Positions 1 to 64,000 of a DNA stretch of 64,000 nucleotides are shown one piece after another. The translations under genes and the position numbers were made by a program. Numbering within the stretch: the first letter of the stretch is position 1; every line of letters starts with the position of its first letter. A model generated the notes under the pieces. The model saw only the letters and a list, made by a program, of their open reading frames with translations. It was not told the origin of the DNA and did no database searches. Source of the stretch: a virus (taxonomy: Duplodnaviria > Caudoviricetes). The DNA lies in IMG/VR virus record IMGVR_UViG_3300005611_000002, positions 1-64,000 of that record. One strand, 5' to 3'.

Positions 1-162
1 GCACACGAACTCGTGCACGTGAAACAATACATGAAACAAGATCTTGGTTCTCTTCTTGGTACAGAGGAATATGAAACTTCCTGGTGGGAGCAAGAAGCAA
101 GATCACTTTCAAAACAGATAATGGAGAAGTTCAATGAACGTAATGATTCTAAAAAACAATGA
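1..162 (+). CDS. Partial (5'-truncated) HExxH zinc metallopeptidase-like protein
   Basis: Frame 1 reads AHELVHVKQY...WWEQEA to TGA at 160-162. Confidence 0.6.
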   Translation, partial: AHELVHVKQYMKQDLGSLLGTEEYETSWWEQEARSLSKQIMEKFNERNDSKKQ

Positions 163-325
163 AGAATTTAGTCATCTTACATCTGATGTCATAGCACGAC
201 AGCACTTTATCGCTTATGGTGACGGTGATGGTCACTATAGGATCGTGAAGGATCGTCAGCATAATCACTACGGTGCGCGCATTTCAGATAAGACTTTACG
301 TTGGTATCTTTCGGAAAAAAGTTAA
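134..325 (+). CDS. Hypothetical protein
   Basis: 63-aa ORF following the partial gene. Confidence 0.5.
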   Translation: MNVMILKNNEEFSHLTSDVIARQHFIAYGDGDGHYRIVKDRQHNHYGARISDKTLRWYLSEKS

Positions 326-389
326 TTTTTTTCTACGAAGTCCAACTTTCCGATATAAATAGATGTACATGATAACAGAGAAGAGAATA

Positions 390-467
390 ATGCTTTCTAC
401 AGTAGCACAGAATAATACACTCGATTGGTCCGGTACCCCTTCAGCGGGAGTGCTCGAGGTGTTTTGA
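390..467 (+). CDS. Short leader-like peptide MLSTVAQNNTLDWSGTPSAGVLEVF
   Basis: TATAAATA at 354-361, AGAGAAGAG upstream, terminator immediately downstream. Confidence 0.35.
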   Translation: MLSTVAQNNTLDWSGTPSAGVLEVF

Positions 468-496
468 CGTAGGAACAAAATTCTACTTCGAAAGCA

Positions 497-526
497 GCTC
501 GGGACCGAAAAATCCCGGGCTTTTTT
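497..526 (+). terminator. Rho-independent terminator
   Basis: GCTCGGGA-loop-TCCCGGGC followed by T6. Confidence 0.8.
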
Positions 527-528
527 AG

Positions 529-557
529 TTGACAAAGGTGAAGAATCAGTATATACT
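529..557 (+). promoter_or_regulatory. Sigma70-type early promoter P1 with GAATC in spacer
   Basis: TTGACA-17nt-TATACT; GAATC at 543-547. Confidence 0.85.
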
Positions 558-645
558 ATAAAAGTAAGGAATAAAGGAATAGGCCACGACGCCAATACAA
601 AGGTACGACGGTAACGAACTTTATTCCTTACACCAAACTTACTGG

Positions 646-674
646 TTGACAAATACAGAGAATCAGTATAGTAT
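646..674 (+). promoter_or_regulatory. Sigma70-type early promoter P2 with GAATC in spacer
   Basis: TTGACA-17nt-TAGTAT; GAATC at 660-664. Confidence 0.85.
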
Positions 675-699
675 CATAATATAAGGAATGAAAATTCCG

Positions 700-714
700 C
701 GCTCTTTGAAAATT
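700..714 (+). promoter_or_regulatory. boxA-like antitermination site
   Basis: CGCTCTTTGAAAATT resembles rrn boxA (TGCTCTTTAACAA); lies just downstream of P2. Confidence 0.6.
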
Positions 715-763
715 TGGTTTTTCTCTTAGAGGTAACTCGATGATAGAGATGGAAACAGATAAT

Positions 764-883
764 CTCTGTTTTCAACTGCACACAAAGGCATGTCTTATTT
801 GAAAGGTTCCGGTCTGTCACCGGGTTGCCAAAGTAAGATGTCTTGATAGGAAACGATCCCAGTGTGTGCAGTTGAAAACAGAG
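764..883 (+). ncRNA. Structured RNA closed by a perfect 21-bp stem
   Basis: CTCTGTTTTCAACTGCACACA (764-784) / TGTGTGCAGTTGAAAACAGAG (863-883) with internal stems. Confidence 0.6.
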
Positions 884-987
884 CTTCAAAGATAGAGTCG
901 GTATCAATAGTGTTGAGATATTAAACAATGGCTACTATCTACCACAGGGACTTCTGATAAATTTGCCCTAAGGTGACACCTAATTAT

Positions 988-1063
988 TCCCACTGACCGA
1001 GCAAGCGAACGGGCCTGACTGTTAATCAGAGATTGCCAGGGGCGGTACCTGGAGTGGGAGCCA
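988..1063 (+). tRNA. tRNA-Asn(GTT), atypical T-loop GGCGGTA
   Basis: Acceptor TCCCACT/AGTGGGA, anticodon loop ctGTTaa, encoded CCA. Confidence 0.85.
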
Positions 1064-1260
1064 TTTCGGACCAAGGGTCCTGTCGATAGTCTAATGCTTC
1101 TTAGGCAAGGCGAACATAAGTCAGAGATTGAAGTAACGGTAGCGCACTTTGTATGTGACGGTTATCTCCGATGTAGAATCACGGTACGGCATATAGAGAC
1201 GCTTTATAAAATTGCCGTTAAATCGCTAGTAGCGTCCGCTAGTAGAGCCAATCACATTGA

Positions 1261-1337
1261 AGCGGAGTGGAGCAGTGGTCAGCTCGCCAGTCTCATAAAC
1301 TGGAGGTCGTAGGTTCGAATCCTACCTCTCGCAACCA
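1261..1337 (+). tRNA. tRNA-Met(CAT), possibly initiator-like
   Basis: Cloverleaf, ctCATaa loop, 1:72 mismatch, CCA. Confidence 0.85.
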
Positions 1338-1343
1338 AACAAT

Positions 1344-1419
1344 GCCCTTGTAGCTCAGAGGCCAGAGCAGCGCTCTTGTAAAGCGAAGGTCCGCGGTTCA
1401 AATCCGTGCTGGGGCACCA
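1344..1419 (+). tRNA. tRNA-Thr(TGT)
   Basis: Cloverleaf, ctTGTaa, CCA. Confidence 0.9.
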
Positions 1420-1426
1420 GAACAAT

Positions 1427-1501
1427 GTTCCTGTAGCTTAGCGGTAGAGCAAGACGCTCATAACGTCCAGGTCGTAGGTTCGATCCCTACCAGGAACACC
1501 A
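1427..1501 (+). tRNA. tRNA-Met or Ile2 (CAT)
   Basis: Cloverleaf, ctCATaa, CCA. Confidence 0.9.
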
Positions 1502-1575
1502 AGTAATAGGATCAGTTCAGCAACAAAACAAAACTTTTATTGGAAAAAAGAGCAAAGTGATCCTGATAGAATAAT

Positions 1576-1653
1576 GCGCTTGTGGGCAAATTGGTAAAGT
1601 CGCTCGGTTTAGGCCCGAGAGTTTTGGGGGTTCGAGTCCCTCCAGGCGCACCA
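1576..1653 (+). tRNA. tRNA-Leu(TAG), short variable region
   Basis: CTCGG-ttTAGgc-CCGAG, GTTCGA T-loop, CCA. Confidence 0.9.
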
Positions 1654-1663
1654 TTACTTTGAT

Positions 1664-1791
1664 GATACACTGAAGGTGCAAGGGTGACATATACCTTGGG
1701 CGAAAGCAGTAAAATAGAACGAAGGCCAAGTTCCGTACCTGTTAGTAGTTTAAGACAAGGTGGAGCTGGTTCGAGTCCAGCACAGTGTATC
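1664..1791 (+). ncRNA. Structured RNA with terminal stem and a tRNA-like T-arm
   Basis: GATACACTG/CAGTGTATC closing stem; GCTGG-TTCGAGT-CCAGC. Confidence 0.5.
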
Positions 1792-1807
1792 TTCTAAGTA
1801 ATGAATA

Positions 1808-1873
1808 TCCCGTGACTGGCGGAGCGTATGCCTGCAGGTGCGCTGAGACGGTTCAATTCCGTACACGGGGCCA
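1808..1873 (+). ncRNA. D-armless tRNA-like element ending in CCA
   Basis: CCCGTG/CACGGG-G-CCA, T-arm ACGG-TTCAATT-CCGT, one long middle hairpin. Confidence 0.55.
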
Positions 1874-2181
1874 AAATAGACTGGATATAATCACCCCTTG
1901 TGAGGGTGGCCCTAGCATCAGTACTGATGCTAGGTCAAAGCTGCAAACAGCCCAGTCTGCTGCACAAGGAGAGACCGGCAACTTGTGTAGAAGTATGCGG
2001 AAACGACTTGCGGATAACAGGTGGGCTCGCGGCATACACAGATATAGCAGTAACATGATGCGGAAGGTGCACTCTGAGTCATGCGAAATGCTCGTCGTAG
2101 TAGGGGTTGATCTCTAAAGGATCGGCTATGGCTGAGACGTTAAACAAGCCCCAGGAATTTTTATACGCAGCGGCAACTGCG

Positions 2182-2313
2182 TTCTCTGAGAGACTATCGT
2201 CTGAAACTTTGCCGAGTTTAGGATAGGTAGACTGTTTCGTCTAGCAAGGAAGGACACCGGCTGGTCTGGTCGGAGACACAGGTTCGAATCCTGTAGCAGT
2301 TTTGCTCTCAGAG
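2182..2313 (+). ncRNA. tRNA-Asp-like mimic (2230-2301) embedded in an extended stem, no CCA
   Basis: D-, anticodon- and T-arms present; loop TGGTCTG; outer stem TCTCTGAGAG/CTCTCAGAGA. Confidence 0.55.
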
Positions 2314-2323
2314 AGAAATTTAT

Positions 2324-2398
2324 ATCGGTGAAGGAAAATGGTAATCCGCAGGCCTCCAAAACCTTGAGAACTCGGTTCGATTCCGAGCACCGGTGCCA
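2324..2398 (+). tRNA. tRNA-Trp(CCA)
   Basis: ctCCAaa loop, T-arm, CCA. Confidence 0.85.
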
Positions 2399-2492
2399 AT
2401 AGCCAAGGTCCTAGACGCAGTGAAACTTCAGGCTTTGTATGGAGTGAGATAGCTAGGAGACCTGCCAGTAGGGAGAAACTGGCACTTATTTT

Positions 2493-2582
2493 GGAGAGGT
2501 GGCCGAGTGGTTTAAGGCTCTGTTCTTGAAAAGCAGCGTAGGCGAAAGTCTACCGTGGGTTCGAATCCCACCCTTTCCGCCA
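2493..2582 (+). tRNA. tRNA-Ser(TGA)
   Basis: Long variable arm, ctTGAaa, CCA. Confidence 0.95.
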
Positions 2583-2598
2583 ATAACGGGAGTGTTGA

Positions 2599-2757
2599 AT
2601 GAAAACTATTGATGAACTTGCTGAAGAATTTCTAATGAAAATGGATAGTGCTATTTGGACTAATCCTCCGAAAAACATGGTACCAATTTTTGTTATTGAT
2701 GAATTTGTAAAGTTCTTAAAAGAGAATACTGTAGATGATCCCACTGATCTAGACTGA
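2599..2757 (+). CDS. Hypothetical 52-aa protein (MKTIDELAEE...)
   Basis: GGGAG RBS, ATG 2599 to TGA 2757. Confidence 0.55.
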   Translation: MKTIDELAEEFLMKMDSAIWTNPPKNMVPIFVIDEFVKFLKENTVDDPTDLD

Positions 2758-2832
2758 GAGTTTGACCTAACTCGTCGAAGCGATCATGCATCATCTACCT
2801 GCTAGGAGAATAGGTCCCTCCTAGACAGTTTA

Positions 2833-2907
2833 GGGCCTGTAGTGCTAATGGGAAAACACTGGTTTTGCAATCCGGAGTTGAGGGTTCGATTCCCTCCAGG
2901 TCCACCA
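2833..2907 (+). tRNA. tRNA-Ala(TGC)
   Basis: G3:U70 pair, ttTGCaa, CCA. Confidence 0.9.
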
Positions 2908-2912
2908 AAAAC

Positions 2913-2947
2913 GCGGATGTAGCTCAATCGGCAGAGCGTCTGCTTGC
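2913..2947 (+). pseudogene. 5' half of tRNA-Gly(GCC), truncated in the anticodon
   Basis: GCGGATG-TAGCTCAATCGGCAGAGC-GTCTGC-TTGC then abrupt AT-rich sequence. Confidence 0.75.
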
Positions 2948-2990
2948 ATGAAATATTAAAATGTATAAATACTTCTGTATGGAGGTAGAT

Positions 2991-3638
2991 ATGCATTACA
3001 TAATTTATAAAATAACTAATAAAATTAACGGTAAAATTTATATCGGTAAACATCAAACAAAAGATTTGAATGATGGCTACATGGGCTCTGGTAAAAGATT
3101 AGGTCTTGCTATTGAAAAATATGGAATTGAGAATTTTGAAAAGAAAATTCTATTTCAATTTGATAATGAAGCTGACATGAATGCTAAAGAAGCTGAGTTA
3201 ATAACAGAAGAATTTGTAAAAGAAGATACTAATTATAATCTATGCCCCGGCGGTAAAGGCGGCTGGGGTTATATAAATTCCGAGGGTTTGAATCTTAGAA
3301 TAGGAATGATTCATTCAGAAGAATCGAGAAAAAAGATGGGGCACAAAGGTAATACATTTAGAAAAGGGACAAAATCTTCCGATGAAACTAAGAAAAAACT
3401 TAGTGAGATTATGCCAGAGAAGTTAAAAGGTAAACCCAAGTCTGAAGAACATAGAAAAAAGATATCTCAATCTTTAAAATCTAATAAACATCTTAAAGGT
3501 AAGAAGTTTCCAAATAGGAAAAAAAGAGATCCTATAAATTTTGAAATTGTGAATTGTCCTCATTGTAATAAATCTGGAAAGAAAAACGCAATGAAAAGGT
3601 GGCATTTCGATAATTGTAGAAATGCGGGTATGATGTAG
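2991..3638 (+). CDS. GIY-YIG (Seg-like) homing endonuclease with NUMOD3 repeats and C-terminal Zn ribbon
   Basis: IYKITNKINGKIYIG, YMGSG, YNL; HSEESRKKM repeats; CPHC...WHFDNC; late promoter and GGAGG. Confidence 0.9.
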   Translation: MHYIIYKITNKINGKIYIGKHQTKDLNDGYMGSGKRLGLAIEKYGIENFEKKILFQFDNEADMNAKEAELITEEFVKEDTNYNLCPGGKGGWGYINSEGLNLRIGMIHSEESRKKMGHKGNTFRKGTKSSDETKKKLSEIMPEKLKGKPKSEEHRKKISQSLKSNKHLKGKKFPNRKKRDPINFEIVNCPHCNKSGKKNAMKRWHFDNCRNAGMM

Positions 3639-3697
3639 TGTTAGCCTGCTTCCTTGCCAAGGAAGACGCGCGAGTTAGATTCTCGCTACCCGCTCCA
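3624..3697 (+). tRNA. tRNA-Gly(GCC), divergent, overlapping the endonuclease stop codon
   Basis: GCGGGTA/TACCCGC, CTTCC-ttGCCaa-GGAAG, TCCA end. Confidence 0.85.
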
Positions 3698-3724
3698 AAG
3701 ATAAATCATGAAGAGGAGTATATA

Positions 3725-4156
3725 ATGTCAGAATTGCGTATTGAACCGTTTACAAATGAATTCGGCCAAACGATTAATCCAGGTGATGAAGTAGTATATG
3801 TAGCAACAGGCTATTCTCATCAGGTGAATGTAAATCGTGGTCGTTATCAAGGCTTGTGGTATAACAACGTAACACGTACTCGTAAAGTAAAAGATACCGA
3901 CGGTAACGTTGTTATGGAAGAACGCTATGGCCGACAGTATCCTAAGCGTGAATATTACACTGAGATGGCTCCTACGGCAGTTCGTCTTGATAATGTTCCA
4001 AGAGGATATAAATACACAGAAGTTTGGAATGAAGAAAAACAACGTAAAGTCTGGACTAAAACAGATGAAATGCGTTATGGTACTACCACACTCCCGCGCA
4101 AACGAGTCTACAAGATTGATACCTCGATGCTGAATTTTGCGGGTAATACATTTTAA
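3725..4156 (+). CDS. Hypothetical protein
   Basis: GAGGAG RBS before ATG 3725. Confidence 0.75.
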   Translation: MSELRIEPFTNEFGQTINPGDEVVYVATGYSHQVNVNRGRYQGLWYNNVTRTRKVKDTDGNVVMEERYGRQYPKREYYTEMAPTAVRLDNVPRGYKYTEVWNEEKQRKVWTKTDEMRYGTTTLPRKRVYKIDTSMLNFAGNTF

Positions 4157-4161
4157 TATTT

Positions 4162-4235
4162 GGCCCATTGGTGTAATGGTAGCACGGCAGTCTGTCTAAC
4201 TGTTGGCAGGGGATCGATACCCCTATGGGTCGCCA
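4162..4235 (+). tRNA. tRNA-Asp(GTC)
   Basis: ctGTCta loop, GCCA end. Confidence 0.9.
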
Positions 4236-4241
4236 TTTTAG

Positions 4242-4270
4242 TTGACATTTGTTCCGAATCAGTATAATAT
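4242..4270 (+). promoter_or_regulatory. Early promoter with GAATC spacer
   Basis: TTGACA-tttgttccGAATCagta-TAATAT. Confidence 0.8.
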
Positions 4271-4276
4271 GCTGAT

Positions 4277-4735
4277 ATGATTGATAATAAAATACTTCAG
4301 CTTGCTCAGAACACAAGATCATGGGCGCTTGCTATAGCAAAAGATATAAAGCCCGATGATCCAAGAGGGTGGAATTCATCTCTTACAAACATGTGCGTCA
4401 TGTGTTCTACTCATCTAGCATATCACATGCATCATGCTGGATATACCGATGTTCAAATAATAGATGCTGGTATGCATACCTTCGTGATGCTCAATGATGT
4501 CGTAATAGACGTGACTGCGACTCAGTTTGGTGAATTTGATGATGTTCTAGTAATACGGTATAACGGCATCAAGGATAAAACTCTTATGTGGTCAGAAATT
4601 GAGGATCAACCTAAGATCAAAATAAAACCTTGGTGTGATAAGGAGTTTGGGCTTGAGGTGATGTGTGGTATAGATTCTATAATTTCAATGATGAAAATAC
4701 ATATTGATAAAGATTTATTCAAGTTTGATTTCTAG
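4277..4735 (+). CDS. Hypothetical protein (C...H...D-T.-QF motifs, papain/transglutaminase-like), probably leaderless
   Basis: ATG lies ~7 nt after the -10 box; no RBS. Confidence 0.65.
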   Translation: MIDNKILQLAQNTRSWALAIAKDIKPDDPRGWNSSLTNMCVMCSTHLAYHMHHAGYTDVQIIDAGMHTFVMLNDVVIDVTATQFGEFDDVLVIRYNGIKDKTLMWSEIEDQPKIKIKPWCDKEFGLEVMCGIDSIISMMKIHIDKDLFKFDF

Positions 4736-4752
4736 TAGCATTGTAAAATAAT

Positions 4753-4828
4753 GCGAGATTAGCTCAGCTGGTAGAGCAGGTCGTTTACACCGATCAGGTC
4801 GGCGGTTCGAACCCGTCATCTCGTACCA
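4753..4828 (+). tRNA. tRNA-Val(TAC)
   Basis: Canonical cloverleaf, CCA. Confidence 0.95.
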
Positions 4829-4924
4829 ATAATCGAAAAAGGGTTTGTAGTAGAGAGTGGCAAACCAGAAACCCTGCGGCAATAGCCAATACCCATTAAG
4901 ATCGCCTGTTAGGTCACTCATTTT

Positions 4925-4958
4925 TGCCCCTTCGTCTAGCGGCAGGACGTCTGATTTG
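4925..4958 (+). pseudogene. 5' half of a tRNA-Gln-type gene, truncated in the anticodon loop
   Basis: TGCCCCT-TCGTCTAGCGGCAGGAC-GTCTGA-TTT then TATAAATA. Confidence 0.7.
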
Positions 4959-4984
4959 TATAAATAAGTGTAAGGAGAATTAAA

Positions 4985-5617
4985 ATGATCTATACACTTT
5001 ATAAAACTACAAATATAATAAATGGAAAATTCTACATCGGAATACATAAGACTTCCGATCCAAATGATGCCTACTTGGGAAGTGGTAAAATATTGAAATT
5101 AGCTATTCTTAAATACGGTCAACACAATTTCAAAAAAGAAATACTTGCTACATTTGATACATTAGAAGATGCACGAAAAGCTGAAAACGCAATTGTAAAT
5201 GAAGAATTTGTTCATTCTGAACAAAACTATAATATAGGAATTGGTGGAGGATTGGGTGGAAGTGACTTGAATGGGTTTACATTTTCCGGCCATACTCATA
5301 CTGAAAAAGCTAGACAAAAAATAGGCGAAGCAAATAAATTTAAAGTCCTTACTGATAAAGGGCGGCAAGCAATAATTAGAAATAACACAGAAAATGAAGA
5401 TCGAAAACGTAAGATATCAGAAACATTAACTGGTGTACAAAAAAGTGATGAATACAAAAAAAATCATTCTATGGTTATGAAAGAATATTATTCTAAAAAT
5501 CCAAATAAGACTGGTATCGGTATACCAAAACAAAGAATCAAATGCCCGTATTGTGGTAAGAAAGGCTCGCCTAACAATATGAGACGATGGCATTTTGATA
5601 ATTGTAAATTGAAATGA
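4985..5617 (+). CDS. GIY-YIG (Seg-like) homing endonuclease
   Basis: LYKTTNIINGKFYIG, YLGSG, C-terminal CPYC...WHFDNC. Confidence 0.9.
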   Translation: MIYTLYKTTNIINGKFYIGIHKTSDPNDAYLGSGKILKLAILKYGQHNFKKEILATFDTLEDARKAENAIVNEEFVHSEQNYNIGIGGGLGGSDLNGFTFSGHTHTEKARQKIGEANKFKVLTDKGRQAIIRNNTENEDRKRKISETLTGVQKSDEYKKNHSMVMKEYYSKNPNKTGIGIPKQRIKCPYCGKKGSPNNMRRWHFDNCKLK

Positions 5618-5621
5618 ATAA

Positions 5622-5702
5622 TGGGAAGTAAGGGAATTGGTATACCTGCCTGCCTGACTTTGATTCAGGAGTTTGCGCGTTCGAACCGCGCCTTCCCAGC
5701 CA
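5622..5702 (+). tRNA. tRNA-Gln(TTG), enlarged D region
   Basis: TGGGAAG/CTTCCCA, CCTGA-ctTTGat-TCAGG, GCCA. Confidence 0.85.
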
Positions 5703-5888
5703 TTCATAAATGAATACACTAGAAGTAAAGCAGCCTGCTGCAACAGGTCATTACTTTGAACAATCCACGAACCAGTGATTGCAGTCACAAATAAGGCGCA
5801 GAGCTGATAACTCTGAGATGTTGAAGTGGTTCGTCAACCTTGGCGTAAGCCATGTGGTCTAAGGGATCGTGTATTCTTTTATGAATGG
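5700..5888 (+). ncRNA. Structured spacer RNA closed by a ~19-bp stem
   Basis: CCATTCATAAATGAATACAC / GTGTATTCTTTTATGAATGG. Confidence 0.55.
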
Positions 5889-5978
5889 ATAGGTGGTAGA
5901 GTGGCTGAATACACTCCCCTGGAACGGGAGTCTACGTGTGAAAGCGTAGCGGGGGTTCAAATCCCTCCCTATCCGCCA
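5887..5978 (+). tRNA. tRNA-Ser(GGA)
   Basis: Long variable arm, ctGGAac, CCA. Confidence 0.9.
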
Positions 5979-5987
5979 ATATAAATA

Positions 5988-6521
5988 ATGATATATACAT
6001 TATGCGTATTTTCAATTTCATACGGAAACGCATCAATGCAACTAGACAACGTAAAAACACTTTTCGCAGTTATTGCGAGCGTGGTTACAATATTAGGAGG
6101 TGGATATACATTATCAGACAAAATAGGTTTTAAATGGACACGCCCGGTTTTGACTTGGGCGCCAGAACATTTTAACATTTCCAATGGTTCTATAGATGAA
6201 CCATTTCGAGCTGTAGTAGCACGAGAAAAACATCGAGACGATTGTGAAGTCACTGGATTTTCAATTAGTGTACAAGATTCAAATTTAGAATTGTTTCCTG
6301 CTACTCCATCTAATACAAAATTTAGTGGACCTGCTTCAGATACCATAGATAAGTATGCTTATAAATTTTATATTAGAGAACAAGACTATGATATAATTTC
6401 TACTGGAGAAGCTACATTTATGGGTGTAATTAACTATTCTTGTCCTGAAGGTACACAAAGAATACCATATCCTCCAAACTTGAAGTTTACAATATATAGT
6501 TCTAGCAATAGACCTGACTGA
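5988..6521 (+). CDS. Hypothetical membrane-anchored protein (start may be 6036)
   Basis: ORF with N-terminal hydrophobic segment; late promoter upstream. Confidence 0.65.
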   Translation: MIYTLCVFSISYGNASMQLDNVKTLFAVIASVVTILGGGYTLSDKIGFKWTRPVLTWAPEHFNISNGSIDEPFRAVVAREKHRDDCEVTGFSISVQDSNLELFPATPSNTKFSGPASDTIDKYAYKFYIREQDYDIISTGEATFMGVINYSCPEGTQRIPYPPNLKFTIYSSSNRPD

Positions 6522-6573
6522 AACAAATCCTCCAATTGTATAAATAAAAGGTTACACAAATGTAACTATACAA

Positions 6574-7386
6574 TTGGAGGAAATGAATATGAATAAACTA
6601 TTCGCTATAGCAGCCTCCATATCTATTTTGGCTTCATCTGCATTCGCTTGGGAGCCAGAAGAAATGAACGCTGTTATTGATCAGACTAACTTTATTGTAA
6701 ATAGAGGGTGTTCAGGTACACTAATATCGCTTGAACCACCTCTTATCCTAACCAATCATCATTGCATTGACCGCTTTGTTCGTTCTGTTAACAGAGATGT
6801 CACTGATGAAAATGGAAAAATCTCAACCGTCAAAGAACTCAAACTAGATCCAGTTACTGTTGCTCAAGTGTCTTATTCAGGACACGAAACAGTTGGTTCG
6901 AGTACTTATGTTACCGAGATCGTAGCAAGACAGAAAAATCGTGACCTAGCAGTTCTTCAACTGAGAGCAGAAAAGGTTCCATATACCATCGTATCTCCAT
7001 TACTTCCTGAAGGTGAAAAGACCGAAAGAGGAGAACGTGTATGGGCAGTTGGGAATCCAGCAGGTCTTGATGCGACTGTGACTACTGGAATTATCAGTTC
7101 AGTCACAAGAACGTTTCAGTTTCCTTGGGCTGAAAATGAGGATCTACCCATGATACAAACTGACGTAGGTATCTTTGGTGGAAACTCCGGCGGTGCACTC
7201 TATGATACGCAAGGAAGACTCGTTGGTGTTCCTGCAGCTGGTCATAGACAAGCAACTCACCTCGGTCTCGCAATTCCAACTTCTATCGTATGGGAAGTCC
7301 TTGCAAAAAACTGCCTTGCTGAACACGTCGGTGGAACGAATAACGAATTATGTAATGAAGATGAAGAGTCTGAAACCGAAGAATGA
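6574..7386 (+). CDS. Trypsin-like (S1/HtrA-type, no PDZ) serine protease with signal peptide (start likely 6583/6589)
   Basis: TNHHC, DLAVL, GNP, GNSGG motifs. Confidence 0.9.
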   Translation: MEEMNMNKLFAIAASISILASSAFAWEPEEMNAVIDQTNFIVNRGCSGTLISLEPPLILTNHHCIDRFVRSVNRDVTDENGKISTVKELKLDPVTVAQVSYSGHETVGSSTYVTEIVARQKNRDLAVLQLRAEKVPYTIVSPLLPEGEKTERGERVWAVGNPAGLDATVTTGIISSVTRTFQFPWAENEDLPMIQTDVGIFGGNSGGALYDTQGRLVGVPAAGHRQATHLGLAIPTSIVWEVLAKNCLAEHVGGTNNELCNEDEESETEE

Positions 7387-7586
7387 CTGACATAATTGTC
7401 CTGATAGTCACCACACTAATAACTACAGGTTATGCTGCACTTATGTCTGCCTTAGCAGATAAGAGTCCAGAATTGGCTGCTGTTGGGGCAATTTTCGTAA
7501 TAATTCTATGGTTTGTAATAGGCCAGATTTTTTTTTCTAGGATGGGTGCCAGAGCGGCCGATCGGGGCTCCCTGCTAAGGAGTTGA
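7383..7586 (+). CDS. Small two-TM membrane protein (3' end runs into tRNA-Ser)
   Basis: Two hydrophobic helices; ATGA overlap with the protease gene. Confidence 0.55.
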   Translation: MTDIIVLIVTTLITTGYAALMSALADKSPELAAVGAIFVIILWFVIGQIFFSRMGARAADRGSLLRS

Positions 7587-7631
7587 AGGGCGAAAGTTCT
7601 TCCCTGGGTTCGAATCCCAGTCCATCCGCCA
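7540..7631 (+). tRNA. tRNA-Ser(GCT)
   Basis: Long variable arm, ctGCTaa, CCA. Confidence 0.9.
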
Positions 7632-7639
7632 CTTTTTAG

Positions 7640-7699
7640 TTGACAAATGCGAAGAATCAGTATACTATGATAATAGGTAAAACGAAAGGAACTTATATC
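7640..7699 (+). promoter_or_regulatory. Early promoter-RBS cassette
   Basis: TTGACA...GAATCAGTA-TACTAT-GATAATAGGTAAAACGAAAGGAAC; related copies at 8062, 9392, 53068, 53461. Confidence 0.85.
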
Positions 7700-8065
7700 A
7701 TGCGAAATGGACTTGTCATCGGAACACTTGCTTTTGTCGGTTTGGTAGTTGCTGCTACTCCGGTCTTGCACTATACGACAATGGATACTGCAACATTTAC
7801 TGTTGATCATCGGGAGCGAGTCACATCACGGACTAGCGAAGGAAATTCTTCTGCTCGATATATGGTCTGGGCTCAGTATGAAAATGGTACGTCTGAAGTC
7901 TTTGAAAATACCGATTCACTCCTTTCACTCAAGTTTAACAGCGCCGATCTTCAAGGTCTTATGAAAGAGGGTTCGGTTTGTCAGGCAACTGTGAATGGTT
8001 TTCGATTTCCTTTCCTGAGCATGAATCGTAACATTATTGATGCTGAGTGTGAAAATAACGGTTGA
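7700..8065 (+). CDS. DUF1523-like membrane-anchored protein
   Basis: N-terminal TM; VFENTDS..KFNSADLQ motif. Confidence 0.6.
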   Translation: MRNGLVIGTLAFVGLVVAATPVLHYTTMDTATFTVDHRERVTSRTSEGNSSARYMVWAQYENGTSEVFENTDSLLSLKFNSADLQGLMKEGSVCQATVNGFRFPFLSMNRNIIDAECENNG

Positions 8066-8119
8066 CAAACGAGTAGAATCAGTATAGTATCTAATCATGA
8101 TAAACGAAAGGAACCTATC

Positions 8120-8308
8120 ATGAACGTCTACAAACTGACTGTACTCGCCAACGGCATGTCGGAAATGGCTCGCATTCATCCGAATGATGTAATTGCGAAT
8201 AACCTTGCTCGTGTTTCAGAGCTTGTAGCAGCGTATGGTTCTACTTGGTCCTCGAAGTTGACCAAGACCGATTTGATGGTAGTTCGGTACTACCTCGCGA
8301 ATAGATAA
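8120..8308 (+). CDS. Hypothetical early protein
   Basis: Promoter 8062 and GAAAGGA RBS. Confidence 0.75.
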   Translation: MNVYKLTVLANGMSEMARIHPNDVIANNLARVSELVAAYGSTWSSKLTKTDLMVVRYYLANR

Positions 8309-8367
8309 AAATATCTAGTTGACAAAGAAATAAAACAGTATATAATAGAATGGAAAATAAATAATAT

Positions 8368-8442
8368 CGGAAGCGAAGAGGCTGGGTCATCGGCTACGTT
8401 TGGGGCGTAGAGAGCTGGGTTCGATTCCCGGGCTTCCGACCA
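8368..8442 (+). tRNA. tRNA-Pro(TGG)
   Basis: CGGAAGC/GCTTCCG, ttTGGgg, ACCA. Confidence 0.85.
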
Positions 8443-8726
8443 AAGGTCCCCTTCTTGGGGTTTAGTAGGTAAGGAAAGTCTGAACATGCCAAGTGATCAT
8501 AGGCATATGTTCAGAGCAGTTTGGCCAAACTGTAAAAGGAGCATGGGCACCCTGGAAACTTGTGAAGCGAAAGGGAGATACCGCACCTGCCTACGTTATA
8601 TTTCTATCAGAGTTGACTGTTGTATGATGGGTGTCGGTGTAGGAAGAAATCAACCCGCGTTACACTAGCGCGAAGGGTTTCTCATATAGAGAATCAGTGT
8701 GACAGCTCGGAGAGACGAGCAACTAT

Positions 8727-8802
8727 GCGGGGATAGCTCAGTTGGTAGAGCGTCTGATTTCCACTCAGAAGGTCGCGAGTTCGAACCTCGTTCTCCGCTC
8801 CA
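8727..8802 (+). tRNA. tRNA-Gly(TCC)
   Basis: Canonical cloverleaf, TCCA. Confidence 0.95.
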
Positions 8803-8819
8803 AATTCTACGAGAGTATT

Positions 8820-9044
8820 ATGAAAACACCAGAATGGTCGCCTTTCAATACTATGTATCCGAACAATTAAGTTCCTGTAACTAAATATAATTACAAAAGA
8901 ATTGTAGAACCTTCTTCAAGGATTAAATCAAAAATAGACTTTGTCGAAGATTGGCAAGAGAGAGCAAATAAAGCTATCGAAGCTTATAAGAATACAACTG
9001 AGTCTAGAATAAGCCCAGGTCAAGTATACGACTTTTATGCGTAA
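8820..9044 (+). pseudogene. Small ORF interrupted by an in-frame TAA (8868-8870)
   Basis: MKTPEWSPFNTMYPNN*VPVTKY...QVYDFYA* in one frame. Confidence 0.5.
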
Positions 9045-9045
9045 C

Positions 9046-9360
9046 TTACCTATCGTATGGTTCTTGTATTACATCATCAAATTCTTCATTTACATAGCCT
9101 CCACCAGCTACTCCATGAAGTTTTTCTTTTCCTCGAGACCAGGAAGTCACTCCAAGTATTGCCCCCATTGATAGATGGAACAAACCACCAGATCCTAATG
9201 TCAGAGGCATCCACTGTTGAGCAACTACACCAGATACAAAATATCCTTGCCAGATTGTCCAGAAAATTGGACCTATAATGAAATCAAATAGACAGATACT
9301 GATGTAGAGCCAACCTATTGAAGGTCTCCATTTGTTTTGTATCCAAGTTTCTTTTTTCAT
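9046..9360 (-). CDS. 3TM (GTA-type) holin-like protein
   Basis: KWRPSIGWLY motif, hydrophobic helices, RGKEK tail; minus-strand late-promoter-like site upstream. Confidence 0.65.
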   Translation of the reverse strand: MKKETWIQNKWRPSIGWLYISICLFDFIIGPIFWTIWQGYFVSGVVAQQWMPLTLGSGGLFHLSMGAILGVTSWSRGKEKLHGVAGGGYVNEEFDDVIQEPYDR

Positions 9361-9449
9361 GGCTTGTAGCTCTTTTATTTGTATTTATTAGTTGACAAAT
9401 TTCAAGAATCAGTATACTATCATAATAGGTAATACGAAAGGAACCTATC

Positions 9450-9692
9450 ATGACTCTGACTTATAAATCCGCCGAACTTCTTATTCGCTTGATCAATGAA
9501 GCAGATTTCGAAGGTGAAAACGGAATGTGTGAAGCTTTGACTAAATTTACTTCAGCAGAACGTGGTAATCTTGTTGATCTAAAAAAGAAGGGTTTTGTTG
9601 AAACTTGCGAAGAAGAAGGTGGTAGCTACTGGGTAATCTTTAAAGAACCTGCGCGGGCTCTTTACGAAACAATTAAAGCAATTAAAGGTTGA
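9450..9692 (+). CDS. Hypothetical early protein (winged-helix-like)
   Basis: Promoter cassette 9392 with RBS. Confidence 0.75.
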   Translation: MTLTYKSAELLIRLINEADFEGENGMCEALTKFTSAERGNLVDLKKKGFVETCEEEGGSYWVIFKEPARALYETIKAIKG

Positions 9693-9708
9693 TATAAATA
9701 GAAATAAT

Positions 9709-9786
9709 GCTTCCGTAGCTCAGTTGGATTAGAGCAGGGAACTTCTAATTCTCAGGTCGTGGGTTCGAGTCCTACCGGGAGCGCCA
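9709..9786 (+). tRNA. tRNA-Arg(TCT)
   Basis: Canonical cloverleaf, CCA. Confidence 0.95.
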
Positions 9787-9791
9787 ATTAT

Positions 9792-9868
9792 GCCCCACTA
9801 CCCCAATAGGCAGAGGGATGCGACTTAAAATCGTTTCAGTCTCGGTTCGAATCCGAGGTGGGGTACCA
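9792..9868 (+). tRNA. tRNA-Leu(TAA), short variable region
   Basis: ctTAAaa loop, CCA. Confidence 0.9.
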
Positions 9869-9874
9869 AATTCA

Positions 9875-9968
9875 GGTCCTATAGTTTAACGGTAGAACAC
9901 CCGTCTTATAAGCGGCATTGACACCAGATTAGTGTGCGGTCCGGGTTCGAGTCCCGGTAGGACCACCA
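9875..9968 (+). tRNA. tRNA-Ile(TAT) with long extra arm
   Basis: GGTCCTA/TAGGACC, CCGT-ctTATaa-GCGG, >20-nt variable region, ACCA. Confidence 0.8.
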
Positions 9969-9985
9969 AAAACAACGAGGATATT

Positions 9986-10174
9986 ATGAAAGAAGTATGG
10001 AATATCAATTTTGAACGCAAGCAAGAATGGAACAATTTCGATCCCAATCATCTCATTTTTGTGACAGATGAAAATGCTCTTTTAGACAACATCGAAAAGC
10101 GCATGAAAGAATCAGATTACAATGTAGATCTGGCAAACGAGATGTTGAGTCAGATTGGTATCAAAAGTTCATGA
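9986..10174 (+). CDS. Hypothetical protein
   Basis: GAGGA RBS. Confidence 0.65.
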   Translation: MKEVWNINFERKQEWNNFDPNHLIFVTDENALLDNIEKRMKESDYNVDLANEMLSQIGIKSS

Positions 10175-10350
10175 AAAGATATACACCGCTTCATACCGAG
10201 TACAAAGTGATTGCTCGAGTAATTCAGGGCGATTTTCATAAGAATATGACAGAGGATGAATTTGTTTCTCGTGTAAAACAGTTTTCATATGATGAACTGG
10301 ATGAAAAAAGAATTCGACAAATATATCGTTCCCTTTCTAGAGAGTTTTGA
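10171..10350 (+). CDS. Hypothetical protein (59 aa)
   Basis: ATGA overlap with the previous ORF. Confidence 0.55.
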   Translation: MKRYTPLHTEYKVIARVIQGDFHKNMTEDEFVSRVKQFSYDELDEKRIRQIYRSLSREF

Positions 10351-10385
10351 ATAAATAGTACGACAAATAATGAAAGGAGAATGAC

Positions 10386-10865
10386 GTGTTTACACAAAAG
10401 CAAGTAGAAGACCTAATTGACCTTCTACTGGATCTTGACAGCAACACAAAAATTTACATCGGTACTGACTCAGTTCGTTTTCGTAAAAATGAACGCTGGT
10501 ACGCAAAGTATGCTACAGTCTGTGTTGTTCACAAGAATGGTAAACACGGTTGCCAAGTCTTTCGTCATAAGTCCATCGAGCCAGATTATGACGTGAAAAA
10601 GAATCGACCTTCAATGCGTCTGATGAACGAAGTAATGAAGTCTTGTGAACTCTATACTCAGCTGATTCCATTCATCGACGAATTTGATGTAGAAATTCAC
10701 ATCGACGTAAATACAGATCCAAAACACGGTTCAAACTGTGTTGCTGGACAAGCTGCGGGTTACGTGCTTGGTGTAACCGGACTTGATGAAAATCAAGTGA
10801 AGCTGAAACCTAATGCTTTTGCGGCATCATTCGGCGCAGATCATTTTGTAAACAATTATGGTTGA
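10386..10865 (+). CDS. RNase H-like YkuK/DUF458 family protein
   Basis: IYIGTDS, EIHIDVN, KP.A.AAS..ADH motifs. Confidence 0.8.
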   Translation: MFTQKQVEDLIDLLLDLDSNTKIYIGTDSVRFRKNERWYAKYATVCVVHKNGKHGCQVFRHKSIEPDYDVKKNRPSMRLMNEVMKSCELYTQLIPFIDEFDVEIHIDVNTDPKHGSNCVAGQAAGYVLGVTGLDENQVKLKPNAFAASFGADHFVNNYG

Positions 10866-10910
10866 CAAATCGTGAGACTTGATATATTATGATTCTATAA
10901 GGAGAATCAC

Positions 10911-11399
10911 ATGAGAAAAACACTTGTAGCACTTGCACTTGCCTTTACACCTAATGTGTCATTTGCTGCCGACTACGCAGTAATTACTGCAGTCCATCCG
11001 ATCTTTCATGATCGGTACGTAACTCGTTATGAAACCTATTGCCATGATGTGGAGGTTCCTGTATACGGTCGTACCGGTGGAGGTTCTAGTGGAGACGTAC
11101 TGGCGGGTGCAATCATCGGCGGCGCTATCGGAAATCAATTCGGTAACGGTAGCGGAAAAGACGCAATGACCGTTCTTGGTGCGATCCTTGGAGCAAATGA
11201 AGCTTCAAATTCCGGTCGTCAAGAAGTTGTTGGGTATCGTTTAGAACAAAGGTGTGAACGCGTTGCAAATCAAGTAAACGAACCAGTACTTTCACACTAC
11301 AATATTCGTTATGAATACAACGGTCAAGAATATCACGAACGAACAAATCGGAAGTATACGCTTGGACAGAGAGTTCGTGTTCGTACTAGCCTCAACTGA
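10911..11399 (+). CDS. Glycine-zipper 2TM (YcfJ-like) protein
   Basis: GAIIGGAIGNQFGNGSGKDAMTVLGAILG. Confidence 0.85.
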   Translation: MRKTLVALALAFTPNVSFAADYAVITAVHPIFHDRYVTRYETYCHDVEVPVYGRTGGGSSGDVLAGAIIGGAIGNQFGNGSGKDAMTVLGAILGANEASNSGRQEVVGYRLEQRCERVANQVNEPVLSHYNIRYEYNGQEYHERTNRKYTLGQRVRVRTSLN

Positions 11400-11429
11400 A
11401 GAATGGTGTGGTTACCTAATAAACCCGAT

Positions 11430-11455
11430 GATGGCCACGGTTAGCCATCTTTTTT
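11430..11455 (+). terminator. Rho-independent terminator
   Basis: GATGGC-loop-GCCATC-T6. Confidence 0.65.
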
Positions 11456-11474
11456 CTTATCTATAAGAGGTATT

Positions 11475-11669
11475 ATGATTACACCTTGTGTTGGAAAGTG
11501 CGAATTAGATACTATCACAGCCATCTGTAAAGGCTGTGGTCGTACTTATGAAGAAATCCAAGACTGGGATGGATTTACCGAAGAACAACAAATGAAAATT
11601 ATGCGCAGACTTGGTTATGGGCGAAGAAAAAGCCGTGAAGAAAGACTTCGTCGTTACGATCGTGAATAA
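11475..11669 (+). CDS. DUF1289 family protein
   Basis: TPCVGKC...CKGCGRT..EI..W. Confidence 0.85.
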   Translation: MITPCVGKCELDTITAICKGCGRTYEEIQDWDGFTEEQQMKIMRRLGYGRRKSREERLRRYDRE

Positions 11670-11766
11670 TTTTACAAAAAGTTTGTAACCTTTATATTCT
11701 TGTTACATTTGTATGATATTATGATCTTGACACAACAAGTGTCGTATTGAAAATAGGAGATAACAC

Positions 11767-12723
11767 ATGAAATTTTTACTTTCAACCGTTGCTGCTCTGT
11801 CTTTAGCAGCAACCGCACACGCTCGTGATAATGTTCAAATCGCAGGTTCATCAACAGTTCTACCTTATGCATCTATCGTAGCAGAGGTATTCGGTGAAAA
11901 TACAGATTTTCCAACGCCAGTTGTCGAGTCTGGTGGATCATCTGCCGGCTTGAAGCGATTCTGTGAAGGACTCGGTACAAATACGATCGATATTGCAAAT
12001 GCTTCTCGAGCAATTCGTGAAAAAGAAATCAAAGCGTGTGCAGAAAATGGAGTAGATTCCATCACTGAAGTTCGAATTGGATATGACGGTATTGTATTTG
12101 CTTCAGACATTGATGGGAATAGTTTTGAATTTACACCAAAAGATATCTACCTTGCTTTGAATGCAAAAAGCACCGCTTCAACCTGGTCAGAAGTAAATCC
12201 AGAGTTTCCAGATCAGCCAATCATGGTGTTTATTCCCGGAACAAAGCACGGTACTCGTGAAGTCTTTGAAGAGAAAGTTCTCCTCGTTGGTTGTGAAGAA
12301 GTAAATGGACCGCCGAAAACAGATGAAGCAGAAGATGCTTGCATGGATGTACGAAAAGATGGTCGGTCCGTGGATATTGACGGAGACTATACCGAGACAC
12401 TTGCAAGGATTGATTCAAATGAGAATGGTATTGGTGTATTCGGTCTTGCATTCTATGAAAACAACACTGATAAGCTGCAGGTAGCTACGATGAATGGAGT
12501 ATTACCGAGTACCGAGACAATTTCTTCTGGTGAGTATCCAGTAAGTCGTCCGTTGTTCTTCTACATCAAGAATGCTCATCTCGACTCAATTCCAGGATTG
12601 AGAGAATATGCACAATTCTTTATGGCTGACGAGATTGCAGGTCCTGATGGTCCTCTTGCTCAGTATGGGCTGGTTTCAGATCCTAAAATTGCAGAGACGC
12701 AAAAGAAACTGCAGGATATGTAG
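11767..12723 (+). CDS. pstS: Phosphate ABC transporter substrate-binding protein
   Basis: Signal peptide; IAGSSTV, GGSSAG, ANASR, HGTRE, YPVSRPLFFY. Confidence 0.9.
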   Translation: MKFLLSTVAALSLAATAHARDNVQIAGSSTVLPYASIVAEVFGENTDFPTPVVESGGSSAGLKRFCEGLGTNTIDIANASRAIREKEIKACAENGVDSITEVRIGYDGIVFASDIDGNSFEFTPKDIYLALNAKSTASTWSEVNPEFPDQPIMVFIPGTKHGTREVFEEKVLLVGCEEVNGPPKTDEAEDACMDVRKDGRSVDIDGDYTETLARIDSNENGIGVFGLAFYENNTDKLQVATMNGVLPSTETISSGEYPVSRPLFFYIKNAHLDSIPGLREYAQFFMADEIAGPDGPLAQYGLVSDPKIAETQKKLQDM

Positions 12724-12764
12724 TATCATAAATGTCACACTAAACATCAATGGCTAAATAATAG

Positions 12765-12793
12765 TTGACATTTGGCCATTGATGGATTATATA
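12765..12793 (+). promoter_or_regulatory. Sigma70 promoter of tmRNA within an inverted repeat
   Basis: TTGACA-17-TATATA; flanking CATCAATGGCTAAAT / ATTTGGCCATTGATG. Confidence 0.65.
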
Positions 12794-12799
12794 TAAACC

Positions 12800-13182
12800 G
12801 TAACGTTGAAACAACGTGGACACATACTGGACTGCGGGGCGGTACCGCACTCGTCCACCAAAAGGATACATAATGAAACAATATTCAAAAGAATATTTAG
12901 ATTTTGAATTGAAACACACTAGAGAGTTGTTAGAACTTCATCACAAAACAAAAGATGAAGAGCTAAGACTTCAAATTTTAGAGGTTAGGAAAACTCTTGA
13001 GCGTATCTTTTTGATGGGCGAGAAATAGGATCGACAGGTGTGAAAGTGAAGTGGAGTTACCGTGTTGACCTACGTTATTCGGTCACCCAAACTAACTGCA
13101 AACACAAACGCAGCTCCTAAGGCTCTTGCTCTCGCAGCATGAGTACTGTGGGTTCGGTAGAACCTAGAAACAGAATCTACCC
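12800..13182 (+). ncRNA. ssrA: Circularly permuted (two-piece) tmRNA; tag (A)NTNAAPKALALAA
   Basis: Acceptor piece ends CTCGTCC-ACCA (12860); coding piece starts GGGCGAG-AAATAGGATCGAC (13016); G3:U70; T-loop GGCGGTA; tag frame 13098-13142. Confidence 0.92.
12873..13028 (+). CDS. 51-aa ORF inside the tmRNA intervening segment
   Basis: AAGGA RBS, ATG 12873, helical charged sequence, TAG inside the tmRNA 5' end. Confidence 0.6.
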   Translation: MKQYSKEYLDFELKHTRELLELHHKTKDEELRLQILEVRKTLERIFLMGEK

Positions 13183-13270
13183 GTCATGACCCTCGCGTTA
13201 TTGGGTTTCGGGTATGAGCTCCACCCTCAACGGGCTCACTTATTTTTCTCAACAACAAAGGAACATTCGA

Positions 13271-13603
13271 ATGAAAAATACTATGTTTGGTGCCATTGCT
13301 GCACTCAGTCTTTCTACTGCAGCTGCACAGGCTGGTGATCTTGCTTTCATCGGTAAAACAGAATACGCTTTCGAAGCAGAAACTTTTAGCCTCGAAGGCG
13401 GTGCAGAGTATACAGTCAACGCGTTCACTTTTTCTGGTGTAGCAATGTTTGAAGATACTCAGACCACTGACTTTGATTTTATTGGAGTCGAAGTAGGTGT
13501 AGGTTATGCATTCACTGATAATGTGTCTGCTTACATTCGTCTCGAAGCAGATGATGAACTCGATCACACCGAAACTGTTGTAGGAGCCTCCTTCAGCTTC
13601 TAA
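13271..13603 (+). CDS. Small outer-membrane beta-barrel/porin-like protein
   Basis: Signal peptide, alternating beta-strand pattern, C-terminal VVGASFSF. Confidence 0.7.
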   Translation: MKNTMFGAIAALSLSTAAAQAGDLAFIGKTEYAFEAETFSLEGGAEYTVNAFTFSGVAMFEDTQTTDFDFIGVEVGVGYAFTDNVSAYIRLEADDELDHTETVVGASFSF

Positions 13604-13640
13604 TAAATAGAAGTAATATTCTTACTATTGGAGGAGTGAT

Positions 13641-14216
13641 ATGTCAGATAACTTGAAAAAATTGACTTGGGAAAACCACAAGAAAGCAGAAAGAGCCGCT
13701 TTCATGCAAAGGTTGATCAAAAAGAATATCACTCCTCCACAATACTACAAGTACCTCAAGAACCAAGCAGCTGCTTATATCGCGCTTGAGCATCACGCAA
13801 CACTCGCTGGTTGGTTTGATTTTGAAAATGCAGATCTATATCCATTGAAGCGCGGTGCCGCCATACTCGATGATATAGATGAAATGGAAAGAACTCATGG
13901 CTTTACAGATGCTCCAATACTTTCCACCACAACTACATATGTAGATTACATTCAACAAATACGAGAAGATCGAGATAAGCTATTCGCGCATGTGTATGTC
14001 CGTCACATGGGTGATCTGTCAGGTGGTCAAATGATCAAAAGACTTATTCCCGGTCCTACTCGAGTCTATGAATTTGATACTGATGTAGATCAACTGAAAC
14101 AAGCAGTCAGAAAAAGATTACATGATGGTCTTGTAGATGAAGCAAATCAGTGCTTCATTATGGTTCAAAACTTTTTACAAGAATTGGAAGATAGCTTTGT
14201 CGGAGACATGGGATAA
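13641..14216 (+). CDS. hemO: Heme oxygenase
   Basis: LKKLTWENHKKAE, AHVYVRHMGDLSGGQMI. Confidence 0.92.
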   Translation: MSDNLKKLTWENHKKAERAAFMQRLIKKNITPPQYYKYLKNQAAAYIALEHHATLAGWFDFENADLYPLKRGAAILDDIDEMERTHGFTDAPILSTTTTYVDYIQQIREDRDKLFAHVYVRHMGDLSGGQMIKRLIPGPTRVYEFDTDVDQLKQAVRKRLHDGLVDEANQCFIMVQNFLQELEDSFVGDMG

Positions 14217-14856
14217 GGTAGTTCCGCTATCAGAAAAGATTGAGTCACTTTTCAATCAACACTTTCAGCACGAAAAAACTACAGAAGAGTTTGAAGGCTG
14301 GAAAGACTCATTTTGGTCGAGTGATGTAATTCGTAAGTGTCACCTCAAGACAATTGATCATCGAGAAACTCGAAAAATGTGGCTCATGCACATCAACATT
14401 TTTCCAAAACCTCACATTCATCTACCGATACTCGGTTTTGATATTGTTGCTGGACCCAAGAAAATCACAGGTGCATTCTTCGACTATTCCACACACGCCT
14501 ATCATCCGTATAGTGATTACATCGAAATGGCTACGCGGAGTTTAGTTTGGAATAAACCACGTGAACTTCCAGACTGGGCACAGGAAATTTTTTCAGGAAA
14601 TATGATTGCTGCCGGCAACATTCGCGATGAAGAAATAGATCAACTTTGTTCAGTTACCTACGATTTGATAGAGCATTATTTGGCAAATATAGATGTGAAT
14701 GCTTTTCCGAGCGAAGAAAATCTCACTGATTGGCATAATTACTATTGTAAAAATCAAAAGAAAAATCCTCATTTACACAGATCAATTTTACAAATGGGTA
14801 TATCAGAAAAAGATAAAGATAAATACGTAAACGAGATACTATTTGAAGAGATCTAA
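14137..14856 (+). CDS. pcyX: Ferredoxin-dependent bilin reductase, PcyX-like (true start probably ~14197)
   Basis: MHINIFP, PILGFD, GAFFDYS, RELPDWA..IFS, YCKNQKKNPH; adjacent to hemO. Confidence 0.85.
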   Translation: MKQISASLWFKTFYKNWKIALSETWDKVVPLSEKIESLFNQHFQHEKTTEEFEGWKDSFWSSDVIRKCHLKTIDHRETRKMWLMHINIFPKPHIHLPILGFDIVAGPKKITGAFFDYSTHAYHPYSDYIEMATRSLVWNKPRELPDWAQEIFSGNMIAAGNIRDEEIDQLCSVTYDLIEHYLANIDVNAFPSEENLTDWHNYYCKNQKKNPHLHRSILQMGISEKDKDKYVNEILFEEI

Positions 14857-15483
14857 ATGGACGATAGACGAGCTTACGAATTATACCCTCATCATCGAAA
14901 ATGGTTCAACAAGCTTTGGTTCTCAGAGTCAATGCAATATAATTGCGGACCTTCCGGGACTTTTCCTAATGTAGACGGTTGGTATATTGTAAGACCAATT
15001 ATGAATCTATCTGGCATGTCAGTCGGCGCAAGAAAACAATACATTTCCGCATATGATAAAACTCAAGTAGAACCAGGATACTTTTGGTGCGAATGGTTTG
15101 AAGACGTTCAATACTCGGTTACATACAAAAACGTAAATGGTAAGTGGGTACAATCGAGTTGCTGGCGCGCAGATCGAAATTGTGATCAACTTTACAAATT
15201 CAAAAGATGGTTTCGATATGACCATCAGATTTTTTCACTCCCAAAATTCTTTGATGAACTATTAGATCTTGATCTAATCAACGTAGAGTTCGTAGGAAAG
15301 AATCCAATTGAAGTCCATTTACGAGAGTCTCCAGATCCGAAATATGACGAATTTATTCCTGTGTGGAAAGGAGAAAAAGAATTAGTTGACAAATACAAAA
15401 GAATGGGTTATAGTTATACTGAAAGCTACGACGACGCAGATGGCTTTCTAAAACAACCAAGAGTTGGATTTTTAGTCAAATGA
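14857..15483 (+). CDS. Conserved T4-like hypothetical protein (ATP-grasp-like)
   Basis: YIVRPIMNLSGM, GYFWCEWF, IEVHLR. Confidence 0.65.
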   Translation: MDDRRAYELYPHHRKWFNKLWFSESMQYNCGPSGTFPNVDGWYIVRPIMNLSGMSVGARKQYISAYDKTQVEPGYFWCEWFEDVQYSVTYKNVNGKWVQSSCWRADRNCDQLYKFKRWFRYDHQIFSLPKFFDELLDLDLINVEFVGKNPIEVHLRESPDPKYDEFIPVWKGEKELVDKYKRMGYSYTESYDDADGFLKQPRVGFLVK

Positions 15484-15716
15484 AGGAGATGAGAATGGAA
15501 GTAATTGATTGTGAACTCTATTTACAGGTTGAAGATCAACATGGTGCTGTAGCAAATGTTTTCGAATCTCCATACGAAGGACATCATGTCATTTATTATG
15601 ATTCGAATGGAGTCAGATTCTTCCGTGAAGATTTTGTAAAAACGCCAATTGAACTTGTGGAAAAGGCAGTACTCGACTGGGCAACAGGAAAAAGGAATTT
15701 GGAATATGCAGCATAA
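15480..15716 (+). CDS. Hypothetical protein
   Basis: Coupled ORF. Confidence 0.65.
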   Translation: MKEMRMEVIDCELYLQVEDQHGAVANVFESPYEGHHVIYYDSNGVRFFREDFVKTPIELVEKAVLDWATGKRNLEYAA

Positions 15717-15912
15717 AATAAATCAATTTCTCGGAGAAAAAGGTGGTCAAACTCTTCGCGCTGAAATTTATTCAGACGTTGATGGTTACAATATCAAATA
15801 TTTCATCAACGGAAATCTTCAAACTACAGAGGCGTTTCCAGATAAGTCAATTCACTTTGTAGAAGACGCTGCTGAAAATTGGATTTCTGGTATCAAAGTT
15901 CTTAACGGCTAA
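15706..15912 (+). CDS. Hypothetical protein
   Basis: MQHKINQF...EDAAENW. Confidence 0.65.
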   Translation: MQHKINQFLGEKGGQTLRAEIYSDVDGYNIKYFINGNLQTTEAFPDKSIHFVEDAAENWISGIKVLNG

Positions 15913-15913
15913 T

Positions 15914-16159
15914 ATGAATCAAATTATCAAAACAAGAACCGCTGATAATATACATCAAGAAATAGCTCATATGCTGTCAAATGGTGTGACTTATATTGAT
16001 GCACTAGTCGAGTATGCTAAAAAGAATGATCTTGAGATTGAAACTGTGGCTGAGATCATAAAAAGATCCACAGTGATCAAAGAAAAGATACGAGACGAAG
16101 CAGTGAAAATGAAGATGGTGAAAAAAGATGGGAATCGGGATATCACAGAACTATGCTAA
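15914..16159 (+). CDS. 33: Late-transcription co-activator gp33
   Basis: TYIDALVEY...EIETVA...KEKI; synteny 33-59-32. Confidence 0.8.
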   Translation: MNQIIKTRTADNIHQEIAHMLSNGVTYIDALVEYAKKNDLEIETVAEIIKRSTVIKEKIRDEAVKMKMVKKDGNRDITELC

Positions 16160-16733
16160 CGAAAAGTCCTTCAAAGTATTCGTAGATTATCTCGCCCTCA
16201 AAAAACACTTTACTACAAAAGGCTACGATTACCACAAGTATAACGGAAAAGTCAGAGCTTCATTTGAAAAGTTTCAAACTAGGTCTGACTTGTTTTTCTT
16301 CTATAAACTCTCAAGAAAGAAAGATTACAAAAATATTCTCATTTCGAATATGATCAAAAATCCAAATGTCTGGATTCGAGATGTAATAGAAGAAAATGGT
16401 ACTGAAGTATATAATGACTGGATCAAGAGAATTGAGTCACTCTCTTACTCCTTCAAGATAGATCTCAACAAATTGAAAGAAAGCTACAAGGATAATTTTG
16501 TTGTACCCTCTGGTCAGCATCCTTACCTTATGACTCTTTATCTTCAAAAGCAAATATCATTTGAAACATTTACAATACTTTGTCACCTCTCGAAAACTTT
16601 TGACTACTGGGAAAAAGAAATAGTTGACAAAATCGTAGCAAGTGATATAATGCTATTATCGAAGAAGTATTATCCATTTCTCGAGATTGACGAAAAAAAG
16701 TTTTCCAAGATTGTCAAAGAACGCTTTTTCTAG
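16128..16733 (+). CDS. 59: Helicase loader gp59
   Basis: YLALKKHFT..YDYHKYNGK. Confidence 0.9.
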   Translation: MGIGISQNYANEKSFKVFVDYLALKKHFTTKGYDYHKYNGKVRASFEKFQTRSDLFFFYKLSRKKDYKNILISNMIKNPNVWIRDVIEENGTEVYNDWIKRIESLSYSFKIDLNKLKESYKDNFVVPSGQHPYLMTLYLQKQISFETFTILCHLSKTFDYWEKEIVDKIVASDIMLLSKKYYPFLEIDEKKFSKIVKERFF

Positions 16734-16802
16734 TATAAATAACAGTACGACCGATACAGGTCGTGCACAATGCAATACATCGCAAAACAAGGAGATACTA
16801 AT

Positions 16803-17741
16803 ATGTCAGCATTTGACGCACTCAAAAAGAACCGTAAAAAGTCCCTCGATAAACTCAAAGATCAGATTGATAAGATCGCGACAAAGAGCTACGCAGATCC
16901 CAACGCAGACAAATTCTGGAAGCCTACACGCGATAAAGCGGGTAACGCTTTTGCTATTATTCGTTTTCTGCCTGGAACTGATCCTTCTGGTGAAGAACCT
17001 CCTTTTGTTCGCACTTGGGATCACGGTTTCCAAGGTCCTACAGGTCTTTGGTATATCGAAAAATCTCTCACTACAATCAGTAAAGACGACCCAGTTTCTG
17101 AGTTGAACTCAAAGCTCTGGAACACTGGAGTTGAAGCTGATAAAGACCAAGCTCGCAAGCAAAAACGTCGCTTGAAGTACGTGTCCAACATCTACGTGAT
17201 CAAGGATAGTGCAAATCCAGAAAATGAAGGTAAGGTTTTCCTTTATGAGTATGGTAAGAAAGTCTATGATAAGATCAATGATATGATGTTTCCTCAGTAT
17301 GAGGACGAAGAAGAGGTCAATCCGTTTGATCTCTGGGAAGGTGCAAACTTCCGTTTGAAAATTCGCATGTTCGAAGGTTATCCGAACTACGATAAGTCCG
17401 AGTTTGACTCGCCAGGACCTCTGTCGGATGACGATGATGAAATGGAACGCATCTTCAATGAACAGCATTCTCTCAAAGAACTCATTGACGAGAAAAACTT
17501 CAAGTCATACGACGAGTTGAAAGCTAAACTCTATCGCGTTCTGAACTTGAACGGTGATGCTCCAGACTCAAGCAAGACTGCAGAAGACGATGTTGATGTA
17601 GATCTTGACATGAGCAATCTTGGAAAAGAGTCGGCAGCACCTGAAATGAAAGAGGCTGCGTGTACTTCGGTTGGAGACACTTCATCCATTGACGAAGATG
17701 ATGACGATCTAGCGCTATTCAAAGAATTGGCTAAAGGCTAA
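16803..17741 (+). CDS. 32: ssDNA-binding protein gp32
   Basis: AIIRFLP, GANFRLK, NYDKSEF, acidic tail. Confidence 0.95.
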   Translation: MSAFDALKKNRKKSLDKLKDQIDKIATKSYADPNADKFWKPTRDKAGNAFAIIRFLPGTDPSGEEPPFVRTWDHGFQGPTGLWYIEKSLTTISKDDPVSELNSKLWNTGVEADKDQARKQKRRLKYVSNIYVIKDSANPENEGKVFLYEYGKKVYDKINDMMFPQYEDEEEVNPFDLWEGANFRLKIRMFEGYPNYDKSEFDSPGPLSDDDDEMERIFNEQHSLKELIDEKNFKSYDELKAKLYRVLNLNGDAPDSSKTAEDDVDVDLDMSNLGKESAAPEMKEAACTSVGDTSSIDEDDDDLALFKELAKG

Positions 17742-17744
17742 GGA

Positions 17745-17765
17745 ATGGAGCTTCGGCTCCATTCT
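17745..17765 (+). terminator. UUCG hairpin after gene 32
   Basis: AATGGAGC-TTCG-GCTCCATT. Confidence 0.6.
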
Positions 17766-17783
17766 CCATCTTTGGAGTAATTC

Positions 17784-18074
17784 ATGAAAAAAGAATACGA
17801 AGACTTATCCGACTTCGACTTCGGTTTCAGTTTTATTGACGATGAAATTGAAGAAGAGCGCGAAACAAAGAAAAAACTCGAAACAGAGTTTACAGTCAGT
17901 CAAGAAACAATCAACGATCTCAATCATAGACTTCATTCATTATATGGAGCAATTGAACCTTTTCTTGACAATCTTTGTAAGAATTCAGAAAAGTCAACAA
18001 TTTATTGGCCCGATAGAGTAGATAAGATCCGGGCCTATAAGAAAAAGCTTCAGCAAATTGTAGAGGGAAACTAA
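17784..18074 (+). CDS. Hypothetical protein
   Basis: GGAG RBS; DFDFGFSF...IYWPDR. Confidence 0.75.
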   Translation: MKKEYEDLSDFDFGFSFIDDEIEEERETKKKLETEFTVSQETINDLNHRLHSLYGAIEPFLDNLCKNSEKSTIYWPDRVDKIRAYKKKLQQIVEGN

Positions 18075-18075
18075 T

Positions 18076-18987
18076 ATGAGTCTATTAGACAAGTTAGTCA
18101 AAAATAGTACTATCAAGATGACGTCACCACTCGATAGTTCTAAGGTGTTTGGTAAAAAAGAAATGGCTCCAACACCAGTTCCTATGGTGAACGTGGCGCT
18201 ATCTGGAAAAATTGATGGCGGTCTTTCTCCTGGTCTTTTGTTACTTGCCGGTCCATCTAAGCACTTCAAATCAGCATTTGCTTTGCTTATGGCAGCGGCT
18301 TATTTGAATAAGCATGATGATGCTATTCTACTCTTTTATGATTCGGAATTTGGTACGCCTCAAGCATACTTCGAGTCATTTGGAATTGATATGAGCCGAG
18401 TAGTTCACACGCCTATCGTGAATGTAGAAGAACTTAAATTCGACATTGTAAAACAACTTGATAGTATTGAGAAGAAAGACAACGTTGTGATTGTCATTGA
18501 CTCGATTGGTAACCTTGCGTCAAAGAAAGAAGCAGACGATGCACTTGACGGTAAGTCTGTTGCTGATATGTCTCGTGCAAAGGCTCTCAAGTCTTTATTC
18601 CGTATTGTGACACCGCATCTTAATTTGAAGGACATTCCTTTGATTGCGGTAAACCATACATATAAGGAAATCGGCCTCTTTCCGAAAGATGTAGTATCTG
18701 GCGGATGCGTTGCGGCCGGAACTGAAATCCAAACTCCAGGTGGATTGAAAAAAGTTGAAGATTTTAATGTAGGCGAACGAGTTGTAACGTTGAGTGGCGA
18801 ACAAGTCGTGTCTCACGTTTGGAACCCAGATACACTGGAAGAAGGAAATCCAGAGTGTTATGAAATAACATTTGAAGATGGGTATACCGTCGTTGTATCA
18901 GATAAACACAAATTCCTTGTTGATGGAAAATGGATCGAAACAAAAGATCTAGTCGTTGGGTTGGATTGCACTGTATTAAATACCTAA
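18076..18987 (+). CDS. uvsX: UvsX (RecA-like) N-extein + split intein N-fragment (18706-18984)
   Basis: GPSKHFKS Walker A, YDSEFG, IDSIGN; intein block A CVAAGTEI, block B SDKHKF. Confidence 0.93.
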   Translation: MSLLDKLVKNSTIKMTSPLDSSKVFGKKEMAPTPVPMVNVALSGKIDGGLSPGLLLLAGPSKHFKSAFALLMAAAYLNKHDDAILLFYDSEFGTPQAYFESFGIDMSRVVHTPIVNVEELKFDIVKQLDSIEKKDNVVIVIDSIGNLASKKEADDALDGKSVADMSRAKALKSLFRIVTPHLNLKDIPLIAVNHTYKEIGLFPKDVVSGGCVAAGTEIQTPGGLKKVEDFNVGERVVTLSGEQVVSHVWNPDTLEEGNPECYEITFEDGYTVVVSDKHKFLVDGKWIETKDLVVGLDCTVLNT

Positions 18988-19028
18988 AATAACATAAATT
19001 ATAAATATAGGTATCTAATATAAAGGAG

Positions 19029-19829
19029 GTGCCTATGCATATTGTTTATCGTTTAATATTCAATAAAAGAAAAGAAAGACTAGAAGAGCCGTATATGTAC
19101 ATTGGATCTAAATCGAATTGTAAAATAGAAAATAATTTGATAATTGATACTAACGGTAAAAAATATTACGGCTCTTCAAGCATAGAAAATTGGGAAACGC
19201 TAATAAGTGAAGATGATATAACTGTTGAAGTGTTAAAAGAATTCGAAGAATACGTAGATGCGCTGAATTTTGAATCTGCTATTCAAAAAAGTTTAGATGT
19301 TGTTGCATCAACAGAATATTTTAATTTATCTATAGCTACAGTAAATTCTTACGCGGATCCTTCTTATGCAACATATAAGCACGTGAGAACTGGCAAATGT
19401 GTTAGGCTACCAAGAAATCATGAAAAGGTATTGACGGGTGAATACGTTGGGGTTACTAAAGGCACAGTTTTATCTGAGGATCAAAGAAAAAAGAGAGGCA
19501 GATCAGGCAAACTAAATCCATTTTACGGAAAAAGTCATACTGAAGAAACAAAAAGAAAAATTTCTTTGGCTAATAGTGTTGAAACTAGATCGCCTGAAAA
19601 GGTAGAAGAATGGATAGAAAGAGTTGCCAAGAAACCAAAAACAAAAGAACACAAGGAAAAAATAGGTAGAAAAAATCTGTTAATGTTAAAGAATGTACAA
19701 ACTGGTGAATGTATTCGAATACACAAATCGTTAAAAGAAGAATTCGATCCAAACATCTGGATGAACCCATATTCAGCAAAATTATTTTTAGAAAAGAGAA
19801 AGGAAAATAATGAAAATCTCATCGATTAA
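19029..19829 (+). CDS. Free-standing GIY-YIG-like homing endonuclease with NUMOD3 (start probably 19035)
   Basis: IVY...YIGSK, YYGSS, YFN; NPFYGKSHTEETKRKIS. Confidence 0.8.
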   Translation: MPMHIVYRLIFNKRKERLEEPYMYIGSKSNCKIENNLIIDTNGKKYYGSSSIENWETLISEDDITVEVLKEFEEYVDALNFESAIQKSLDVVASTEYFNLSIATVNSYADPSYATYKHVRTGKCVRLPRNHEKVLTGEYVGVTKGTVLSEDQRKKRGRSGKLNPFYGKSHTEETKRKISLANSVETRSPEKVEEWIERVAKKPKTKEHKEKIGRKNLLMLKNVQTGECIRIHKSLKEEFDPNIWMNPYSAKLFLEKRKENNENLID

Positions 19830-20361
19830 AAACGTTGGGAGAAAACCAGTATATGATCTATCTGTATCTGAAGTCGAACACTATGTTTTAAAAAACGGGG
19901 TCGTGACACATAATACTGGGATTTATTACTCGGCAGACGCAATCTGGATTATCGGTCGTCAACAAGACAAAGTTGGTACCGAGATTCAGGGCTATCACTT
20001 CATCATCAATATCGAAAAATCTCGTCACGTCAAGGAAAAATCTAAGATTCCGATTAGCGTGAGTTGGGAAGGCGGCATTGTCAAGTGGTCTGGTTTGATG
20101 CAAGTGGCTGAAGAAGGTGGATATGTTCGCAAACCAAAAACCGGTTGGTACGAAGCGGTCGATCCGAGTACAGGTGAAATCATTTCCGATAAGATGATGC
20201 GCGCTAAGGAAATGACAAATAATCCTGAGTTCTGGCAAAAAATGTTCAATGATACAGATTTTGCTGCGTATATTACAAAACGATATACTGTGGGCTCTTC
20301 GGGTAGTATTATCAAGGACGATGAATACGTTGAAGATGAAGCAGAAGACACCGAAGAATAG
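19810..20361 (+). CDS. uvsX: Split intein C-fragment (35 aa) + UvsX C-extein
   Basis: KPVYDLSV...NGVVTHN/TGIYYSADAIWIIG, EKSR.VKEK. Confidence 0.93.
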   Translation: MKISSIKNVGRKPVYDLSVSEVEHYVLKNGVVTHNTGIYYSADAIWIIGRQQDKVGTEIQGYHFIINIEKSRHVKEKSKIPISVSWEGGIVKWSGLMQVAEEGGYVRKPKTGWYEAVDPSTGEIISDKMMRAKEMTNNPEFWQKMFNDTDFAAYITKRYTVGSSGSIIKDDEYVEDEAEDTEE

Positions 20362-20421
20362 TGTTGACAAATCTTCATCAAAGTTATATAATACTTACTC
20401 GTATAATTGAAAGGGTTATGA

Positions 20422-21747
20422 ATGCTGGAAAAAACAATACTATCGAATCTGATTCTCAACGAAGAATATTCGCGTAAAGTTTTTCCATACATCAAAGAAG
20501 ATTACTTCGAAGAAACCAGTATCAAGAGAGTTTTTTCAACTTACGCACAATATGTAGAAAAGTACAAAGAGTCTCCTTCATTGGAGGCTCTTAAGATCTC
20601 TTTGGATAAGCGAAAAGATCTGAACGAGCAGTCTTACAAAGATGTAATGGAAGTTGTCGACGATGTAAAGCTCGACGAAAATACAAACAATGATTGGCTC
20701 GTAGAAGAAACAGAAAAGTTCTGTCAGGACCGTGATCTCTATAACTCAATCAGGCGTTCTATTTTGATCCTAGATGGCCAAGACAAAGAGTTTGATAAGG
20801 GTTCCATTCCAAAGCTTCTATCGGACTCTCTGGGCATTAGCTTTGACACTAGTGTCGGTCATGATTTTCTTGAAGACTTCGAAGAACGATTTGAATACTA
20901 TCATCGCAAAGAAGAACGACTGCCATTTGATATTGAACTTATCAATAAGGTCACAAAAGGCGGTTTACCTCGCAAATCTATGACAGTGCTACTCGCAACT
21001 ACTGGCGGTGGCAAAAGTTTGTGTAAATGTCACATGGCAGCTTCAAACTTGATGTACGGAAAGAACGTCTTGTATATTACGATGGAACTTGCCGAAGAAG
21101 AGGTGGCTCGTCGTATTGATGCTAATATCATGGACATCACTCTTGATGAAGTGAAAGAATTGCCGCTCAAGACATTTCAAACAAGAATGAGTAGATACAA
21201 GTCAAAGACTACTGGTCGTCTCGTAATCAAAGAATATCCAACCGGTTCTGCTCACGTTGGTCACTTTCGGCATCTGATCAATGAACTTCATATGAAAAAG
21301 AACTTTGTTCCTGACGTGATCTTTGTTGATTATCTAAACATCTGTGCTTCATCTCGTGTTCGAGGCGCCGCTGCGGCTAATTCCTATACACTTGTCAAGT
21401 CCATTGCAGAAGAAGTTCGTGGTCTTGCTATGGAGTTTAATTGCGCAATTGTGACATCATCACAGTTCAATAGAGATGGATATTGTTTAGATTTGAATAC
21501 GATGGTAGAAACCGATAAAGGCAAAACAAAAATATCAAACATCAAAATCGGTGATAAAGTTCTTTCAAATACAGGTTTCAATACTGTAACTAATGTTTAT
21601 GAACAAAAAGAAAAAGAAGTTTATGTAATAAAAACTAAAAGCGGAAAATCTATTATATGCTCCGAAGATCATTTATTTCCAACAGAAGAAGGTGAAATAT
21701 CTATTCGAACAGGACTTGCGGTCGGTAAAAAATTATATGAAAAATGA
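20422..21747 (+). CDS. 41: Replicative helicase gp41 N-extein + split intein N-fragment (21484-21744)
   Basis: TGGGKS, YITMEL, IKEYPT, VDYLNIC; CLDLNT...CSEDHLFPT. Confidence 0.95.
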   Translation: MLEKTILSNLILNEEYSRKVFPYIKEDYFEETSIKRVFSTYAQYVEKYKESPSLEALKISLDKRKDLNEQSYKDVMEVVDDVKLDENTNNDWLVEETEKFCQDRDLYNSIRRSILILDGQDKEFDKGSIPKLLSDSLGISFDTSVGHDFLEDFEERFEYYHRKEERLPFDIELINKVTKGGLPRKSMTVLLATTGGGKSLCKCHMAASNLMYGKNVLYITMELAEEEVARRIDANIMDITLDEVKELPLKTFQTRMSRYKSKTTGRLVIKEYPTGSAHVGHFRHLINELHMKKNFVPDVIFVDYLNICASSRVRGAAAANSYTLVKSIAEEVRGLAMEFNCAIVTSSQFNRDGYCLDLNTMVETDKGKTKISNIKIGDKVLSNTGFNTVTNVYEQKEKEVYVIKTKSGKSIICSEDHLFPTEEGEISIRTGLAVGKKLYEK

Positions 21748-21748
21748 T

Positions 21749-21795
21749 CAATGTTGACCTAACTTATATAAATAATAACGGTTAGGTCAACATTG
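21749..21795 (+). promoter_or_regulatory. 15-bp inverted repeat enclosing a T4 late promoter
   Basis: CAATGTTGACCTAAC / GTTAGGTCAACATTG around TATAAATA (21767-21774). Confidence 0.8.
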
Positions 21796-21803
21796 GAGAT
21801 AAT

Positions 21804-22562
21804 ATGAAGGTAAATTACAGAAAAATTTGGGAAGAACACAATAACAAGAAAATACCTAAGGGTTATCATATACATCACGTTGATGGTGATAAAAATAATA
21901 ATGACCCTTCAAATCTTATGTGTGTTTCACCAGAAGAACACTGGCTAATACATTATTTGCAAGGTGATCCCGTAGCATTATATGGCAAATTTGTTCAAGG
22001 GGCATCAGAGGCTGGTAAAAAGGGAGGCGCGGCAGGTAAAGGCAAAATAATTACAGAAGAACAAAGATTGAAACAGTCAAAATCTCTAAAAGAAACATAT
22101 AGAAAAAGAGGAAAATCTTGGAGAAAGGATTCTAAACTAACCGAAGATCAGAGAAAAAGAATATCCGTAGTAACAAAAGGTGAAAATAATCCCATGTATG
22201 GCAAATCTCACTCTGCAGAAACTCGAAATAAGATTAGTGAGACTAAAAAAAGAAAAATAGAAACCGGAGAAATAATACCGCACAAAACAATCCACTCAGA
22301 AGAAACAAGAAAAAAAATCAGTGACAAGCGAAAAGAATATTATGAAAACGGTGGTGTTTCTCCTTATGCAAATGTGTATGACGTTTTTGATTGTAATTCT
22401 TTATTATGTGAAAACAAATCTAAAAGTGAAATAGAAAAAGAATTGGGTATTAGTGATAAAACTTTTAGAACAATATACACTTATTGTAATAGGAATAAAA
22501 AAATACACCCCAAGCACGAAATCTTAATTTTGAAAAAGGGCAAATATCATGAAATTAGATGA
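21804..22562 (+). CDS. Free-standing HNH homing endonuclease with NUMOD3
   Basis: HIHHVDGDKNNNDPSNL...EH..H; NPMYGKSHS. Confidence 0.9.
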   Translation: MKVNYRKIWEEHNNKKIPKGYHIHHVDGDKNNNDPSNLMCVSPEEHWLIHYLQGDPVALYGKFVQGASEAGKKGGAAGKGKIITEEQRLKQSKSLKETYRKRGKSWRKDSKLTEDQRKRISVVTKGENNPMYGKSHSAETRNKISETKKRKIETGEIIPHKTIHSEETRKKISDKRKEYYENGGVSPYANVYDVFDCNSLLCENKSKSEIEKELGISDKTFRTIYTYCNRNKKIHPKHEILILKKGKYHEIR

Positions 22563-23016
22563 AATAATTTCTATTGAAAAGCTAGATAAAAGAAAAACTG
22601 TAGATATTGAAGTATCTGGGAATCACTTATTTTACGCGAATGGTATATTGACGCACAATTCAAATTCAGACGTTGATCTCACAAATACGTCAGAATCCAT
22701 GGGTATCACTCACACTGCTGATGCAATCTTTGCTTTGATTACATCCGAAGATCTTGAAAGTCGTGGTCAACTGATGATCAAACAGCTGAAAAATCGTTGG
22801 GGTGACCTAGGATACTACCGTCGATTTGTTGTTGGTATTGATCGGTCAAGAATGAAACTCTACGATCTTGAAGACTCTGCTCAAGATAATATTCAGAGTG
22901 AAGCAAGTAAAGCTGTAAATAGCGATGATAGTCCAACTTTTGACAAGACGGACTTTGGTATGAGTGTAAATGACAAACGCAAAAAACTTTTTGAAACAGA
23001 TGGAGAATTGTTGTGA
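22549..23016 (+). CDS. 41: Split intein C-fragment (37 aa) + gp41 C-extein
   Basis: DIEVSGNHLFYANGILTHN/SNSDV..TSESMG..TAD, KQLKNR. Confidence 0.95.
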   Translation: MKLDEIISIEKLDKRKTVDIEVSGNHLFYANGILTHNSNSDVDLTNTSESMGITHTADAIFALITSEDLESRGQLMIKQLKNRWGDLGYYRRFVVGIDRSRMKLYDLEDSAQDNIQSEASKAVNSDDSPTFDKTDFGMSVNDKRKKLFETDGELL

Positions 23017-23204
23017 GCTACGTCGTAAAGGAACTCGAAGGAACCCGTGGTATTGTCGAAACCGACACTGACACGTTTATTCATATGAAAAAGAAAAGCG
23101 AAAAAGAAGTACTGGATATTGCACGTAAACTGAACCTCGGTAGCGGTTTTAATGGTTGGACACCGCAATTTTTTGCTGGTATAAATAATAGAAAAAAAGA
23201 GTGA
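23013..23204 (+). CDS. Hypothetical protein
   Basis: LNLGSGFNGWTP.FF motif, coupled to gene 41. Confidence 0.7.
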   Translation: MSYVVKELEGTRGIVETDTDTFIHMKKKSEKEVLDIARKLNLGSGFNGWTPQFFAGINNRKKE

Positions 23205-23208
23205 AGGT

Positions 23209-24168
23209 ATGATTTCTTTCAAGCGATTTCTCAATGAGGAAAAGAAGATGCAAAAAATGACGCCAGCTGAGTGGCTTAAGTATGATTGGCGAATAGAAGT
23301 ATTTCTTAGAAAATATAGAGACAAAGAAATTTTCGAACTTGCTAATGGCAAGAAAATGATCTTCGATTATGATAAAGGTGTAGAAAGAGACGTTGCTTCT
23401 CGGAACCGAAAGAAAATAACGGATGTAAGACTTTTTGGTGCCACAGACGGCAAGATATATAGAATGAGTGATATAGGTAAAAGCGCTGAATTTGGTGGTA
23501 AAGGCGCTGGAGCAAGCACTGCAAAAGAAGATGCAGAACTCAAGTCTCTTAGAAATCAGCTCAACGATATAAAAGCCGATCTTGCGATGCCTACGGTACC
23601 AATCAAAATAGGAACTAAAGTTTACAAAGTTTTTGATGCCGAAAGTACTCCAGGCACGCCGAAGTCTGATTTTCATCTACTGGATTCTAATGGAAAAGAA
23701 ATTGTTTGGATATCTCACAAAGACGGTAGTAGACCAAAAGACTTTCAGCAGTGGGGTGGTATTTCACGAAGAAACGAACCAGATATATTCAGACATCCTG
23801 AAGTACAAGCTTTCATAAAAGATCTAAAAGAAAAATACCCGGATGGTCTTCCGCGTGCTACAACTCTGTATCGAAAGATTAAAGACGATAAACTCAAGAA
23901 GATGAGCGTGTATGGGAATCAGTATGGTCGCCCTTTAGGAAGACAAAATGTTTCAATAATGATACAAGGCCCAGTAAAGCTTAAAATGTCAGGCTCCGCG
24001 TATGAATTTGTTTCAAACCACGTACATTTGAATGGCGAAGACATGACCGGCGGTTTTGAACCAGTTCTTACTGCAATTTATAAAGGTGATCGTAGTGATG
24101 CGGGTGTAAAAGGTACCAGAATTGTGATTATGCCCATTGAAGGTAGAAAAATGACAGGAGAATTCTGA
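23209..24168 (+). CDS. Hypothetical protein, possible PD-(D/E)xK nuclease fold; capsid-targeting-like N-terminus
   Basis: MISFKRFLNE; PKSD...WISHK..FQQWGG; late promoter upstream. Confidence 0.65.
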   Translation: MISFKRFLNEEKKMQKMTPAEWLKYDWRIEVFLRKYRDKEIFELANGKKMIFDYDKGVERDVASRNRKKITDVRLFGATDGKIYRMSDIGKSAEFGGKGAGASTAKEDAELKSLRNQLNDIKADLAMPTVPIKIGTKVYKVFDAESTPGTPKSDFHLLDSNGKEIVWISHKDGSRPKDFQQWGGISRRNEPDIFRHPEVQAFIKDLKEKYPDGLPRATTLYRKIKDDKLKKMSVYGNQYGRPLGRQNVSIMIQGPVKLKMSGSAYEFVSNHVHLNGEDMTGGFEPVLTAIYKGDRSDAGVKGTRIVIMPIEGRKMTGEF

Positions 24169-25403
24169 TGTTATCATTCAAACAGTATCTCAACGAAGAA
24201 AAAAATCTACACATGACGCACGCCGAAGATGCAGTCATTGACGGCGGAGTGACTGGAACTCGTAACGTAATCAACTATTTCCGTGCTCTTCGTGATATGC
24301 TGTCAGGTAACTCAAAAGCTCCAGTCAATGTAAGCGTGAAATGGGATGGAGCTCCAGCAGTTTTTGCTGGTATTGATCCTTCTGATGGTAAGTTCTTTGT
24401 GGCAAAGAAAGGAATTTTCAACAAAAATCCCAAGGTATACAAGACTGATGCTGATATTGATGCTGATACAAAAGGTGATTTGAACAACAAGCTTAAGCTC
24501 GCGCTTGCTGAGTTACCAAAGCTTGGTATTACAGGAGTGGTTCAGGGTGATTTCCTCTATTCGAGAGACGATATCAAAGAAGATACTATTGATGGAGAAC
24601 CGCATATTACTTTCCATCCTAATACGATTGTTTATGCGGTACCAAAGAAAAGTGGACTTGCAAAAAAGATACTCAGATCCAAGATCGGAGTGGTATGGCA
24701 CACAAAATACCGAGGAGACTCTTTTGAAACAATGCGAGCGAGTTTTGGCGAGGAGATTGCAAGCGATCTCAAAGAAGTAAGTTCTGTTTGGTCTGTTGAT
24801 GCCGTATTCAAGGATCTATCCGGTAGTGCTACAATGACCGCAGCTGAAACGAAAAAAGTGACTCAAATGCTTTCCGAAGTTGGTAAAATCTTTAGAACTG
24901 TTGGACGTGATGCTCTCAATGGTCTATCTGATAATGAAGAACTAAGGCTTCGCACGAATGTGTATATTAATAGTAAAGTTCGTGAAGGTCAACGTGTTGG
25001 TAATCCGAAGGTATTTGTTCGGGGTCTAATCAAATACATCGAAGACTACTATCAAAAAGAAGCAGATAAACGAAAGACCGAAAAAGGCAAGCAAGCACAA
25101 TATGATAAACGTGACTCGGTGCTTGAGTATTTCAAAAAGAATGATACTCGAAAGGTAGAACAGATTTTTGAAATGTACAATTTACTCGTTGACATCAAAC
25201 ATATGATCATCGGAAAACTCAATCAAGTCGAAGGTTTGAAAACTCTTCTGAAAACAAATAAAGGTTATGAAGTCACAGGTCAAGAAGGTTTTGTTGCTAT
25301 TGATCACTACGGTAAGAATGCACTCAAATTAGTAGATCGCCTTCAATTTTCCAAGGCTAACTTCTCACCCGATTATATCAAAGGATTCGAAAAAAGAAAC
25401 TGA
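24168..25403 (+). CDS. Conserved T4-like hypothetical protein with ligase-like KWDG motif
   Basis: MLSFKQYLNE; VKWDGAPA, QGD, EGFVA, KLVDR. Confidence 0.7.
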   Translation: MLSFKQYLNEEKNLHMTHAEDAVIDGGVTGTRNVINYFRALRDMLSGNSKAPVNVSVKWDGAPAVFAGIDPSDGKFFVAKKGIFNKNPKVYKTDADIDADTKGDLNNKLKLALAELPKLGITGVVQGDFLYSRDDIKEDTIDGEPHITFHPNTIVYAVPKKSGLAKKILRSKIGVVWHTKYRGDSFETMRASFGEEIASDLKEVSSVWSVDAVFKDLSGSATMTAAETKKVTQMLSEVGKIFRTVGRDALNGLSDNEELRLRTNVYINSKVREGQRVGNPKVFVRGLIKYIEDYYQKEADKRKTEKGKQAQYDKRDSVLEYFKKNDTRKVEQIFEMYNLLVDIKHMIIGKLNQVEGLKTLLKTNKGYEVTGQEGFVAIDHYGKNALKLVDRLQFSKANFSPDYIKGFEKRN

Positions 25404-25460
25404 TATATCTCAATTGAAAAGTTTGTTTTTATAAATAGTAATACATTATAGGAGAAAACC

Positions 25461-26336
25461 GTGTATTACATTTATTGGATAAAGACTAAAGACCAAACTA
25501 ACATATTGAGTGAAGGATACGTTGGTTTTTCTAGTAATCCTGAAAGAAGATTATTAGAACATAAAGTTTCAAATACCGTTGTCGGAAATGCAATAAGAAA
25601 ATATGAAAATGATATAGAACTTGTTGTCCTTTATGAATTTAATAACGAAATAGAAGCACTCAAAAAGGAAAAAGAACTTAGACCTAAAAAAAGAATTGGT
25701 TGGAATATTGCGATTGGTGGACAAGTGCCGCCTCCAATCAAAGATAATACTTCAGCAAAAGAAAAAATATCAAAAACTATAAAAGAGATGGGTGTTATTC
25801 CATACTGTGAAAAAACTCATTCAAAAGAAACTATCGAAAAATCCACAAAAACTAGACTAGATAAAAAATATAGGTGGTATTATAACGTAATTACACTAGA
25901 AACAAAAATTTATGCAACGGCAGAAGAAATAATACCAAATGGTTGGGAACCCGGCAAAAAACCAAAGATAAAAAACACAAAGAAAATAAGAAATGTAGAC
26001 TATACGTGCAATGCAAAATCTTGGATCGTGTACAAAAATGGAAATTATTTTGCAAAAGTAAATAATTTAAAAGAATGGTGTGAATCTAATGAAATAGACT
26101 ATATAGCACAATCAAGAACAAAGGCAGTAAGAAAAGTAAACCGTGTAGAAAAATATAAAATTGAAATTTCAAATAAAAATACCATTATCGAAAATGATAT
26201 CGATACCAAATTGACTAAGTCTGAATATGCTTTAAAAATAAATAGATCTAGATCTTTTATTTCAGTAGTTGTTAAACGCGGCTTCTATGAAAATAAAATA
26301 TACGATATTTACTCGTGTAAAGAGGATAAGCGATGA
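25461..26336 (+). CDS. GIY-YIG homing endonuclease
   Basis: IYWI...GYVG.S.NP.RR..EH, GWN..GG; late promoter. Confidence 0.8.
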   Translation: MYYIYWIKTKDQTNILSEGYVGFSSNPERRLLEHKVSNTVVGNAIRKYENDIELVVLYEFNNEIEALKKEKELRPKKRIGWNIAIGGQVPPPIKDNTSAKEKISKTIKEMGVIPYCEKTHSKETIEKSTKTRLDKKYRWYYNVITLETKIYATAEEIIPNGWEPGKKPKIKNTKKIRNVDYTCNAKSWIVYKNGNYFAKVNNLKEWCESNEIDYIAQSRTKAVRKVNRVEKYKIEISNKNTIIENDIDTKLTKSEYALKINRSRSFISVVVKRGFYENKIYDIYSCKEDKR

Positions 26337-27718
26337 GCGCGATAAATGAATTCAAAAAGTTATTAGCAGAAGCCGCTAAGGAACAAAAGCAGAAAACAAT
26401 TGAAATTGCTGAAGAAGAGTCTATCGTCAACAAGACTGCTCGGTATCTACAGACCAAAAACGATGATATTCCTGCAAAGCCCTCAGATATAGAAGCTCAG
26501 AGATGGAATGACCCACTTCGCCCGTTAGATCAGAAGTTTGTGACATTCAAAGATATGAATGATCACTACGGATTGTTCTTGCAGCGTATTCAACAACAGA
26601 TGTCAACATTAAGTGGTGGCGGCGAAGTCAAGTTTCGTTATCTAGATGATGTCAATCGAGCTACTATGACAGACTCGAATGATAACCACCTCTTAGAATA
26701 CGATGTAAGCTCAGGTAAAGTTCAATTCACAGATATTATAGGCCCTATTGAGCAGATTAGTTTCAATACTAGTCATACGCATCAAGAAGAGCGAGTACCT
26801 GGTACTCTCTGCTGGGATACGGATGACCAAACTCTGAATTTGACCCATCCGGGTGATGTAACTCAACAAATCGGTCAAGAACAATACGCTAAAGTTCGTA
26901 ATGGTACTGCTAACACTATCGTAAATGGAACTGCGGTTCAATTCATTGGCGCTGAACAAAATGGAACTGCAAGACTTTTAGCTGGACCGATGCTAGCCGA
27001 TGGCACATATCCAAGTCTTTACGTTTTAGGTGTTGCAACGCAAGACATCGAGCCCGGCGAAGACGGAAAAATTACTGTTTGGGGTAAAGTTCGTGACCTC
27101 GACATGTCAGCTTTTAGCGTCGGTGATCTTCTTTATGTAAGTGCAAATACCGCAGGCGGTCTTACAAATGTAAAACCAACTGCGCCGAACAACGTAATAC
27201 CGATAGCGGCTGTACTTAATAATGACTCAGAAGTTGGTGAAATTTTCGTTCGTCCTACAATTGAACAACAACAATACTACGGAAGATTTACAAGACTTAC
27301 TGATCAAACCGCTGTAAATCCCAATGAAGCAACTGCAGTACAATTTGACACCGTCGATATTTCGAATGGAGTTATTTTTAATGGCGGATCAAATACACAG
27401 ATACAAGTTACAGATTCTGGTTTTTATCAATTTGATATTTCTGCACAGGTGACGGCAAGTTCAAATAAGGGTATTGCATATTTTTGGTTCAGAAAGAATG
27501 GTACTGACGTGGAACATTCTACAAGATCGACCACTGTTACAAATGGAGATACCTTCAACGTTTCTACTACAATAGCGCTATCACTCGACGCTGATGATTA
27601 TGTAGAAGTAATGTGGGCAAGATCTGCGTCTGGTATCTTTTTGGACGCAAGAGCAGCAACGGCTTTTGCTCCTTCTGCTGCTGCGTTCATGCTGAATGTG
27701 GTACAGGTTCAGCTATAA
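26333..27718 (+). CDS. Putative virion structural/fiber-like protein with C1q-like C-terminal domain
   Basis: GGGGEVKFRYLDDV motif, beta-rich C-terminus (SGFYQF, DYVEVMW). Confidence 0.6.
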   Translation: MSAINEFKKLLAEAAKEQKQKTIEIAEEESIVNKTARYLQTKNDDIPAKPSDIEAQRWNDPLRPLDQKFVTFKDMNDHYGLFLQRIQQQMSTLSGGGEVKFRYLDDVNRATMTDSNDNHLLEYDVSSGKVQFTDIIGPIEQISFNTSHTHQEERVPGTLCWDTDDQTLNLTHPGDVTQQIGQEQYAKVRNGTANTIVNGTAVQFIGAEQNGTARLLAGPMLADGTYPSLYVLGVATQDIEPGEDGKITVWGKVRDLDMSAFSVGDLLYVSANTAGGLTNVKPTAPNNVIPIAAVLNNDSEVGEIFVRPTIEQQQYYGRFTRLTDQTAVNPNEATAVQFDTVDISNGVIFNGGSNTQIQVTDSGFYQFDISAQVTASSNKGIAYFWFRKNGTDVEHSTRSTTVTNGDTFNVSTTIALSLDADDYVEVMWARSASGIFLDARAATAFAPSAAAFMLNVVQVQL

Positions 27719-27848
27719 CAAAGCCGAATGGCGGCTATACCAAAATAGTAACCTATTTTTACCAATTTGCTACATTGCCTCCTATAAATAGTTTCATAAA
27801 TGGATCAACAGACCCATTAAGAACCCGTTTATGGAACAGGAGACACGC

Positions 27849-28067
27849 ATGACACAACTAACGCAATATTTATCTTTTTTATCAGAAATCATATATAGCA
27901 TTATTTCTTGGTTTGATGATCTTGCCAGCAAGTACAGAAAATCGCGCGATAAAGCTCATACTATAGCTACACTCAGTGCGCTTTCAGATAGTGAGCTGCG
28001 AGATATTGGAATTTCCAGAGGTGAAATTTATGACGTAGCGCATAGGACATATTATAATGATAAGTAA
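27849..28067 (+). CDS. DUF1127 protein
   Basis: LSALSDSELRDIGISRGEI. Confidence 0.88.
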   Translation: MTQLTQYLSFLSEIIYSIISWFDDLASKYRKSRDKAHTIATLSALSDSELRDIGISRGEIYDVAHRTYYNDK

Positions 28068-28188
28068 AATTATTGAGCTTTTTGAAAAAATCGGAACGCA
28101 TCGTGCAAAAAAAGAACTCCAAAGAATGGGTTATTCCGAAAAACGACTCCAAGAAATAGTCAACGAAAATCTAAAAGACTGGGTTTAG
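28057..28188 (+). CDS. Small protein MISKIIELF...NENLKDWV (43 aa)
   Basis: Overlaps the DUF1127 stop; terminator follows. Confidence 0.55.
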   Translation: MISKIIELFEKIGTHRAKKELQRMGYSEKRLQEIVNENLKDWV

Positions 28189-28216
28189 TATAAATAAACT
28201 CAGAAGTTCAAACATC

Positions 28217-28240
28217 AAGCGGGGCTTCGGCTCCGCTTTT
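28217..28240 (+). terminator. Rho-independent terminator
   Basis: AAGCGGGGC-TTCG-GCTCCGCTTTT. Confidence 0.75.
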
Positions 28241-28257
28241 CTTATAATGGGTACAAT

Positions 28258-28959
28258 ATGAAACCAACAAAAGCTTATATACTGATGATTGATACCGACA
28301 CATCTCGTGAATATGCAAAAACTGCAGCAGAGTCTTGTGATCGCGTAGGTCTTCCGTGGGAATATTTTCGAGGTTATACCGAGAAGGACGATCCTTGGAG
28401 AAAGCTTCCAATACAATCTAGAGGTAAATTGAAAGTATCCGGTAAAGGCGGTGCTGCCACAGCTGGACACGTGCACATTTGGCATAAGATCGCGTCTGAA
28501 AATGAATGCGCTGTCGTGCTAGAACACGATGCTATATTGCTTCATAAGCCCAATATAGATATACCAGATAATATGATGGTGGTACTCGGCTATAAAGTAC
28601 GCGACCCTCAGAATTACCATCATGCTCAAGCAGGACCTCCGCAAAGAATTGAACCAAGACAGCGTCACGGTGGAGCTCATGCTTATGCTCTCACACCTCA
28701 AGGTGCGCAGACTCTCATTCGTGATATTGAACAAAGTGGTCTCAGCACTATGATTGATAATCACTATTTTCTCCGTCAAGGTAACAAGTCAAAAAATCAT
28801 AAACTGAAACTCGGTATTACAGATCCAATCTGTGCTCTCGGTTGGTTGCGTAAATCAACTATTTGGAACAAGTCAGCAGTGGATAACTACAAGCCTCTAC
28901 TACAGTCATTCCAACAAAATTACAAATCAAAAGAAGATCTAGGACTAAAGGGACCATGA
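28258..28959 (+). CDS. Glycosyltransferase family 25-like
   Basis: H..IW......VVLEHDA, GAHAYAL.P.GA..L. Confidence 0.75.
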   Translation: MKPTKAYILMIDTDTSREYAKTAAESCDRVGLPWEYFRGYTEKDDPWRKLPIQSRGKLKVSGKGGAATAGHVHIWHKIASENECAVVLEHDAILLHKPNIDIPDNMMVVLGYKVRDPQNYHHAQAGPPQRIEPRQRHGGAHAYALTPQGAQTLIRDIEQSGLSTMIDNHYFLRQGNKSKNHKLKLGITDPICALGWLRKSTIWNKSAVDNYKPLLQSFQQNYKSKEDLGLKGP

Positions 28960-29750
28960 AGAAGCGATTGATATATCAGGTTTATCTTGGAAAGAAAAGT
29001 AACCTCTATGATTTTTGCACAGAAAGTGTTCGCGCGTACTGTAAAAAATACAACATAGATTATAAGATTCAGAAAGAACCGATTCTGAAGATACTTCCGA
29101 ACATGAAAAGAACCAACCGAAACAAGAACGGTTTGATCAAGCAGATGGGATATCTTCCAATCTTCGAGAAAGAGAATGCCTTTGCGTATCTGGGAGAATA
29201 TGATCAAGTTGCGATTATAGACTCTGACATTTACATCCGAAAAGAAGCACCAAACATTTTTGATAATCTACCAGAAGAGTTTGACTTCGGTGGAGTTCTC
29301 GAAAGATCTGGTCCTATCTGCGCCAGTCATAAAACTAAGATCAAAGGCTATAGTCGTGACATGTTTCAAAATATGAAAGACGTGACTTTTGATTGGAATG
29401 GCTGTGGCGCCGACTTCATGAACATGGGTATGATGGTAATGAATCAGTCTATGAATAAATACTTACAAGGGCAAACGCCAGAACAGTTTATTCGAAGACC
29501 TGAGTTTGTAGATTTTGTGGATGGCATAGGTTTATATAAGTATTCAACAGATCAAGTCTTGCTGAATTACTGGTTGAAAAAATGCGGAGCAAAAGTCAAA
29601 CATATGGATTGGAAATGGAACGCGCTCTATCGAGCAATCAAGGATAACGAAATCAAAAACGCTCACTTTATTCACTTTTTCCTCAAGCAGCAGATTCGTC
29701 CAGGAAACGGTGAAGATTTGAGTGTAGTAAAAAAAGCGCTGGGAATATGA
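28956..29750 (+). CDS. Glycosyltransferase (GT8-like)
   Basis: IDSDI, NMGMM, DQVLLN, WNAL, HFIHF. Confidence 0.75.
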   Translation: MKKRLIYQVYLGKKSNLYDFCTESVRAYCKKYNIDYKIQKEPILKILPNMKRTNRNKNGLIKQMGYLPIFEKENAFAYLGEYDQVAIIDSDIYIRKEAPNIFDNLPEEFDFGGVLERSGPICASHKTKIKGYSRDMFQNMKDVTFDWNGCGADFMNMGMMVMNQSMNKYLQGQTPEQFIRRPEFVDFVDGIGLYKYSTDQVLLNYWLKKCGAKVKHMDWKWNALYRAIKDNEIKNAHFIHFFLKQQIRPGNGEDLSVVKKALGI

Positions 29751-30304
29751 AAATAGTAGTCATCAGTTTGCCGAAGTCTGGAACTTATTTAATGGGTAAC
29801 ATACTTCAAAATATGGGTTTTGAAAATACTTATAAGCATCTTTCAAAAAAAGGCGGCCAAGAATATGATCCGAATAATATTCAAGACGGAATTAAAAATC
29901 CAAGAAAATATGATAGCAACAAATCCCTTGAGCAAAATTTAAATGAGATTAAAAATGGACAATATGCTCTTAGTCATCTTGGCTATGATGATCAAACTGC
30001 AGTATTACTGAAAGATTTTGTTATAATATATCTTGAAAGAGATCAGAAAGAAATTGAAGAATCATTCAAACGTTGGTGTGAAAAATCTGGTAGACCATAT
30101 AAGCCGTGGAGAAAAGAAAAACTTGAAGCAATAAAGAAATGGAAAGATCAAAGTGACTTTCAGTTGACGTTTGATGATATGATTAATAAGAACACAAAAA
30201 AGTTAGATCAATTGCAACTGCAGCTCTTCGGTAAAGTAAAATACGATAGTGCTGAAGTGTTGACTAAATCGCTTAAAATGGATTCAATGACAAAAGTAAG
30301 ATAA
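29747..30304 (+). CDS. Sulfotransferase-like protein
   Basis: LPKSGT 5'-PSB-like motif. Confidence 0.55.
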   Translation: MKIVVISLPKSGTYLMGNILQNMGFENTYKHLSKKGGQEYDPNNIQDGIKNPRKYDSNKSLEQNLNEIKNGQYALSHLGYDDQTAVLLKDFVIIYLERDQKEIEESFKRWCEKSGRPYKPWRKEKLEAIKKWKDQSDFQLTFDDMINKNTKKLDQLQLQLFGKVKYDSAEVLTKSLKMDSMTKVR

Positions 30305-30852
30305 TGGTTGAATTCGTCAACGAAGATTTTTTGCTAGAATTCTTTTCGGAAGGCGTGTCCGTAATTGGAAACGCTCAATCTTTACAAGAAAGAAACTATG
30401 GTAAGTTGATAGATTCACGAAAAACTCTTCGATTCAACTGGCCAAATCTGAATAGTAAAACTGGAACTAGATTGAATTGCTTATTTTGCTCTCTTCCGAA
30501 AAACATTCCAAATGATTATAAGTTTGATTTACTTATATCAAGAACAGAAAAGTTTCACAACAACAAATATCAGTATCAAATAGAAACACAAGATGTCGAA
30601 GCAATCAATAAAATAGTAGATCCACAAACTGATTATAAGCGCCCATCAAATGGAATTCTTTGTTTATATCTTTTAGATAAACTGCACCTCAAAAACGTTC
30701 ATATATTCGGATTTGATTGGAAAGAAACTCCAAGTACAACCACAAAATTAAATAAAAAGAAAATGACTAAACAAAATGATCACGATTATGAATCCGAAAT
30801 GAAAGTAGCTTTGTGTCTTATAGAAAAAAATCAATGGAGACTATATAAATGA
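30304..30852 (+). CDS. GT29 (sialyltransferase-like) protein
   Basis: VIGNA..IDS..RFN, PSNG, IFGFD, HDY..E. Confidence 0.65.
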   Translation: MVEFVNEDFLLEFFSEGVSVIGNAQSLQERNYGKLIDSRKTLRFNWPNLNSKTGTRLNCLFCSLPKNIPNDYKFDLLISRTEKFHNNKYQYQIETQDVEAINKIVDPQTDYKRPSNGILCLYLLDKLHLKNVHIFGFDWKETPSTTTKLNKKKMTKQNDHDYESEMKVALCLIEKNQWRLYK

Positions 30853-31523
30853 AATGCTTTTGCGTATATACTCCATCTATTGCAAAATCTAGTAATGGCG
30901 CTGATAGAGCCGTTGAAACGGGTAAAAAGTTTGGGATAGATGTACAAAAATACGAATCAGTAAATCCTTCAAATTTACATTCAATCATAAAGAAACACGG
31001 CTTAAAACTCAAATATACGCCAGCAAGATCTTCGGTGACTGATTTCAAAGCAATGAAAGCGCCAGAAGGTCGTGTTTGCAATGGAATGACTCATTATTTA
31101 CTATATCAAAAATGTATAGAATATAATGAGCCAACTATGATTTTGGAACATGATGCGTATTTTGTTGGAAAACCTCCTAAAGGTATTTACGATGGAGTGA
31201 TACAAATATCATCTCATAACGCGTATCAAGTAGATGCAAAAAGAATGAAAACATGTGTTCGCGCAAATAAAATGTTTAAACACCAACCAGACTATAAGTA
31301 TGATGATAAATGGGATCAAAAAACTGGCGTATTCGAGCATCCATTGTCAGGAACTAACGGTACATCCGGTTATATAATAGGACCGGGAGCTGCAAAAAGG
31401 ATGATAAGTTATTTGCAAAAAGACGGTATTGGTTTTGCAGATAGAGTTAGATCAGAACATATCGGAGAAGGGAATCTATACATTCAATATCCCTTCTCCG
31501 TTTTTTGTTCGCAAAAATTATAG
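30849..31523 (+). CDS. Glycosyltransferase family 25-like
   Basis: HYLLY..C....MILEHDA, GYII.P.AA. Confidence 0.7.
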   Translation: MKCFCVYTPSIAKSSNGADRAVETGKKFGIDVQKYESVNPSNLHSIIKKHGLKLKYTPARSSVTDFKAMKAPEGRVCNGMTHYLLYQKCIEYNEPTMILEHDAYFVGKPPKGIYDGVIQISSHNAYQVDAKRMKTCVRANKMFKHQPDYKYDDKWDQKTGVFEHPLSGTNGTSGYIIGPGAAKRMISYLQKDGIGFADRVRSEHIGEGNLYIQYPFSVFCSQKL

Positions 31524-31531
31524 GAGTTGAA

Positions 31532-32158
31532 ATGCTGAAGAAAATTTTTGAAAAAAACAATTGTGATAAAAATGAGCATATGTATTACGAAGTGTACGAA
31601 CCGCATTTAGAACCTTTGAAGGAGGAGCCAATTTGTATACTTGAAGTCGGTATTTTCAAAGGTACGAGTATGAATTCTTGGCACGAATATCTACCGAATG
31701 CTGATCTTTATGGCATTGATATTTTTACTCGATTAAAGCCTGAAAACGTGCCTGCACTGAAAAAAGATCGAGTGCATTGGATACAAGCAGATTCTACAAA
31801 TAAAACTGTTCAAGATAAAATTAGTGATCAATGGGGAAATATTAAGTTTGATGTGATTATTGATGACGGCCTTCATACACCAGAAGCTAACGCAAAAACA
31901 TTTGAGAATTTAATGCCGTTTCTCAAAGATGACGGTGTGTTTTATATTGAAGACGTTTGGCCACTAGATATTATGACAAAGGAAGAATGGAAGCACTCAT
32001 GGATGAAGAAAAATCCAGGCAAGTATAACATGAACAAGTGGAAGACTTTTGAAAATGCGCTTGAAAAATACCGCGTAATAAAACACGATCTTCGAAAAGT
32101 TTCAGGAATTCCCGATAGTTACGTTTACGAGATAAGAAATGACCGTAGTAACCGATAA
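31532..32158 (+). CDS. Class I SAM-dependent (sugar O-)methyltransferase
   Basis: ILEVGI, GIDI, DVIIDDGLH, YIED. Confidence 0.85.
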   Translation: MLKKIFEKNNCDKNEHMYYEVYEPHLEPLKEEPICILEVGIFKGTSMNSWHEYLPNADLYGIDIFTRLKPENVPALKKDRVHWIQADSTNKTVQDKISDQWGNIKFDVIIDDGLHTPEANAKTFENLMPFLKDDGVFYIEDVWPLDIMTKEEWKHSWMKKNPGKYNMNKWKTFENALEKYRVIKHDLRKVSGIPDSYVYEIRNDRSNR

Positions 32159-32744
32159 CACTTGTTTCATTCATATTCCGAAAAATGCTGGTACCAGCAT
32201 AACAAACTGGATGAAAGAAAATACTCAGTCCTATAATCTCGTGAAGCCTGGAACAAATGGAAAATATGAATTAGGAAAACACGCGAAGCAACCTGTTATA
32301 GAAAGCTTTTTGAAACAGCACTCCATTGAAGTCAAAATGTTTTTCTGCGTAATTAGAAATCCTTGGGATCGCGTTTACAGTGGATACAAATACTACAATC
32401 AAAAAAGAAAAATGGTTAAAGTATCATTTGAGCAATGGATAAAAGAAGGTTTTGTAGACAGAAAACAGAGGCATAGATATAAAAGAGAATGGGGCTGTGT
32501 TACGTATCCAGCAACCGATTATTGGATTGTTGATGATAGCAAAATAGATTATATTCTTCGTTACGAAAACTTAAATAAAGACTTTGAGCTCATACAAGAT
32601 TACTTAGGAATTCATAAAAAGTTGCCAAATCTCAATGCTACTAAAAGTAAGTCAAATTACCAAGAGTTTTACACAAAAGAAATGATAGATATAGTATATA
32701 AACAGCACATAGAAGACATCAGAAAATATGGATACGAATTTTGA
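32139..32744 (+). CDS. Sulfotransferase family 2 protein
   Basis: FIHIPKNAGTS, RNPWDR.YS. Confidence 0.85.
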   Translation: MTVVTDNTCFIHIPKNAGTSITNWMKENTQSYNLVKPGTNGKYELGKHAKQPVIESFLKQHSIEVKMFFCVIRNPWDRVYSGYKYYNQKRKMVKVSFEQWIKEGFVDRKQRHRYKREWGCVTYPATDYWIVDDSKIDYILRYENLNKDFELIQDYLGIHKKLPNLNATKSKSNYQEFYTKEMIDIVYKQHIEDIRKYGYEF

Positions 32745-32745
32745 A

Positions 32746-33444
32746 ATGAAAGCTTACGCAATAGTTATTTCTGGTAACGAGACTTCAGAAAAAGGCTACA
32801 AGAACTTGATGAAGAGTTCTTCACGAGTCGATAACGAGTTCTTTATTGAAAAGTTTGATGCAGTAACTCCAGAAAGAGTAGATGATCTCATAAAAGAACT
32901 CGATATAGAATGGACTTGGCCTCATACAGGATCAGTATTCAGTAAAAAGACTGGAATTAAAAAAGTTGGTTACGGCGGCAAAGATCCTCGCCGAAGAAGA
33001 GCGTGCGGAATGAGTCACTATTTACTTTGGAAACAGTGTGCAGAGACTGAAGAACCGCTTCTTGTATTTGAACACGATGCCATCTTTACTGCTAAGCTTC
33101 CATTGGAACCTCTTCTGAATTGTGAATATTCGATCATAGGTTTGAACAACCCATATGGAGCTACTCGTCTTCCACACAAATATGATGCCATAGTACAAAA
33201 AAGTACTGAAGAGATACTTCCAGTTCCTGAGATTGATAAGGAATTTATTGCTCAAGGTATTGCAGGAAACTCTGCTTATATGATCAAACCTGCTGGAGCT
33301 CAGAAGTTACTTGAGCTTGTAAAGGAGCACGGCATGTGGAATAATGATGCAATTATGTGCAGACAATTGATGCCAGACATGATAGGTGTCACAAAAACAT
33401 ATTATACAACAGTGCAAAAACTACCAAGCACAACTATGGGTTAA
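32746..33444 (+). CDS. Glycosyltransferase family 25-like
   Basis: C.MSHYLLW, FEHDA, GNSAYMIKP.GA. Confidence 0.75.
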   Translation: MKAYAIVISGNETSEKGYKNLMKSSSRVDNEFFIEKFDAVTPERVDDLIKELDIEWTWPHTGSVFSKKTGIKKVGYGGKDPRRRRACGMSHYLLWKQCAETEEPLLVFEHDAIFTAKLPLEPLLNCEYSIIGLNNPYGATRLPHKYDAIVQKSTEEILPVPEIDKEFIAQGIAGNSAYMIKPAGAQKLLELVKEHGMWNNDAIMCRQLMPDMIGVTKTYYTTVQKLPSTTMG

Positions 33445-33448
33445 ATAC

Positions 33449-34111
33449 ATGTGGAAAAAGAGAGAAGACTGCCAAAAATTTAGACATTACGGCCTTCAAA
33501 GAAGTGGAACAAATTTTTTGGAAGGCTTGATGTACAGATACTTTGAAGTTTGGTGTCGTAATGGTGGATCTGGACCAAAGTGGAAACATTCTCTTGAGAT
33601 GGCTCCATTTGAAAGTGATATGTTTTATCTCGTCATAGCAAAAAATCCTTACTTATGGATAGAAAGTATTGCGTTTCGAAATCCAATGGATTATTTAGAA
33701 AGACAAAAACTTTATTCAGCAGGAGAACCAACTTCAGCAGATTTAATGGCGGGACCCAATAAGATCAATGTGATCAATACGGCAAAAACTTGGAATCATT
33801 TTTATAACAATTGGAAAGCCTTTGCCTCTTATGAAAAGGTATATTGCATGAAATATGAAGACTTACTAGTTGAAGAAAAAAGAAAATCAATACTCGAAGA
33901 TATTCACGTAAAATTTGGTTGTGAATGGAGGATTGACCCTTTGAAGTATAAGAAACCAGAAACTTCTATACTAGATCGAAAGCAAGATACGAATAAAACT
34001 AAGTACTATTTGTCGGAAAGGCCAAAGAATCTGACAGATATTCAGATACGAGCAATTAGTGAAAATATTGATCAAGATCTATTCGATTTTTTCAGTTATG
34101 CGCGTTTATAA
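33449..34111 (+). CDS. Sulfotransferase-like protein
   Basis: GLQRSGTNF, WKH, KNPY.W, YEDL. Confidence 0.65.
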   Translation: MWKKREDCQKFRHYGLQRSGTNFLEGLMYRYFEVWCRNGGSGPKWKHSLEMAPFESDMFYLVIAKNPYLWIESIAFRNPMDYLERQKLYSAGEPTSADLMAGPNKINVINTAKTWNHFYNNWKAFASYEKVYCMKYEDLLVEEKRKSILEDIHVKFGCEWRIDPLKYKKPETSILDRKQDTNKTKYYLSERPKNLTDIQIRAISENIDQDLFDFFSYARL

Positions 34112-34145
34112 ATAACATAGAAACTTTATGTAAAAAGAGGCATTC

Positions 34146-37100
34146 ATGGCTGAGAAAAAAAAGAACAAGAAAAAGTTCAGTGAGCACGATCCCGAAAAAT
34201 ATATCAATCTGGAACCTACAATTCGAGAGGCAAAAAACTCGACTGCGGTCATATCATTTGGTCGTATGAATCCAATCACGAGTGGACACGAGAAGCTGAT
34301 CAATAAGGTGATTGCAGAGGCTCTTCGTATCAAAGCCACACCTATGGTTTTCATGTCACATTCTCAGGACGCGAAGAAAAATCCACTTTCGTACTCAGAC
34401 AAGGTCAAGTTTGCTCGTCGTGCATTTGGTAAAGTGATCGTTCAGTCAAAAGCACGAACAATCATTGAAGTCGCGAAGGAACTTACTGGAAAGTTCGATC
34501 ATCTAGTAGTCGTTGTTGGTCAGGATCGTATCAAGGAATTTGATACTCTTCTCAACAAATACAATGGTAAAGAGTTCAATTTTGAAAGTATTGATGTCGT
34601 TTCAGCAGGAGCAAGAGATCCCGACTCAGAAGGAGTTGAAGGTATGTCTGCTTCCAAAATGCGAGGTTTTGCTCAGGAAGGTGACTTCGAAAACTTCAAA
34701 AAGGGGCTGCCAAGAAAACTTCAATCGTCCGCAAAAGCAGTATATGATGCAGTCAGAAATGGTATGAACCTATCAGAAGAATATATGGAAGAAGAGTATC
34801 TCGAAGAACGAGGGCCTCTGTCGGTCATGCAAAGACGTCGTCGTGGCATGGTTATGAAAAGATACAAGTCTAAGATTGCTGCAGCTCGTAGAAGAGCTCG
34901 TCGTCGTAAAGCAAGCCCCGAAAAACTCAAAACAAGAGCACAAAGAAAGGCGCTTGAAATTATCCGTAAGAGACTTGCAAAGAATAAGAAATACTCCGAG
35001 ATGAGTCCAACCGAAAAAATTGCTCTTGACAAGCGTTTAGCAAGAGTATCAAAGGCTGTACTCAATCGTATTGCTAAAAGAGAATTGCCAAAGGTTCGTA
35101 AGGCTGAAGCTGAAAGATTAGCGTCAGTGCTTAAATCTAAAATCAAAAAAGAAGACTTGAATACAGTCTTTGAAAGCTTTATGATCGAAAAAGAAGATCC
35201 AGACGTGGGTCATCGTAAAGGATCTCAGCCAAAAGATTATTACAAGGGTGTAAAGAAGAGTGTCAAGGACGATCGCGCAAGACACTTTGAAAAGCATGGC
35301 AAGATGGACGATGATAATCCAGCAGCATATAAACCAGCACCTGGTGATAGTACTGCAAAGACAAAAACTTCAAAGCATACCAAAAAGTTCAAGCAGATGT
35401 TTGGTGAAGCATCTTGCGCAGATATAAGAGTTCGTAAAAGACCTCACATGGGTCTCAACAAGAACGGCAGCGCAAAGATCGACAAGAGATTCAAGATCTT
35501 TAAGAAAAAGATGAATGAAGACTATGATGATCCTGCAGAAGATCTAGCAAATCTGATTCTAGATCTGGACAGTTTCATAATGTCCGAAGAGTTTGATATA
35601 CTTATGGAGTCAGATCCAAAAGAAGCACTCAAGAAAAAAGCCGAAAAGACAGGTATCTCGTATGGTATTTTGAAAAAGGTCTTTGACCGCGGTGTTGCCG
35701 CCTGGAGGACTGGTCACCGTCCAGGGACAACACCTACTCAGTGGGGACTCGCGAGAGTGAATTCGTTTTCGACAAAGAGTAAAGGTACTTGGGGTAAAGC
35801 AGATAAAGATCTTGCTGCTAAAGTTCGTAAGGAAGAAGTAGAACTAAGCGAAAACTTTCTTGGAAAAATAAAAGGAGCATTGGGTCTTGGTTGGAACAAA
35901 ATAGGAGATACTGTTAGAGGATCAGTAATCTTAGATTACCTTGATAGTAATGACTTTTATGCAAGTCAAAATCTCGAGAAAAGAATTAAATCCAGCAAAT
36001 TTAAACTAATAGAACTTGATTTAGAAACTGCAAAAAAATATGCGGGTCGTACTGCTAAAAAGGCTAATGTTAGCAGTATGATCGATCCTGATAAAGAAAT
36101 GCATTCTCGTCAATGGAAATTAACGCGTGACAGTTTAATTAAAAGTCCGCCTGTACTAATGAGTGACGGTGATATACTTGACGGTAATCACAGGATAGAT
36201 CGTGCAATTAAACTAAAATTACCTAAAATTCCTGTTCTCATACAGGTAGGTAAAGGTACTTGGGGTAAAGCGGATAAAGATCTTGCAGCTAAGGTTCGCA
36301 AGGAAGAAATTGAACTTGATTCTTTCTTTGATCTCAATGAGAAATTCGAGCTTATGGAAGCTTCGATTATGGATAAAGCTTTAGCAGCTATTCACAAACA
36401 CGTAGTGCAAGGTACAGAGCTGAGTGACATCGCATTTCAGGTATCAAGAGCTCGCGGTGTAAATAAAAGTGGACGTGAACTTCAAAAAGCATACATAGCT
36501 AAACACGGTGAGCCAAAGAAAAAATCTGTTAGTCCACAGCGAACATCAGCTTTGAAAAAGAAGTATGGTTTTTCTGAAGCTAAAGAAATACAGTTCGAAC
36601 ACGGATCCTATAAGTCTTTGAACTTTGATATTTGTCCGAGTGCAAAAGCTGCATTCGATAAGAATGTAGAAGATGGCAAGTATGATCGAAAATTGCTTGA
36701 TGCTGCCAAAGCTGTTGATCGTTATCTTGGTATTGAAAAAGACCTAAGACTGAAAGACGAAGTGACAAAAGATGATCTAGATAAAATGACTGACGCTGTT
36801 GAAGCTGCTAAAGAAGAGATCAAAGAAGCAGGTTTAAAGGGTCATAATTATCACGAAATTCATATTGATAATGTCAAAGATATGATGAAAGATGATGTCA
36901 ATGAAAATGCTGCAACCGATGCCGTCAAAGCGAGAATCAAAGCAGAAAAACAGCGTGATGCTCGTAAACACGATCGTATGCTCGATCGCGCAAAAATGAA
37001 AGATCTCAAAACTAAATTGACTCAAGAAGGTTCAAAAGATCCAAGTGATCGTGAATGGGGAACTGACGGTCTTACAAAGACATATAAGAAAGATACTCCA

Positions 37101-37310
37101 GGTGAAGATCTGAAAGAAGAGTCTCCTTACGCGAAAGATCTACCAAGAGGATCACGAGTACGATTTTCAGTAAAAAAGATCACTGGAGAAGATTATGACG
37201 ATGAAGGTACTGTAGTCGGTACAGATGCGAATACACTTCGACTGCGTATTCGTGATAATAATGGACAACTTCATATAGTCAAACACGAAGACGCTGATAA
37301 GATTGGATAA
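34146..37310 (+). CDS. 1054-aa multidomain protein: cytidylyltransferase-like N-domain, Arg-rich region, ParB-like insert
   Basis: FGRMNPITSGHEKL, KNPL, GMSASKMR; LDGNHR. Confidence 0.75.
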   Translation: MAEKKKNKKKFSEHDPEKYINLEPTIREAKNSTAVISFGRMNPITSGHEKLINKVIAEALRIKATPMVFMSHSQDAKKNPLSYSDKVKFARRAFGKVIVQSKARTIIEVAKELTGKFDHLVVVVGQDRIKEFDTLLNKYNGKEFNFESIDVVSAGARDPDSEGVEGMSASKMRGFAQEGDFENFKKGLPRKLQSSAKAVYDAVRNGMNLSEEYMEEEYLEERGPLSVMQRRRRGMVMKRYKSKIAAARRRARRRKASPEKLKTRAQRKALEIIRKRLAKNKKYSEMSPTEKIALDKRLARVSKAVLNRIAKRELPKVRKAEAERLASVLKSKIKKEDLNTVFESFMIEKEDPDVGHRKGSQPKDYYKGVKKSVKDDRARHFEKHGKMDDDNPAAYKPAPGDSTAKTKTSKHTKKFKQMFGEASCADIRVRKRPHMGLNKNGSAKIDKRFKIFKKKMNEDYDDPAEDLANLILDLDSFIMSEEFDILMESDPKEALKKKAEKTGISYGILKKVFDRGVAAWRTGHRPGTTPTQWGLARVNSFSTKSKGTWGKADKDLAAKVRKEEVELSENFLGKIKGALGLGWNKIGDTVRGSVILDYLDSNDFYASQNLEKRIKSSKFKLIELDLETAKKYAGRTAKKANVSSMIDPDKEMHSRQWKLTRDSLIKSPPVLMSDGDILDGNHRIDRAIKLKLPKIPVLIQVGKGTWGKADKDLAAKVRKEEIELDSFFDLNEKFELMEASIMDKALAAIHKHVVQGTELSDIAFQVSRARGVNKSGRELQKAYIAKHGEPKKKSVSPQRTSALKKKYGFSEAKEIQFEHGSYKSLNFDICPSAKAAFDKNVEDGKYDRKLLDAAKAVDRYLGIEKDLRLKDEVTKDDLDKMTDAVEAAKEEIKEAGLKGHNYHEIHIDNVKDMMKDDVNENAATDAVKARIKAEKQRDARKHDRMLDRAKMKDLKTKLTQEGSKDPSDREWGTDGLTKTYKKDTPGEDLKEESPYAKDLPRGSRVRFSVKKITGEDYDDEGTVVGTDANTLRLRIRDNNGQLHIVKHEDADKIG
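35779..36316 (+). repeat. ~65-bp direct repeat (at 35779 and 36250) flanking a 157-codon in-frame insert
   Basis: KGTWGKADKDLAAKVRKEE(V/I)EL occurs twice. Confidence 0.9.
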
Positions 37311-37313
37311 ATT

Positions 37314-37757
37314 ATGTTGAGCTTCAAAGCTTATTTGCTTGAAACCCTGAAAATGCCTGCTAAATCAAGAACTCTTGGCGTTGATCGTAAAGAGATGCCG
37401 CAGATTGACGGAAAGCACACGAGTGATTTTTTATCGTATCTGAGTAAGAAGGGCATCAAGTCAAAAAAGAAAAGAATGGATCCTTCTGAGTTGAAGGCAA
37501 CTCAACACCAGTTTCATAAAACAAAGATACAGAGCTTACTTGACTACATGAATAAAGGTACTTATGATGATCAATATATACTCGTAAGTAAAGATAACTA
37601 TGTAATGGACGGTCATCATCGTTGGTTAGCTCACATGAATGCTAAAAAAGATATTGGTGTTCATCAGATCGGTATGAATGCAAAAGATCTTATTCAACTA
37701 ATGCACGAATATCCAAAATCATATACAAAGAAGTTGTACGAACATGAAATCATTTAA
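37314..37757 (+). CDS. ParB/Srx-like domain protein
   Basis: MLSFKAYLLE; LKATQ, ILVSKDNYVMDGHHRW. Confidence 0.75.
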   Translation: MLSFKAYLLETLKMPAKSRTLGVDRKEMPQIDGKHTSDFLSYLSKKGIKSKKKRMDPSELKATQHQFHKTKIQSLLDYMNKGTYDDQYILVSKDNYVMDGHHRWLAHMNAKKDIGVHQIGMNAKDLIQLMHEYPKSYTKKLYEHEII

Positions 37758-38805
37758 GTCATACATAAAAGAAACTCAAAGACTACAGGAAGGTGTGAAT
37801 GATCCTGCAATCTTCAAGGCAGTATTTCTTGCGGGTGGACCAGGTTCTGGTAAGTCATTTATTGTCGGAAAAACAGCTCTTACAGCTCTCGGTTTCAAAG
37901 TGATTAATTCTGATATCGCGTTTGAAACTGCTCTGCGTAAAGCAGGTCTTAAACCTACACCAGAAGACATTTATTCGCCAAAAGGCCAAGAAGTTCGAGG
38001 TCGTGCAAAAGCTCTTACAAAGAAAAAAATGAAACTTGCTATAGATGGTCGCTTAGGTCTTGTAATTGATGGCACAGGAAAAAATTATGCAAAAATAACA
38101 AATCAAGCAGAAATGCTGAGGGATCTTGGATATGAGGTTGCTATGATTTTTGTTAATACAGATCTTGATACTGCTATTAAACGTAATCAAAAAAGAGAAA
38201 GATCACTTCCAGATACTGAAGTGAAAAAAATGTGGAATGACGTTCAAAAGAATCTTGGTAAATTTCAAAACTTCTTTAGACAAAGAATGTTTATTGTTGA
38301 TAATTCAGAAGGATCTAATTACGAAGGTGCCGTTCTTTCTACCTATAAAAGAATATCACAGTGGGCGAAAACAAAACCCGCTTCACCTGCTGCAAAACAA
38401 TGGATCAAAACACAGCAAAATCTAAATGAACAAAAGTCCTGTGATCTTATTGGTATGGATCAAATTCGAGCGTTTGAAAAGTTTGTAGATCGTATGTTCG
38501 AAAAGTATGGAATTGACTTTAAGTTTACAAAACATTTTGGTGATCGCATGGGTGATGACCGAAACGATCCTTGCATTAAAATGAAAGAGCTTGCCGATTT
38601 TATCAAAAAGATTTATCAAAGACAAGGTAAGTCACTCAAAGGTGTAGCTGGAGCTGAAGCTGTGATCAAAGATATGCAATCAGACTTGAATATTCCAGTT
38701 GCTGTTGAGTACGACTCAAAAAATGATGAATTTGATGTTGTAATGAAAACAATCATGAGAAAGAAAAACTTCCGCACTCCAAATAAGGTTATCAAATATG
38801 ATTAG
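37744..38805 (+). CDS. Zeta-toxin-like P-loop kinase plus C-terminal domain
   Basis: MKSFKSYIKE; LAGGPGSGKS, IDGTG, RN..RER. Confidence 0.75.
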   Translation: MKSFKSYIKETQRLQEGVNDPAIFKAVFLAGGPGSGKSFIVGKTALTALGFKVINSDIAFETALRKAGLKPTPEDIYSPKGQEVRGRAKALTKKKMKLAIDGRLGLVIDGTGKNYAKITNQAEMLRDLGYEVAMIFVNTDLDTAIKRNQKRERSLPDTEVKKMWNDVQKNLGKFQNFFRQRMFIVDNSEGSNYEGAVLSTYKRISQWAKTKPASPAAKQWIKTQQNLNEQKSCDLIGMDQIRAFEKFVDRMFEKYGIDFKFTKHFGDRMGDDRNDPCIKMKELADFIKKIYQRQGKSLKGVAGAEAVIKDMQSDLNIPVAVEYDSKNDEFDVVMKTIMRKKNFRTPNKVIKYD

Positions 38806-39124
38806 TTTCAAGCAATACCTCGAAGAAAAAGCGTGCTGGAAGGGTTATCGTCAAGTAGGCATGAAGAAAAAAGGCGACCGAATGGTGCCTAACTGCGTGC
38901 CTGAAGAAGCAGAACTCGATGAAGGTTCTGAGTCTTGGGAAGCAGGATATAAGCGACGCGTGGTGAAGACTACTAAGCCGGAGCATAAAGAAAAAGGATA
39001 TAACTGGCGCATCAAAGGTAAGGATCGCCCTGAGATTAGTATCAAACTCTATAAGAAAAAACCTTCTCAGGCAGAGTTCAATAAACAGATGCGCAGAGTC
39101 GCAGGCCACGAGTTCGGAGGATAA
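38798..39124 (+). CDS. Hypothetical protein with CWKGY...VPNCVP motif
   Basis: MISFKQYLEE N-terminus. Confidence 0.7.
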   Translation: MISFKQYLEEKACWKGYRQVGMKKKGDRMVPNCVPEEAELDEGSESWEAGYKRRVVKTTKPEHKEKGYNWRIKGKDRPEISIKLYKKKPSQAEFNKQMRRVAGHEFGG

Positions 39125-39125
39125 T

Positions 39126-39677
39126 ATGAAAGCTTTCAAACAATACATGCACGAAGAGACTGTTCGTAAAGGTGTTGAATATCATGTAGAGAACTCAATA
39201 CCTCTTGCAGAATGTGTATTTCGTCCGCATAGCGAAGGTTTTTATCGTTTCTTCCAAGAAGCTCGCAGACAATATCACGAAGGTTTACTTCAAGTCACAG
39301 ATCCATTTGATATTGAATTGCTTGAAACAGATCTAGGTGATCATGGCGTGTATGAAGGTGAAGTAGTTCCTCTTGATATTCCCATGATGGAAGCTGAGTA
39401 TGATGGTAAAGATGTTGAACTTAATCAACCGAAACGCGGTGGACCAAAAAAGTTTTATGTGTATGTAAAAGACGGTGATAAAGTCAAAAAAGTTACATTT
39501 GGAGATACTACAGGTTTAGATGTTAATTTTGATGATATGTCTGCAAGAAAATCTTTTGCAGCTAGACATCAATGCCATCTCAAAAAAGATAGAACTACTC
39601 CAGGTTATTGGAGTTGCAATTTACCAAAATATGCATCTCAACTTGGACTTAAGAATGGTGGCTCATTCTATTGGTAA
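39126..39677 (+). CDS. Conserved T4-like hypothetical protein
   Basis: KKFYVYV, RKSFAARH.C, GYWSC. Confidence 0.75.
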   Translation: MKAFKQYMHEETVRKGVEYHVENSIPLAECVFRPHSEGFYRFFQEARRQYHEGLLQVTDPFDIELLETDLGDHGVYEGEVVPLDIPMMEAEYDGKDVELNQPKRGGPKKFYVYVKDGDKVKKVTFGDTTGLDVNFDDMSARKSFAARHQCHLKKDRTTPGYWSCNLPKYASQLGLKNGGSFYW

Positions 39678-39949
39678 TGAAACCTTATATTGATGAAAAA
39701 TTGAGTGAGCAGTCTTGGATACGAACATTTGATCCAAGTGTAACTGAAAATGAAGAATATGTATGGCACCGTGATCATAACGACCGCGTAGTAAAAGTAT
39801 TAGAAGGGAAGGGTTGGAAGTTCCAATTCGATAACGAGTTACCATTTGATATAAATAGTGGTGACAGCATTACAATTCCAAAAATGGTTTATCATCGAAT
39901 CATACCAAGTAATTCAAAACTAAGGATCAAGATCAATGAAAAGTTTTAA
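39677..39949 (+). CDS. Cupin-like protein
   Basis: WHRD...FQFDNELP...YHRII. Confidence 0.7.
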   Translation: MKPYIDEKLSEQSWIRTFDPSVTENEEYVWHRDHNDRVVKVLEGKGWKFQFDNELPFDINSGDSITIPKMVYHRIIPSNSKLRIKINEKF

Positions 39950-41234
39950 GAAATTTGTAGCAGAGTCTATTGAGCAGGAAGAGCTTGATGAAGCAGTTAT
40001 GCAGGGTTCAAAGGAACATCTCAAAAAACTACAAGGCATGCTCGATAAGGTAAAGCCAGGCTCTGTAGATCATAGCCAGATCAGAGGTGCTATTGAGTCG
40101 AAGTTTGGTAAGCAGCATATTCCAGCGAAGCACAGAAATGTAAAGCCAGATATGTATGAAGAAGTCGAGCTTGATGAAGCTTCAATCGAAAAACTTACCA
40201 GAGACAGAAACACTGTTTCTGGCCCTCTTGCCGATCGCAGAAAAGAGACCCTAAGAAAAAAGATAAAAGACGCTCGTAAAGCAGAAGAAGATAAGATTAG
40301 AAAAAATCTTGGCTTGGATGAAAAACTCAAGGCGTCTGATGATATGGGTGATTGGGTAAAGGACTTCCAAAAGTCTGATGCACCCCAGTTTAAAGGCAAG
40401 TCACAGAAAAAGCGTCAACAAATGGCTGTTGCTGCTAAGCTTGCTGCTGAAAGAAATGAAGAAGTCGAACTTGACGAAGCAGAGACAAAGTATGTGATCA
40501 AGCACAAAAAGACTAAACAAGTTTTGAATACGCATGATGACTACGCAACTGCTAAGGATGAGCATGAGGGTCTGGGTGCAGACAAAAAAGATTATGGCGT
40601 TTATAAACAGACCAAGAAGGATGCTGCTCTTCGTAATCGTAATACCTATCGTGAAGAAGTCGAGCTTGATGAAAAACTTGCAACCCATATAGTACGTGGT
40701 GATACCTACGTAGGTGTACCTGATCGTGTAGTTGCTCAAGCAAAAGATAAAGTCAAGAAAATGAATCCATCGACTGCGAGTGATCATCAAAAGGCAATAA
40801 ATAAGGTTCTTTCTGACATGGGCTGGGAAATGACTGCTGGTGGTAAATATGTAAGAGAAGAAATCGAGCTTGAGGACTATGATCCAAATGCGCAGATGGT
40901 TAAAAGGGAAGTTCAAAAAGCTAATGCAAATAGAAAAATTGCAGCAGCTAGAAATAAATCTCTAAACGTAAAAAGACAGACATCTCCAAAACCACTAAAT
41001 AAAGAAGAAGTCAACGAGTCGAATGATATAAAAATGGTTCGTCTAGGTCAAAAAATGCTCGATCTCGCACCAAAAGAAAAGAACGACATGATCTCGAACG
41101 CCTATTCAAAACTTGGTGATGCACTTACAAGATATGGTACAGACTTTGGGCCAAAAAATGTCAAAGATCTTGAAAAGAGAACAGGGCTGAATCAAAGAAT
41201 TATTATGGACCTCATCAAAAGAGCACAACAATAA
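39936..41234 (+). CDS. Putative internal head polyprotein with EEVELDE linkers
   Basis: MKSFKKFVAE; repeated EE(V/I)EL(D)E. Confidence 0.7.
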   Translation: MKSFKKFVAESIEQEELDEAVMQGSKEHLKKLQGMLDKVKPGSVDHSQIRGAIESKFGKQHIPAKHRNVKPDMYEEVELDEASIEKLTRDRNTVSGPLADRRKETLRKKIKDARKAEEDKIRKNLGLDEKLKASDDMGDWVKDFQKSDAPQFKGKSQKKRQQMAVAAKLAAERNEEVELDEAETKYVIKHKKTKQVLNTHDDYATAKDEHEGLGADKKDYGVYKQTKKDAALRNRNTYREEVELDEKLATHIVRGDTYVGVPDRVVAQAKDKVKKMNPSTASDHQKAINKVLSDMGWEMTAGGKYVREEIELEDYDPNAQMVKREVQKANANRKIAAARNKSLNVKRQTSPKPLNKEEVNESNDIKMVRLGQKMLDLAPKEKNDMISNAYSKLGDALTRYGTDFGPKNVKDLEKRTGLNQRIIMDLIKRAQQ

Positions 41235-41246
41235 GGAGAAACTCAA

Positions 41247-41696
41247 ATGGGAAGCTGGGGAAAGACTGATACATTAGCAGACGCACCAAAGTGGCTAGAT
41301 GCTAATGATCCAAACGCGTCTAACGATCTAGACTACGCATTCATGGTTGACGTAGACGAAGCACGCGTAGATAGCAACCGTGATAAAGGACTAAAAACAC
41401 CAGGTTGGAACCTTTACAAAGAGTACACAGACCAAAATGGTAATACTCGTCGCATGGTCGAGCCACTTGTAGTCATGAAGGTAACGCCTGAAGTTGCTGG
41501 AGACGTTGGCGTAAATGTAATCACTGCGCCTAACATGGTAGCCGGTGAAACATATACTATCGTAGAAGTTGGAAATACTGACTTTACAGCAGTCGGTGCT
41601 GCAAATAATGAAGTTGGACTTGTATTTACTGCTAATAACTCCGCAACCGGTAGTGGTACAGTAACTGAAGAAGATGATACCGTAGCAGATAGCTAA
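41247..41696 (+). CDS. Hypothetical (likely structural) protein
   Basis: AGGAG RBS; WGK.D...PGW..Y. Confidence 0.65.
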   Translation: MGSWGKTDTLADAPKWLDANDPNASNDLDYAFMVDVDEARVDSNRDKGLKTPGWNLYKEYTDQNGNTRRMVEPLVVMKVTPEVAGDVGVNVITAPNMVAGETYTIVEVGNTDFTAVGAANNEVGLVFTANNSATGSGTVTEEDDTVADS

Positions 41697-42073
41697 TGAT
41701 ACAACTTCGGGAATCAACCTTTCTGATCTACGCGGCAAAACATTATGACAATCCTCATTGTTCCGACGAGGCAGAATTTGAAGAAGATTTGAAAAGATTT
41801 CAGTACCTACGAAAGCTTTTCGGTAGATATAGACAGGATGCCGATCTCAAAGAGAGGTTGATTCTCAATCATTTGATCATTATCTATAATATGTTTGGAC
41901 CTGAAGCTACAAATATGCTCTTCATGAAGTTAGAAGAGTATCATGAGTATCTTAAGCCCTTCGTTGAATACTTGAACTTCATGCCAGAAGTTGTAATGTA
42001 TGATGATCGAGTAATAAATAAGAATAGTATAGTTTCAGATCAGACCATAGTAGAAACACTGAGAAAGATATGA
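41696..42073 (+). CDS. Conserved T4-like hypothetical protein
   Basis: YAAKHYDNP.C, ERLILNHLI..YN.FG. Confidence 0.75.
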   Translation: MIQLRESTFLIYAAKHYDNPHCSDEAEFEEDLKRFQYLRKLFGRYRQDADLKERLILNHLIIIYNMFGPEATNMLFMKLEEYHEYLKPFVEYLNFMPEVVMYDDRVINKNSIVSDQTIVETLRKI

Positions 42074-42074
42074 C

Positions 42075-43046
42075 ATGATTGTAGATTTATGGATGGTATA
42101 TTCGTTTATTCGTAGACTTGCTACTCCGTTTAAGGAGTGGGAAGCCTATAAACTTGGGATCATTGATGAAAATGGTAATGTACTTCGTAAAAGAAAAACT
42201 TTAAGACTGAAAAAAGAACGTGATGCATTTGGTGTCTTTGATGTTTTAGTACTGAATCTAAAGAAACTACTTGAGAAAGTGCCTGGTGGTCAATCTAGAC
42301 TTGCATCATATGCTGCTGCTTTGTACTTGATTCGTGAATGGAATCATTTTAGTGCTGATTCATTATTGACTGAAGATATTACTGATGAGCAACTGTCTGA
42401 ATCCATTGATTTATTTTATGACAGATATGTCAATTATATCCAATTACCAGAAAATGTCAAGGATTTAATTACCGAAGTTGCAAAAAATCCTAAACCGCCT
42501 AGATGGAAAAGAGCTGGGCCAAATGGTGAACTTGAAATAAAGTTTCCCACAGGTCGTAGATTCAAGGTTGAAAAACAATTTGATGAAAATGAGCGCCACA
42601 GAGGTGAATGGAAAGTTATGGAATATAAAACAGGTGGTTGGGTGGACGACTGGGAATGGATTGACACATATAAGCCGAAAGGCTTTGCTAAACAAAAAGC
42701 CATGCAGTTAGGTCAATATGATAAAAAAGGTAAAAAAGTGGCAGACTATTCTTCTACATTTCAATATGAATCAGTTCAAGAAGCTGCTACAAACCCGCAT
42801 ACTCTTAAATTGATTGATAAAATTAAAAGGTCTGGTGTTGTTAAATCCGGGTCTATGTCGAAACAAGTTAACACAAAACCAGAATTAGAAGAAGAGCCAG
42901 TAAATAACGTAGGTTCTGGTAACATAGCAGGACTTGGCGTTGGACCTCAGGGAGAACCTGGCTTGACTCCTGCTCAGATGAAAAGATACAAGAAAAAGAA
43001 CAAAGGTCCGAAAAGATTGAGAGACGTAGTAGGAAAGATGGTCTGA
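42075..43046 (+). CDS. Conserved T4-like hypothetical protein
   Basis: LATPF.EW.AYKLGIIDE.G. Confidence 0.7.
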   Translation: MIVDLWMVYSFIRRLATPFKEWEAYKLGIIDENGNVLRKRKTLRLKKERDAFGVFDVLVLNLKKLLEKVPGGQSRLASYAAALYLIREWNHFSADSLLTEDITDEQLSESIDLFYDRYVNYIQLPENVKDLITEVAKNPKPPRWKRAGPNGELEIKFPTGRRFKVEKQFDENERHRGEWKVMEYKTGGWVDDWEWIDTYKPKGFAKQKAMQLGQYDKKGKKVADYSSTFQYESVQEAATNPHTLKLIDKIKRSGVVKSGSMSKQVNTKPELEEEPVNNVGSGNIAGLGVGPQGEPGLTPAQMKRYKKKNKGPKRLRDVVGKMV

Positions 43047-43930
43047 TGCTAGGTCTTTTCAAAAAGAAGGAACCGCCGATGATTACATTTGATCAATTTC
43101 GAGCAATGATACCAACAAATCGCGAACCTGAAGCTTGGTACAATGAAGTAGTTGACATGTTCCGAAAGTATGATATAATGACTCCAAATAGGATTGCTGG
43201 TTTCATGGCTCAGTGCGCGCATGAGTCAAGAGACTTTACTGCACTTGAAGAAAACTTGAACTACTCAGCAGATGCACTTTATCGTGTTTTTGGTCGTAGG
43301 TATTTTCCAACGAAAGCGAAGGCGCAAGAGTATCATCGCCAACCAGAAAAGATTGCAAACTACGTTTACATGGACGAAAACAGATCTAAGCGTGGTGCTC
43401 TCGGTAATGTTCGTCCCGGTGATGGGTGGAAGTTTCGTGGCCGCGGCATCAAGCAACTGACCGGAAGAAATAATTATGAAGCATTTGGTCGTAGTGTGGG
43501 AATGACCGCAGATCAAGCGGCTGATTATGTTGCAACAAAGAAGGGTGCACTCGAGTCTGCTTGCTGGTTCTGGGCAGCAAATAATATCAGCCGATACGCA
43601 GATGCTGATGATATCGTAGGTATGTCAAAACGAATCAACGGCGGTACTATCGGTCTTGACGATCGTGTAGCTCGTTATAACAGAGCAAAAGCTATTCTTG
43701 GAGGTTCTCCTGCTTCGGTAGTATCGAGACCCAAGAAAACTGCTCCGCGCACTCTTCGTCGTGGTATGAAAGGATCTGATGTAGCGAGAATGCAGAAAGC
43801 TATCGGTGTTACAGCTGATGGTACCTTCGGACCTGGTACTATGGTTGCAGTGAAGAAATGGCAGCGTGCGAATGGTCTCGTTGCAGATGGTATTGTAGGG
43901 CCTAATACTCAAGCAAAAATGTTCGGATAA
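43046..43930 (+). CDS. Endolysin, GH19 + peptidoglycan-binding domain
   Basis: AQCAHES, FRGRG.KQLTGR.NY, INGG..G..DR; DG.FGP.T repeats. Confidence 0.92.
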   Translation: MLGLFKKKEPPMITFDQFRAMIPTNREPEAWYNEVVDMFRKYDIMTPNRIAGFMAQCAHESRDFTALEENLNYSADALYRVFGRRYFPTKAKAQEYHRQPEKIANYVYMDENRSKRGALGNVRPGDGWKFRGRGIKQLTGRNNYEAFGRSVGMTADQAADYVATKKGALESACWFWAANNISRYADADDIVGMSKRINGGTIGLDDRVARYNRAKAILGGSPASVVSRPKKTAPRTLRRGMKGSDVARMQKAIGVTADGTFGPGTMVAVKKWQRANGLVADGIVGPNTQAKMFG

Positions 43931-43964
43931 TAAATAGAACTACAAAACAATAAAGGAGGCAGAA

Positions 43965-44438
43965 ATGTCAGTAAAAAGAATTATTCAAGAATCACTAGAC
44001 AAGAACCCACTGGGTGTAAAAGAAGCTCTTGAAGAAGCACTTCAGGATCGTGTTCGCGCTGCTCTTGAAGAAAAGTACGCAGAAATGACAGAATCAAAAG
44101 ATGAAGATGATGAAGACGAAGATGATGACGATGATGATGAAGACGATGAAGACGAAATGGATGAATCCTTCGATCTTTCTGATTACGCTGTAGAAGAACT
44201 TGAGGATTTCATGGAGTCTGCTGAATTTGATCAGCTAGATGAGATCAGCAAGCAAAAAGTACAGGCTTATATGGATAAATCGCACGATGAATATAAGCGA
44301 CTACAACAAAAGGGTGGTGCAAAAGGTGGCACTTCTGTAATGAACAAAAAGCAAAAGCGTAGATACGCTACCGGATCTGATGCATCGGATAATGCATTTA
44401 AGAAATTAACTGGTCGTGCACGCGTAAATGCAACGTAG
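43965..44438 (+). CDS. Acidic prohead core-like protein (gp67-like)
   Basis: Helical N-terminus followed by a poly-D/E tract. Confidence 0.5.
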   Translation: MSVKRIIQESLDKNPLGVKEALEEALQDRVRAALEEKYAEMTESKDEDDEDEDDDDDDEDDEDEMDESFDLSDYAVEELEDFMESAEFDQLDEISKQKVQAYMDKSHDEYKRLQQKGGAKGGTSVMNKKQKRRYATGSDASDNAFKKLTGRARVNAT

Positions 44439-44455
44439 ATCGTCTTTCTAAATAA

Positions 44456-44932
44456 ATGAAATCCTGGATCTTCATAGGTCTGCTTTTAGCAATGATGAGT
44501 GGTGCTGCAGCATTTTACTACAGCACTACTCAAGCCACTATTCAACAACTCACTGAGAATAATGCGGTACTTCAAGAAAATAACAAGACTCTTGAAACTG
44601 TCAATAATCAAAATTTAAGTACTATCGACAATTTACAAACATCATATGAAAATGTTCAGCAAAACTACATTGAACTTCAAGATCAGTTTCAAAGTATTAG
44701 AATACAGAATAGAAAACTGCGTGAAAGACTAGGTGAACATGAACTTGACGCTCTTGCAGCTGCTAAACCTGGTCTTGTAGAACGTATCGTAAATAATGCA
44801 TCAGAGGAAGCAAGCAGATGTTTCGAACTCTTGTCTGGCTCTCCTCTTACTGAGGAAGAACAAAATGCAGAAACTGCTAGACAATTCAATTCCGAGTGTC
44901 CTTGGCTTTACGACACTCTTGTTTCTCGCTAG
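44456..44932 (+). CDS. i-spanin (Rz-like)
   Basis: N-terminal TM, coiled coil, AKPGLVE. Confidence 0.75.
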   Translation: MKSWIFIGLLLAMMSGAAAFYYSTTQATIQQLTENNAVLQENNKTLETVNNQNLSTIDNLQTSYENVQQNYIELQDQFQSIRIQNRKLRERLGEHELDALAAAKPGLVERIVNNASEEASRCFELLSGSPLTEEEQNAETARQFNSECPWLYDTLVSR

Positions 44933-45221
44933 TTGCGGAACTACCGTAGAACCAGTACAATCAGTCGAAGTTCGTACGGTTGAAGTAAAGCCTCCCAAAC
45001 CAATAGTACCGACTCCCGATCAACTTGCCCTTCGAAGCTTTGAATGGGTTGTGATCACACCAGATAATATTGACGAAGTGTTTAACGGAGTCAAGGATGA
45101 AAAGGTGCTATTTGCAGTTACTACTGACGGATATGAAGCAATTGCTCTCAATCTTTCTGATGTAAGAGCTTTGATACAGCAGCAAAAAGAAATCATCGCG
45201 ATCTACGAAAATTCATTCTAA
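44865..45221 (+). CDS. o-spanin (Rz1-like lipoprotein)
   Basis: Lipobox LASC, Pro-rich, overlaps the i-spanin 3' end. Confidence 0.75.
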   Translation: MQKLLDNSIPSVLGFTTLLFLASCGTTVEPVQSVEVRTVEVKPPKPIVPTPDQLALRSFEWVVITPDNIDEVFNGVKDEKVLFAVTTDGYEAIALNLSDVRALIQQQKEIIAIYENSF

Positions 45222-45287
45222 ATAAATAAATACGATTAACCATGGGTACAGTGACTTTTGAAAGCAAACAAAAGAGGATAGAGACCT

Positions 45288-45752
45288 ATGGGCAATGAAG
45301 AAATGAACTCTGTGAAAACAGATATCGCTCTGATCAAGAAAGATATCAATCAGATCGAAAAAGTGTTCAAAAAGGTTGATGATGCCATCGGACAAATGTC
45401 TGAAATACTTCAGGCACTAGCGGTACAGGAAACCATTTTGGAAAACAACGAAAAAAGAGTTTCTTTAGTAGAGCAAAGAATGTTAGCTCACTTAGAAACA
45501 GAAGAAAAACATCGCAAAGAGCTAGAAGAAGACATCGAGAGCATCAAGGAAGATGCTCGAGAAGATCGTGAGAGAAGACACAAAGAACTCATGGAATGTA
45601 TCAACAGTATGAACAAGTCTCTCAACGAAAAACTTGATACTCAGGATAAACGAATTCGCGCCCTTGAAAATTGGCGTTGGTATATCCTCGGCGGAACTGC
45701 AGTGATCATGCTTATTTTGATCAAGTTTCCATGGGCTATACTTTTCGGTTGA
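45288..45752 (+). CDS. Coiled-coil protein with C-terminal TM
   Basis: RIRALENWRW + hydrophobic tail. Confidence 0.7.
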   Translation: MGNEEMNSVKTDIALIKKDINQIEKVFKKVDDAIGQMSEILQALAVQETILENNEKRVSLVEQRMLAHLETEEKHRKELEEDIESIKEDAREDRERRHKELMECINSMNKSLNEKLDTQDKRIRALENWRWYILGGTAVIMLILIKFPWAILFG

Positions 45753-45808
45753 CATTTTAGCTTACTTGATATAGAATAAATTATTCTAACATTACAGGAT
45801 GATTATGT

Positions 45809-46810
45809 ATGGTTGATCATGTCGACATGCACTATGCTTCAATACTTTCTTCGAGATTGGAGCGCTTCAAAATTGTTTCGAGAAATCCAGTCAAAATCAA
45901 TTTTAGGTGTCCCGTTTGCGGTGATTCTCAAAAATCGCGTTCGAAGGCCCGTGGATGGCTTCTTGAACGCAACAATGCCTTTTACTTCTATTGTCATAAT
46001 TGTGGTGCGAGCCAAGGCTTTTCTTATTTTCTGAAAAACCTCGATGGTATAGTCTACAATGACTATGTATCTGAAAAGTTTCTGAAGGGTGAAAAGAAAC
46101 CAAAATCTGACGATGGTAAATTTGCTACTCAGACTAAATTTAGCGGTGATCCACTTCGAAAGTTGACAAAAATCAGTCAACTCAAGCATGATCATCCTCT
46201 CAAGAAATACATACTCAAACGACAAATACCTTCCGACCAACACTACAGACTCTATTATGCTCCAAAGTTCAAGACTTGGATCAATAGTATCATACCAAAT
46301 AAATTTGGATACTTCAAGAAAGACGAGCCACGACTCGTTATACCTTTCCTAGACCAAGACAAAAAGATCTTTGGTGTCTCTGCTCGTGGCTTTGATCCAA
46401 AAGCTCCTAGATACATCACGATCATGTTTGACGATAGACCCAAGATTTTTGGTCTTGATACAGTCAATTTCAATAAAACATATCTTGTAGTTGAAGGCGC
46501 TATTGATAGTTTTTTCGTAAAAAATGCTGTTGCCATGGCTGGTGCTGAAGGGAATACGAACGCGTTACAGAATGTTGAAAATGCGATTTTTGTTTTTGAC
46601 GCAGAGCCGAGAAACAAAGAAATCCATAAGCGAATGGAGAAGGTAATAGATGCTGGCCATAGAATTTGCATATGGCCTTCTGATGTTCCAGGCAAAGACA
46701 TCAACGAGGTGTATATGAATGGACTTACAAACGTAGATGAACTGATTCGAGAAAATACATATAAAGGCTTGCAAGCCACACTGAAACTTACTGAATGGAG
46801 AAAAACATGA
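45809..46810 (+). CDS. 61: DNA primase gp61
   Basis: RCPVCGDS..KARG, CHNCG, EG.IDS, KDIN. Confidence 0.93.
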   Translation: MVDHVDMHYASILSSRLERFKIVSRNPVKINFRCPVCGDSQKSRSKARGWLLERNNAFYFYCHNCGASQGFSYFLKNLDGIVYNDYVSEKFLKGEKKPKSDDGKFATQTKFSGDPLRKLTKISQLKHDHPLKKYILKRQIPSDQHYRLYYAPKFKTWINSIIPNKFGYFKKDEPRLVIPFLDQDKKIFGVSARGFDPKAPRYITIMFDDRPKIFGLDTVNFNKTYLVVEGAIDSFFVKNAVAMAGAEGNTNALQNVENAIFVFDAEPRNKEIHKRMEKVIDAGHRICIWPSDVPGKDINEVYMNGLTNVDELIRENTYKGLQATLKLTEWRKT

Positions 46811-46850
46811 AGTTATAAATAATTCGTGAATTCTTGAAATAGGAGAAAAC

Positions 46851-47558
46851 ATGAATTACAAAAAAGTATATAAGGATCTTATAACAAAACACGGAAAAAA
46901 GGAAAAACCAAAAAACGGTTATTATGAGCGCCATCACATAGTTCCTAGATGTGTTGGAGGCGATGATAAAATTGAAAATTTAATATATTTAGATGCAAGA
47001 TGTCATTTGCTATCTCATTGGTTATTAACTAGAATGTATCCTGGAAATGAAAAACTTATACATGCTTTTTTTATGATGTGTAATGTTAAAAATAAATCAA
47101 TGAAAAGAAAAACTCCAAGATTATCTATTTTAGCTGAAGCTAGAAGAAAAAAATCTGAAATTCAATCAAAAAAACTAACAGGAAATAAAATACAATTTAA
47201 TACCGATGAAAGTAATAAAAACCGAATAAAGACCGCAAAATTAAATGGGTCTTATAGAGGTTTAAAAAATGGCAAATCACAACCAGTAGATGTTTATAAT
47301 TACTTTACCGGAGAATTAGTAGCATCAAATGTATCTGTAACGGAATGGGGTAGAGAAAACGATGTTAAGAGAAATCTAAATCAAACTCTTTACGCAGATA
47401 GATCTATAAAATCTAGTAGTGCTAATAGGCATCACGCAAAGGGGTACTATATAGTAAAACACGGCGCTGATCCTTATCCAGCTGTCGGCGGCGAATATTT
47501 AGGGCCCTATTCAAATCAAGGACACATAGGACTGAAAAAAGTTAGAAGGAAAAAATAG
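46851..47558 (+). CDS. HNH homing endonuclease
   Basis: ERHHIVPRC.GG.D..NL..L.AR.H...H; late promoter. Confidence 0.88.
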   Translation: MNYKKVYKDLITKHGKKEKPKNGYYERHHIVPRCVGGDDKIENLIYLDARCHLLSHWLLTRMYPGNEKLIHAFFMMCNVKNKSMKRKTPRLSILAEARRKKSEIQSKKLTGNKIQFNTDESNKNRIKTAKLNGSYRGLKNGKSQPVDVYNYFTGELVASNVSVTEWGRENDVKRNLNQTLYADRSIKSSSANRHHAKGYYIVKHGADPYPAVGGEYLGPYSNQGHIGLKKVRRKK

Positions 47559-47559
47559 C

Positions 47560-48228
47560 ATGAAAGTTAATTTGGTAGCATATACTATACCCACAAAGGA
47601 AATGCAGGATGAAGGCGTAAAAAATATTAAAGATTTGATCGCGTATTGTGCAAGAGTATCAAATCCTTCAAATCAATTCAATACAGAAACTTATAATAAA
47701 CTAATAAAATATTTATTGGACCACAAACATTTTTCGCCTTTTGAGATGGCAAATATTACGTTAGAAATTGAAACTACAAGAGATATTGCTCGCCAGATCA
47801 TTCGTCATCGCTCTTTTACATTTAGCGAATTTAGTCAGAGATATGCTGATCCTGCTGAATTTGGTAATCAATTTGTAATTCGAGAAGCTCGACTTCAGGA
47901 TGAAAAGAATCGTCAAAATTCTATTGAAACAGACGATATAGCATTACAAGCTTGGTGGGATGTTCAACAAAAATTTATGATTGAAAGTGCAAAAAGAATT
48001 TACAAAGAAGCAATAGAGCGTGGTATTGCTAAAGAACAAGCTCGAGTTATCCTTCCAGAAGGCAATACTAAAACGAGACTATACATGAATGGTACTCTTC
48101 GTTCTTGGGTACACTATATTGAACTTCGCTCTGGCAATGGAACACAGAAAGAGCATATGGAAGTAGCTCGAGCAGTTGCAGAAGCCATTTCAAAAATCTT
48201 TCCTATGATCAACGACTTTATTGAGTAA
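47560..48228 (+). CDS. thyX: Flavin-dependent thymidylate synthase
   Basis: RHRSFTFSEFSQRY. Confidence 0.95.
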   Translation: MKVNLVAYTIPTKEMQDEGVKNIKDLIAYCARVSNPSNQFNTETYNKLIKYLLDHKHFSPFEMANITLEIETTRDIARQIIRHRSFTFSEFSQRYADPAEFGNQFVIREARLQDEKNRQNSIETDDIALQAWWDVQQKFMIESAKRIYKEAIERGIAKEQARVILPEGNTKTRLYMNGTLRSWVHYIELRSGNGTQKEHMEVARAVAEAISKIFPMINDFIE

Positions 48229-48373
48229 ACTTTGTGAAACAATGCAACATGTATAAGATTGCTCCTAATAAATACTACATATTGACATAAAATCGCAAAT
48301 CCTAAAAATCAGTTTCAGGCACGTATTTGCGTGGGTCTGTTCTTTTTCAACAATAACAACAAGAGGTACTAAC

Positions 48374-49657
48374 ATGTTCGACAATTCTTCACCTGCAGAA
48401 TATGTCAAAACTGTAAACTATGTTCTCAAACGAGACGGTTCTACAGAAGATTTCGATCAAGAAAAAATCAAGACTGCCGTTTCTAAAGCTATGAAATCAA
48501 TTGGTATTCGAAGTAAAACACTACCGGTCGAAGTTTCTTCAGAAGTGACTGAAGTACTCAATAGAGAACATATTGACGATGTGGTTGTGAATGTAGATGA
48601 AGTACATAAAACGGTCGAAAACGTGATCATGGACATGGGTCTTCACGACTTGGCTCGCGAGTACATTCTTTACCGCTTCAATAACATGCCGAACATCTTT
48701 CGTAAAAGAACAAACCTCAAGCCTTACGAGTATCCACAGCTTATTGAGTATCTAGAAGCAATCCGCCATTCATATTGGGTACATACTGAGTTTAATTATT
48801 CATCGGACATTCAGGACATGAAGGTTCGTATGACACCCGAAGAAGTAGATATTGTCAAGAAAGCAATGCTTGCTATTTCTCAGATTGAAGTTCAAGTCAA
48901 AACCTTCTGGGCAAAGATTGGCGATAAGATGCCAAAACCCGAAGTACAAGCTGTTGGTGTCACGTTTGGTGAATCTGAAGTTCGACATGCCGACGCGTAT
49001 TCAAATCTAATCGAGATCATGGGACTCAATTCAGAATTCGAAACAGTAGTAGATGTCCCCGCAATGAAAAAGCGAATTGCATATCTCGAACAATCAATTC
49101 AAGCACCAGTTGATGACAAGGATTATTTTCATAAGATAATCCTTTTTTCTATGTTCGTTGAAAATGTATCGTTATTCTCTCAGTTCTTGATCATGATGGC
49201 GTTCAACAAACATAAGAATGTGCTAAAGGGTATTTCAAATGCGGTGGAAGCTACCAGTAAAGAGGAAGATATTCATGCGCGATTTGGTTTTGAACTAGTA
49301 AACATTATTCGTGAAGAAAATCCAGATTGGTTCAATAAAGATACTATCAACGAAGTGAATCGTCTTTGCCGTGAAGCATATAAGGCAGAGGCTGCTATTG
49401 TTGATTGGATCTATGGTGATTCGGATTTAGATTTTTTACCAAAAGCTACCGTCAAAGAATTCTTGAAACATCGCTTTAATCAGTCTCTTACTGCTATTGA
49501 TATGAAACCTCTTTATGAAGTTGATCAAGCTGCTATTGAGACTACCGATTGGTTTGTTGAGGAAATTTTGAGTACAAAGAATATTGACTTCTTTGTCAAG
49601 CGTAGCACCGCATATTCAAAGAAAACAAAAGCATTTACATCAGACGATCTGTTTTGA
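48374..49657 (+). CDS. nrdB: Class I ribonucleotide reductase beta subunit with N-terminal ATP cone
   Basis: VLKRDG..E.FD..KI cone; ESEVRHADAY, EEDIH, DFF. Confidence 0.92.
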   Translation: MFDNSSPAEYVKTVNYVLKRDGSTEDFDQEKIKTAVSKAMKSIGIRSKTLPVEVSSEVTEVLNREHIDDVVVNVDEVHKTVENVIMDMGLHDLAREYILYRFNNMPNIFRKRTNLKPYEYPQLIEYLEAIRHSYWVHTEFNYSSDIQDMKVRMTPEEVDIVKKAMLAISQIEVQVKTFWAKIGDKMPKPEVQAVGVTFGESEVRHADAYSNLIEIMGLNSEFETVVDVPAMKKRIAYLEQSIQAPVDDKDYFHKIILFSMFVENVSLFSQFLIMMAFNKHKNVLKGISNAVEATSKEEDIHARFGFELVNIIREENPDWFNKDTINEVNRLCREAYKAEAAIVDWIYGDSDLDFLPKATVKEFLKHRFNQSLTAIDMKPLYEVDQAAIETTDWFVEEILSTKNIDFFVKRSTAYSKKTKAFTSDDLF

Positions 49658-49671
49658 TAAGAGGAAAACTA

Positions 49672-50733
49672 ATGGAAAAATTTTACTGGCTAAACGACGA
49701 TTCGAGGACATTTCTATCAAGAGGATACCTAAGCGAAGGAGAAACACCAGAACAACGCATTCGTGCCATTGCAGATAAAGCTGAAGAGTATCTAGGAATT
49801 CCTGGATTTGCCGATAAGTTCTATGAATACATGAGTCGTGGATATTACTCACTTGCATCTCCAGTGTGGGCGAATTATGGAAAGAAGCGTGGTCTTCCAG
49901 TATCTTGCTTTGGTTCATACATTGATGATAATATGGAGTCCATTCTATATGGTGTTGCAGAAAATGGAATGTTGATGAAGAATGGCGGCGGTTGTTCCGG
50001 TTACTTTGGTGCAGTTCGTTACCGTGGTGCGCCAATTACTGATCAGGGCGAGTCTTCAGGTTCTGTACACTTTATGCAAATGTATGACACTCTTGCTTCT
50101 GTTGTGTCGCAAGGTTCTGTTCGTCGTGGTTTCTTTTCTGCGTATCAAGACATTGAACATCCTGATGCAGACGAGTTTCTCGACATCGGTACTGAAGGGA
50201 ATCCAATTCAAGGCTTGACTACTGGTATTGTAGTATCAGATCAATTTATTGCTGAAATGAAAGACGGTGATCCAGAAAAGCGCAGACTTTGGGCAAAGGT
50301 ACTTCAACGTCGTTCTGAGATCGGTTTTCCCTACATTCTATACAAAGACAACGTGAACAACAATAAACCTCAAGTCTACAAAGACAAGGATATGACGATT
50401 CATGCAAGTAATATGTGCTTGCGCGGCGATAGTATTATGACCGTTTGGTTTCCTTTTGAAGAAACCCCTAAAGACATTGAAATTGAAACGTTCGTAAAAC
50501 TTTGGAAAATGGGAGGAGTTGCTCCTGGTACTAAGGTAAAAACTGAAAAAGGATACCAAGAAGTTACTGCTGCGGCACAAACTGGTGTCTCAAAAGAAAT
50601 GATTCGCATTACAGATGAAAAAACTGGAAAGGTTGTTGAATGCACCCCAGATCATAAGATTTTTACTCAGAATAGAGGTTGGGTGGAAGCTAAGGAACTT
50701 ACTGAAGAGGATGATGTCCTAATAGATGAATAA
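49672..50733 (+). CDS. nrdA: NrdA N-extein + split intein N-fragment (50416-50730)
   Basis: PVSCF, GGG, QGSVRRG, SNM/CLRGD; CTPDHKI. Confidence 0.93.
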   Translation: MEKFYWLNDDSRTFLSRGYLSEGETPEQRIRAIADKAEEYLGIPGFADKFYEYMSRGYYSLASPVWANYGKKRGLPVSCFGSYIDDNMESILYGVAENGMLMKNGGGCSGYFGAVRYRGAPITDQGESSGSVHFMQMYDTLASVVSQGSVRRGFFSAYQDIEHPDADEFLDIGTEGNPIQGLTTGIVVSDQFIAEMKDGDPEKRRLWAKVLQRRSEIGFPYILYKDNVNNNKPQVYKDKDMTIHASNMCLRGDSIMTVWFPFEETPKDIEIETFVKLWKMGGVAPGTKVKTEKGYQEVTAAAQTGVSKEMIRITDEKTGKVVECTPDHKIFTQNRGWVEAKELTEEDDVLIDE

Positions 50734-50751
50734 TCTCTAAACATAACACAG

Positions 50752-50804
50752 TGTAGCGAAATTTCTCTTTTTATAAATAATAAGAAAAGAGGGGTTTCGC
50801 TACA
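50752..50804 (+). promoter_or_regulatory. RBS-sequestering hairpin with a late promoter in the loop
   Basis: TGTAGCGAAATTTCTCTTTT / AAAAGAGGGGTTTCGCTACA around TATAAATA. Confidence 0.8.
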
Positions 50805-51646
50805 TGAACTATGAAAAAATATATTACGATTTGTGTGAGAAAGGCAAAAAAAGAAAAAAGATTCGAGGAGATAATTTAGAAAGACATCATATCATTCCAA
50901 CTTTTTTCTATAAAGACAATAAAAGAAATCATCGTCATAATGACGGTATATACTCTGGTGATGGTGAACACGTTGGAAATATAACCCTGTTGACACCTAG
51001 AGAACATTTTATTGCGCATTTGATTCTTTGTAAAATATGGAAAGGAACAAAATGGGAATATAGATGCTATTTGTCTTTGAAAATGTTTTTGAATGAAGGC
51101 CAAGTAAATAAAGCTCGTTCTGTATTTGAACATAGTTCCAGAAAATACGAATATTATAAAATAAAAGCAAATAAAGCCATAAGTAAAGGTAAAAAAGGCA
51201 CCATGCCGGTTAAAGATGTAAAAACGAACGAAAGACTCGGCATTGCAGCCGTAGATCATCCAAAAGTATTGAGTGGCGAATGGGTTCATATTACAAAGGG
51301 TATGAAGAAAACAAAAGAACAGAAGATGCTTTATTCAAAACCAGGTTTTGAAAACAGCAATTCAAAATATTCTGATGAAGACTTATTTCAATCATATAAG
51401 AAATGCTGCTATTACTATAACAAATTGGTCAGTGGATCTTTTTGGGTAAATTATTCGGAAAAGAATAATTTACCACACATAAAATTTTGGAAGCCGTTTA
51501 GATATAACGGAAGAGGATTTCTAGGAATGCAAAAAGATTTATTGAAAGCTGCGAATAAAGAAAACATATACATAGAAACATTTCCAGACTATTCAGATTA
51601 TAACTGGAGAAAGTTTGTAAAAGAGGAGAAAAACAAGTGGGTATAA
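50804..51646 (+). CDS. Free-standing HNH homing endonuclease
   Basis: ERHHIIP...N...LTPREHFIAH. Confidence 0.88.
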   Translation: MNYEKIYYDLCEKGKKRKKIRGDNLERHHIIPTFFYKDNKRNHRHNDGIYSGDGEHVGNITLLTPREHFIAHLILCKIWKGTKWEYRCYLSLKMFLNEGQVNKARSVFEHSSRKYEYYKIKANKAISKGKKGTMPVKDVKTNERLGIAAVDHPKVLSGEWVHITKGMKKTKEQKMLYSKPGFENSNSKYSDEDLFQSYKKCCYYYNKLVSGSFWVNYSEKNNLPHIKFWKPFRYNGRGFLGMQKDLLKAANKENIYIETFPDYSDYNWRKFVKEEKNKWV

Positions 51647-52656
51647 AAATCGAAAAAATTCAATACGAAGAGGAAATTCCAGTATACGATATCACAGTCC
51701 CTGAAACTAGTTCCTTTTTTGCAAATGATATATTAGTTCACAACTGTATTGAGATCGCGCTTCCTTCATCTACAGATGAAACATTTACCTGTGTTCTTTC
51801 TTCGCTCAATCTGTTACATTGGGATGAAATTCTAGAGACTGATGCTATCGAAGTACTTACAATGTTCCTCGACACCGTTTGTGAAGAGTTCATTCAAAAA
51901 ACTGAAGGGCATGAGTATCTCAAGCGCGCGCGTCAATTCGCGATCAATCACCGTGCTCTTGGTGCTGGTGTACTTGGTTGGCACTCGTATCTGCAGTCTA
52001 AAATGATTTCTTTCGAGTCAAAAGAAGCCGCGCAAAAGAACCTTGAAATTGCAAAGACTCTTCGTGAAAGATCTCATGCTGCTTCTCGTGAACTTGCAGA
52101 AAAACTTGGCGAACCACCACTGCTTCAAGGTTATGGTATGCGCAATACAACTACAATGGCTATTGCTCCAACTAAATCAAGTAGTTTCATCCTTGGTCAG
52201 GTAAGTCAATCTATCGAACCTGAGTTCTCGAACTGTTATGTAAAGGACTTGGCAAAGATGAAAGTCACAATCAAGAATCCTTACTTGAAGAAGCTGTTGC
52301 AAGAAAAAGATCAAGATAAGCCTGAAGTTTGGGAATCAATCAAGACACGTGACGGATCTGTTCAGCATCTTGAGTTCCTTACACAGGAAGAAAAAGAAGT
52401 CTTCAAGACGTTCTCAGAGATCAATCCTTACACAATAGTAGATCAAGCTGGTATTCGTCAACAATACATCGATCAAGGCCAGAGTCTCAATCTGATGCTG
52501 GATCCAGATATGTCAGTTCGTGAAATCAATCAACTCTATCTGTATGCTCACGAGATGGGTGTAAAGAGTCTTTACTATAGTTACTCGATGTCTGCTGCTC
52601 AGTCTTTGACTCGTAAGCGTGTAATGTCGACAGAATGTGCGGCGTGTGAAGCATGA
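51637..52656 (+). CDS. nrdA: Split intein C-fragment (36 aa) + NrdA C-extein
   Basis: PVYDITV...FFANDILVHN/CIEI; APTKSSS, KSLYY, C-terminal CAACEA. Confidence 0.93.
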   Translation: MGIKIEKIQYEEEIPVYDITVPETSSFFANDILVHNCIEIALPSSTDETFTCVLSSLNLLHWDEILETDAIEVLTMFLDTVCEEFIQKTEGHEYLKRARQFAINHRALGAGVLGWHSYLQSKMISFESKEAAQKNLEIAKTLRERSHAASRELAEKLGEPPLLQGYGMRNTTTMAIAPTKSSSFILGQVSQSIEPEFSNCYVKDLAKMKVTIKNPYLKKLLQEKDQDKPEVWESIKTRDGSVQHLEFLTQEEKEVFKTFSEINPYTIVDQAGIRQQYIDQGQSLNLMLDPDMSVREINQLYLYAHEMGVKSLYYSYSMSAAQSLTRKRVMSTECAACEA

Positions 52657-53063
52657 AACGAGCATTTTGGTTTACACTTGGCATCATTCTTGTAGGTATA
52701 GCGTATGCCGGGATTTTTCTTCCTGGCATACCTTGGTCAACTCCAACAGTAGGAGCAGCATATTGTTTCGCAAAATCATCACCAAAATTTCACAAGTGGC
52801 TGTACTCGCATCATTTATTCGGTCCATTTCTCACAAACTGGGAAGAGAAAAAAGTATTTCCAACACGTATGAAATACGCAATGCTAGCGGTCATGGCCTC
52901 GAGTCTGCTTATTTTATGGCTCTCAACCGGAAACATCAACGCAATCATAGGTAGTGGTATCTTTATGACACTTGCCGCAATCTGGGGCTGGAGGTATCCA
53001 GGATCGGTAGAAGAACACGATCGCAGAGTTGCAGAGGGAAAAAGAGTTGCATGGCTGAAATGA
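52653..53063 (+). CDS. YbaN/DUF454 membrane protein
   Basis: GIFLPGIP, CFAKSS, FGP...W. Confidence 0.85.
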   Translation: MKRAFWFTLGIILVGIAYAGIFLPGIPWSTPTVGAAYCFAKSSPKFHKWLYSHHLFGPFLTNWEEKKVFPTRMKYAMLAVMASSLLILWLSTGNINAIIGSGIFMTLAAIWGWRYPGSVEEHDRRVAEGKRVAWLK

Positions 53064-53067
53064 TCGG

Positions 53068-53125
53068 TTGACAAATGCGCCGAATCAGTATAGATTGATA
53101 ATAGGTAAAACGAAAGGGACCTATT
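53068..53125 (+). promoter_or_regulatory. Early promoter-RBS cassette, near-identical to 53461-53519
   Basis: TTGACAAATGC.CCGAATCAGTATAGATTGATAATAGGTAAAACGAAAGG. Confidence 0.9.
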
Positions 53126-53464
53126 ATGCTTACTACTGATCGTCCTTCTGTTGGGGAAGTCAATGGTCTTGTCAATGGCATTGCATATCATAACGCGCGT
53201 CATGATCAAGAAGGTGGTGTCGATACTGTTTGCTGGACTACACCCGGTCTTGAAATTACTCGCCTTCGTCTGTTGTCTGATCCCGGCTTCCCTGCATGGG
53301 ACGTGAGTTATTGCCACGGTGTACTTGATGGTCGACACGTCGATGTTCGGCTTCCCTTCAGTCAGCTTCCCAAGTATAAGATGAAGTCTTGGCTCTACAA
53401 GGAAGCTCAAAAGACCGGCGTCTTCATCAAGGGTTTGTTTTCTTCAATCTCAACTTTGTGTTGA
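53126..53464 (+). CDS. Hypothetical early protein
   Basis: Downstream of the cassette. Confidence 0.75.
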   Translation: MLTTDRPSVGEVNGLVNGIAYHNARHDQEGGVDTVCWTTPGLEITRLRLLSDPGFPAWDVSYCHGVLDGRHVDVRLPFSQLPKYKMKSWLYKEAQKTGVFIKGLFSSISTLC

Positions 53465-53519
53465 CAAATGCCCCGAATCAGTATAGATTGATAATAGGTA
53501 AAACGAAAGGAACATACCT

Positions 53520-53870
53520 ATGATTACCATCTACCAGATCCAGATGTCTGACTCTCAGATCGACGCTTTCAACGCGGGGCACTCGGTCCCTTCTATCGAA
53601 GCCAAGCGCAAACTGATGTTTGGTTCGAAAAAGTTTACTCCTGATATGCTTCAGTACTTCACTGCTGTTGCTAAGATTGACACTCAAGATCTCGAACATG
53701 CCTTTGAACTGACCAATCTTTGGAACGACGAGTCGAAAATCACTCGTTTGGAGCGTATGAGCTCGACTTCTGTCGGTGACATCTTTATGAAGGATGGTCG
53801 TTACTTCATGGTTGACAGCTTTGGTTTCGAAGAGCTGCGCTTGTTCCAAGATGAACTGGAGGTTCTGTAA
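53520..53870 (+). CDS. Hypothetical early protein (YodL-like motif)
   Basis: IYQI...S.SVGDI...VDSFGF. Confidence 0.7.
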   Translation: MITIYQIQMSDSQIDAFNAGHSVPSIEAKRKLMFGSKKFTPDMLQYFTAVAKIDTQDLEHAFELTNLWNDESKITRLERMSSTSVGDIFMKDGRYFMVDSFGFEELRLFQDELEVL

Positions 53871-54364
53871 TGAAATTTGCAGGTATTCTCAATGCACTGA
53901 CACTTGCTGGTATGGTAGGTGTTGGTGCATATCATATTCAGGATGCAGCTGCACAAGAAACCGTGAATTTAATATCAAAAGAAGATCGTTATTGCCTTCA
54001 GCAAAATATCTTTTTTGAAGCGCGGAATCAATCGACTCTCGGTCAGGTTGCTGTTGCTTGGGTCACACTGAACCGTATGGAAAGTTCTCGTTATCCGGAT
54101 ACTATTTGCGATGTAGTCTGGCAGCATAAGCAGTTCAGCTGGACACACGACGGGAAGAAAGACACCCCGTCAGATAATGTTCTCGAACAAAAAGCATGGG
54201 AAAAAGCTCGAACAGTAGCAGAAGTTGTTCTGATTGATTGGGCACGTGGATTGAATAGCCCTGTTGGAGAAGCAACTATGTATCATGCAGACTATGTGAA
54301 CCCGTATTGGTCTACATCTTATGATCGTGTTGCTCGCGTTGACTCTCACATTTTTTATGAATAA
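53870..54364 (+). CDS. SleB-like cell wall hydrolase (Hydrolase_2)
   Basis: CL..NIFFEAR, AVA.V.LNR, QFSW, YHA.YV.P.W, HIFY. Confidence 0.9.
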   Translation: MKFAGILNALTLAGMVGVGAYHIQDAAAQETVNLISKEDRYCLQQNIFFEARNQSTLGQVAVAWVTLNRMESSRYPDTICDVVWQHKQFSWTHDGKKDTPSDNVLEQKAWEKARTVAEVVLIDWARGLNSPVGEATMYHADYVNPYWSTSYDRVARVDSHIFYE

Positions 54365-54390
54365 TGCCTAAAAATTGAAAGGAAGTAAGC

Positions 54391-54624
54391 ATGAATGTAG
54401 ACTGGGCGCAAAAATTTATTGACAGTGATCTGATGGATCAAATTCTAGCATACAAGATCCGTGAAGCGATTATTCTAAACGAAGCAGCTATTATGAGTCT
54501 CGAAGGCCGAACAGACCTTGAAGATTACGAAAAACAAGATCTTGAAGATTGTTACTCTTGGACAAAAAGTCTCGAAGACGTCTATACTTACTTTGGCGGT
54601 AATCTGATGGACCTATCAAAATGA
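54391..54624 (+). CDS. Hypothetical protein
   Basis: GAAAGGA RBS. Confidence 0.65.
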   Translation: MNVDWAQKFIDSDLMDQILAYKIREAIILNEAAIMSLEGRTDLEDYEKQDLEDCYSWTKSLEDVYTYFGGNLMDLSK

Positions 54625-54769
54625 GATGGTATGACTATGCTTCGTGCTTGCTTTTTGCGGACTTGATTTCTGCTAGTTTGGTATCATACAACATAATTGG
54701 GTTGACATTGGGCACAGTTGGGTATATAATCTACGAAAGATTGCAAGTTATGAAAAAGGATACAGACTG

Positions 54770-55003
54770 ATGCCCTATAAAGAAGTATGGATTGATGATG
54801 CCGATATCAATGATTTTGACGATCAAGAACTCATTGATGAGCTTGAAAGTCGCGGTTGGTGGGTCTCACCTGAAAAACGCTGGGAACCTCTTGAATTGAC
54901 CAATGATCAAAAAGACTGGATCTGTGAAAAGATTCAATCTGAAAATCTTGACGTAACTGACATGACTGCAAAAGAAATATATAATGAACTGAGGAAGAAA
55001 TAA
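54770..55003 (+). CDS. Hypothetical protein
   Basis: ORF, coupled. Confidence 0.65.
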   Translation: MPYKEVWIDDADINDFDDQELIDELESRGWWVSPEKRWEPLELTNDQKDWICEKIQSENLDVTDMTAKEIYNELRKK

Positions 55004-55323
55004 TGTACACTTGCGATAACTGGGTCGTCATCTTCGTGAATGGTGACGATCCACATTATAGATTGCTAGTTGGAACTTCTGGAGGATATACGACGGGTGA
55101 TTCGTGGCGTATGAATAGCGGCATCACTAAAGTAGAGGAAGACGATCGCTACTATTACTTTTATGGTTCGAGTGGTTCTTGTTATAAGTGCCACAAAGAA
55201 GCATATTGCCTTCGTATGAATAATGCTCATGTTTGGAATTCGCTGCAAGAAAGACATGGAGATAAGGTTGAAATGATGCCAGAAGATACTGACTGGCTAA
55301 ACAAGGACTGGATTATATCATGA
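55003..55323 (+). CDS. Conserved phage hypothetical protein
   Basis: GGY..GDSWRMNSGI. Confidence 0.75.
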   Translation: MYTCDNWVVIFVNGDDPHYRLLVGTSGGYTTGDSWRMNSGITKVEEDDRYYYFYGSSGSCYKCHKEAYCLRMNNAHVWNSLQERHGDKVEMMPEDTDWLNKDWIIS

Positions 55324-55480
55324 AATTTAGCAGACACACTGAAGACGGTACTAAGATCGAAATGGAAATCGCCGATCACACATATATTGGTGAAGTACTT
55401 CAAGAGTTTCAGAACTTCCTTCGTGCTTGTGGTTATGTGATCGAATATAACAAAGTTTTGGATCTGGTGGATATGGACGA

Positions 55481-55855
55481 ATGACTGATAAGAAATCGTT
55501 GTTAGATACAATCTCGCAAGAGTCTGAACGCTTCCAAGAACTGATTCGACAGGAAGATATTGAAATGGATCAGTGGTGGGATGAACTCCCTCAAGAGGAC
55601 CAAATGCGAGCGTTCTACTCAGTCGTGAAGCGTCTTGTAAAAGGTGATATAACTGATAGAGGCTCTTATCGTTATGTTCTATATGACGTGTTTGGTTTTG
55701 GGGCCGAGAGTTACATGCTCGGAATGAACTGCGGTTATATGACACTACACAACAGCATCTATACACCGGAAGAGATGCGAGAGCTTCGTGATCGTGAACT
55801 TGCTTCAAAAGGTATTGAAGTAGAAACTACAAAATGGGATATGAAAAATGAGTGA
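55481..55855 (+). CDS. Hypothetical protein
   Basis: GSYRYVLYDVFGF. Confidence 0.7.
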   Translation: MTDKKSLLDTISQESERFQELIRQEDIEMDQWWDELPQEDQMRAFYSVVKRLVKGDITDRGSYRYVLYDVFGFGAESYMLGMNCGYMTLHNSIYTPEEMRELRDRELASKGIEVETTKWDMKNE

Positions 55856-56375
55856 ATGGTATATAGCACCAGAAATGGTGATGAATGATATTGCTAAACT
55901 TGATGCTTCTATGTTGTTTGGCTCTAGATCTATGGCGTCACGTCCTGCTGTAGAAGGGTTTGATCCTGCGTTTATGATCGGTTCTCAGATCACAGATGAG
56001 ACCGACTGGGACTTCAGTGCTCCTTACACTGAAGAGAATCACGCGGCTCTTATTGAAGCCGGTTTTACGTATTGGCCGCCAGATGATCTATCTTATAAAG
56101 ATAGTTTGACTACTGGAGTGTATATCAAGACATACATGCATAAGTTTGATATGGACAATCCTGTAATTTATAGCACTCCTCCTGTAGCAAACGTCGTTCT
56201 TCGTAACGACTTCTATATCTTTCGTCAAGTATGGGACTCTATAGATCCAGAGTTCTATTACAAGCATATCTGGAAACGCAGTCCAACTTACGATTTTCAA
56301 CAATTGTCATTGACAAAAGAAACTATCCGTGATATAATGAATCAACTATTTAGGACTGCTAAGGAAATGATATGA
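55848..56375 (+). CDS. Putative nucleotidyltransferase-fold protein
   Basis: LFGSR...TDWD. Confidence 0.5.
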   Translation: MSEWYIAPEMVMNDIAKLDASMLFGSRSMASRPAVEGFDPAFMIGSQITDETDWDFSAPYTEENHAALIEAGFTYWPPDDLSYKDSLTTGVYIKTYMHKFDMDNPVIYSTPPVANVVLRNDFYIFRQVWDSIDPEFYYKHIWKRSPTYDFQQLSLTKETIRDIMNQLFRTAKEMI

Positions 56376-56407
56376 GCGACATCTGGGTAACATCCGATTC
56401 ACATTAA
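56372..56407 (+). pseudogene. Orphaned N-terminus of the metallophosphoesterase (MSDIWVTSDSH*)
   Basis: Matches MSKDIWVSSDFH of 57335; ends exactly at the HNH stop. Confidence 0.85.
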
Positions 56408-57237
56408 TTCTGATAATTCTTACAATTATCAAAATGATATCTTGTCATACTTGACGCACCACCTTTTTTATTGCAATGAGGGCACTCTTTTATGACTTGA
56501 GGCCCTTTGGGTTTTCTCATTTTTTCTTTTGTAGCATCACTTAATTTTCTTCCTTTTCTAATTTTGCTTAATTTTTGACGGACAGTATCGTCAAAAATTC
56601 TCCCTTTATTCGGGCCTGTCAATTCTCCACTTTTTATTCTAGGATCTTCTACTGAGACATAGTGATAGTTACCTTCGGAATCTTTCATTGTAGTCATGCC
56701 TTTAGTTATACCAGTAAGATTTTCATTTTTAATAAATTCTTCCCGTGTAACTTTAATTATATCATTTTTTTCTGTTTTAGCAATTACTATATTTTTTGCT
56801 TTGCATGATATTTTGCGCGATATTTCTTTTTTTCTTTCTCCTGACATATTGGCATGATATTCTAAAGTAGTTTTTGATTGTAACATTCTAAATTCTTTAT
56901 TGAGACTTTCATATAATCTACTGTTGATTTTTTTATTCTGATAGCTTCTTAATGAGTGGGCTGCAAATGTTATGCTATTTACAGTAGGAAAAGCTTTCCA
57001 TAATATCACATGAGCAATAAAATGCTGTCTGGCGGTTAAAACCGCGCAATTCCAAGGATACAATTTAAAAGATTCGTATTTAGGAAACATATCATTTGCT
57101 TTTGGGCATATGTGATGTTTTTCAGTATATCCTTCATAATCAACATTTTTTAGTTGACATTGCTCGATGAATGTTATATAACGGTTTATATAATGGGGAT
57201 TATGTGGTTTTGAAGACAATATGGTATAAATATCCAT
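56404..57237 (-). CDS. HNH homing endonuclease (MobB/E-like)
   Basis: EKHHICPK...N...LTARQHFIAH; C-terminal CPHC...HFDNC. Confidence 0.88.
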   Translation of the reverse strand: MDIYTILSSKPHNPHYINRYITFIEQCQLKNVDYEGYTEKHHICPKANDMFPKYESFKLYPWNCAVLTARQHFIAHVILWKAFPTVNSITFAAHSLRSYQNKKINSRLYESLNKEFRMLQSKTTLEYHANMSGERKKEISRKISCKAKNIVIAKTEKNDIIKVTREEFIKNENLTGITKGMTTMKDSEGNYHYVSVEDPRIKSGELTGPNKGRIFDDTVRQKLSKIRKGRKLSDATKEKMRKPKGPQVIKECPHCNKKGGASSMTRYHFDNCKNYQN

Positions 57238-57334
57238 TGCTGGAACTCCTTTCTTTAGGTGGTATAGTTCTAGGGTTAGTGGGTATTTGCCGTACCGCGA
57301 CTAACACTATTATTTATAATGGAGCATACATATA

Positions 57335-57886
57335 ATGTCAAAAGATATTTGGGTTTCTAGTGATTTTCATTTAAATCACTCAAACATTTTGAAATTCACT
57401 GATAGTAATACTGGAAAACCGATCCGACCTGAATTTTCATCCGTTCAAGAAATGAATGAAATTATAATACAAAGACACAATAGCTGTGTAAAACCTGGAG
57501 ACAAATTTTACACTCTTGGAGATGTGTTCTTTGGTGACAAGGAATGGTTCAAAAAAATGTGGCCTCGTCTGAATGGTAGCAAGCGTCTCATCGTTGGCAA
57601 CCACGACGATATCAAGTTTCTATCCTCTGGTGGATTCTTTGCAAAGGTCATGATGTGGCGCATGTTCCCTGAGTTTGGTTTGATGTTTAGCCATGTTCCG
57701 CTTCATGAAAGCAGTTTGATGCGAGGAGCAAAAGGTGACAAGCCGATGTTAAATGTGCACGGGCACACTCACAGTAATGGATCGCCAAAAGGCCCTTATA
57801 CTTCAGTCTGTGTGGAATTGAGAAATTATACCCCAGTCCACATTGAAGACTTGGCGGCGGAGGCTAAAAAATTAATTAATGTGTAG
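57335..57886 (+). CDS. Calcineurin-like metallophosphoesterase
   Basis: SDFH, LGD, GNHD, SH.P, HGHTH. Confidence 0.92.
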   Translation: MSKDIWVSSDFHLNHSNILKFTDSNTGKPIRPEFSSVQEMNEIIIQRHNSCVKPGDKFYTLGDVFFGDKEWFKKMWPRLNGSKRLIVGNHDDIKFLSSGGFFAKVMMWRMFPEFGLMFSHVPLHESSLMRGAKGDKPMLNVHGHTHSNGSPKGPYTSVCVELRNYTPVHIEDLAAEAKKLINV

Positions 57887-58744
57887 TCTACCTCTGACCC
57901 ACCCTTCCTGAATAGATTGATATTTTTCTATCATTTTATTGACTTTACCGTTATTAATACAAATCTTTCCGGTTGTTCCCACGTGTTTTGGTTTCTTGCT
58001 GTATACCCTCCCTCTGGTCCATCCTTCGGGTATATGTTCTCCCTTAAACATTTTAGAAGTTTTTCCGTCATTGATCCAAACTGATTTTTTTGGTGAGTTT
58101 TTTGTCATACCTCTATACCAACCTTCAGGAATAGTTTCTTCGGGTTTTATTCTTTTATTTGTTTTTCCATTTGTGATGGTTATAGTTCCAGCATTATTCC
58201 CTCTTAATTCGCCAGTTTTAAATCTAACGTCGTCGCTAGAAACGTAATGACCGTTTCCGCTTCTATCTAAAGCAAATGTTTTTCCCTTCGTGTGCCCGCT
58301 AAGTTCTTTATTCTCGTCGAATTCTTTTTTGCTTACTCTGAATACTTTATTATCATGTTTTACACTTACTGTTCCGGACATTTGTTCAGAAACTATAACG
58401 GAATAAGCCACTTTTATAGATTCATATATTTTACTACTTTTTATTTCATTGTAATTACTCATAATACCAAATGCGCGAATCATTGACTCATTTTGATACA
58501 CTTTCCATAACATCATATGAGCAATAAAATGTTGTCTGGCGGTTAAAACTGCACAGTTCCACGGATAATTGCTAAATGAACTATACTCAGGAAACATATC
58601 CTTTGCTTTGGGACAAATGTGGTGTTTTTCAGTATAACCTTCATAATCAACATTTTTTAGTTGACAATGTTTGATAAATATGATATAACGGTTTAAATAA
58701 TGGGGATTATGTGGTTTTGAAGACAATATGGTATAAATATCCAT
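57872..58744 (-). CDS. HNH homing endonuclease, paralog of 56404-57237
   Basis: Near-identical N-terminal ~80 aa; different C-terminus with (W)INDG...GW.RG repeats. Confidence 0.88.
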   Translation of the reverse strand: MDIYTILSSKPHNPHYLNRYIIFIKHCQLKNVDYEGYTEKHHICPKAKDMFPEYSSFSNYPWNCAVLTARQHFIAHMMLWKVYQNESMIRAFGIMSNYNEIKSSKIYESIKVAYSVIVSEQMSGTVSVKHDNKVFRVSKKEFDENKELSGHTKGKTFALDRSGNGHYVSSDDVRFKTGELRGNNAGTITITNGKTNKRIKPEETIPEGWYRGMTKNSPKKSVWINDGKTSKMFKGEHIPEGWTRGRVYSKKPKHVGTTGKICINNGKVNKMIEKYQSIQEGWVRGRLHIN

Positions 58745-58839
58745 TGCTGGAACTCCTTTCTTTTAGGTTGCAAGTTCTAGAGTTAGTGGGTATTGACAGT
58801 ACCGCGACTAACATTTTTATTTATAAAAGTAAAAATTCG

Positions 58840-58956
58840 GGCCATATCCATCAGAACAAGTCTCCAAAGGGACCTTACCATTGTGTATGTGTAGAACAGA
58901 CGAACTACACTCCTGTTCACATCGAAGATCTAGCAAAAATTGCGAGAAAGATCTAA
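58840..58956 (+). pseudogene. Orphaned C-terminus of the metallophosphoesterase
   Basis: GHIHQNKSPKGPYHCVCVEQTNYTPVHIEDLA vs GHTHSNGSPKGPYTSVCVELRNYTPVHIEDLA. Confidence 0.9.
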
Positions 58957-59312
58957 TGGCAAATGTATTCGTATTCGGCTCTAATCTTGCTGGAAGGCAT
59001 GGTAAAGGTGCTGCGCTGTACGCCAAACAACACTACGGCGCAGTATATGGAGAGGGTATCGGTAGAACTGGTAACTCATACGCTATTCCAACTAAAGGTT
59101 ATCAATTGAATGTTCTTTCGTTAGAACGTATTCAAGACTTTGTCACAGAGTTCGTTCAACATACACGAGAGAATCCTGAAGATACTTTCCTGCTTACACC
59201 AATTGGAACTGGTTTGGCTGGTTATGATAAGACTGAGATATTCAAACTAATTCGTAACTGTGCACCACTTCCTTCTAATATCGTATTCACAAAGGAGTGG
59301 TTTAACTTATGA
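58956..59312 (+). CDS. Conserved phage protein (VFVFGSNLAG.HG.GAA family, macro-like)
   Basis: Motif plus YAIPT and T.IG.GLAG. Confidence 0.75.
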   Translation: MANVFVFGSNLAGRHGKGAALYAKQHYGAVYGEGIGRTGNSYAIPTKGYQLNVLSLERIQDFVTEFVQHTRENPEDTFLLTPIGTGLAGYDKTEIFKLIRNCAPLPSNIVFTKEWFNL

Positions 59313-59870
59313 GTAAGTACGAAGTAGCACCCGGTCTATGGATCGGTTCTGAGATCGGTGACATCAATCGAGAAATCAAGAGTCTTATGAAACGACTCGT
59401 AGATGGCGACGAGAGTGTCCTACCCGAGATCACTCGCCTTTCTCGTGAAAAAGAGAAACTGATGATGCCTAAGAGACTAAGGAGAGAAAAATGAACGTAG
59501 GTGAAGCAATTGAAGGACTATTCTACGCATTTGTCGTTGCGGTGACCGCTGCAATTTTTCTTGCAACTTATGTGCTCTCGCAGACAGTTTTTTCATTGAC
59601 ACCTTGGGATGTCTGTGTTAAGATGGAAACAGACGCTGCAAAAGTGCAGTGTATGGAGGCACATTATGACTAAAGAACAACTACTCATCAACCTTGAGTA
59701 CTGGGCAGACTGTTTGGAGAACCCTACCTACAACAATCTTGAAGTGGGCTTTAGACACACGCCTCTCTCCAAGGACGAGATCATACAACGATATAAAGAT
59801 GAATGCCGCACGACTCGAATCGCTATACTGAGAGTGATTGAGATGATAAACGAGGATGGAATAGAATAAA

Positions 59871-60323
59871 ATGGAAATCAAAATTAAACCACAAAAGATT
59901 ATCCCTGCCAGCTATAGTGTTCGCTTTGATGAAGGCGGTGATTATACTGGATACATTGTTCAGCCTCAGCCATATGAAGATCGTCTCCGCCCTGACATCG
60001 AAGAATGGCTCAATGATAACGCTTTAGGTTGGAACGTAACTTTTGATCGTGGCGATTGGGGTGATGGTCCGGCTTTTGTAAAAATAAATTTCGAAACTGA
60101 AGCACAAGCAAGATCGTTTGCTGCTGAATTTACTAACATTCCCTGTCCTAATTCTCGCAGTCGTGGACATTGCCCGCATATGGGTTCTGCACTTAGTCTT
60201 ATTGATAGAGAGACTGGCGATGGTAAGGGCAAATGCTTACACTGTGATCACAGATTTCAAATCTTAACCAAAGATAATAGAGAAGATTTTCTAAAACATA
60301 ATATTGAGGATGACATAGAATGA
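59871..60323 (+). CDS. Hypothetical protein with C-terminal Cys/His cluster
   Basis: GAGGA RBS; CPH.G...CLHC. Confidence 0.6.
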   Translation: MEIKIKPQKIIPASYSVRFDEGGDYTGYIVQPQPYEDRLRPDIEEWLNDNALGWNVTFDRGDWGDGPAFVKINFETEAQARSFAAEFTNIPCPNSRSRGHCPHMGSALSLIDRETGDGKGKCLHCDHRFQILTKDNREDFLKHNIEDDIE

Positions 60324-60918
60324 ACTGGGAACAATGGTTGTCTGCAAATCAATATGATGTTGACTTTGGTGATGATACTATCGATCTGATGCGACAAGCT
60401 TATGTTGCTGGTCTTAGAATGGCGCATGACTTACTTGATAATGCGGAACCAGAAGACTTTCATTGGTGCCGCCATGAAATTGAAAAACTGATAAAGGAAA
60501 GCGAATGAGATATGCCATATCATCTCCAGAGGAAACATGGGTGAAAGTGTGTTACAAATTCTTTGAAAGACACGATTTAACTTATTGGTATGTAAGGGAT
60601 AGAGAACAGGCTTTCCGTGAAATGATGAAGGACTCTAATGGTACTTTAGATCCAACTTGGTTAAGAAATAAGATAGACGAACTTTATAGGAGTGTTGGAA
60701 TATGAGCTACAGTAGAAACACGCAACTGTTCTGGGAACTGCTCGATCTGAGCGATGCTGAGCTTATGGTCGATAACGACATGTGCATTATCACATATAAC
60801 TTTACATACAATGATGATGAAGACCAAGAAAGTGAGAGCCAGGCGTTTGATTTTGGTCCTAAGGATCTTGCTTGGTTGTTCGGAGAGAAACTTGGCATTT
60901 ATATGACGGAGGTGTGAA

Positions 60919-61278
60919 ATGAGTGAAAACGTAGGAAGCAGCGGAATTATGGTTCCGCTCTCGACAAAGATGAGTGAAGAAGAGCGCGAGGAAATTACTG
61001 AAGCTATTTGGGATAGCGGCAACAGTTTGGTTCAGATCAACTATGAAGGGACCATCGCGTATACAAATCATCGAAGCGACGGTTATGGTATCACATTTGG
61101 CGTAACCGCGGATAAGAACGACTTGGGTTATATTCGCACGATCATGGATCACTATGGCTTTGGCATCGTCGAAGAACAGGCTCGACCGTATTCTTGCTAT
61201 TGGTACAACGGAACTGATTCGGATATGGATATGTTGGAACTTGAAGATTTTCTTGTAAGAACGAAACAAAGTAGTTGA
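60919..61278 (+). CDS. Hypothetical protein
   Basis: GGAGG RBS; WYNGTD. Confidence 0.7.
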   Translation: MSENVGSSGIMVPLSTKMSEEEREEITEAIWDSGNSLVQINYEGTIAYTNHRSDGYGITFGVTADKNDLGYIRTIMDHYGFGIVEEQARPYSCYWYNGTDSDMDMLELEDFLVRTKQSS

Positions 61279-61336
61279 CAAATGCTCGCGAATAATATAG
61301 TATGATAATATATTCGGTGGATAAAGGAGAATCACC

Positions 61337-61603
61337 ATGGATGCTACTGTTACTCGCCTCGCACAAGAGACGGACTTCGTTGGTTATGCGATCGTTGATT
61401 GGGACAGCTACTTCGGTAAAACTACTTGCCCGAACAAAGCTGCTGCGATGTGCTTGGAACGGTATCGTACTGGTGGCGAAGAGCTTGGTCAGTTCATCAA
61501 GTGCTACTCGATTGGTACTCTTGGTGAATATTCCGATGCTCCTGGCAAGCGTGTAGTAGAAGAATATGACTGGGATCGCGCGCTTCGTGAACTTATGGGT
61601 TGA
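61337..61603 (+). CDS. Hypothetical early protein
   Basis: Promoter 61275, AGGAG RBS. Confidence 0.75.
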   Translation: MDATVTRLAQETDFVGYAIVDWDSYFGKTTCPNKAAAMCLERYRTGGEELGQFIKCYSIGTLGEYSDAPGKRVVEEYDWDRALRELMG

Positions 61604-61654
61604 CATTTGTTTTGAAATGGTTTATACTGATTCTATAAGGAATGGAGATATACA

Positions 61655-61900
61655 ATGATCAATCCTGCTACTCGCCCGCAAGATAAACTTAATGAATTCA
61701 CGGGAAGGTTGCTTGGCACTTATCCTCCTACTGTTCGTCTTCGCAATGGAACACTTGTTCAACCTGAATATAAGCCTGCAGAAGATGAATACTGCACAGA
61801 TGCTTTCTATGCTGAAGACTATCGCTACTGCTGGAACTTGGATGGTACTAGTGTAACTCGCAGTGATTATGATATGATGGAGATTGTTCGCAATGACTGA
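61655..61900 (+). CDS. Hypothetical protein, paralog of the next ORF
   Basis: TVRLRNG...WNLDGT. Confidence 0.7.
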   Translation: MINPATRPQDKLNEFTGRLLGTYPPTVRLRNGTLVQPEYKPAEDEYCTDAFYAEDYRYCWNLDGTSVTRSDYDMMEIVRND

Positions 61901-62102
61901 CTATACAGAAGCCGCCCGCTGCGAAGCCACTGTTCGTCTTGCTGATGGAAGTGAATGGACGATCCACCTTGTTCCTGCTGATACGGATGGTTGGAACGTT
62001 CCTGTGATCCGTGCGTATGACTACACCGACGATACTCAAATTTGGAACACTGATGGCACTGCGCTTTCGGCTGATGCTGACATTGTGGAGATTATGGAAT
62101 GA
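61893..62102 (+). CDS. Hypothetical protein, paralog of the previous ORF
   Basis: TVRLADG...WNTDGT. Confidence 0.65.
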   Translation: MTDYTEAARCEATVRLADGSEWTIHLVPADTDGWNVPVIRAYDYTDDTQIWNTDGTALSADADIVEIME

Positions 62103-62261
62103 CTAAGTATGTGACAACTCATTTACCTGAAGAAGAGATTGACCGCTTACGCCTTAAAGCATTTGCAAGTAATGACCCTGAAGATAAACTGGCGTATTAC
62201 AAGGCAACCTCACTCTACTTCCAAGAACGCCATGAACGTGCTATGAATAGGGAGGCTAAAA

Positions 62262-62465
62262 ATGACTGATCGCGTTTTTGAAGATGCTCGCAGCTGGGAA
62301 GTTTCAGACGGCGGTCGTTGTGTTGAGGTCTATATGTTTGAAGCTGGTGATGTGATGATCACCGCAAACGAAGACGCAGGTTGGGATAGTCAACGAGCCA
62401 GCTTCACTATGACTCGTGAAGAAGCAACACTGCTGAAAGAATTCCTGATCCGGAAAGGATACTGA
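62262..62465 (+). CDS. Hypothetical protein
   Basis: GGAGG RBS. Confidence 0.65.
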   Translation: MTDRVFEDARSWEVSDGGRCVEVYMFEAGDVMITANEDAGWDSQRASFTMTREEATLLKEFLIRKGY

Positions 62466-62466
62466 G

Positions 62467-62712
62467 ATGACTAAAGAACAACTTATCGAGATGTTGAATG
62501 GAAACCTGTGGGTCTCAGGTCAAACCGACAAGTCTCAAACCGTAATGGGCGTTGAACGTGCTGCAGAGAAGATTGCAATTAAGTTCTTTTTGATGGAAGA
62601 AGAAATCAAACGACTACGGGAACATAACACTGAAATGGGCTGGCGTCTGAACCCAGATCGTATGGGTGGACAGTTCACAGAAGAAGAAAAGAATAGGACA
62701 GGATGGATATGA
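62467..62712 (+). CDS. Hypothetical protein
   Basis: NPDRMGGQF motif. Confidence 0.65.
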   Translation: MTKEQLIEMLNGNLWVSGQTDKSQTVMGVERAAEKIAIKFFLMEEEIKRLREHNTEMGWRLNPDRMGGQFTEEEKNRTGWI

Positions 62713-63026
62713 CTCTCGATCGTAACTGGCTTGAAGATCGTGTAGAACCTCTCGCTCGTGAGCTGGCAGCAGAGAAGATGGGTTTGGTGAAGGACTGCCT
62801 TGGTGAGAATCTACCATACGATCTCTGGAGTCAGTGTATTCCAGATGCTCGTAAATTCTTGGGGTTGGAGTGATGGATTATCGTGTTATTACTGCTACAG
62901 GCAAATACCAACTTCAGGAAGAAGTTATAGAAATGATCAAACAGGGTTGGAAGCCTCAGGGTGGTATACTCTATACTCTTCACCTCGGCGGTGTTCACGA
63001 AACCTGGGCTCAAGCAATGATGAAAG

Positions 63027-63407
63027 ATGAATGAGTTCCGAGTCCTCGTCTGCGGAGGTCGAACATATGAAGACCGAACTCGCTTCTTTTCTTTCATGGA
63101 TAGAGTCCTTGAGACAATCGGGGGAACTGGAGAAACTCCAAGACGAGATGTGGTCATTATTCATGGATCAGCCCGAGGTGCAGACGCACTTGCAGACGAT
63201 TATGGACGTGAGCGAGGACTTAGAGTTATACGCTATCCCGCAGACTGGAACACCCACAAAAAAGCAGCAGGACCAATCCGAAACAGATTAATGTTGACAA
63301 ATGGGCAACCACATGTTATTATAGCATTTAAAGGCGGTAATGGTACTGCCGATATGATTCGACAAGGCAAGAGAGCTGGTGTTCCAGTCTATGAGGTGAA
63401 AGAATGA
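63027..63407 (+). CDS. YspA/SLOG (DUF2493) family protein
   Basis: VLVCGGR, IHG.ARGAD, ADW..H.KAAGPIRN, GT.DM. Confidence 0.88.
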   Translation: MNEFRVLVCGGRTYEDRTRFFSFMDRVLETIGGTGETPRRDVVIIHGSARGADALADDYGRERGLRVIRYPADWNTHKKAAGPIRNRLMLTNGQPHVIIAFKGGNGTADMIRQGKRAGVPVYEVKE

Positions 63408-63625
63408 ATAGACAACAATACGACGCTTTGAATAAAGAACAAAAAGCGATTGCTACGGAAGCTTACATTGATGGATTTCTAGCTTGCATAGAACAAGTAA
63501 AATCCATCACGGTCAGAGTAGGAGATCAGGATGTCGACAAAACGTTTCGAGTTAATCGAGACATGATTACTGAAAACCTGCATGATACCTATGAGAAACT
63601 TTTACTACAAAAGTTGGTAAAATGA
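63404..63625 (+). CDS. Hypothetical protein
   Basis: ATGA-coupled ORF. Confidence 0.6.
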   Translation: MNRQQYDALNKEQKAIATEAYIDGFLACIEQVKSITVRVGDQDVDKTFRVNRDMITENLHDTYEKLLLQKLVK

Positions 63626-64000
63626 TGTATATGGCATGGCTGTGTTACCCACACGATTATGATCCCGAATATGAAATTGAAGTAGAAACTAAGATTGTAT
63701 TTAAAGAACCCGATGGTTGGGAATACGCCAAGATTATTCCAATTCAATTTAGTGTTCTCCATCAATGGTCTGATAAAGACAAGGGGCTTTATAAATGAGT
63801 TATAAAGTATTTCTATTTGAAAACGACCATTGGCTCTACTGTAGTGATGTGACGCTGGAAGATGGTGTTTATCACGGTTGGGTAGAGAACGGTGCTTGGC
63901 ATCTAATGTATGACAGCAAACTCAAAGGATGGTTTGCTTGTCATAGCAGAGCCGCAGCAGACAGTCTTGTGGCAGTTACCAAAGGTTATAAGGAACTTGT

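Follow-up and report, generated by a model that had tools for sequence, protein, structure and literature searches.

In an uncultured T4-like marine phage, a canonical tRNA-Gly(GCC) gene has probably been broken by the homing of a Seg-like endonuclease gene that brought a complete tRNA-Gly(GCC) with it, an explanation to which we assign a probability of about 0.78. Three kinds of observation underlie this explanation: the anatomy of the locus, relatives in which the site is empty and intact, and repeated occurrence of the same layout elsewhere. The phage is represented by a viral record of 194,645 bp with terminal repeats, of which the first 64 kb were analysed here and are referred to as the window. 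By ARAGORN and Rfam, the tRNA array of the window comprises 19 tRNA genes and a permuted tmRNA, and 8 more tRNAs are found at the other end of the record. The features of the locus, and of a second locus in the same array, are listed in Table 1.

Table 1. Positions, in the window, of the features discussed in the text
Feature	Position	Strand	Basis or remark
tRNA-Ala(TGC)	2833–2907	+	left neighbour of broken tRNA-Gly
Canonical tRNA-Gly(GCC) remnant, tRNA positions 1–35, broken within the anticodon (Gly half)	2913–2947	+	truncated Rfam match; alignment; end of L093 homology
Cassette leader	2948–2990	+	late promoter, ribosome-binding site, hairpin
HEG1, putative free-standing Seg-like GIY-YIG/NUMOD3 homing endonuclease, 215 aa	2991–3638	+	PHROG 314, Pfam, alignments
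Complete tRNA-Gly(GCC) of 'odd' D-arm type, overlapping the end of HEG1 (linked tRNA-Gly)	3624–3697	+	ARAGORN and Rfam, 55 bits
tRNA-Gln 5′ remnant, broken at about position 34 (Gln half)	4925–4958	+	similarity to intact tRNA-Gln; Rfam weak alone
Late promoter TATAAATA (4959–4966) and GIY-YIG endonuclease HEG2 (4985–5617, 210 aa)	4959–5617	+	
Complete odd tRNA-Gln(TTG) with (CCTG)x3 in the D region, 81 nt	5622–5702	+	

A preliminary description of this DNA had recognised a tRNA-Gly 5′ half that breaks at TTGC inside the GCC anticodon, and both a truncated Rfam match and alignment to intact genes bear this out. In the standard register, the half reads as an acceptor strand, GCGGATG, a textbook D arm, TAGCTCAATCGGCAGAGC, G26, and the anticodon stem strand TCTGC followed by TT and GC, and it ends after anticodon base 35, at position 2947, with a length of 35 nt. 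When the stretch is cut at the break, the Rfam tRNA model matches 2913–2950 as a 3′-truncated tRNA (model positions 1–38, 18 bits, E 0.044). The half aligns with the intact tRNA-Gly(GCC) genes of the phage contigs L011, L004, L093 and L091, the last of which has 31 of the 35 bases in common with it. A 23-mer of the half matches other canonical tRNAs, including the intact tRNA-Gly(GCC) in L091, and these matches inform identity, not synteny. Exact matches were absent for the 35-mer among the viral contigs searched, and for a 28-mer of the half and a 21-mer across the Ala–Gly junction among the metagenome contigs searched. A megablast of the region against cultured phages returned nothing useful.

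The leader that follows the half begins with CATGAAAT, a left end common to other cassettes, and carries the T4-type late promoter motif TATAAATA at 2964–2971 and a ribosome-binding site, GGAGG, at 2981–2985. The window has 22 copies of the promoter motif where 4.15 would be expected, and 20 of the 22 are on the + strand; this enrichment, together with a match of the downstream ORF to PHROG 314 'homing endonuclease' (E 2e-52), upholds the earlier assignment of a late promoter followed by a GIY-YIG gene. A hairpin predicted at 2961–2996 (dG −12.8 kcal/mol, z −4.4) would bury the ribosome-binding site and the AUG, with the promoter lying within its 5′ arm. This arrangement of leader hairpin and internal promoter is the one described for T-even endonuclease genes, in which read-through transcripts are silent and late transcripts starting inside the hairpin are translated (PMC2330249). 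Here too, the hairpin may hold off translation on read-through transcripts, and late transcripts may release it.

The HEG1 ORF is intact and, as judged by profile matches, has the N-terminal GIY-YIG domain and C-terminal NUMOD3 motif expected of a Seg-like PHROG 314 endonuclease. NUMOD3 is matched above threshold (PF07460, 24.6 bits; cut-off 20.4), while the GIY-YIG matches to PF19835 and PF01541 are weak and under the curated cut-offs. In a weak alignment to I-TevI (1MK0, E 0.45), IYKI, IYIG, E and YN of HEG1 fall on the catalytic motifs, which are conserved in the family alignment. Matches found by tblastn carry the annotation 'Seg-like'. HEG1 is a mosaic, with an N-terminal catalytic domain that shares 81% identity with that of a paralogue at genome positions 185699–186315, whereas its C-terminal CPxC...RWHFDNC domain is of a different lineage. 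That paralogue, a third close GIY-YIG endonuclease of this genome and outside the window, lies directly 3′ of an intact tRNA-Glu, with a conserved linker, CATAGAGAACATGAAATGTATAAATAGTA, and its TAG stop falls in the D stem of a tRNA-Arg(ACG) whose T-loop reads TTTGAGT. Neither this copy nor some other members of the family has a half beside it; they sit cleanly after an intact tRNA.

The last four codons of HEG1 and its TAG stop (3636–3638) lie inside the downstream tRNA-Gly, which ARAGORN and Rfam call as the complete, divergent tRNA-Gly(GCC) that the preliminary description had proposed. The closest homologues of HEG1 are all found in phage tRNA arrays, where the next tRNA starts between −13 and +10 of the stop codon. 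The overlap, given prominence earlier, is thus present but not special to this locus: the T4 segB stop codon is likewise at or in the next tRNA, tRNA-Arg (PMC2330249), and an overlap of endonuclease and tRNA is present in the cultured phages Ah1 and Vibrio 1.081.O, in neither of which a tRNA half adjoins it. As a side observation, RNase P processing at the tRNA-Gly 5′ end would strip the stop codon from the HEG1 mRNA (3624–3638), and the phage encodes its own tmRNA (12767–13233). That the two together serve to keep the nuclease scarce is pure speculation.

The linked tRNA-Gly is the only tRNA-Gly(GCC) of the genome. Its first 23 bases have 98 exact matches in uncultured phages; among 59 analysable IMG/VR copies of this odd type, none has an endonuclease upstream, and many come directly after tRNA-Ala. 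The earlier view of it as a replacement therefore stands in part: the same isoacceptor is kept, but the type is a common endonuclease-free allele at the same spot elsewhere, so that the order of events is one that we infer. Homing may have delivered the complete arrangement to the window, which would then not itself have been the first target.

The linked copy differs from others of its type at two bases, carrying U19 and A56, with a T-loop of TTAGATT. Across 30 distinct odd-type alleles, all 29 that are endonuclease-free have G19 and a TTCGATT- or TTCAATT-like T-loop, and U19 with TTAGATT is confined to the endonuclease-linked allele of the window (1 of 30). With U19:A56 in place of G19:C56, the tertiary 19:56 pair has undergone a compensated change, which turns TTC into TTA inside GGTTCRANTCC, the T-psi-C motif that is essential for recognition by T4 SegB (PMC2330249). 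This single observation fits a tRNA that is predicted to be functional and has been recoded where a SegB-like enzyme would bind, and it is suggestive of the cleavage resistance proposed in the preliminary description. In endonuclease-adjacent tRNAs overall, mismatches to the SegB T-loop motif show no significant enrichment (p = 0.16).

Three relatives, L093, L011 and L004, are without an endonuclease at the tRNA-Ala/tRNA-Gly site, and each has one intact canonical tRNA-Gly(GCC) directly after tRNA-Ala, at a gap of 4–7 nt. This is what had been predicted of endonuclease-free relatives, and in none of the three (0/3) do a half and a full gene occur together. Their tRNA-Gly(GCC) genes start with GCGGAGG or GCGGGTG. 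L093 is syntenic with the window, reading Trp, Ser(TGA), a conserved spacer, tRNA-Ala, the 7 bases TAATAAC and an intact canonical tRNA-Gly(GCC); the corresponding spacer in the window is AAAAC. By BLAST, window positions 2833–2947 correspond to L093 3876–3761, and homology ends precisely with the final base of the half, 2947. The intact site in these relatives, the lack of an intron and the GCC anticodon kept downstream agree with the idea, put forward earlier, of an intron-less cassette in a disrupted tRNA that supplies an isoacceptor. On the right, the region between tRNA-Gly and tRNA-Asp is different in every relative, which leaves that boundary of the insert undefined.

Marine metagenomes may hold more than one version of the site. 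An exact 162-nt contig of run X1 (2918–3079) spans the endonuclease-plus junction. Other contigs join 2908, 2912 or 2917 to 3620, 3624 or 3629, omitting exactly the 711 nt of half and endonuclease; these joints have flanks under about 30 nt and were given little weight on that account. The metagenome data suggest three coexisting alleles, one endonuclease-plus, one in which half and endonuclease are skipped, and one in which the half runs on towards tRNA-Asp.

The slot between tRNA-Gly and tRNA-Asp is a hot spot for gene exchange: it holds orf143 in the window, an HNH-motif ORF in L093 (3703–3155, − strand) and a third, unrelated ORF in L011. The only close homologue of orf143 is in L082 (2600–3920), where it follows a vWA/Ro-like gene and a tRNA-like 3′ element with a T arm and CCA, a context that looks like a Y-RNA-type module. 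L082 lacks synteny with the window and was rejected as a comparison genome.

The window contains a second instance of the layout, in which a Gln half is followed by the same late promoter motif, a GIY-YIG gene (HEG2, 40% identical to HEG1) and a complete tRNA-Gln(TTG). By itself the Gln half gives a weak truncated Rfam match (11.2 bits, E 2.9); across about 31 nt it matches the intact tRNA-Gln of L006 almost perfectly. In L093 the slot is occupied by one intact tRNA-Gln, with no endonuclease; homology to the window extends 2 nt into the half, breaks off there, and picks up again from the full tRNA-Gln's 3′ end. A contig of run X3 matches the window up to 4957 and, at a loose end, completes an intact tRNA-Gln(TTG) of the type to which the half belongs.

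Some further observations concern the full tRNA-Gln. At 5645, contigs of runs X2 and X4 are 4 nt shorter, so the copy in the window may contain an insertion due to slippage. A D-arm string of 15 nt, GGGAATTGGTATACC, is present at 5632–5646 of the window (Gln) and at 5021–5035 of L006 (Leu-CAA), and in the 1.7 Mb of DNA examined it is found only in these two endonuclease-linked replacement tRNAs, which differ in isotype. L006 also has the acceptor string of the window's tRNA-Gln, TGGGAAGT, just upstream. The two shared strings hint at nested or serial replacement events.

The combination of half, endonuclease and full tRNA of the same isotype recurs in other phage contigs, for Gly, Gln, Ala and Leu and with three endonuclease families. 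Same-isotype pairing is found in at least six independent cases, and all breaks fall within the anticodon arm. The simple half-tRNA HMM detected canonical halves only, so the survey of halves is incomplete. In L008, a Gly half, a GIY-YIG gene and a tRNA-Gly(GCC) follow one another. There the upstream half is of the other tRNA-Gly type than that of the window, and the junction of endonuclease 3′ end and tRNA, AATGCGGGTA, is identical in the two, although the proteins are only about 45% identical.

Elsewhere, both remnants of the broken gene are retained around the endonuclease and the full tRNA: in L002 (Gln, GIY-YIG), L011 (Ala, HNH) and L006, which is the same as L007 (Leu). In each of these the acceptor strands of the 5′ half and the 3′ remnant pair 7/7, in the Ala case including G3:U70. 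At 295–991 of L011, an HNH cassette and a full tRNA-Ala sit in a split canonical tRNA-Ala (5′ half 295–330, 3′ remnant 958–991), and the HNH ORF reads through the entire replacement tRNA. At 4175–5137 of L006, a PHROG 15427 endonuclease and a tRNA-Leu(CAA) sit in a split tRNA-Leu whose strands GCCCCTA and TAGGGGC pair. A full tRNA enclosed by two remnants, as in L002, L011 and L006, indicates that the tRNA arrived with the endonuclease.

These observations can be brought together in a model of how the locus may have arisen. The ancestral lineage would have had a canonical tRNA-Gly(GCC) directly after tRNA-Ala. HEG1 is presumed to cut this sensitive allele near the anticodon, perhaps while bound to the T arm about 20 bp from the break, as I-TevI-like enzymes do; such a distance would suit an enzyme whose cleavage site is about two helical turns from the place where it binds. 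Ordinary homing by double-strand-break repair would then have copied in the late promoter, HEG1 and the welded downstream tRNA-Gly(GCC). At the left junction, the 5′ half of the recipient or of an earlier donor would have been kept; the old 3′ half is proposed to have been lost because the right-hand exchange lay in or beyond the tRNA. The 35-nt remnant would be a scar that might also serve as the left homology arm in subsequent homing. The linked tRNA-Gly may escape cutting by HEG1 through differences such as C56A, compensated by G19U. It keeps glycine GCC decoding, and invasion would for that reason need neither an intron nor an intein.

The main rival to replacement takes the odd-type tRNA-Gly to be the resident and the mobile unit to be the canonical half, promoter and endonuclease, inserted exactly before it; nothing would have been replaced, and the half would be a homology arm that hitch-hiked from an earlier host. 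An odd-type gene could indeed have been resident, given how widespread the order tRNA-Ala, odd-type tRNA-Gly is without an endonuclease, and the metagenome joints described above skip precisely this unit, although their short flanks (<30 nt) count against them. The halves of the two Gln cases in the window and L002 also share GGACGTCTGA, while their full tRNAs differ. Yet tRNA-Ala, spacer and half are contiguous in the window as they are in the canonical arrangement of L093 and L011, down to a spacer that ends in AAC, and the endonuclease/tRNA junction is conserved with L008 despite the half of another type there. The full tRNAs that lie between two remnants in L002, L011 and L006 weigh against a resident tRNA as well. 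We disfavour this rival and regard it as unlikely.

A second alternative replaces site-specific homing with promiscuous SegB-like cutting and microhomology repair, with duplication of segments or rearrangement of the array as the outcome. In T6, SegB is the driver of microhomology-mediated rearrangements, at whose junctions genes are truncated (PMC13096335), and orphan T-arm pieces are plentiful in these arrays. The half and the full tRNA are nevertheless far too different to be recent duplicates, and the repeated same-isotype pairing, with all breaks confined to the anticodon arm, also counts against this explanation, which we regard as highly improbable. Least probable by far, with next to no chance of being right, is an interrupted gene whose halves are joined as RNA, through a group I intron or as a split tRNA. 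The break does fall in the anticodon loop, where tRNA introns sit, but the sequence after the endonuclease is a complete tRNA by itself, and the stem strand TCTGC of the half is unable to pair with the downstream GGAAG. The preliminary description had seen no matching 3′ half and no intron core; a search of the whole 194,645-bp genome for a 3′ half or exon and of Rfam for an intron (E up to 1) found neither, and a group I intron or split tRNA was rejected.

Several parts of the favoured replacement explanation have precedents. SegB of T4 and T6 is a free-standing GIY-YIG homing endonuclease in a tRNA gene cluster, and endonucleases that reside in phage tRNA clusters have a statistical association with tRNAs (PMC2330249, PMC13096335). 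The window element resembles SegB as a GIY-YIG and NUMOD3 enzyme in a phage tRNA array whose ORF ends at or in the next tRNA. SegB cuts tRNA genes and drives the inheritance of itself and of flanking tRNA genes. It differs in that its gene sits between intact tRNAs and its cuts fall at the 3′ end of tRNA genes, whereas the scar in the window is at tRNA position 35, in the anticodon; and a broken target with a same-anticodon substitute is not described for SegB, whereas the linked tRNA of the window has the identity of the broken one.

Another precedent is provided by endonuclease ORFs of fungal mitochondria that come with a replacement gene end, as in atp6 of Allomyces macrogynus and atp6, atp9, cox2 and nad3 of Glomus, where the displaced native part stays as an unexpressed remnant (PMC3630166). 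In both settings an endonuclease gene without intron or intein lies inside a gene, a foreign copy is brought and part of the native gene is left behind. Judged on sequence, the window element has the components of this type: a native remnant, an endonuclease, a foreign copy predicted to be functional, and an intact site in relatives. The fungal elements, however, replace the 3′ end of protein genes and carry the replacement upstream of the endonuclease, whereas in the window a whole RNA gene lies downstream of it and the remnant is a 5′ half, with both halves in relatives.

The T-even seg and mob genes (SegE, SegF, SegG, MobE) home without introns, and a resistant neighbouring allele is co-converted through double-strand-break repair. 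As in the window, where resistance is putative, an endonuclease lies beside a resistant version of its target and both spread. Their target is cleanly converted, whereas in the window part of the old gene persists beside a new one of a different sequence type. Integrative elements also insert into tRNA genes, restoring the 3′ end from their attachment site, so that an invader compensates for the tRNA gene that it interrupts. They do so by site-specific recombination with an integrase and duplicate the same sequence, whereas the element in the window would be nuclease-driven and brings a divergent whole gene. Endonucleases in tRNA arrays, stop codons in the next tRNA and fungal replacement elements are therefore known already. 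In a full-text literature search, no account was found of an endonuclease that breaks a tRNA gene and brings a same-anticodon substitute, and it is this tRNA replacement layout that appears to be new.

The layout shows a route by which a homing endonuclease could enter a short, conserved RNA gene without an intron, namely by bringing a working substitute. It ties together the SegB-like link of enzyme and tRNA cluster, the abundance of tRNA fragments in such clusters and the unusual sequences that phage tRNAs have. To map the specificity of a new enzyme, broken and intact alleles are already at hand as substrates. We tentatively put forward, at slightly less than even odds, that phage tRNA arrays host a general, splice-free 'cut-and-rescue' drive, in which endonucleases of GIY-YIG, HNH and other families, welded to a recoded tRNA of the same anticodon, overwrite sensitive alleles. 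Under such a drive, G19U/C56A of the linked tRNA-Gly would mark the recognition element of HEG1 and be the immunity mutation. The cassettes would keep shuffling and diversifying the tRNA sequences of phages, and this would account for the odd D and T arms that many phage tRNAs have. Engineered gene drives of the cleave-and-rescue kind have a similar design.

Other parts of the array show comparable irregularities. The tRNA-Ala to the left of the Gly half has an unusual D arm and, at 74% identity, resembles the replacement tRNA-Ala that is linked to the HNH gene in L011; metagenome relatives diverge from the window at 2835 and continue as a canonical tRNA-Ala. This odd tRNA-Ala may be the trace left by an endonuclease cassette since lost. 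Within 1654–2228 of the window, T-arm-like pieces at 1765–1785 and 1847–1866 lie outside any called tRNA. They are conserved in L003, are duplicated near the other tRNA island of the genome (183649–184343, 185206–185375 and 187059), and may be tRNA-like RNAs or old scars. Lastly, metagenome contigs connect 4237 to 4758 through 8 other letters, which means that orf152 (4277–4735) is missing from some relatives.

Follow-up and report, generated by a model that had tools for sequence, protein, structure and literature searches.

A small protein gene appears to have taken over the excised spacer of a phage permuted tmRNA gene

We report a permuted, alpha-type phage tmRNA gene in which a real gene for a small protein appears to have come to occupy the spacer excised during maturation, an explanation of the locus as a whole to which we assign a probability of roughly three in four. 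The window, by which we mean the entire 64,000-nucleotide stretch of DNA analyzed, is the beginning of a phage record that is complete at 194,645 bp and bears direct terminal repeats. The analysis establishes four things: the anatomy of the tmRNA gene, the selection acting on the coding frame in its spacer, the physical linkage of the encoded protein's family to permuted tmRNA genes, and the variable position at which members of that family stop relative to the predicted RNase P site.

A preliminary description of this DNA, made from the letters alone, had proposed a permuted tmRNA gene, and both ARAGORN and Rfam bear this out. ARAGORN calls a permuted tmRNA at 12767-13233 with the tag ANTNAAPKALALAA, and two Rfam covariance models score above their cut-offs, namely tmRNA_permuted (RF04321) at 12800-13142 (98.5 bits vs a cut-off of 47) and alpha_tmRNA (RF01849) at 12761-13184 (85.7 bits vs 50). 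The elements of the locus are as follows.

12765..12793, + strand: predicted sigma-70-like promoter of the tmRNA precursor (TTGACA at 12765-12770, a 17-nt spacer, TATATA at 12788-12793)
12800..12860, + strand: acceptor piece of the two-piece tmRNA (RF04321 and RF01849 alignments, ARAGORN, and a pattern match at 12829-12860)
Within 12800..12860, + strand: 5' leader and helix-2 strand
12833-12849, + strand: T-arm (read from the sequence)
12850-12856, + strand: acceptor 3' strand, CTCGTCC
12857-12860, + strand: encoded ACCA
12861..13015, + strand: intervening segment (IVS), 155 nt, GC content 0.28, left out of the mature tmRNA
12862..12866, + strand: Shine-Dalgarno sequence AAGGA, 6 nt 5' of the ATG and inside the 5' strand of the closing helix
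12873..13028, + strand: spacer open reading frame (ORF) of 51 codons, ATG at 12873 and TAG at 13026-13028, its last 13 nt overlapping the coding piece
13016..13184, + strand: coding piece (ARAGORN and Rfam; 3' end from the alpha_tmRNA model)
13016-13022, + strand: acceptor 5' strand, GGGCGAG, with the predicted RNase P site before 13016
Within 13016..13184, + strand: conserved GAAATAGGATCGAC
13098-13142, + strand: tag frame, ANTNAAPKALALAA plus stop (ARAGORN)
Within 13016..13184, + strand: 3' domain of the coding piece

The tag reading frame closes with a proteolysis-type ...LAA followed by a stop, and the acceptor stem comprises seven pairs, G13018:U12854 (the G3:U70 pair) among them. Because this stem covaries across relatives (CTCGTCC/GGGCGAG, CGACTCC/GGGGTCG, CGCCTCC/GGGGGCG, and CATCTCC/GGGGATG), we set the mature 5' end of the coding piece at 13016; the ACCA end at 12860, the GGGCGAG start, the G3:U70 pair, and the tag all lie where the preliminary description had put them. 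A group I intron or homing-endonuclease insertion can be rejected, since neither an intron core nor an endonuclease domain was found: no Rfam intron family occurs at the tmRNA locus, and the spacer ORF has no Pfam or PHROG match. The complete phage genome encodes no SmpB, so the phage tmRNA must rely on host factors.

The precursor would be transcribed from the predicted promoter at 12765..12793, with a start near 12800, and relatives carry TTGACA/TATAAAT in the same position. Our consensus promoter scan passed over this site, as its rule requires a T at position 6 of the -10 hexamer. The source is a 195-kb marine phage, and 19 tRNA genes lie at 1262-9968 of the window (ARAGORN). An auxiliary-gene cluster spanning 11767-14856 surrounds the tmRNA gene, with the following members.

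11767-12723: PstS-type phosphate-binding protein, a neighbor of the tmRNA gene
About 13271-13603: small porin-like protein (weak Porin_4 match)
13641-14216: heme oxygenase, a neighbor of the tmRNA gene
14137-14856: ferredoxin-dependent bilin reductase, a neighbor of the tmRNA gene

A nucleotide search of the tmRNA locus against deposited phage genomes gave no match. The PstS protein matches one in Pelagibacter phage Mosig, where the tmRNA spacer is short, and one in record CAKLQF020000007.1 (L318; numbers of this form, such as L004, L122, L320, and L329, are labels of comparison loci). The latter record is labelled 'Acinetobacter phage MD-2021a', carries a bacterial-looking pstSCAB operon with aroP and ipdC, and may be a mislabelled bacterial contig.

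Examination of the spacer itself upheld what had been described at this locus: a 155-nt segment with an AAGGA, a 51-codon ORF, and a TAG lying inside the coding piece, of which it forms nucleotides 11-13. The ORF occupies 92% of the AT-rich IVS (shuffle p = 0.012), and its Shine-Dalgarno sequence begins 2 nt past the CCA end. The proposed end-to-end pairing of the spacer, with the Shine-Dalgarno sequence inside it, is likewise recovered in the minimum free energy (MFE) fold, where 12859-12869 pair with 13003-13013 (z = -4.9); the 3' strand of this closing helix consists of the last conserved codons of the ORF and pairs with the Shine-Dalgarno region. In relatives that encode the same protein family, this helix shows covariation in the form of compensatory substitutions. 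A 70-aa ORF starting from the GTG at 12816 was rejected, because it runs across the acceptor piece and lacks conservation.

Several lines of comparison point to selection on the protein. A peptide-based scan of contigs from viruses and metagenomes, together with a protein search, supplied the close relatives. Over a 46-codon core, pN/pS is 0.17 in frame vs 1.07 and 4.88 in the two other frames, and variable columns fall 5/3/14 by codon position in the ORF's family (p = 0.009). The IVS of the window is 88-91% identical to that of two relatives, compared with 65-83% for the acceptor piece and 60-74% for the coding piece, and in both relatives the acceptor stems, T-arms, and tags all differ from those of the window. 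A profile search of 1.8 billion representative proteins returned 15 matches, 13 of them credible small proteins with intact frames and 41-69% identity to the window protein. Their alignment contains eleven invariant residues, spread over residues 8-42, and the conserved core comprises residues 1-46, with nothing conserved beyond; no broken copy of the ORF occurs in any context examined. The preliminary description had proposed comparing related phages for ORF conservation and dN/dS, and on both counts the result favors a gene, with purifying selection confined to the ORF's own frame and homologs recognizable down to 41% identity. AlphaFold2 predicts helices at residues 6-26 and 29-50 (mean pLDDT 86.9), so that the 51-aa product is modeled as a two-helix hairpin; searches of Pfam, PHROGs, and the ESM Atlas were uninformative for it, as was a Foldseek comparison with the PDB, which returned only generic helical hairpins. 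Judged by these comparisons, the spacer ORF is a real, selected protein gene, and we infer that it is expressed.

The window locus also proves, on the evidence of a sequence survey, to be one case of a wider phage pattern in which long tmRNA spacers are filled by small genes. Searching viral sequences with a pattern for the alpha-type acceptor piece yielded 120 loci, with spacers of 5 to 224 nt, at least 95 nt in 32 of 111. Among these 32 long spacers, 21 hold a spacer-filling ORF, defined as one whose start is no more than 30 nt from the CCA end and which takes up at least 70% of the spacer, and 12 of 26 long-spacer sequence clusters do better than dinucleotide shuffles at p <= 0.1 (binomial 2.5e-6; Fisher 6e-6). 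The same acceptor pattern applied to alphaproteobacterial genomes gave 120 loci, of which 115 allowed the coding piece to be located; the IVS is below 40 nt in 93 and reaches 95 nt in none, which sustains the claimed contrast in length between the 155-nt phage spacer and its bacterial counterparts (<95 nt in 115/115). A second pattern, ACCA-[A/T]AAGGA, found 68 viral loci, with a spacer-filling ORF in 64 of the 67 evaluable ones.

These spacer ORFs can be sorted into about 30 families unrelated to one another, whose products of 25-114 aa in many cases include a membrane-like stretch. Ten further multi-sequence families have in-frame pN/pS values of 0.08-0.42 and a third-position excess, off-frame values for the spacer-gene families being mostly 0.65-4.9, with a few lower; summed over families, variable columns are distributed 85/53/165 by codon position (p = 5e-15). 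The architecture recurs as well: nearly every family has a closing helix of 8-13 bp, formed between the bases after the ACCA and those before the UGAU-GGGG boundary, with the Shine-Dalgarno sequence inside its 5' strand or directly following it, and with the ORF's final codons supplying the 3' strand.

To place the hairpin-protein family, we fetched the DNA of every homolog for which it could be fetched, and in 13 of 13 checked contexts the gene is either inside a permuted tmRNA gene or no more than about 200 nt away from one. Nine are in the spacer (the window, the L122 type, L130, L321, L322, L323, L324, L328, and L329) and four are beside the tmRNA gene, at a distance of up to about 200 nt (L129/L133, L325, L326, and L327). 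The tmRNA is of the alpha type in L321-L324 and L328, and of the beta type in L329 (RF01850, 95 bits); among the neighbors, the protein gene lies downstream of the tmRNA in L325 and L326 and upstream of a beta-type tmRNA in L327. The genes scoring best as beta type (RF01850) are at L329:1467-1883 and L327:402-812, with the family in the spacer of the first and just upstream of the second, so alpha- and beta-type tmRNA genes have spacer cargo in common. From these contexts, the 46-residue core, a predicted helical hairpin, defines an unnamed family whose members keep a physical linkage to permuted tmRNA genes of phages.

Linkage of this kind invites the reading that the hairpin protein is a factor dedicated to phage trans-translation, assisting, for example, the phage tmRNA in its competition for host SmpB or ribosomes, and that a single transcript would serve to make the protein in step with the tmRNA. 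Besides the unbroken linkage, which holds at 41-90% protein identity and across both tmRNA types, the lack of SmpB in the complete phage genome speaks for it. We nevertheless regard such a role as rather unlikely. The roughly 30 unrelated families in the same slot cannot all be tmRNA factors, and the hairpin protein has no family, fold, or atlas match. A location beside the tmRNA is also seen in an unrelated spacer family: in OM43 phage Melnitz, a 57%-identical member is annotated as an ordinary gene and lies immediately before the tmRNA promoter. Furthermore, in L129/L133 the hairpin-protein gene sits in a decayed tmRNA remnant, with fused acceptor strands and a truncated coding piece, beside a second, newer, and complete tmRNA gene; this remnant is one route from the spacer to a position beside the tmRNA, so that linkage may be historical and not functional.

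The tandem tmRNA-like units of L129:2780-3600 (also L133:100-900) merit description in their own right. The array opens with a promoter and leader, then an acceptor 3' strand without a T-arm; a spacer with an 83-nt tRNA-like gene of odd anticodon follows and leads into GGGGTCG, which is fused to CGACTCCACCA. Beyond this lie the spacer that holds the hairpin-protein gene, a coding piece cut short, a terminator, and a complete permuted tmRNA with the tag ANANKAPEMALAA, an arrangement that looks like a snapshot of tmRNA gene turnover. At another locus, L323:1050-1469, the spacer is 233 nt long, its hairpin-protein ORF starts only 4 nt past the ACCA, 74 nt separate the end of this ORF from the coding piece, and a second called ORF (1244-1438) overlaps the end of the first.

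A different proposal concerns the stop codon. The preliminary description had suggested that RNase P cleavage turns the spacer ORF into a non-stop mRNA, with intact peptide made only from unprocessed precursor, as a possible feedback circuit. In the form considered here, the product would be tagged by the tmRNA from the same precursor, and the intact peptide would report unprocessed precursor or low trans-translation capacity. The geometry behind this proposal stands, as the stop at 13026-13028 lies 3' of the 5' end that covariation places at 13016, and cleavage there would leave the window ORF without a stop. Across the family, too, the ORF runs past the cleavage site in 6 of 7 located spacer contexts, so non-stop products may yet have a role, and the constant linkage to tmRNA genes would fit.

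That this geometry was selected as a feedback circuit is a separate claim, and comparison of related phages does not support it. Measured from the cleavage site, the stop codon of the hairpin family ends at +13 in the window and L130, +27 in L322 and L324, +55 in the L122 type (where a 1-nt insertion destroys the UAG), +78 in L321, and -74 in L323; neither this position nor the tail sequence past residue 46 is conserved. In four relatives the gene lies outside a spacer altogether, and about 22 of 32 spacer-gene families stop before the predicted RNase P site, either at the UGA of the UGAU-GGGG boundary or at a stop of their own. The conserved boundary sequence offers stops in two frames, a UGA in one (UGAU before G1) and in the second a UAG (GAAAUAGGA), with the third reading on. 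The UAG of GAAAUAGGA, a tmRNA motif, is near-invariant and is the stop that the window ORF uses, as will any ORF in that frame. Two of three frames pass the site by default, only two or three independent frame events lie behind the stop positions of the hairpin family, and the stop classes across families (about 11 UGA, 11 own stop at 11-28 nt upstream of the cleavage site, 8 UAG, and 2 read-through) match what three frames give, which led us to reject an enrichment of the +13 class as a sign of selection. In addition, a ribosome following closely would cover the acceptor 5' strand and delay cleavage, making full-length product likelier. We consider a selected circuit quite improbable; its appearance seems to follow from the reading frame, in which the conserved tmRNA sequence places the stop inside the coding piece, and the comparisons give no sign of an evolved device. 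An extended form of the idea, in which the hairpin protein is itself a trans-translation factor, translation of the spacer competes with RNase P cleavage, non-stop peptides are tagged, and feedback results, seems to us equally doubtful. Under it, the level of intact protein would read out tmRNA maturation or rescue capacity during infection.

Least probable by far is the reading in which the frame is open by chance and the spacer, structured and AT-rich, is conserved only as RNA. The good fold (z = -4.9), the constraint that the conserved closing helix places on the first and last codons, and an internal hairpin with a possible re-pairing change in L130 speak for it, but it is already contradicted by the third-position excess, a pN/pS that is low in frame and about 1 or higher in the off-frame controls, the profile-search homologs, the alignment, in which conservation of the protein is still present at 41-57% identity with invariant residues across the core, and the want of any broken copy.

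We prefer, over a selected circuit, co-transcriptional translation on the uncleaved precursor, and from the layout of the locus we infer an order of translation first and processing second. One promoter would yield a precursor that serves both as stable-RNA precursor and as mRNA. Ribosomes would start on the growing transcript while the 3' strand of the closing helix is still to be made, and would complete the ORF on unprocessed precursor; the closing helix and acceptor stem would then form and block initiation, after which tRNA-processing enzymes (RNase P at 13016) would free the two tmRNA pieces. Three points weigh against the small-gene reading and this order of events. The Shine-Dalgarno sequence is base-paired in the folded precursor and could silence the ORF; the hairpin-protein ORF of L321 has no Shine-Dalgarno sequence, and that of L323 starts so near the CCA end (4 nt); and the ORF in a comparable bacterial rRNA spacer, discussed below, is reported as probably silent.

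Two-piece tmRNAs are encoded by marine T4-like myophages, including Melnitz and the pelagimyophages, and the available portion of the Melnitz paper describes a tmRNA and a glutamine riboswitch and makes no mention of a spacer ORF (PMC9004378). Melnitz resembles the window in having an alpha-type permuted ssrA with its own promoter in a large marine myophage with tRNA genes; it differs in its glutamine riboswitch, as that portion of the paper describes it, none being found in the window by Rfam search. Its tmRNA has a 142-nt spacer with an unannotated 54-codon ORF (L320:1505-1669; MZ577097.1 about 46096-46260) behind a GGAG, which reads on into the coding piece, and the GenBank record annotates no CDS inside the tmRNA. 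Homologs of this ORF in marine metagenomes are 76-98% identical, and nearly all are 54 aa long.

The closest analog is the IVS of Coxiella burnetii 23S rRNA, which, like that of the window, is a stem-closed spacer with a protein ORF, cut out without religation. The host RNA there is an rRNA and excision is by RNase III, whereas in the window tRNA-processing enzymes would do the excising. The phage spacer ORFs also differ from S23p, the Coxiella ORF, in showing clear purifying selection and in belonging to many families. According to the abstract of the study, S23p is probably not translated in vivo (PMC4990558).

Other cargo of tmRNA genes includes T-loop group I introns with or without homing-endonuclease genes, a spacer tRNA-Ala, and a spacer repeat element, the tRNA and the repeat being the only spacer contents given in the tmRNA database paper (PMC11915505). 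These cases share with the window a tmRNA gene that tolerates foreign sequence removed during maturation; unlike the introns, the window cargo involves no splicing or endonuclease, and is a 51-aa helical protein in the permutation gap. Transcripts that are both a functional RNA and a small-protein mRNA are familiar from SgrS/SgrT and RNAIII/hld, where the ORF is in the mature RNA; that of the window is in the part discarded from it. In the literature searched, we found no description of protein genes in tmRNA spacers. Particular to the present analysis are the strict tmRNA linkage of the hairpin family across alpha and beta types and an explicit test of the non-stop idea.

Spacers of permuted tmRNAs have been treated as disposable, and annotation pipelines mask them after a tmRNA call, yet in the window it is the spacer, as the part that encodes a protein, which shows stronger conservation than the mature RNA. 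With dozens of unrelated small phage genes in the same slot, the tmRNA precursor would be bifunctional and a hidden reservoir of micro-proteins. This raises a question of order, that of translation versus tRNA-type processing on one RNA, and the strict linkage to tmRNA makes the hairpin family a candidate for a new component in how phages control the rescue of ribosomes. The same layout is present in a cultured system, phage Melnitz on OM43 strain H5P1.

Two further spacers illustrate the range of the cargo. The longest seen (369 nt) encodes, at L155:4526-4867, a 114-aa protein with membrane-like stretches and no Pfam or PHROG match, and the 63-aa spacer ORF at L004:8744-8932 belongs to Pfam DUF6356 (E = 4e-11), a family otherwise seen as ordinary genes.

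Follow-up and report, generated by a model that had tools for sequence, protein, structure and literature searches.

Fractured uvsX, gene 41 and nrdA with predicted split inteins in the genome of an uncultured T4-like phage

The window analysed here is the first 64,000 nucleotides of the IMG/VR record IMGVR_UViG_3300005611_000002, a metagenomic assembly of an uncultured T4-like phage. The genome is complete (194,645 bp, ~195 kb), has direct terminal repeats, and the record is rated 100% complete. Three genes in the window, uvsX, gene 41 and nrdA, share one layout: an N-extein continued by the N-terminal part of an intein (IntN) up to a stop codon, an endonuclease gene in another frame, and the C-terminal part of an intein (IntC) continued by the C-extein. 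The N- and C-parts are all in frame 1. The uvsX locus contains:

18076-18705, + strand: uvsX N-extein, 210 aa, ends VVSGG; RecA Pfam match
18706-18984, + strand: UvsX IntN, 93 aa, Cys1, block B SDKH, followed by a TAA stop; TIGR01445
18995-19048, + strand: uvsX spacer with a T4-type late promoter TATAAATA at 19000-19007 and a weak hairpin over the endonuclease ribosome-binding site (RBS) and ATG
19029-19829, + strand: free-standing endonuclease gene, 266 aa, frame 3; PHROG 7504 and 314, Pfam NUMOD3
19810-19914, + strand: UvsX IntC, 35 aa, ends VVTHN; TIGR01443
19915-20361, + strand: uvsX C-extein, 148 aa, Thr+1, starts TGIYYSAD; T4_UVSX_C Pfam, junction alignment

The gene 41 locus contains:

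20364-20392, + strand: sigma-70 consensus upstream of gene 41, TTGACA-17-TATAAT, 12/12; a consensus match only
20422-21483, + strand: gene 41 N-extein, 354 aa, DnaB-like helicase, ends RDGY; DnaB_C Pfam, junction alignment
21484-21744, + strand: gp41 IntN, 87 aa, Cys1, block B SEDH, followed by a TGA stop; TIGR01445
21749-21795, + strand: spacer hairpin, 16-bp, with the late promoter TATAAATA in the loop at 21767-21774
21804-22562, + strand: free-standing HNH endonuclease gene, 252 aa, frame 3; Pfam HNH_3 and NUMOD3, PHROG HNH families
22549-22659, + strand: gp41 IntC, 37 aa, ends ILTHN; TIGR01443
22660-23016, + strand: gene 41 C-extein, 118 aa, Ser+1, starts SNSDV; junction alignment

The nrdA locus contains:

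49654-50415, + strand: nrdA N-extein, 254 aa, ends ASNM; TIGR02510 (NrdE-prime) positions 11-261, junction alignment
50416-50730, + strand: NrdA IntN, 105 aa, Cys1, block B TPDH, followed by a TAA stop; TIGR01445
50751-50805, + strand: spacer hairpin, 22-bp, with TATAAATA in the loop at 50772-50779
50804-51646, + strand: free-standing endonuclease gene, 280 aa, frame 2; PHROG 655 'homing endonuclease', E 2e-19
51637-51744, + strand: NrdA IntC, 36 aa, ends ILVHN; TIGR01443, 40.5 bits
51745-52656, + strand: nrdA C-extein, 303 aa, Cys+1; TIGR02510 positions 259-560

The ORFs, frames, lengths and junction motifs are those given in a preliminary description of this DNA, and each coordinate was confirmed. 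The junctions read VVSGG/C...THN/T in UvsX, RDGY/C...THN/S in gp41 and ASNM/C...VHN/C in NrdA. All three inteins have the catalytic residues: Cys1, (T/S)xxH in block B, the terminal HN and a nucleophile at +1. In a six-frame search of the 194,645 bp, TIGR01445 (intein_Nterm) and TIGR01443 (intein_Cterm) each gave exactly three matches, all above the curated cut-off; in a per-ORF hmmscan against TIGR01445 the UvsX IntN obtained 24.1 bits, just below the cut-off of 24.5. These six NCBIfam matches are exactly the six IntN and IntC places and the only ones in the genome, so the arrangement is not due to chance.

When the inserts are removed, the spliced UvsX, gp41 and NrdA align without gaps over the junctions to intact proteins of cultured phages. 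The uvsX N-extein aligns gap-free up to the junction with the intact UvsX of Stenotrophomonas phage DLP_6, all tblastn matches of the gene 41 N-extein to phage gp41 stop at residue 353 or 354, and the Cys+1 of NrdA aligns to the cysteine of the ASNL/CSEI or SSNL/CNEI motif in intact NrdA (RcXuper, Atu_ph07).

Each of the ORFs between the halves has matches among the PHROG families of homing endonucleases. The N-terminus of the uvsX endonuclease is, by eye, GIY-YIG-like; the nrdA endonuclease has no Pfam match, and its N-terminus is similar to the ORF at 46851-47558, which itself is matched by a Pfam HNH model. A hairpin covers the RBS of every endonuclease gene, and TATAAATA lies within it or a short way upstream. 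The gp41 hairpin (-23.8 kcal/mol, z-score -6.8), whose 3' arm adjoins the RBS, and the nrdA hairpin (-29.8 kcal/mol, z-score -8.4), whose 3' arm includes the RBS and extends to the ATG, were both more stable than all shuffled sequences (0/200 as stable in each case). The fold of the uvsX hairpin is not significant (z-score -1.45). The end of the endonuclease gene overlaps the IntC ORF by 20 nt in uvsX, 14 nt in gene 41 and 10 nt in nrdA; the UvsX IntC has its own Shine-Dalgarno sequence, AAGGA, and the NrdA IntC has GAGGAG and a GTG start. A scan of the + strand found no terminator-like sites between the halves.

With a probability of about 85% for the explanation as a whole, we regard the three cassettes as class-1 mini-inteins whose central loop is broken by a free-standing homing endonuclease gene. 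Splicing is predicted from the sequence. According to our model, three mobile cassettes each invaded a conserved site in a single-copy gene of DNA metabolism. Early in infection one mRNA per locus would be made, from which the N-extein-IntN and IntC-C-extein ORFs would be translated separately, IntC using its own Shine-Dalgarno sequence, and the hairpin burying the endonuclease RBS would keep that gene silent. Late in infection, transcripts from TATAAATA inside the hairpin would lack its 5' arm and allow translation of the endonuclease. The intein halves are predicted to pair into a HINT fold and then trans-splice, with an attack by Cys1 and a ligation completed by the residue at +1, giving full-length UvsX (358 aa), gp41 (472 aa) and NrdA (557 aa). 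The endonucleases may carry the cassettes into intein-free alleles of co-infecting relatives. Both the splicing and its timing are predictions.

The three pairs were also proposed to be mutually orthogonal. This is plausible: the pairwise identities among the three inteins, 24-28% for IntN and 35-41% for IntC, would fit it.

Among relatives, each of the three cassettes occurs only sporadically. The C-extein directly follows the N-extein of uvsX in 75 of 80 related IMG/VR loci, and the site is empty in all 62 assessable loci for gp41 and in 71 of 75 for nrdA. One relative has a split gp41 allele without endonuclease, and another a contiguous NrdA intein. Two contigs, L117 and L217, match the window at 99.87-99.93% identity over 3.9-5.5 kb, yet their gp41 is intact, and at the junction they differ from the window by 10 substitutions in 21 nt (NRSGY/DNSDV against NRDGY/intein/SNSDV). 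The intact and the cassette allele of gp41 are both present in one ENA sample, and two independent assemblies give an identical cassette. Since it is polymorphic in the population, the gp41 cassette may be recent.

The same polymorphism favours a reading in which the 195-kb record is a consensus path through a polymorphic population and the three cassettes are not all on one chromosome; no single virion would then depend on three trans-splicing reactions. In the two-allele sample the assembled contigs break at the gp41 site, and the independent cassette contig L218 begins at window position 21244, short of uvsX. No independent contig spans both the gp41 cassette and either the uvsX cassette or nrdA, and the contigs of JGI sample 3300001748 have a split uvsX, an intact gp41 and a split nrdA. 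However, the uvsX cassette is found in every contig of the lineage that covers uvsX (the window, L117, L217), the only independent contig over nrdA, L219, has the nrdA cassette, and the terminal repeats and completeness rating speak for a single genome. Because no haplotype without the uvsX and nrdA cassettes is known, a genome with the gp41 cassette most likely has both, and we consider the consensus reading unlikely.

No second copy of the uvsX, gene 41 or nrdA exteins was found in the whole genome, and therefore the phage-encoded functions depend on joining the halves. For the recombinase, the replicative helicase and the ribonucleotide reductase alike, a split intein would have to rejoin the pieces of the phage's only copy at the protein level. 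The claim that recombination, replication and dNTP synthesis all depend on trans-splicing stands for the phage copies, but the host RecA and ribonucleotide reductase could buffer a loss of UvsX or NrdA. Of the three genes, T4 requires only gene 41; its uvsX and nrdA are non-essential.

At least one cassette could be a crippling recent invasion after which the gene is poorly restored, with a phage that relies on the host enzymes or is a less fit variant. The gp41 cassette would be the most likely case: near-identical genomes lack it, and the closest relatives of its IntN, among the representatives of a 1.8-billion-protein library, are at most ~57% identical. The dispensability of uvsX and nrdA in T4 also fits. 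Against this, every ORF is open with its catalytic residues intact, two independent assemblies agree on the cassette, members of the gp41-1 family are among the fastest split inteins known, and T4 cannot do without gene 41, so a non-splicing allele should not persist. We judge such an invasion to be quite improbable.

It is very improbable that the intein halves serve only as a non-covalent dimerisation module, forming no peptide bond. The fragmented NrdA of Aeromonas phage Aeh1 is reported to assemble without splicing (PMC3045599). However, the inteins here keep Cys1, the His of block B, the terminal Asn and the +1 nucleophile, and 120 metagenomic clusters of the UvsX intein family show no variation at Cys1, Ser65 or His68. 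The +1 residue of the intein-bearing gp41 allele has changed from Asp to Ser, which is relevant only under splicing chemistry. Excision as RNA, by a group I or II intron carrying the endonuclease gene, is hardly credible: the N- and C-parts do share a frame at all three loci, but no Rfam intron was found between the halves (E <= 0.1, either region), intein halves that have a stop, a Shine-Dalgarno sequence and a start of their own form the insert flanks, and the insert lengths in several relatives are not multiples of three.

The UvsX split intein occurs in ~25 GenBank T4-like phages and >130 metagenomic clusters, and we found no paper on it. It is more conserved than its host gene, with 85% identity in IntN against 58% in the N-extein for one relative. 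The same site also holds contiguous intein alleles of 129-131 aa. One of these is predicted to form a HINT domain (pLDDT 96.8) with gp41-1 as its best PDB match (TM 0.86, rmsd 1.7 A); the fold was modelled on this contiguous relative, 69-80% identical, not on the window's own halves. In a related contig, uvsX is in three pieces, with two split inteins 11 codons apart. In the 16 kb read of a 202-kb metagenomic contig there are three inteins: uvsX has two split ones, and the portal gene a contiguous one.

Fractured genes with a split intein and a free-standing homing endonuclease gene were described by Dassa, London, Stoddard, Schueler-Furman and Pietrokovski (2009, NAR 37:2560, PMC2677866), and the present loci match that layout as claimed: N-extein-IntN, a short spacer, the endonuclease gene and IntC-C-extein on one strand. 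Also shared are the start of IntC within the end of the endonuclease gene, the T4 late promoter in a hairpin that precedes this gene, the lengths (IntN 88-105 aa, IntC 33-54 aa) and hosts of phage origin that include gp41 and NrdA. In contrast, two spacers are longer here (56 and 70 nt, against 27-51 nt), and the endonucleases are described as HNH or GIY-YIG-like here and as a Vsr-like family in that study. Its eight host enzymes do not include UvsX, which appears there only as the upstream neighbour of gp41 loci, and co-occurrence in one genome could not be seen since the loci were fragments assembled from reads.

The gp41 intein has the host protein and junction type (...GY/C...THN/S) of the crystallised gp41-1 (PDB 6QAZ, 6RIZ), which Pinto et al. 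(2020, PMC7090010) count among the exceptionally fast, orthogonal inteins. The two have equal lengths and align gap-free, with 54% identity in IntN and 70% in IntC; the C-extein starts with SNS here and SSS in gp41-1. Judged by its sequence, it is a diverged allele of the gp41-1 family, with predicted activity. The NrdA intein is at the published site of NrdA-1 to NrdA-7, before the Cys of ASNL/C(S/N)EI and directly N-terminal to the thiyl-radical site (Dassa et al., PMC2677866). Its IntN length is within the published range for NrdA split inteins, and among solved structures the NrdJ-1 intein is the closest to it (8UBS, E 2e-8). The host differs from the published cases, being a short NrdA of the TIGR02510 type without ATP-cone, whose partner NrdB carries the ATP-cone.

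Fractured uvsX genes are present in Yersinia phage vB_YenM_TG1, Shewanella phage Thanatos-1, Escherichia phage HY03, Proteus phage Pm5461 and others, at the same site and with the same intein family (IntN 47-58% identical to that of the window). There the endonuclease gene lies between two 'RecA-like' CDS; the records have no intein annotation, and no describing paper was found. In Yersinia phage TG1 nrdA is fractured too, so phages with two fractured genes exist. The three loci are confirmed in the record, but the earlier reading of them was partly overstated: fractured gp41 and NrdA were published in 2009, and the UvsX split intein is common in public data, cultured phages included. Compared with one or two fractured genes in the cultured-phage records, three is the highest count encountered in this small sample. 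Since this layout was already described in 2009, we see the case as a well-documented extension and not as a new kind of system.

The UvsX recombinase, the gp41 replicative helicase (gene 41) and the NrdA ribonucleotide reductase are each encoded by a gene that is broken in the same way. The N-extein is fused to the N-terminal intein half (IntN), which ends at a stop codon; a free-standing endonuclease gene follows, and the C-terminal intein half (IntC) starts separately and continues into the C-extein, all on the same strand. This architecture had been claimed in the preliminary description, whose coordinates, junction motifs and lengths are exact at all three loci.

The three fractured loci, in window positions; all parts of a locus lie on the same strand.
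uvsX: N-extein 18076-18705; IntN 18706-18984 (93 aa); endonuclease gene 19029-19829; IntC 19810-19914 (35 aa); C-extein 19915-20361
gene 41: N-extein 20422-21483; IntN 21484-21744 (87 aa); endonuclease gene 21804-22562; IntC 22549-22659 (37 aa); C-extein 22660-23016
nrdA: N-extein 49654-50415; IntN 50416-50730 (105 aa); endonuclease gene 50804-51646; IntC 51637-51744 (36 aa); C-extein 51745-52656

Excising each insert in frame restores a contiguous, conserved host protein, as judged from alignments to intact homologues and from precise empty sites in relatives. The joined exteins are 358 (UvsX), 472 (gp41) and 557 aa (NrdA) long, and the +1 residue is Thr, Ser and Cys, respectively. All three align without gaps at the junction: the UvsX junction VVSGG/TGIYYSAD is the same string in UvsX of DLP_6, the gp41 junction RDGY/SNSDV corresponds to RGGY/DNSDV of DLP_6 gp41, and the NrdA junction ASNM/CIEI to ASNL/CSEI in RcXuper and SSNL/CNEI in Atu_ph07. 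The two NrdA halves span positions 11-261 and 259-560 of the 560 positions of TIGR02510. The N and C parts are both in frame 1 at all three loci; we attach no meaning to this, because in relatives the insert lengths (1114, 1130, 1819 and 1219 nt) are not divisible by three. Each of the six extein segments occurs only once in the genome, so that production of the three proteins would depend on joining the halves, as had been proposed.

The intein halves are also recognised by profile methods. In a six-frame search, the intein_Nterm model TIGR01445 matches at 18706, 21475 and 50443, all above the curated cut-off, while the scan of individual ORFs gives the UvsX IntN 24.1 bits against a cut-off of 24.5. 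The intein_Cterm model TIGR01443 gives 33.4, 31.9 and 40.5 bits (cut-off 15.6). Over the whole genome, these two NCBIfam models match three places each, which are these six halves only, and the same six pieces are recovered by the Pfam Intein_splicing model. Cys1 is present together with the block B residues SDKH (UvsX), SEDH (gp41) and TPDH (NrdA), and the C-terminal ends are THN/T, THN/S and VHN/C; all three inserts thus have the N-terminal, C-terminal and in-frame insertion features of class 1 inteins. A group I or II intron carrying an endonuclease ORF was rejected, as there is no Rfam match at E <= 0.1 and the sole Rfam result is a sub-threshold miRNA model over the NrdA hairpin. Structural information comes from a contiguous allele at the UvsX site (L216:4634-5020), which is 69% and 80% identical to the window IntN and IntC. 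It is predicted to form a HINT domain (pLDDT 96.8) with gp41-1 as best PDB match (TM 0.86, rmsd 1.7 A); this is a model of the relative, not of the window halves. The contig of this allele, 174 kb long, probably comes from a cyanophage, since it also encodes heme oxygenase and bilin reductase.

The window covers the first 64 kb of a 194,645-bp IMG/VR record, which has direct terminal repeats and is rated 100% complete, and which is a metagenomic assembly drawn from a polymorphic population. The phage is a T4-like myovirus. When the locus was compared with GenBank phages by megablast, no near relative emerged at the DNA level; the gp41 identity to Caulobacter phage Cr30, OM43 phage Melnitz, Stenotrophomonas phage DLP_6 and cyanomyoviruses is ~53-55%. 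An exact look-up of the gp32 protein gave no match. In the same genome, NrdB (48374-49657) has an N-terminal ATP-cone (Pfam E 1.8e-17) and the predicted spliced NrdA (49654-52656) is short, 557 aa, of the TIGR02510 type and without an ATP-cone, which places the allosteric domain on the small subunit.

Homologs of the UvsX-type IntN are found in metagenomes: a search of 5.8 billion proteins gave 136 clusters in which this IntN is fused to the N-part of UvsX. Across the 120 UvsX-family clusters that were aligned, Cys1, Ser65 and His68 never vary, and four clusters represent contiguous UvsX proteins that have a mini-intein of 129-131 aa at the same site. About 25 T4-like phages in GenBank, with hosts in Escherichia, Salmonella, Proteus, Yersinia, Shewanella, Vibrio and Pseudomonas, carry the UvsX split intein with an IntN 47-58% identical to that of the window; there, the annotation lists two "RecA-like" proteins flanking an endonuclease gene. 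Other genes are affected in cultured phages as well. Yersinia phage vB_YenM_TG1 (KP202158; L213, L214) has both uvsX and nrdA fractured and Shigella phage ESh36 (L215) has gene 41 fractured; both records show a duplicated host CDS around the endonuclease gene, with inteins unmentioned.

In the nearest IMG/VR relatives, few loci carry a cassette, and the empty sites are precise.

State of the three genes in the closest IMG/VR relatives.
uvsX: intact in 75/80; split with endonuclease gene in 5/80; contiguous mini-intein in 0
gp41: intact in 62/62 assessable; split with endonuclease gene in 0; contiguous mini-intein in 0
nrdA: intact in 71/75; split with endonuclease gene in 3/75; contiguous in 1/75 (L163, 432 nt)

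One contig that did not qualify for the gp41 count (L008) has a gp41 intein split without an endonuclease gene, in addition to a split uvsX. In another comparison contig (L004) the UvsX IntN is 85% identical to the window versus 58% for the N-extein, as expected from horizontal spread. The intein C-terminal model finds nothing in three complete relatives (201-221 kb) or in a fourth that is rated 91% complete, and it matches one relative twice. Both uvsX and nrdA are fractured in two partial IMG/VR records, uvsX and gp41 are both split with endonuclease genes in L083, and, within the 16 kb that was read, a 202-kb NCBI metagenomic contig (GCA_029782595.1) has two split inteins in uvsX while its portal gene holds a contiguous intein. 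Three fractured genes are the maximum met in this small sample, and no independent contig ties the window's gp41 cassette to its uvsX or nrdA cassette.

The gp41 site is polymorphic among near-identical phages. Contigs L117 (JGI 3300001748) and L217 (ENA ERZ27252103) match the window at 99.87% and 99.93% identity along 3.9 kb and 5.5 kb, and both have the whole uvsX cassette and an intact gene 41. Ten substitutions fall within the 21 nt at the gp41 junction (window 21472-21483 plus 22660-22668, compared with L117:3913-3933 and L217:5490-5510), giving NRSGY/DNSDV in the intact alleles versus NRDGY/intein/SNSDV in the window. The +1 residue is therefore Ser with the cassette and Asp in the intein-free allele. 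Contig L218, from the same sample as L217, carries the gp41 cassette with zero differences from the window over 21409-24334, so the wild population is polymorphic. Sample 3300001748 also gives an nrdA cassette (L219, same lineage); an exact-pattern scan for nrdA contigs of the same lineage found none. The gp41 cassette looks like the latest arrival of the three.

Each intervening ORF has matches among the PHROG homing endonuclease families. The gp41-locus endonuclease has Pfam HNH_3 and NUMOD3 matches and the UvsX-locus one NUMOD3; the NrdA-locus endonuclease has no Pfam match and resembles a nearby free-standing ORF with a Pfam HNH match (46851-47558). The catalytic class of the UvsX and NrdA endonucleases, which match no sequence of a solved structure, rests on PHROG, NUMOD3, the HNH paralogue and motifs read by eye.

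The arrangement around these genes suggests how they are controlled. The T4 late-promoter box TATAAATA is found in the spacer of all three loci (22 occurrences in the window against 4.2 expected), and the spacers are 41 (UvsX), 56 (gp41) and 70 nt (NrdA) long. At the gp41 and NrdA loci, the box lies in the loop of a perfect hairpin of 16 bp (z-score -6.8) and 22 bp (z-score -8.4), respectively, and the ribosome-binding site of the endonuclease is under the 3' arm; the UvsX-locus hairpin is weak (z-score -1.45). On early read-through transcripts the hairpin would silence the endonuclease, and late transcripts starting within the hairpin would free its ribosome-binding site. A separate Shine-Dalgarno serves every IntC ORF, and the ORF overlaps the end of the endonuclease gene by 20 (UvsX), 14 (gp41) or 10 nt (NrdA), and scans of the + strand found no terminator-like site between the halves. 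The genome is densely colonised by free-standing endonuclease genes. One of the GIY-YIG type is located at 25461-26336 with TATAAATA ahead of it at 25430, and just downstream of it the mismatches to the near-identical L218 cluster at 26425-26905, which looks like another co-conversion tract.

The preliminary description had proposed that the three pairs are mutually orthogonal. This is likely, because the inteins share only 24-28% (IntN) and 35-41% (IntC) pairwise identity and because gp41-1, gp41-8, NrdJ-1 and IMPDH-1 can be used together as orthogonal inteins (Pinto et al. 2020, PMC7090010). Net charge (UvsX N-/C+, gp41 N+/C-, NrdA negative in both halves) was dropped as an orthogonality rule, as it shows no clean pattern among the three.

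A further case relevant to orthogonality is L129:900-4868 (IMGVR_UViG_3300025502_000435), where uvsX consists of three ORFs because it contains two split inteins, separated by 11 codons and each accompanied by an endonuclease gene; the same holds for L220:6065-10582. The middle ORF of L129 (141 aa) consists of the IntC of the first intein, the 11-aa extein SMFPTAVISGG and the IntN of the second, and it scores above the cut-off for both intein models. Such a middle piece (139-141 aa) is found in five clusters at 48-100% identity, with AHN/S, SGG/C and the block B residues invariant, and the two L129 inteins are 43% identical in each half. The three-piece uvsX would be a natural protein needing two orthogonal trans-splicing reactions, and selection for orthogonality should be direct, because a cross-reaction would delete part of the recombinase. 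Beside the three-piece gene of L220, a T4-type portal protein gene (775-3822, 1015 aa) has a contiguous intein.

We give about even odds (roughly 0.5) to the following reading: the co-resident split inteins, three here and two in the three-piece uvsX of relatives, form a mutually orthogonal set shaped by natural selection, with an uncharacterised Cys1/Thr+1 split intein among its members, and the polymorphic gp41 locus is homing in progress in a wild population. Fractured genes are known from metagenomic fragments; here one complete genome has three, in its only recombinase, helicase and reductase genes. For these hosts, the relatives show the stages of the gene-breaking model of 2009, from the empty site through a contiguous mini-intein to a split intein, both with and without an endonuclease gene. 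The near-identical gp41 alleles of one sample show directly which sequence the endonuclease probably targets and which tract was co-converted, and this eases the design of a cleavage and homing experiment. Candidates for the orthogonal split-intein toolbox are the UvsX intein, with Cys1 and Thr+1, and the diverged alleles of gp41-1 and NrdA, and cultured phages with the same uvsX arrangement (in TG1 also nrdA) make tests in real infections possible.

The novelty of the arrangement had been overstated, as the fractured layout with gp41 and NrdA as hosts was published in 2009 and the UvsX split intein is common. The "fractured gene" layout has been described in gp41, NrdA, NrdJ, IMPDH, DnaE, DNA ligase and terminase, with intein halves of 88-105 aa and 33-54 aa (Dassa et al. 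2009, PMC2677866). UvsX appears there only as a neighbour of gp41 loci, not as a host, and our full-text literature searches returned no description of a UvsX intein or split intein. The same paper notes that the NrdA insertion point directly precedes the thiyl-radical site, and draws the hairpin and late-promoter arrangement for gp41-1 and nrdA-5, likening it to the Aeh1 nrdA endonuclease. The endonuclease 5' untranslated regions of the window likewise have a T4 late promoter and a hairpin, whereas the published spacers are 27-51 nt compared with 41, 56 and 70 nt here. Its gp41 intein aligns without gaps to gp41-1 in the same host and at the same insertion point (IntN 47/87, IntC 26/37 identical), but the +1 to +3 residues are SNS instead of the published SSS. 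For the NrdA intein, NrdJ-1 is the closest solved relative. The window case is an extension of this known kind of fractured gene.

Follow-up and report, generated by a model that had tools for sequence, protein, structure and literature searches.

Two Mob-type HNH endonuclease cassettes at opposite ends of a phage metallophosphoesterase gene point to a three-part mosaic with stranded native ends

The genome of an uncultured T4-like phage carries a pair of selfish nuclease genes, related to each other, one at each end of a single enzyme gene. Our reading of this locus, in which we place considerable confidence, is that one metallophosphoesterase (PE) gene was invaded by two cassettes related to each other, each with a free-standing Mob-type HNH homing endonuclease gene. 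Alignment with uninvaded relatives supports the main inference, that the working PE gene is a three-part mosaic in which only the body has been retained in place, while both of its ends came in with the endonuclease genes.

The window, by which we mean the whole 64-kb stretch of DNA that was analysed, contains the arrangement that the earlier note had described: an orphan N-terminus, an inverted HNH gene, an intact PE gene, an inverted paralogous HNH gene, and an orphan C-terminus, all of which we found in place. The upstream gene (55848..56375, + strand, 175 aa, no family match) ends in a TGA stop codon that overlaps the ATG of the orphan N-terminus (56372..56407, +), forming ATGA; this orphan reads MSDIWVTSDSH, 11 codons followed by a stop created at the junction. 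A candidate sigma-70-type promoter, a consensus match only (56310..56338, +; perfect TTGACA, 17 nt, TG-TATAAT), lies immediately 5′ of the native PE start. At the other extremity, the orphan C-terminus (58840..58956, +; 38 codons plus stop, with GHIHQN at its start and ARKI at its end) shares its stop codon with the start of the downstream gene (58956..59312, +; phrog_2072) in a TAATG overlap, and the proposed coupling of both orphans to their neighbours is thus borne out.

Between the orphans, HNH1 of the N-end cassette (56404..57237, −; 277 aa), the stop codon of which overlaps the last codon of the orphan N-terminus, is preceded on its own strand by a leader (57238..57319, −) with a minus-strand late promoter motif at 57311-57318 and 89% identity to the HNH2 leader. 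Next to it lies a cassette-borne ribosome-binding region for the working PE start, read from the sequence (57320..57334, +; GGAG at 57320-57323), and then the intact working PE gene (57335..57886, +; 183 codons). The 3′ end of PE is overlapped by 15 nt by HNH2 of the C-end cassette (57872..58744, −; 290 aa), the leader of which (58745..58826, −) likewise holds a minus-strand late promoter motif (58818-58825). Each endonuclease gene is free-standing and lies on the strand opposite to PE, where it has a start codon, a leader, and a late-promoter motif of its own. In the other direction, a T4-type late promoter motif, TATAAATA (57225..57232, +), within HNH1 codons 2-4 is directed into the PE gene, and a late promoter motif within HNH2 codons 2-4 (58732..58739, +) is directed into the orphan C-terminus and the downstream gene.

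The layout does not appear to arise from chance or from assembly. Searched in six frames, the 64-kb window contains the N-terminal motif pattern exactly twice and the GH.H...Y.P pattern exactly twice, with one copy in the gene and the other in the orphan each time, which argues that the duplication between gene and orphan is no chance match; a whole-genome search for PE copies returned one PE gene and the orphan C-terminus, and nothing more. The two cassettes have ~335 nt in common at 88-89% identity and are therefore distinct copies rather than a collapsed repeat. Occurrence of the same layout in four independent assemblies makes an assembly artefact unlikely.

The mosaic PE gene looks to be still complete and working, and its predicted fold is that of a calcineurin-like metallophosphoesterase. 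All five metal-binding motifs (DxH, GD, GNHD/E, H, and GHxH) are present, and D10, H12, G62, D63, G88 to D91, H120, G143, H144, and H146 are invariant in 42 sequences. The PE profile matches PDB entry 1xm7 at 1.3e-13; the predicted model (pLDDT 93) matches the same entry at 4.5e-11 in Foldseek and also matches SbcD, YfcE, LpxH, and Mre11. The comparison to Pfam stayed below threshold (E 0.15), and NCBIfam gave no significant family.

The mosaic structure is immediately apparent in an identity profile against L038, the closest uninvaded ortholog, which served as the reference. DNA identity is ~60% over codons 1-60 (57335..57514, +), the imported foreign N tract that includes the D-x-H motif; it rises to 87% (214/246 nt) over codons 61-142 (57515..57760, +), the native body with motifs GD, GNHD, and H; and it falls to ~57% over codons 143-183 (57761..57886, +), the imported foreign C tract (GHTH...), the boundary of which is precise to ~4 codons. 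The switches fall at codons 60/61 and about 143, and the corresponding protein identities are 64%, 95%, and 71%. That the orphan ends should lie closer to an uninvaded ortholog than the current ends had been anticipated in the earlier note, and the alignment agrees: the orphan N-terminus is identical to L038 at 30/33 nt (91%) against ~60% for the working N tract, and the orphan C-terminus at 104/117 nt (89%) against 67/117 nt (57%) for the working C end (Fisher p = 6e-8). Since the orphans match L038 far better than the working ends do, the 60% / 87% / 57% profile is read, as had been proposed, as a mosaic of three parts, the foreign ends of which are linked to the two endonuclease genes; by the same sequence comparison, the stranded stubs are the native PE ends. 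In its first 34 codons, the orphan C-terminus differs from L038 by seven synonymous and no nonsynonymous changes; this resembles the substitution pattern of the working body (24 synonymous and 4 nonsynonymous codon differences) and suggests that the orphan was stranded recently.

The flanking genes of L038 differ from those in the window, and no fully syntenic uninvaded genome was found: for the upstream gene no relatives turned up in viral contigs, those of the downstream gene were not syntenic with PE, and Megablast of the locus against a phage collection gave no match. The foreign C tract shares 81% amino acid identity with the cassette-linked C end of L043, and likewise with the C end of L044. 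Among the three N-type carriers, pairwise identity of the imported N tracts reaches only 53-64%, so either the association between N tract and endonuclease is old or the donors are diverse; a search for a donor genome of the imported N tracts found none.

By homology, HNH1 and HNH2 are Mob-type free-standing HNH homing endonucleases. HNH1 matches the families phrog_655 (1e-36) and phrog_12434 (2.5e-18), and HNH2 matches phrog_655 (1.5e-31); in tblastn, HNH1 aligns with annotated Mob-like HNH and mobile endonuclease E (MobE) genes (~29% identity over 92-98%, E down to 5e-15). At the sequence level only, H41, H42, N63, H72, and H76 (HH..N..H..H) are invariant in 12 family members. Pfam and NCBIfam searches gave no significant HNH match for either endonuclease, nor did a PDB sequence search for the endonuclease; the predicted HNH1 model (pLDDT 73) returned generic helical matches only from Foldseek and VIA-align, with no significant nuclease match. 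An Rfam search of 56000-59400 detected no intron or other family. The two enzymes are 82% identical at the amino acid level in residues 1-85, the nuclease head, and 34% identical in the remainder, which upholds the description of a common HNH domain joined to different C-terminal modules. Outside the head, the enzymes group by the gene end that is attacked (3 + 3 cases), and HNH2 is 67% identical in amino acid sequence to the L043 enzyme. The idea that the zinc-finger/NUMOD3 tail of HNH1 is a module specific to PE was rejected: 50 loci were found with HNH1, most of them matching the tail only, and a PE gene was present in none.

The same layout is present in four other metagenomic phages, two of N-type (L002 and L063) and two of C-type (L043 and L053), with foreign sequence limited to the end that adjoins the endonuclease gene. 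Between L063 and L072, identity is 61% for the N end, 99% for the body, and 94% for the C end; between L002 and L045, the values are 57%, 87%, and 94%. Three near-identical contigs represent distinct allele stages, the allele of L072 being naive, that of L063 invaded, and that of L065 a hybrid free of the endonuclease gene; L063 carries the endonuclease gene, while L072 and L065, 99-100% identical in the gene body, are without it. A second pair comprises the invaded L043 and the endonuclease-free hybrid L011, with the same downstream flank. L065 and L011 are either deletion products or conversion tracts that never included the endonuclease gene. Among metagenomic PE loci, ~70/80 possess a single PE match and no endonuclease match, and a second copy of an end motif occurs in none of these.

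The positions of the junctions required a revision of the proposed cut sites. An N-side cut at the D-x-H motif had been suggested, and the orphan N-terminus does stop there; however, the imported tract is 60 codons long and ends at the G-D motif (motif II), native codons 12-60 having been lost and replaced by it, so the orphan stop at D-x-H is not the common boundary. N-side orphans measure 11 codons in the window, 15 in L002, and 48 in L063; the left junction thus marks no common cut site, and the D-x-H end is specific to the window genome. Given unequal orphan lengths and the shared boundary at the G-D motif, D-x-H was rejected as the N-side target. The C-side cut, placed at G-H-x-H, held in part: the leader-to-orphan junction is at G143 in both the window and L043, but lies ~4 codons further in, at about Q147, in L053. 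Local nucleotide conservation among 69 uninvaded alleles has its maxima at codons 55-63 and 139-147, which are the two shared boundaries. The VYH triplet before LGDV is altered in 3/3 N-type carriers and is kept in almost every uninvaded allele listed.

A model for the invasion can be proposed. A cassette would consist of an inverted endonuclease gene with its own late-promoter leader and, physically linked to it, a foreign version of one target-gene end. The N-end cassette would have supplied the ribosome-binding site and codons 1-60, replacing native codons 12-60 and leaving native codons 1-11 upstream as the orphan; the C-end cassette would have supplied codons 143-183, which end within the 3′ end of its own endonuclease gene, and would have displaced native codons 143-to-stop downstream to become the orphan C-terminus. 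On endonuclease-free alleles, HNH1 would cut around codons 48-62, beside the G-D motif, and HNH2 around G-H-x-H; we infer these cut sites from boundaries and allele associations only. The break would be repaired from a co-infecting donor, with homologous recombination on the gene-body side and, on the opposite side, either an illegitimate (microhomology) join or homology provided by the donor’s own orphan. Differing at the target codons, the linked foreign end would be immune to cutting, and later recombination between orphan and working copy may delete the endonuclease gene and furnish an immune hybrid allele. In the laboratory construct of Parker 1999, which carried an intron, one-sided homology at the break reportedly sufficed and the other junction formed at microhomology after nuclease degradation. 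Such a microhomology route with one-sided homology would give variable orphan lengths; unlike that construct, the product here is a natural working mosaic gene.

The two options for the second junction bear on a different view of the orphans, which we regard as possible but rather doubtful. The orphan may itself belong to the mobile unit, such that the orphan, endonuclease, and replacement end were put together once per lineage and now spread by two-sided homologous repair, with the window orphans being partly donor-derived. This view would fit a leader-to-orphan junction that falls at G143 both in the window and in L043, the enzymes of which are 67% identical; it would also fit an L063 orphan all but identical to the allele that its population mates carry, and orphans that are in frame and undecayed. 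However, the window orphans match L038 just as the body does (89-91% vs 87%), as expected of native ends left in place; N-side orphans of 11 and 15 codons would offer only 33-45 nt of homology; and the junctions vary by lineage, with N-side orphans of 11, 15, and 48 codons and C-side junctions at G143 or about Q147.

Heavy recombination in T4-like phages raises a second alternative, in which the endonuclease genes are passengers in recombination-prone spots and the mosaic was made by general recombination of divergent PE alleles between co-infecting phages. We consider this improbable, as in 6/6 duplicated-end cases found with this endonuclease family the orphan lies directly on one side of the enzyme gene and the foreign end directly on the other, no end but the one adjoining the enzyme gene is foreign, and the ~70/80 PE loci with a single PE and no endonuclease match lack a second end-motif copy. 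In-place tandem duplication of the gene ends with subsequent divergence, or an assembly chimera, is scarcely credible and both were rejected on the identity pattern and the recurrence in other assemblies: direct repeats of the gene ends do flank each insert, but the repeats are 88% alike and hence not identical, the working and orphan C ends share 57% DNA identity while the orphan is 89% identical to another phage’s gene, the foreign C end is 81% identical in amino acids to those of L043 and L044, and four independent assemblies possess the same layout.

For invasion by cassettes, the closest precedent, as judged by gene organization, is the mORF “gene hybrid” of fungal mitochondria, described for atp6 of Allomyces macrogynus and for atp6, atp9, cox2, and nad3 of Glomus (PMC3630166). 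As in the mORF hybrids, a working gene receives at its end an endonuclease gene together with a foreign version of that end in the correct reading frame, and the native end is stranded beyond the insert; identity of native versus inserted ends to relatives is 91-98% vs 64-81% in Glomus (PMC3630166) and 89-91% vs 57-60% here. Unlike the mORF hybrids, the host is a phage and no organelle is involved; the enzymes are HNH rather than LAGLIDADG or GIY-YIG; mORFs share the strand of the host gene and are often in phase with it, whereas the phage endonuclease genes are inverted with their own late-promoter leader; and replacement extends to the N-terminus in addition to the C-terminus, one gene having been struck at both ends. 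With its inverted genes, own promoters, and HNH type, the phage case would work like a mORF hybrid yet stand outside those element families.

T4-like phages possess free-standing Mob and Seg homing endonucleases that practise “intronless homing” with co-conversion of flanks (PMC2988022; MobE, PMC2790892). The enzymes described here resemble T4 Mob in belonging to the same protein family by homology and in being free-standing genes under predicted late-promoter control; as for T4 Mob/Seg, presence or absence varies among related phages and neighbouring sequence moves with the gene. The described T4 cases differ in that the endonuclease gene occupies an intergenic position or divides a gene into two parts that still work (nrdA of Aeh1, gene 60, gene 43), and in none of them is a gene end duplicated and stranded next to its replacement. 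A literature search for duplicated or replaced phage gene ends beside a homing endonuclease found no description, which does not prove absence.

We tentatively suggest that terminus replacement could give phage homing endonucleases in general a third route into catalytic codons, in addition to introns/inteins and the splitting of genes. The cassette would carry an immune spare end and the stranded native end would be kept as a homology arm; loss by recombination between the repeats would leave immune hybrids, driving the turnover of gene-end modules in phage populations, and paralogous enzymes within a genome would find new targets by exchanging their DNA-binding tails, with nuclease head and leader kept homogenised. 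By bringing a spare cut-resistant end, a selfish nuclease could establish itself in those codons of a phage gene that are most conserved, with no need of intron, intein, or gene loss. Foreign patches of 60 and 41 codons in a 183-codon gene would represent a concrete source of fine-scale phage gene mosaicism. With naive, invaded, and apparently immune endonuclease-free alleles all occurring in nature, the homing cycle of a free-standing phage endonuclease becomes open to testing. In annotation, a short “orphan” ORF next to an endonuclease gene is best read as a stranded gene end, and the ends of a gene adjoining an endonuclease may differ in ancestry from its body.

Flank duplication was also considered as a general trait of this endonuclease family and rejected, as none of seven other members (L013-L020) rose above shuffles. 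The contexts of those members include a position between split-intein halves and one inside a split DNA polymerase gene.

The window comes from an uncultured T4-like phage whose virus record is complete (194,645 bp, with terminal repeats), the window covering its first 64 kb. tRNA and tmRNA genes are present in the phage, and TATAAATA, the late-promoter motif of T4, is found 22 times where approximately 4 would be expected. Reading positions 56200–59200 and their ORFs recovered every element that an earlier note had described there. An 11-codon ORF, MSDIWVTSDSH (orphan N, 56372–56407), whose ATG overlaps the stop codon of the upstream gene, is followed by an inverted 277-residue endonuclease gene (HNH1, 56404–57237), the 183-codon phosphoesterase gene (PE, 57335–57886), a second inverted endonuclease gene (HNH2, 57872–58744, 290 residues) that shares 15 nt with the 3′ end of PE, and a 38-codon stub (orphan C, 58840–58956) whose stop codon overlaps the downstream gene's start. 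In six frames across the window, the PE N-terminal motif pattern and the GH.H...Y.P segment pattern occur exactly twice each; genome-wide, there is a single PE gene in addition to the C stub. The PE matches phrog_547 (phosphoesterase) at 1.8e-44 and its profile matches PDB 1xm7 at 1.3e-13; the structural model (pLDDT 93) matches 1xm7, SbcD, YfcE, LpxH, Rv0805, and Mre11. All five metal-binding motifs are present and invariant across 42 relatives.

Scanning metagenomes with a PE alignment furnished 80 further loci, about 70 of which gave one PE hit each and none to an endonuclease; the closest uninvaded ortholog is the L038 locus. DNA identity to L038 switches sharply along the working PE at codons 60/61 and about 143, from about 60% (nt 1–180, codons 1–60) to 87% (codons 61–142, 214/246), and then to 57% over the C-terminal 117 nt (67/117). 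Orphan N is identical to L038 at 30/33 nt. Orphan C agrees with L038 at 104/117 nt and the working C end at 67/117 (Fisher p = 6e-8 for the two C ends); the orphans are thus closer to the ortholog, as the earlier note had anticipated. Over its first 34 codons, orphan C shows seven differences from L038, all of them synonymous, a pattern as in the working body (24 synonymous and 4 nonsynonymous differences), which indicates that the stub was stranded recently. Judged by these identities, the orphans behave like native PE body, and a three-part mosaic emerges: the working PE is a native core flanked by two foreign ends, with the native ends surviving as orphans. The proposed replacement of the N end holds for its foreign origin and not for its extent, the imported tract being 60 codons rather than 12; native codons 12–60 are no longer in the genome.

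The same orphan, endonuclease, and foreign-end layout is present in four other assemblies. Two carry the endonuclease at the PE N end (L002, enzyme 59% identical in amino acids to that of the window, 15-codon orphan; L063, 46%, 48-codon orphan) and two at the C end (L043, 67%, orphan beginning at GH, as in the window; L053, 41%, orphan beginning about 4 codons later). In each case, only the endonuclease-adjacent PE end is foreign: identities for the N end, body, and C end are 61%, 99%, and 94% between L063 and L072, and 57%, 87%, and 94% between L002 and the L045 locus. The near-identical contigs L072, L063, and L065 represent different stages (naive, invaded, and endonuclease-free, respectively), with the L063 orphan matching L072 at 45/47 codons compared. 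The L065 PE allele (2998–3534), devoid of an endonuclease gene, fuses orphan-type codons 1–45 to cassette-type codons 46–60, while the L011 locus (1–160) equals the working C end of L043 until a crossover, beyond which it continues into the tail of the L043 orphan and shares L043's downstream flank. Both alleles are exact hybrids of the orphan and cassette-type end of their invaded relative; they likely arose either by repeat-mediated deletion of the endonuclease gene or as conversion tracts that never included it, and under both origins should resist cutting. Three loci with no endonuclease gene nearby (L044:621–1196, L064:2998–3573, and L008:3957–4469) have a C end of the GHTH...CVELR type that is native to them; HNH2-type cassettes may have taken their foreign C end from this candidate lineage.

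Nucleotide conservation along PE, measured locally across 69 distinct uninvaded alleles, peaks at codons 55–63 (G-D motif), 83–93 (GNHD), 139–147 (G-H-x-H), and 165–171, and both shared boundaries fall on the first and third of these peaks. The VYH triplet preceding LGDV is kept in almost all uninvaded alleles listed; it is FYT or YYC in all three N-type carriers, a change that fits a putative target adjoining the G-D motif. The D-x-H junction that the earlier note had placed on the N side is peculiar to this genome, unlike the L002 and L063 orphans. At the L068 locus (1927–3498), a different 302-residue endonuclease-like ORF (2039–2947, same strand) follows a 16-codon PE orphan start, with a second PE copy beyond it that apparently has a frameshift after D-T-H; more than one endonuclease family hence targets the PE N-terminus.

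We infer that each enzyme would cut naive PE alleles near its boundary, the donor cassette being copied in repair by way of homology on the side of the gene body. The second junction would be an illegitimate join, a route documented for T4 one-sided intron homing (summarised in PMC2988022) and which the variable N orphan lengths would fit, or would form on the donor's orphan. Differences at its target codons would make the linked gene end immune. The nearest parallel among known systems is the mORF gene hybrid of fungal mitochondria (Allomyces atp6; Glomus atp6, atp9, cox2, and nad3; PMC3630166), in which the logic is the same and the identities of native and inserted ends were compared in the same way. 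Unlike the fungal hybrids, here the host is a phage, the enzyme is HNH Mob-type, the endonuclease gene is inverted with its own promoter, the N-terminus is replaced besides the C-terminus, and a single gene is replaced at both ends. In a review of T4 mobile elements, split genes and co-conversion are described but duplicated stranded ends are not (PMC2988022), and our literature search found no phage report of replaced or duplicated gene ends beside a homing endonuclease.

At the motif level, the only two minus-strand copies of TATAAATA in the window lie at the heads of the HNH1 and HNH2 genes; plus-strand copies inside codons 2–4 of these genes are directed into PE and into orphan C and the downstream gene, respectively. 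The N cassette supplies a GGAG 11 nt ahead of the new PE start. A perfect sigma-70-type promoter (56310–56338, 12/12 consensus, extended -10) sits inside the upstream gene at its 3′ end, shortly before the start of orphan N; this predicted promoter would once have driven the native PE gene, and its putative transcript now has to pass through the inverted HNH1 gene.

Both inverted genes match phrog_655 (homing endonuclease) and phrog_12434 (HNH endonuclease), and HNH1 is ~29% identical, over nearly its full length, to T4-like phage genes whose annotation reads Mob-like HNH or mobile endonuclease E. HH...N...H...H is invariant in 12 family members; Pfam and NCBIfam returned no significant family for the two genes, and fold comparison did not confirm an HNH endonuclease fold. 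A shared HNH domain with divergent C-terminal parts, as the earlier note described, is borne out by 82% identity in residues 1–85 and 34% beyond. The corresponding values are 69% and 54% for HNH1/L002, 68% and 40% for HNH1/L063, 76% and 64% for HNH2/L043, and 80% and 43% for HNH2/L053, such that the tails group by the PE end attacked. The HNH1 tail is not a PE-specific module, since PE is absent from 50 other loci that were recovered with it. The HNH1 head is closer to that of HNH2 in the same genome (82%) than to any of its N-type counterparts elsewhere (68–69%), and the DNA block shared by the two genes (56994–57319 and 58501–58826) is 88–89% identical from the leader to about codon 80, which suggests exchange or homogenisation inside the genome (gene conversion or a module swap). 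Beyond the window, a gene for a GIY-YIG-type endonuclease adjoins the major capsid gene (genome 91272–92096; L012:1272–2096, minus strand). It shares the leader with the HNH genes (79% identity over about 90 nt) and has a NUMOD3/zinc-finger tail at its C-terminus that resembles the HNH1 tail. These resemblances suggest that nuclease heads and DNA-binding tails have been shuffled between the endonucleases of this phage. Further HNH family members lie between split-intein gene halves (L015:1937–4378 and L018:1953–3948) and within a split DNA polymerase gene (L020:31–2943), with no duplicated gene end at these three loci; the family thus occupies genes in three different ways.
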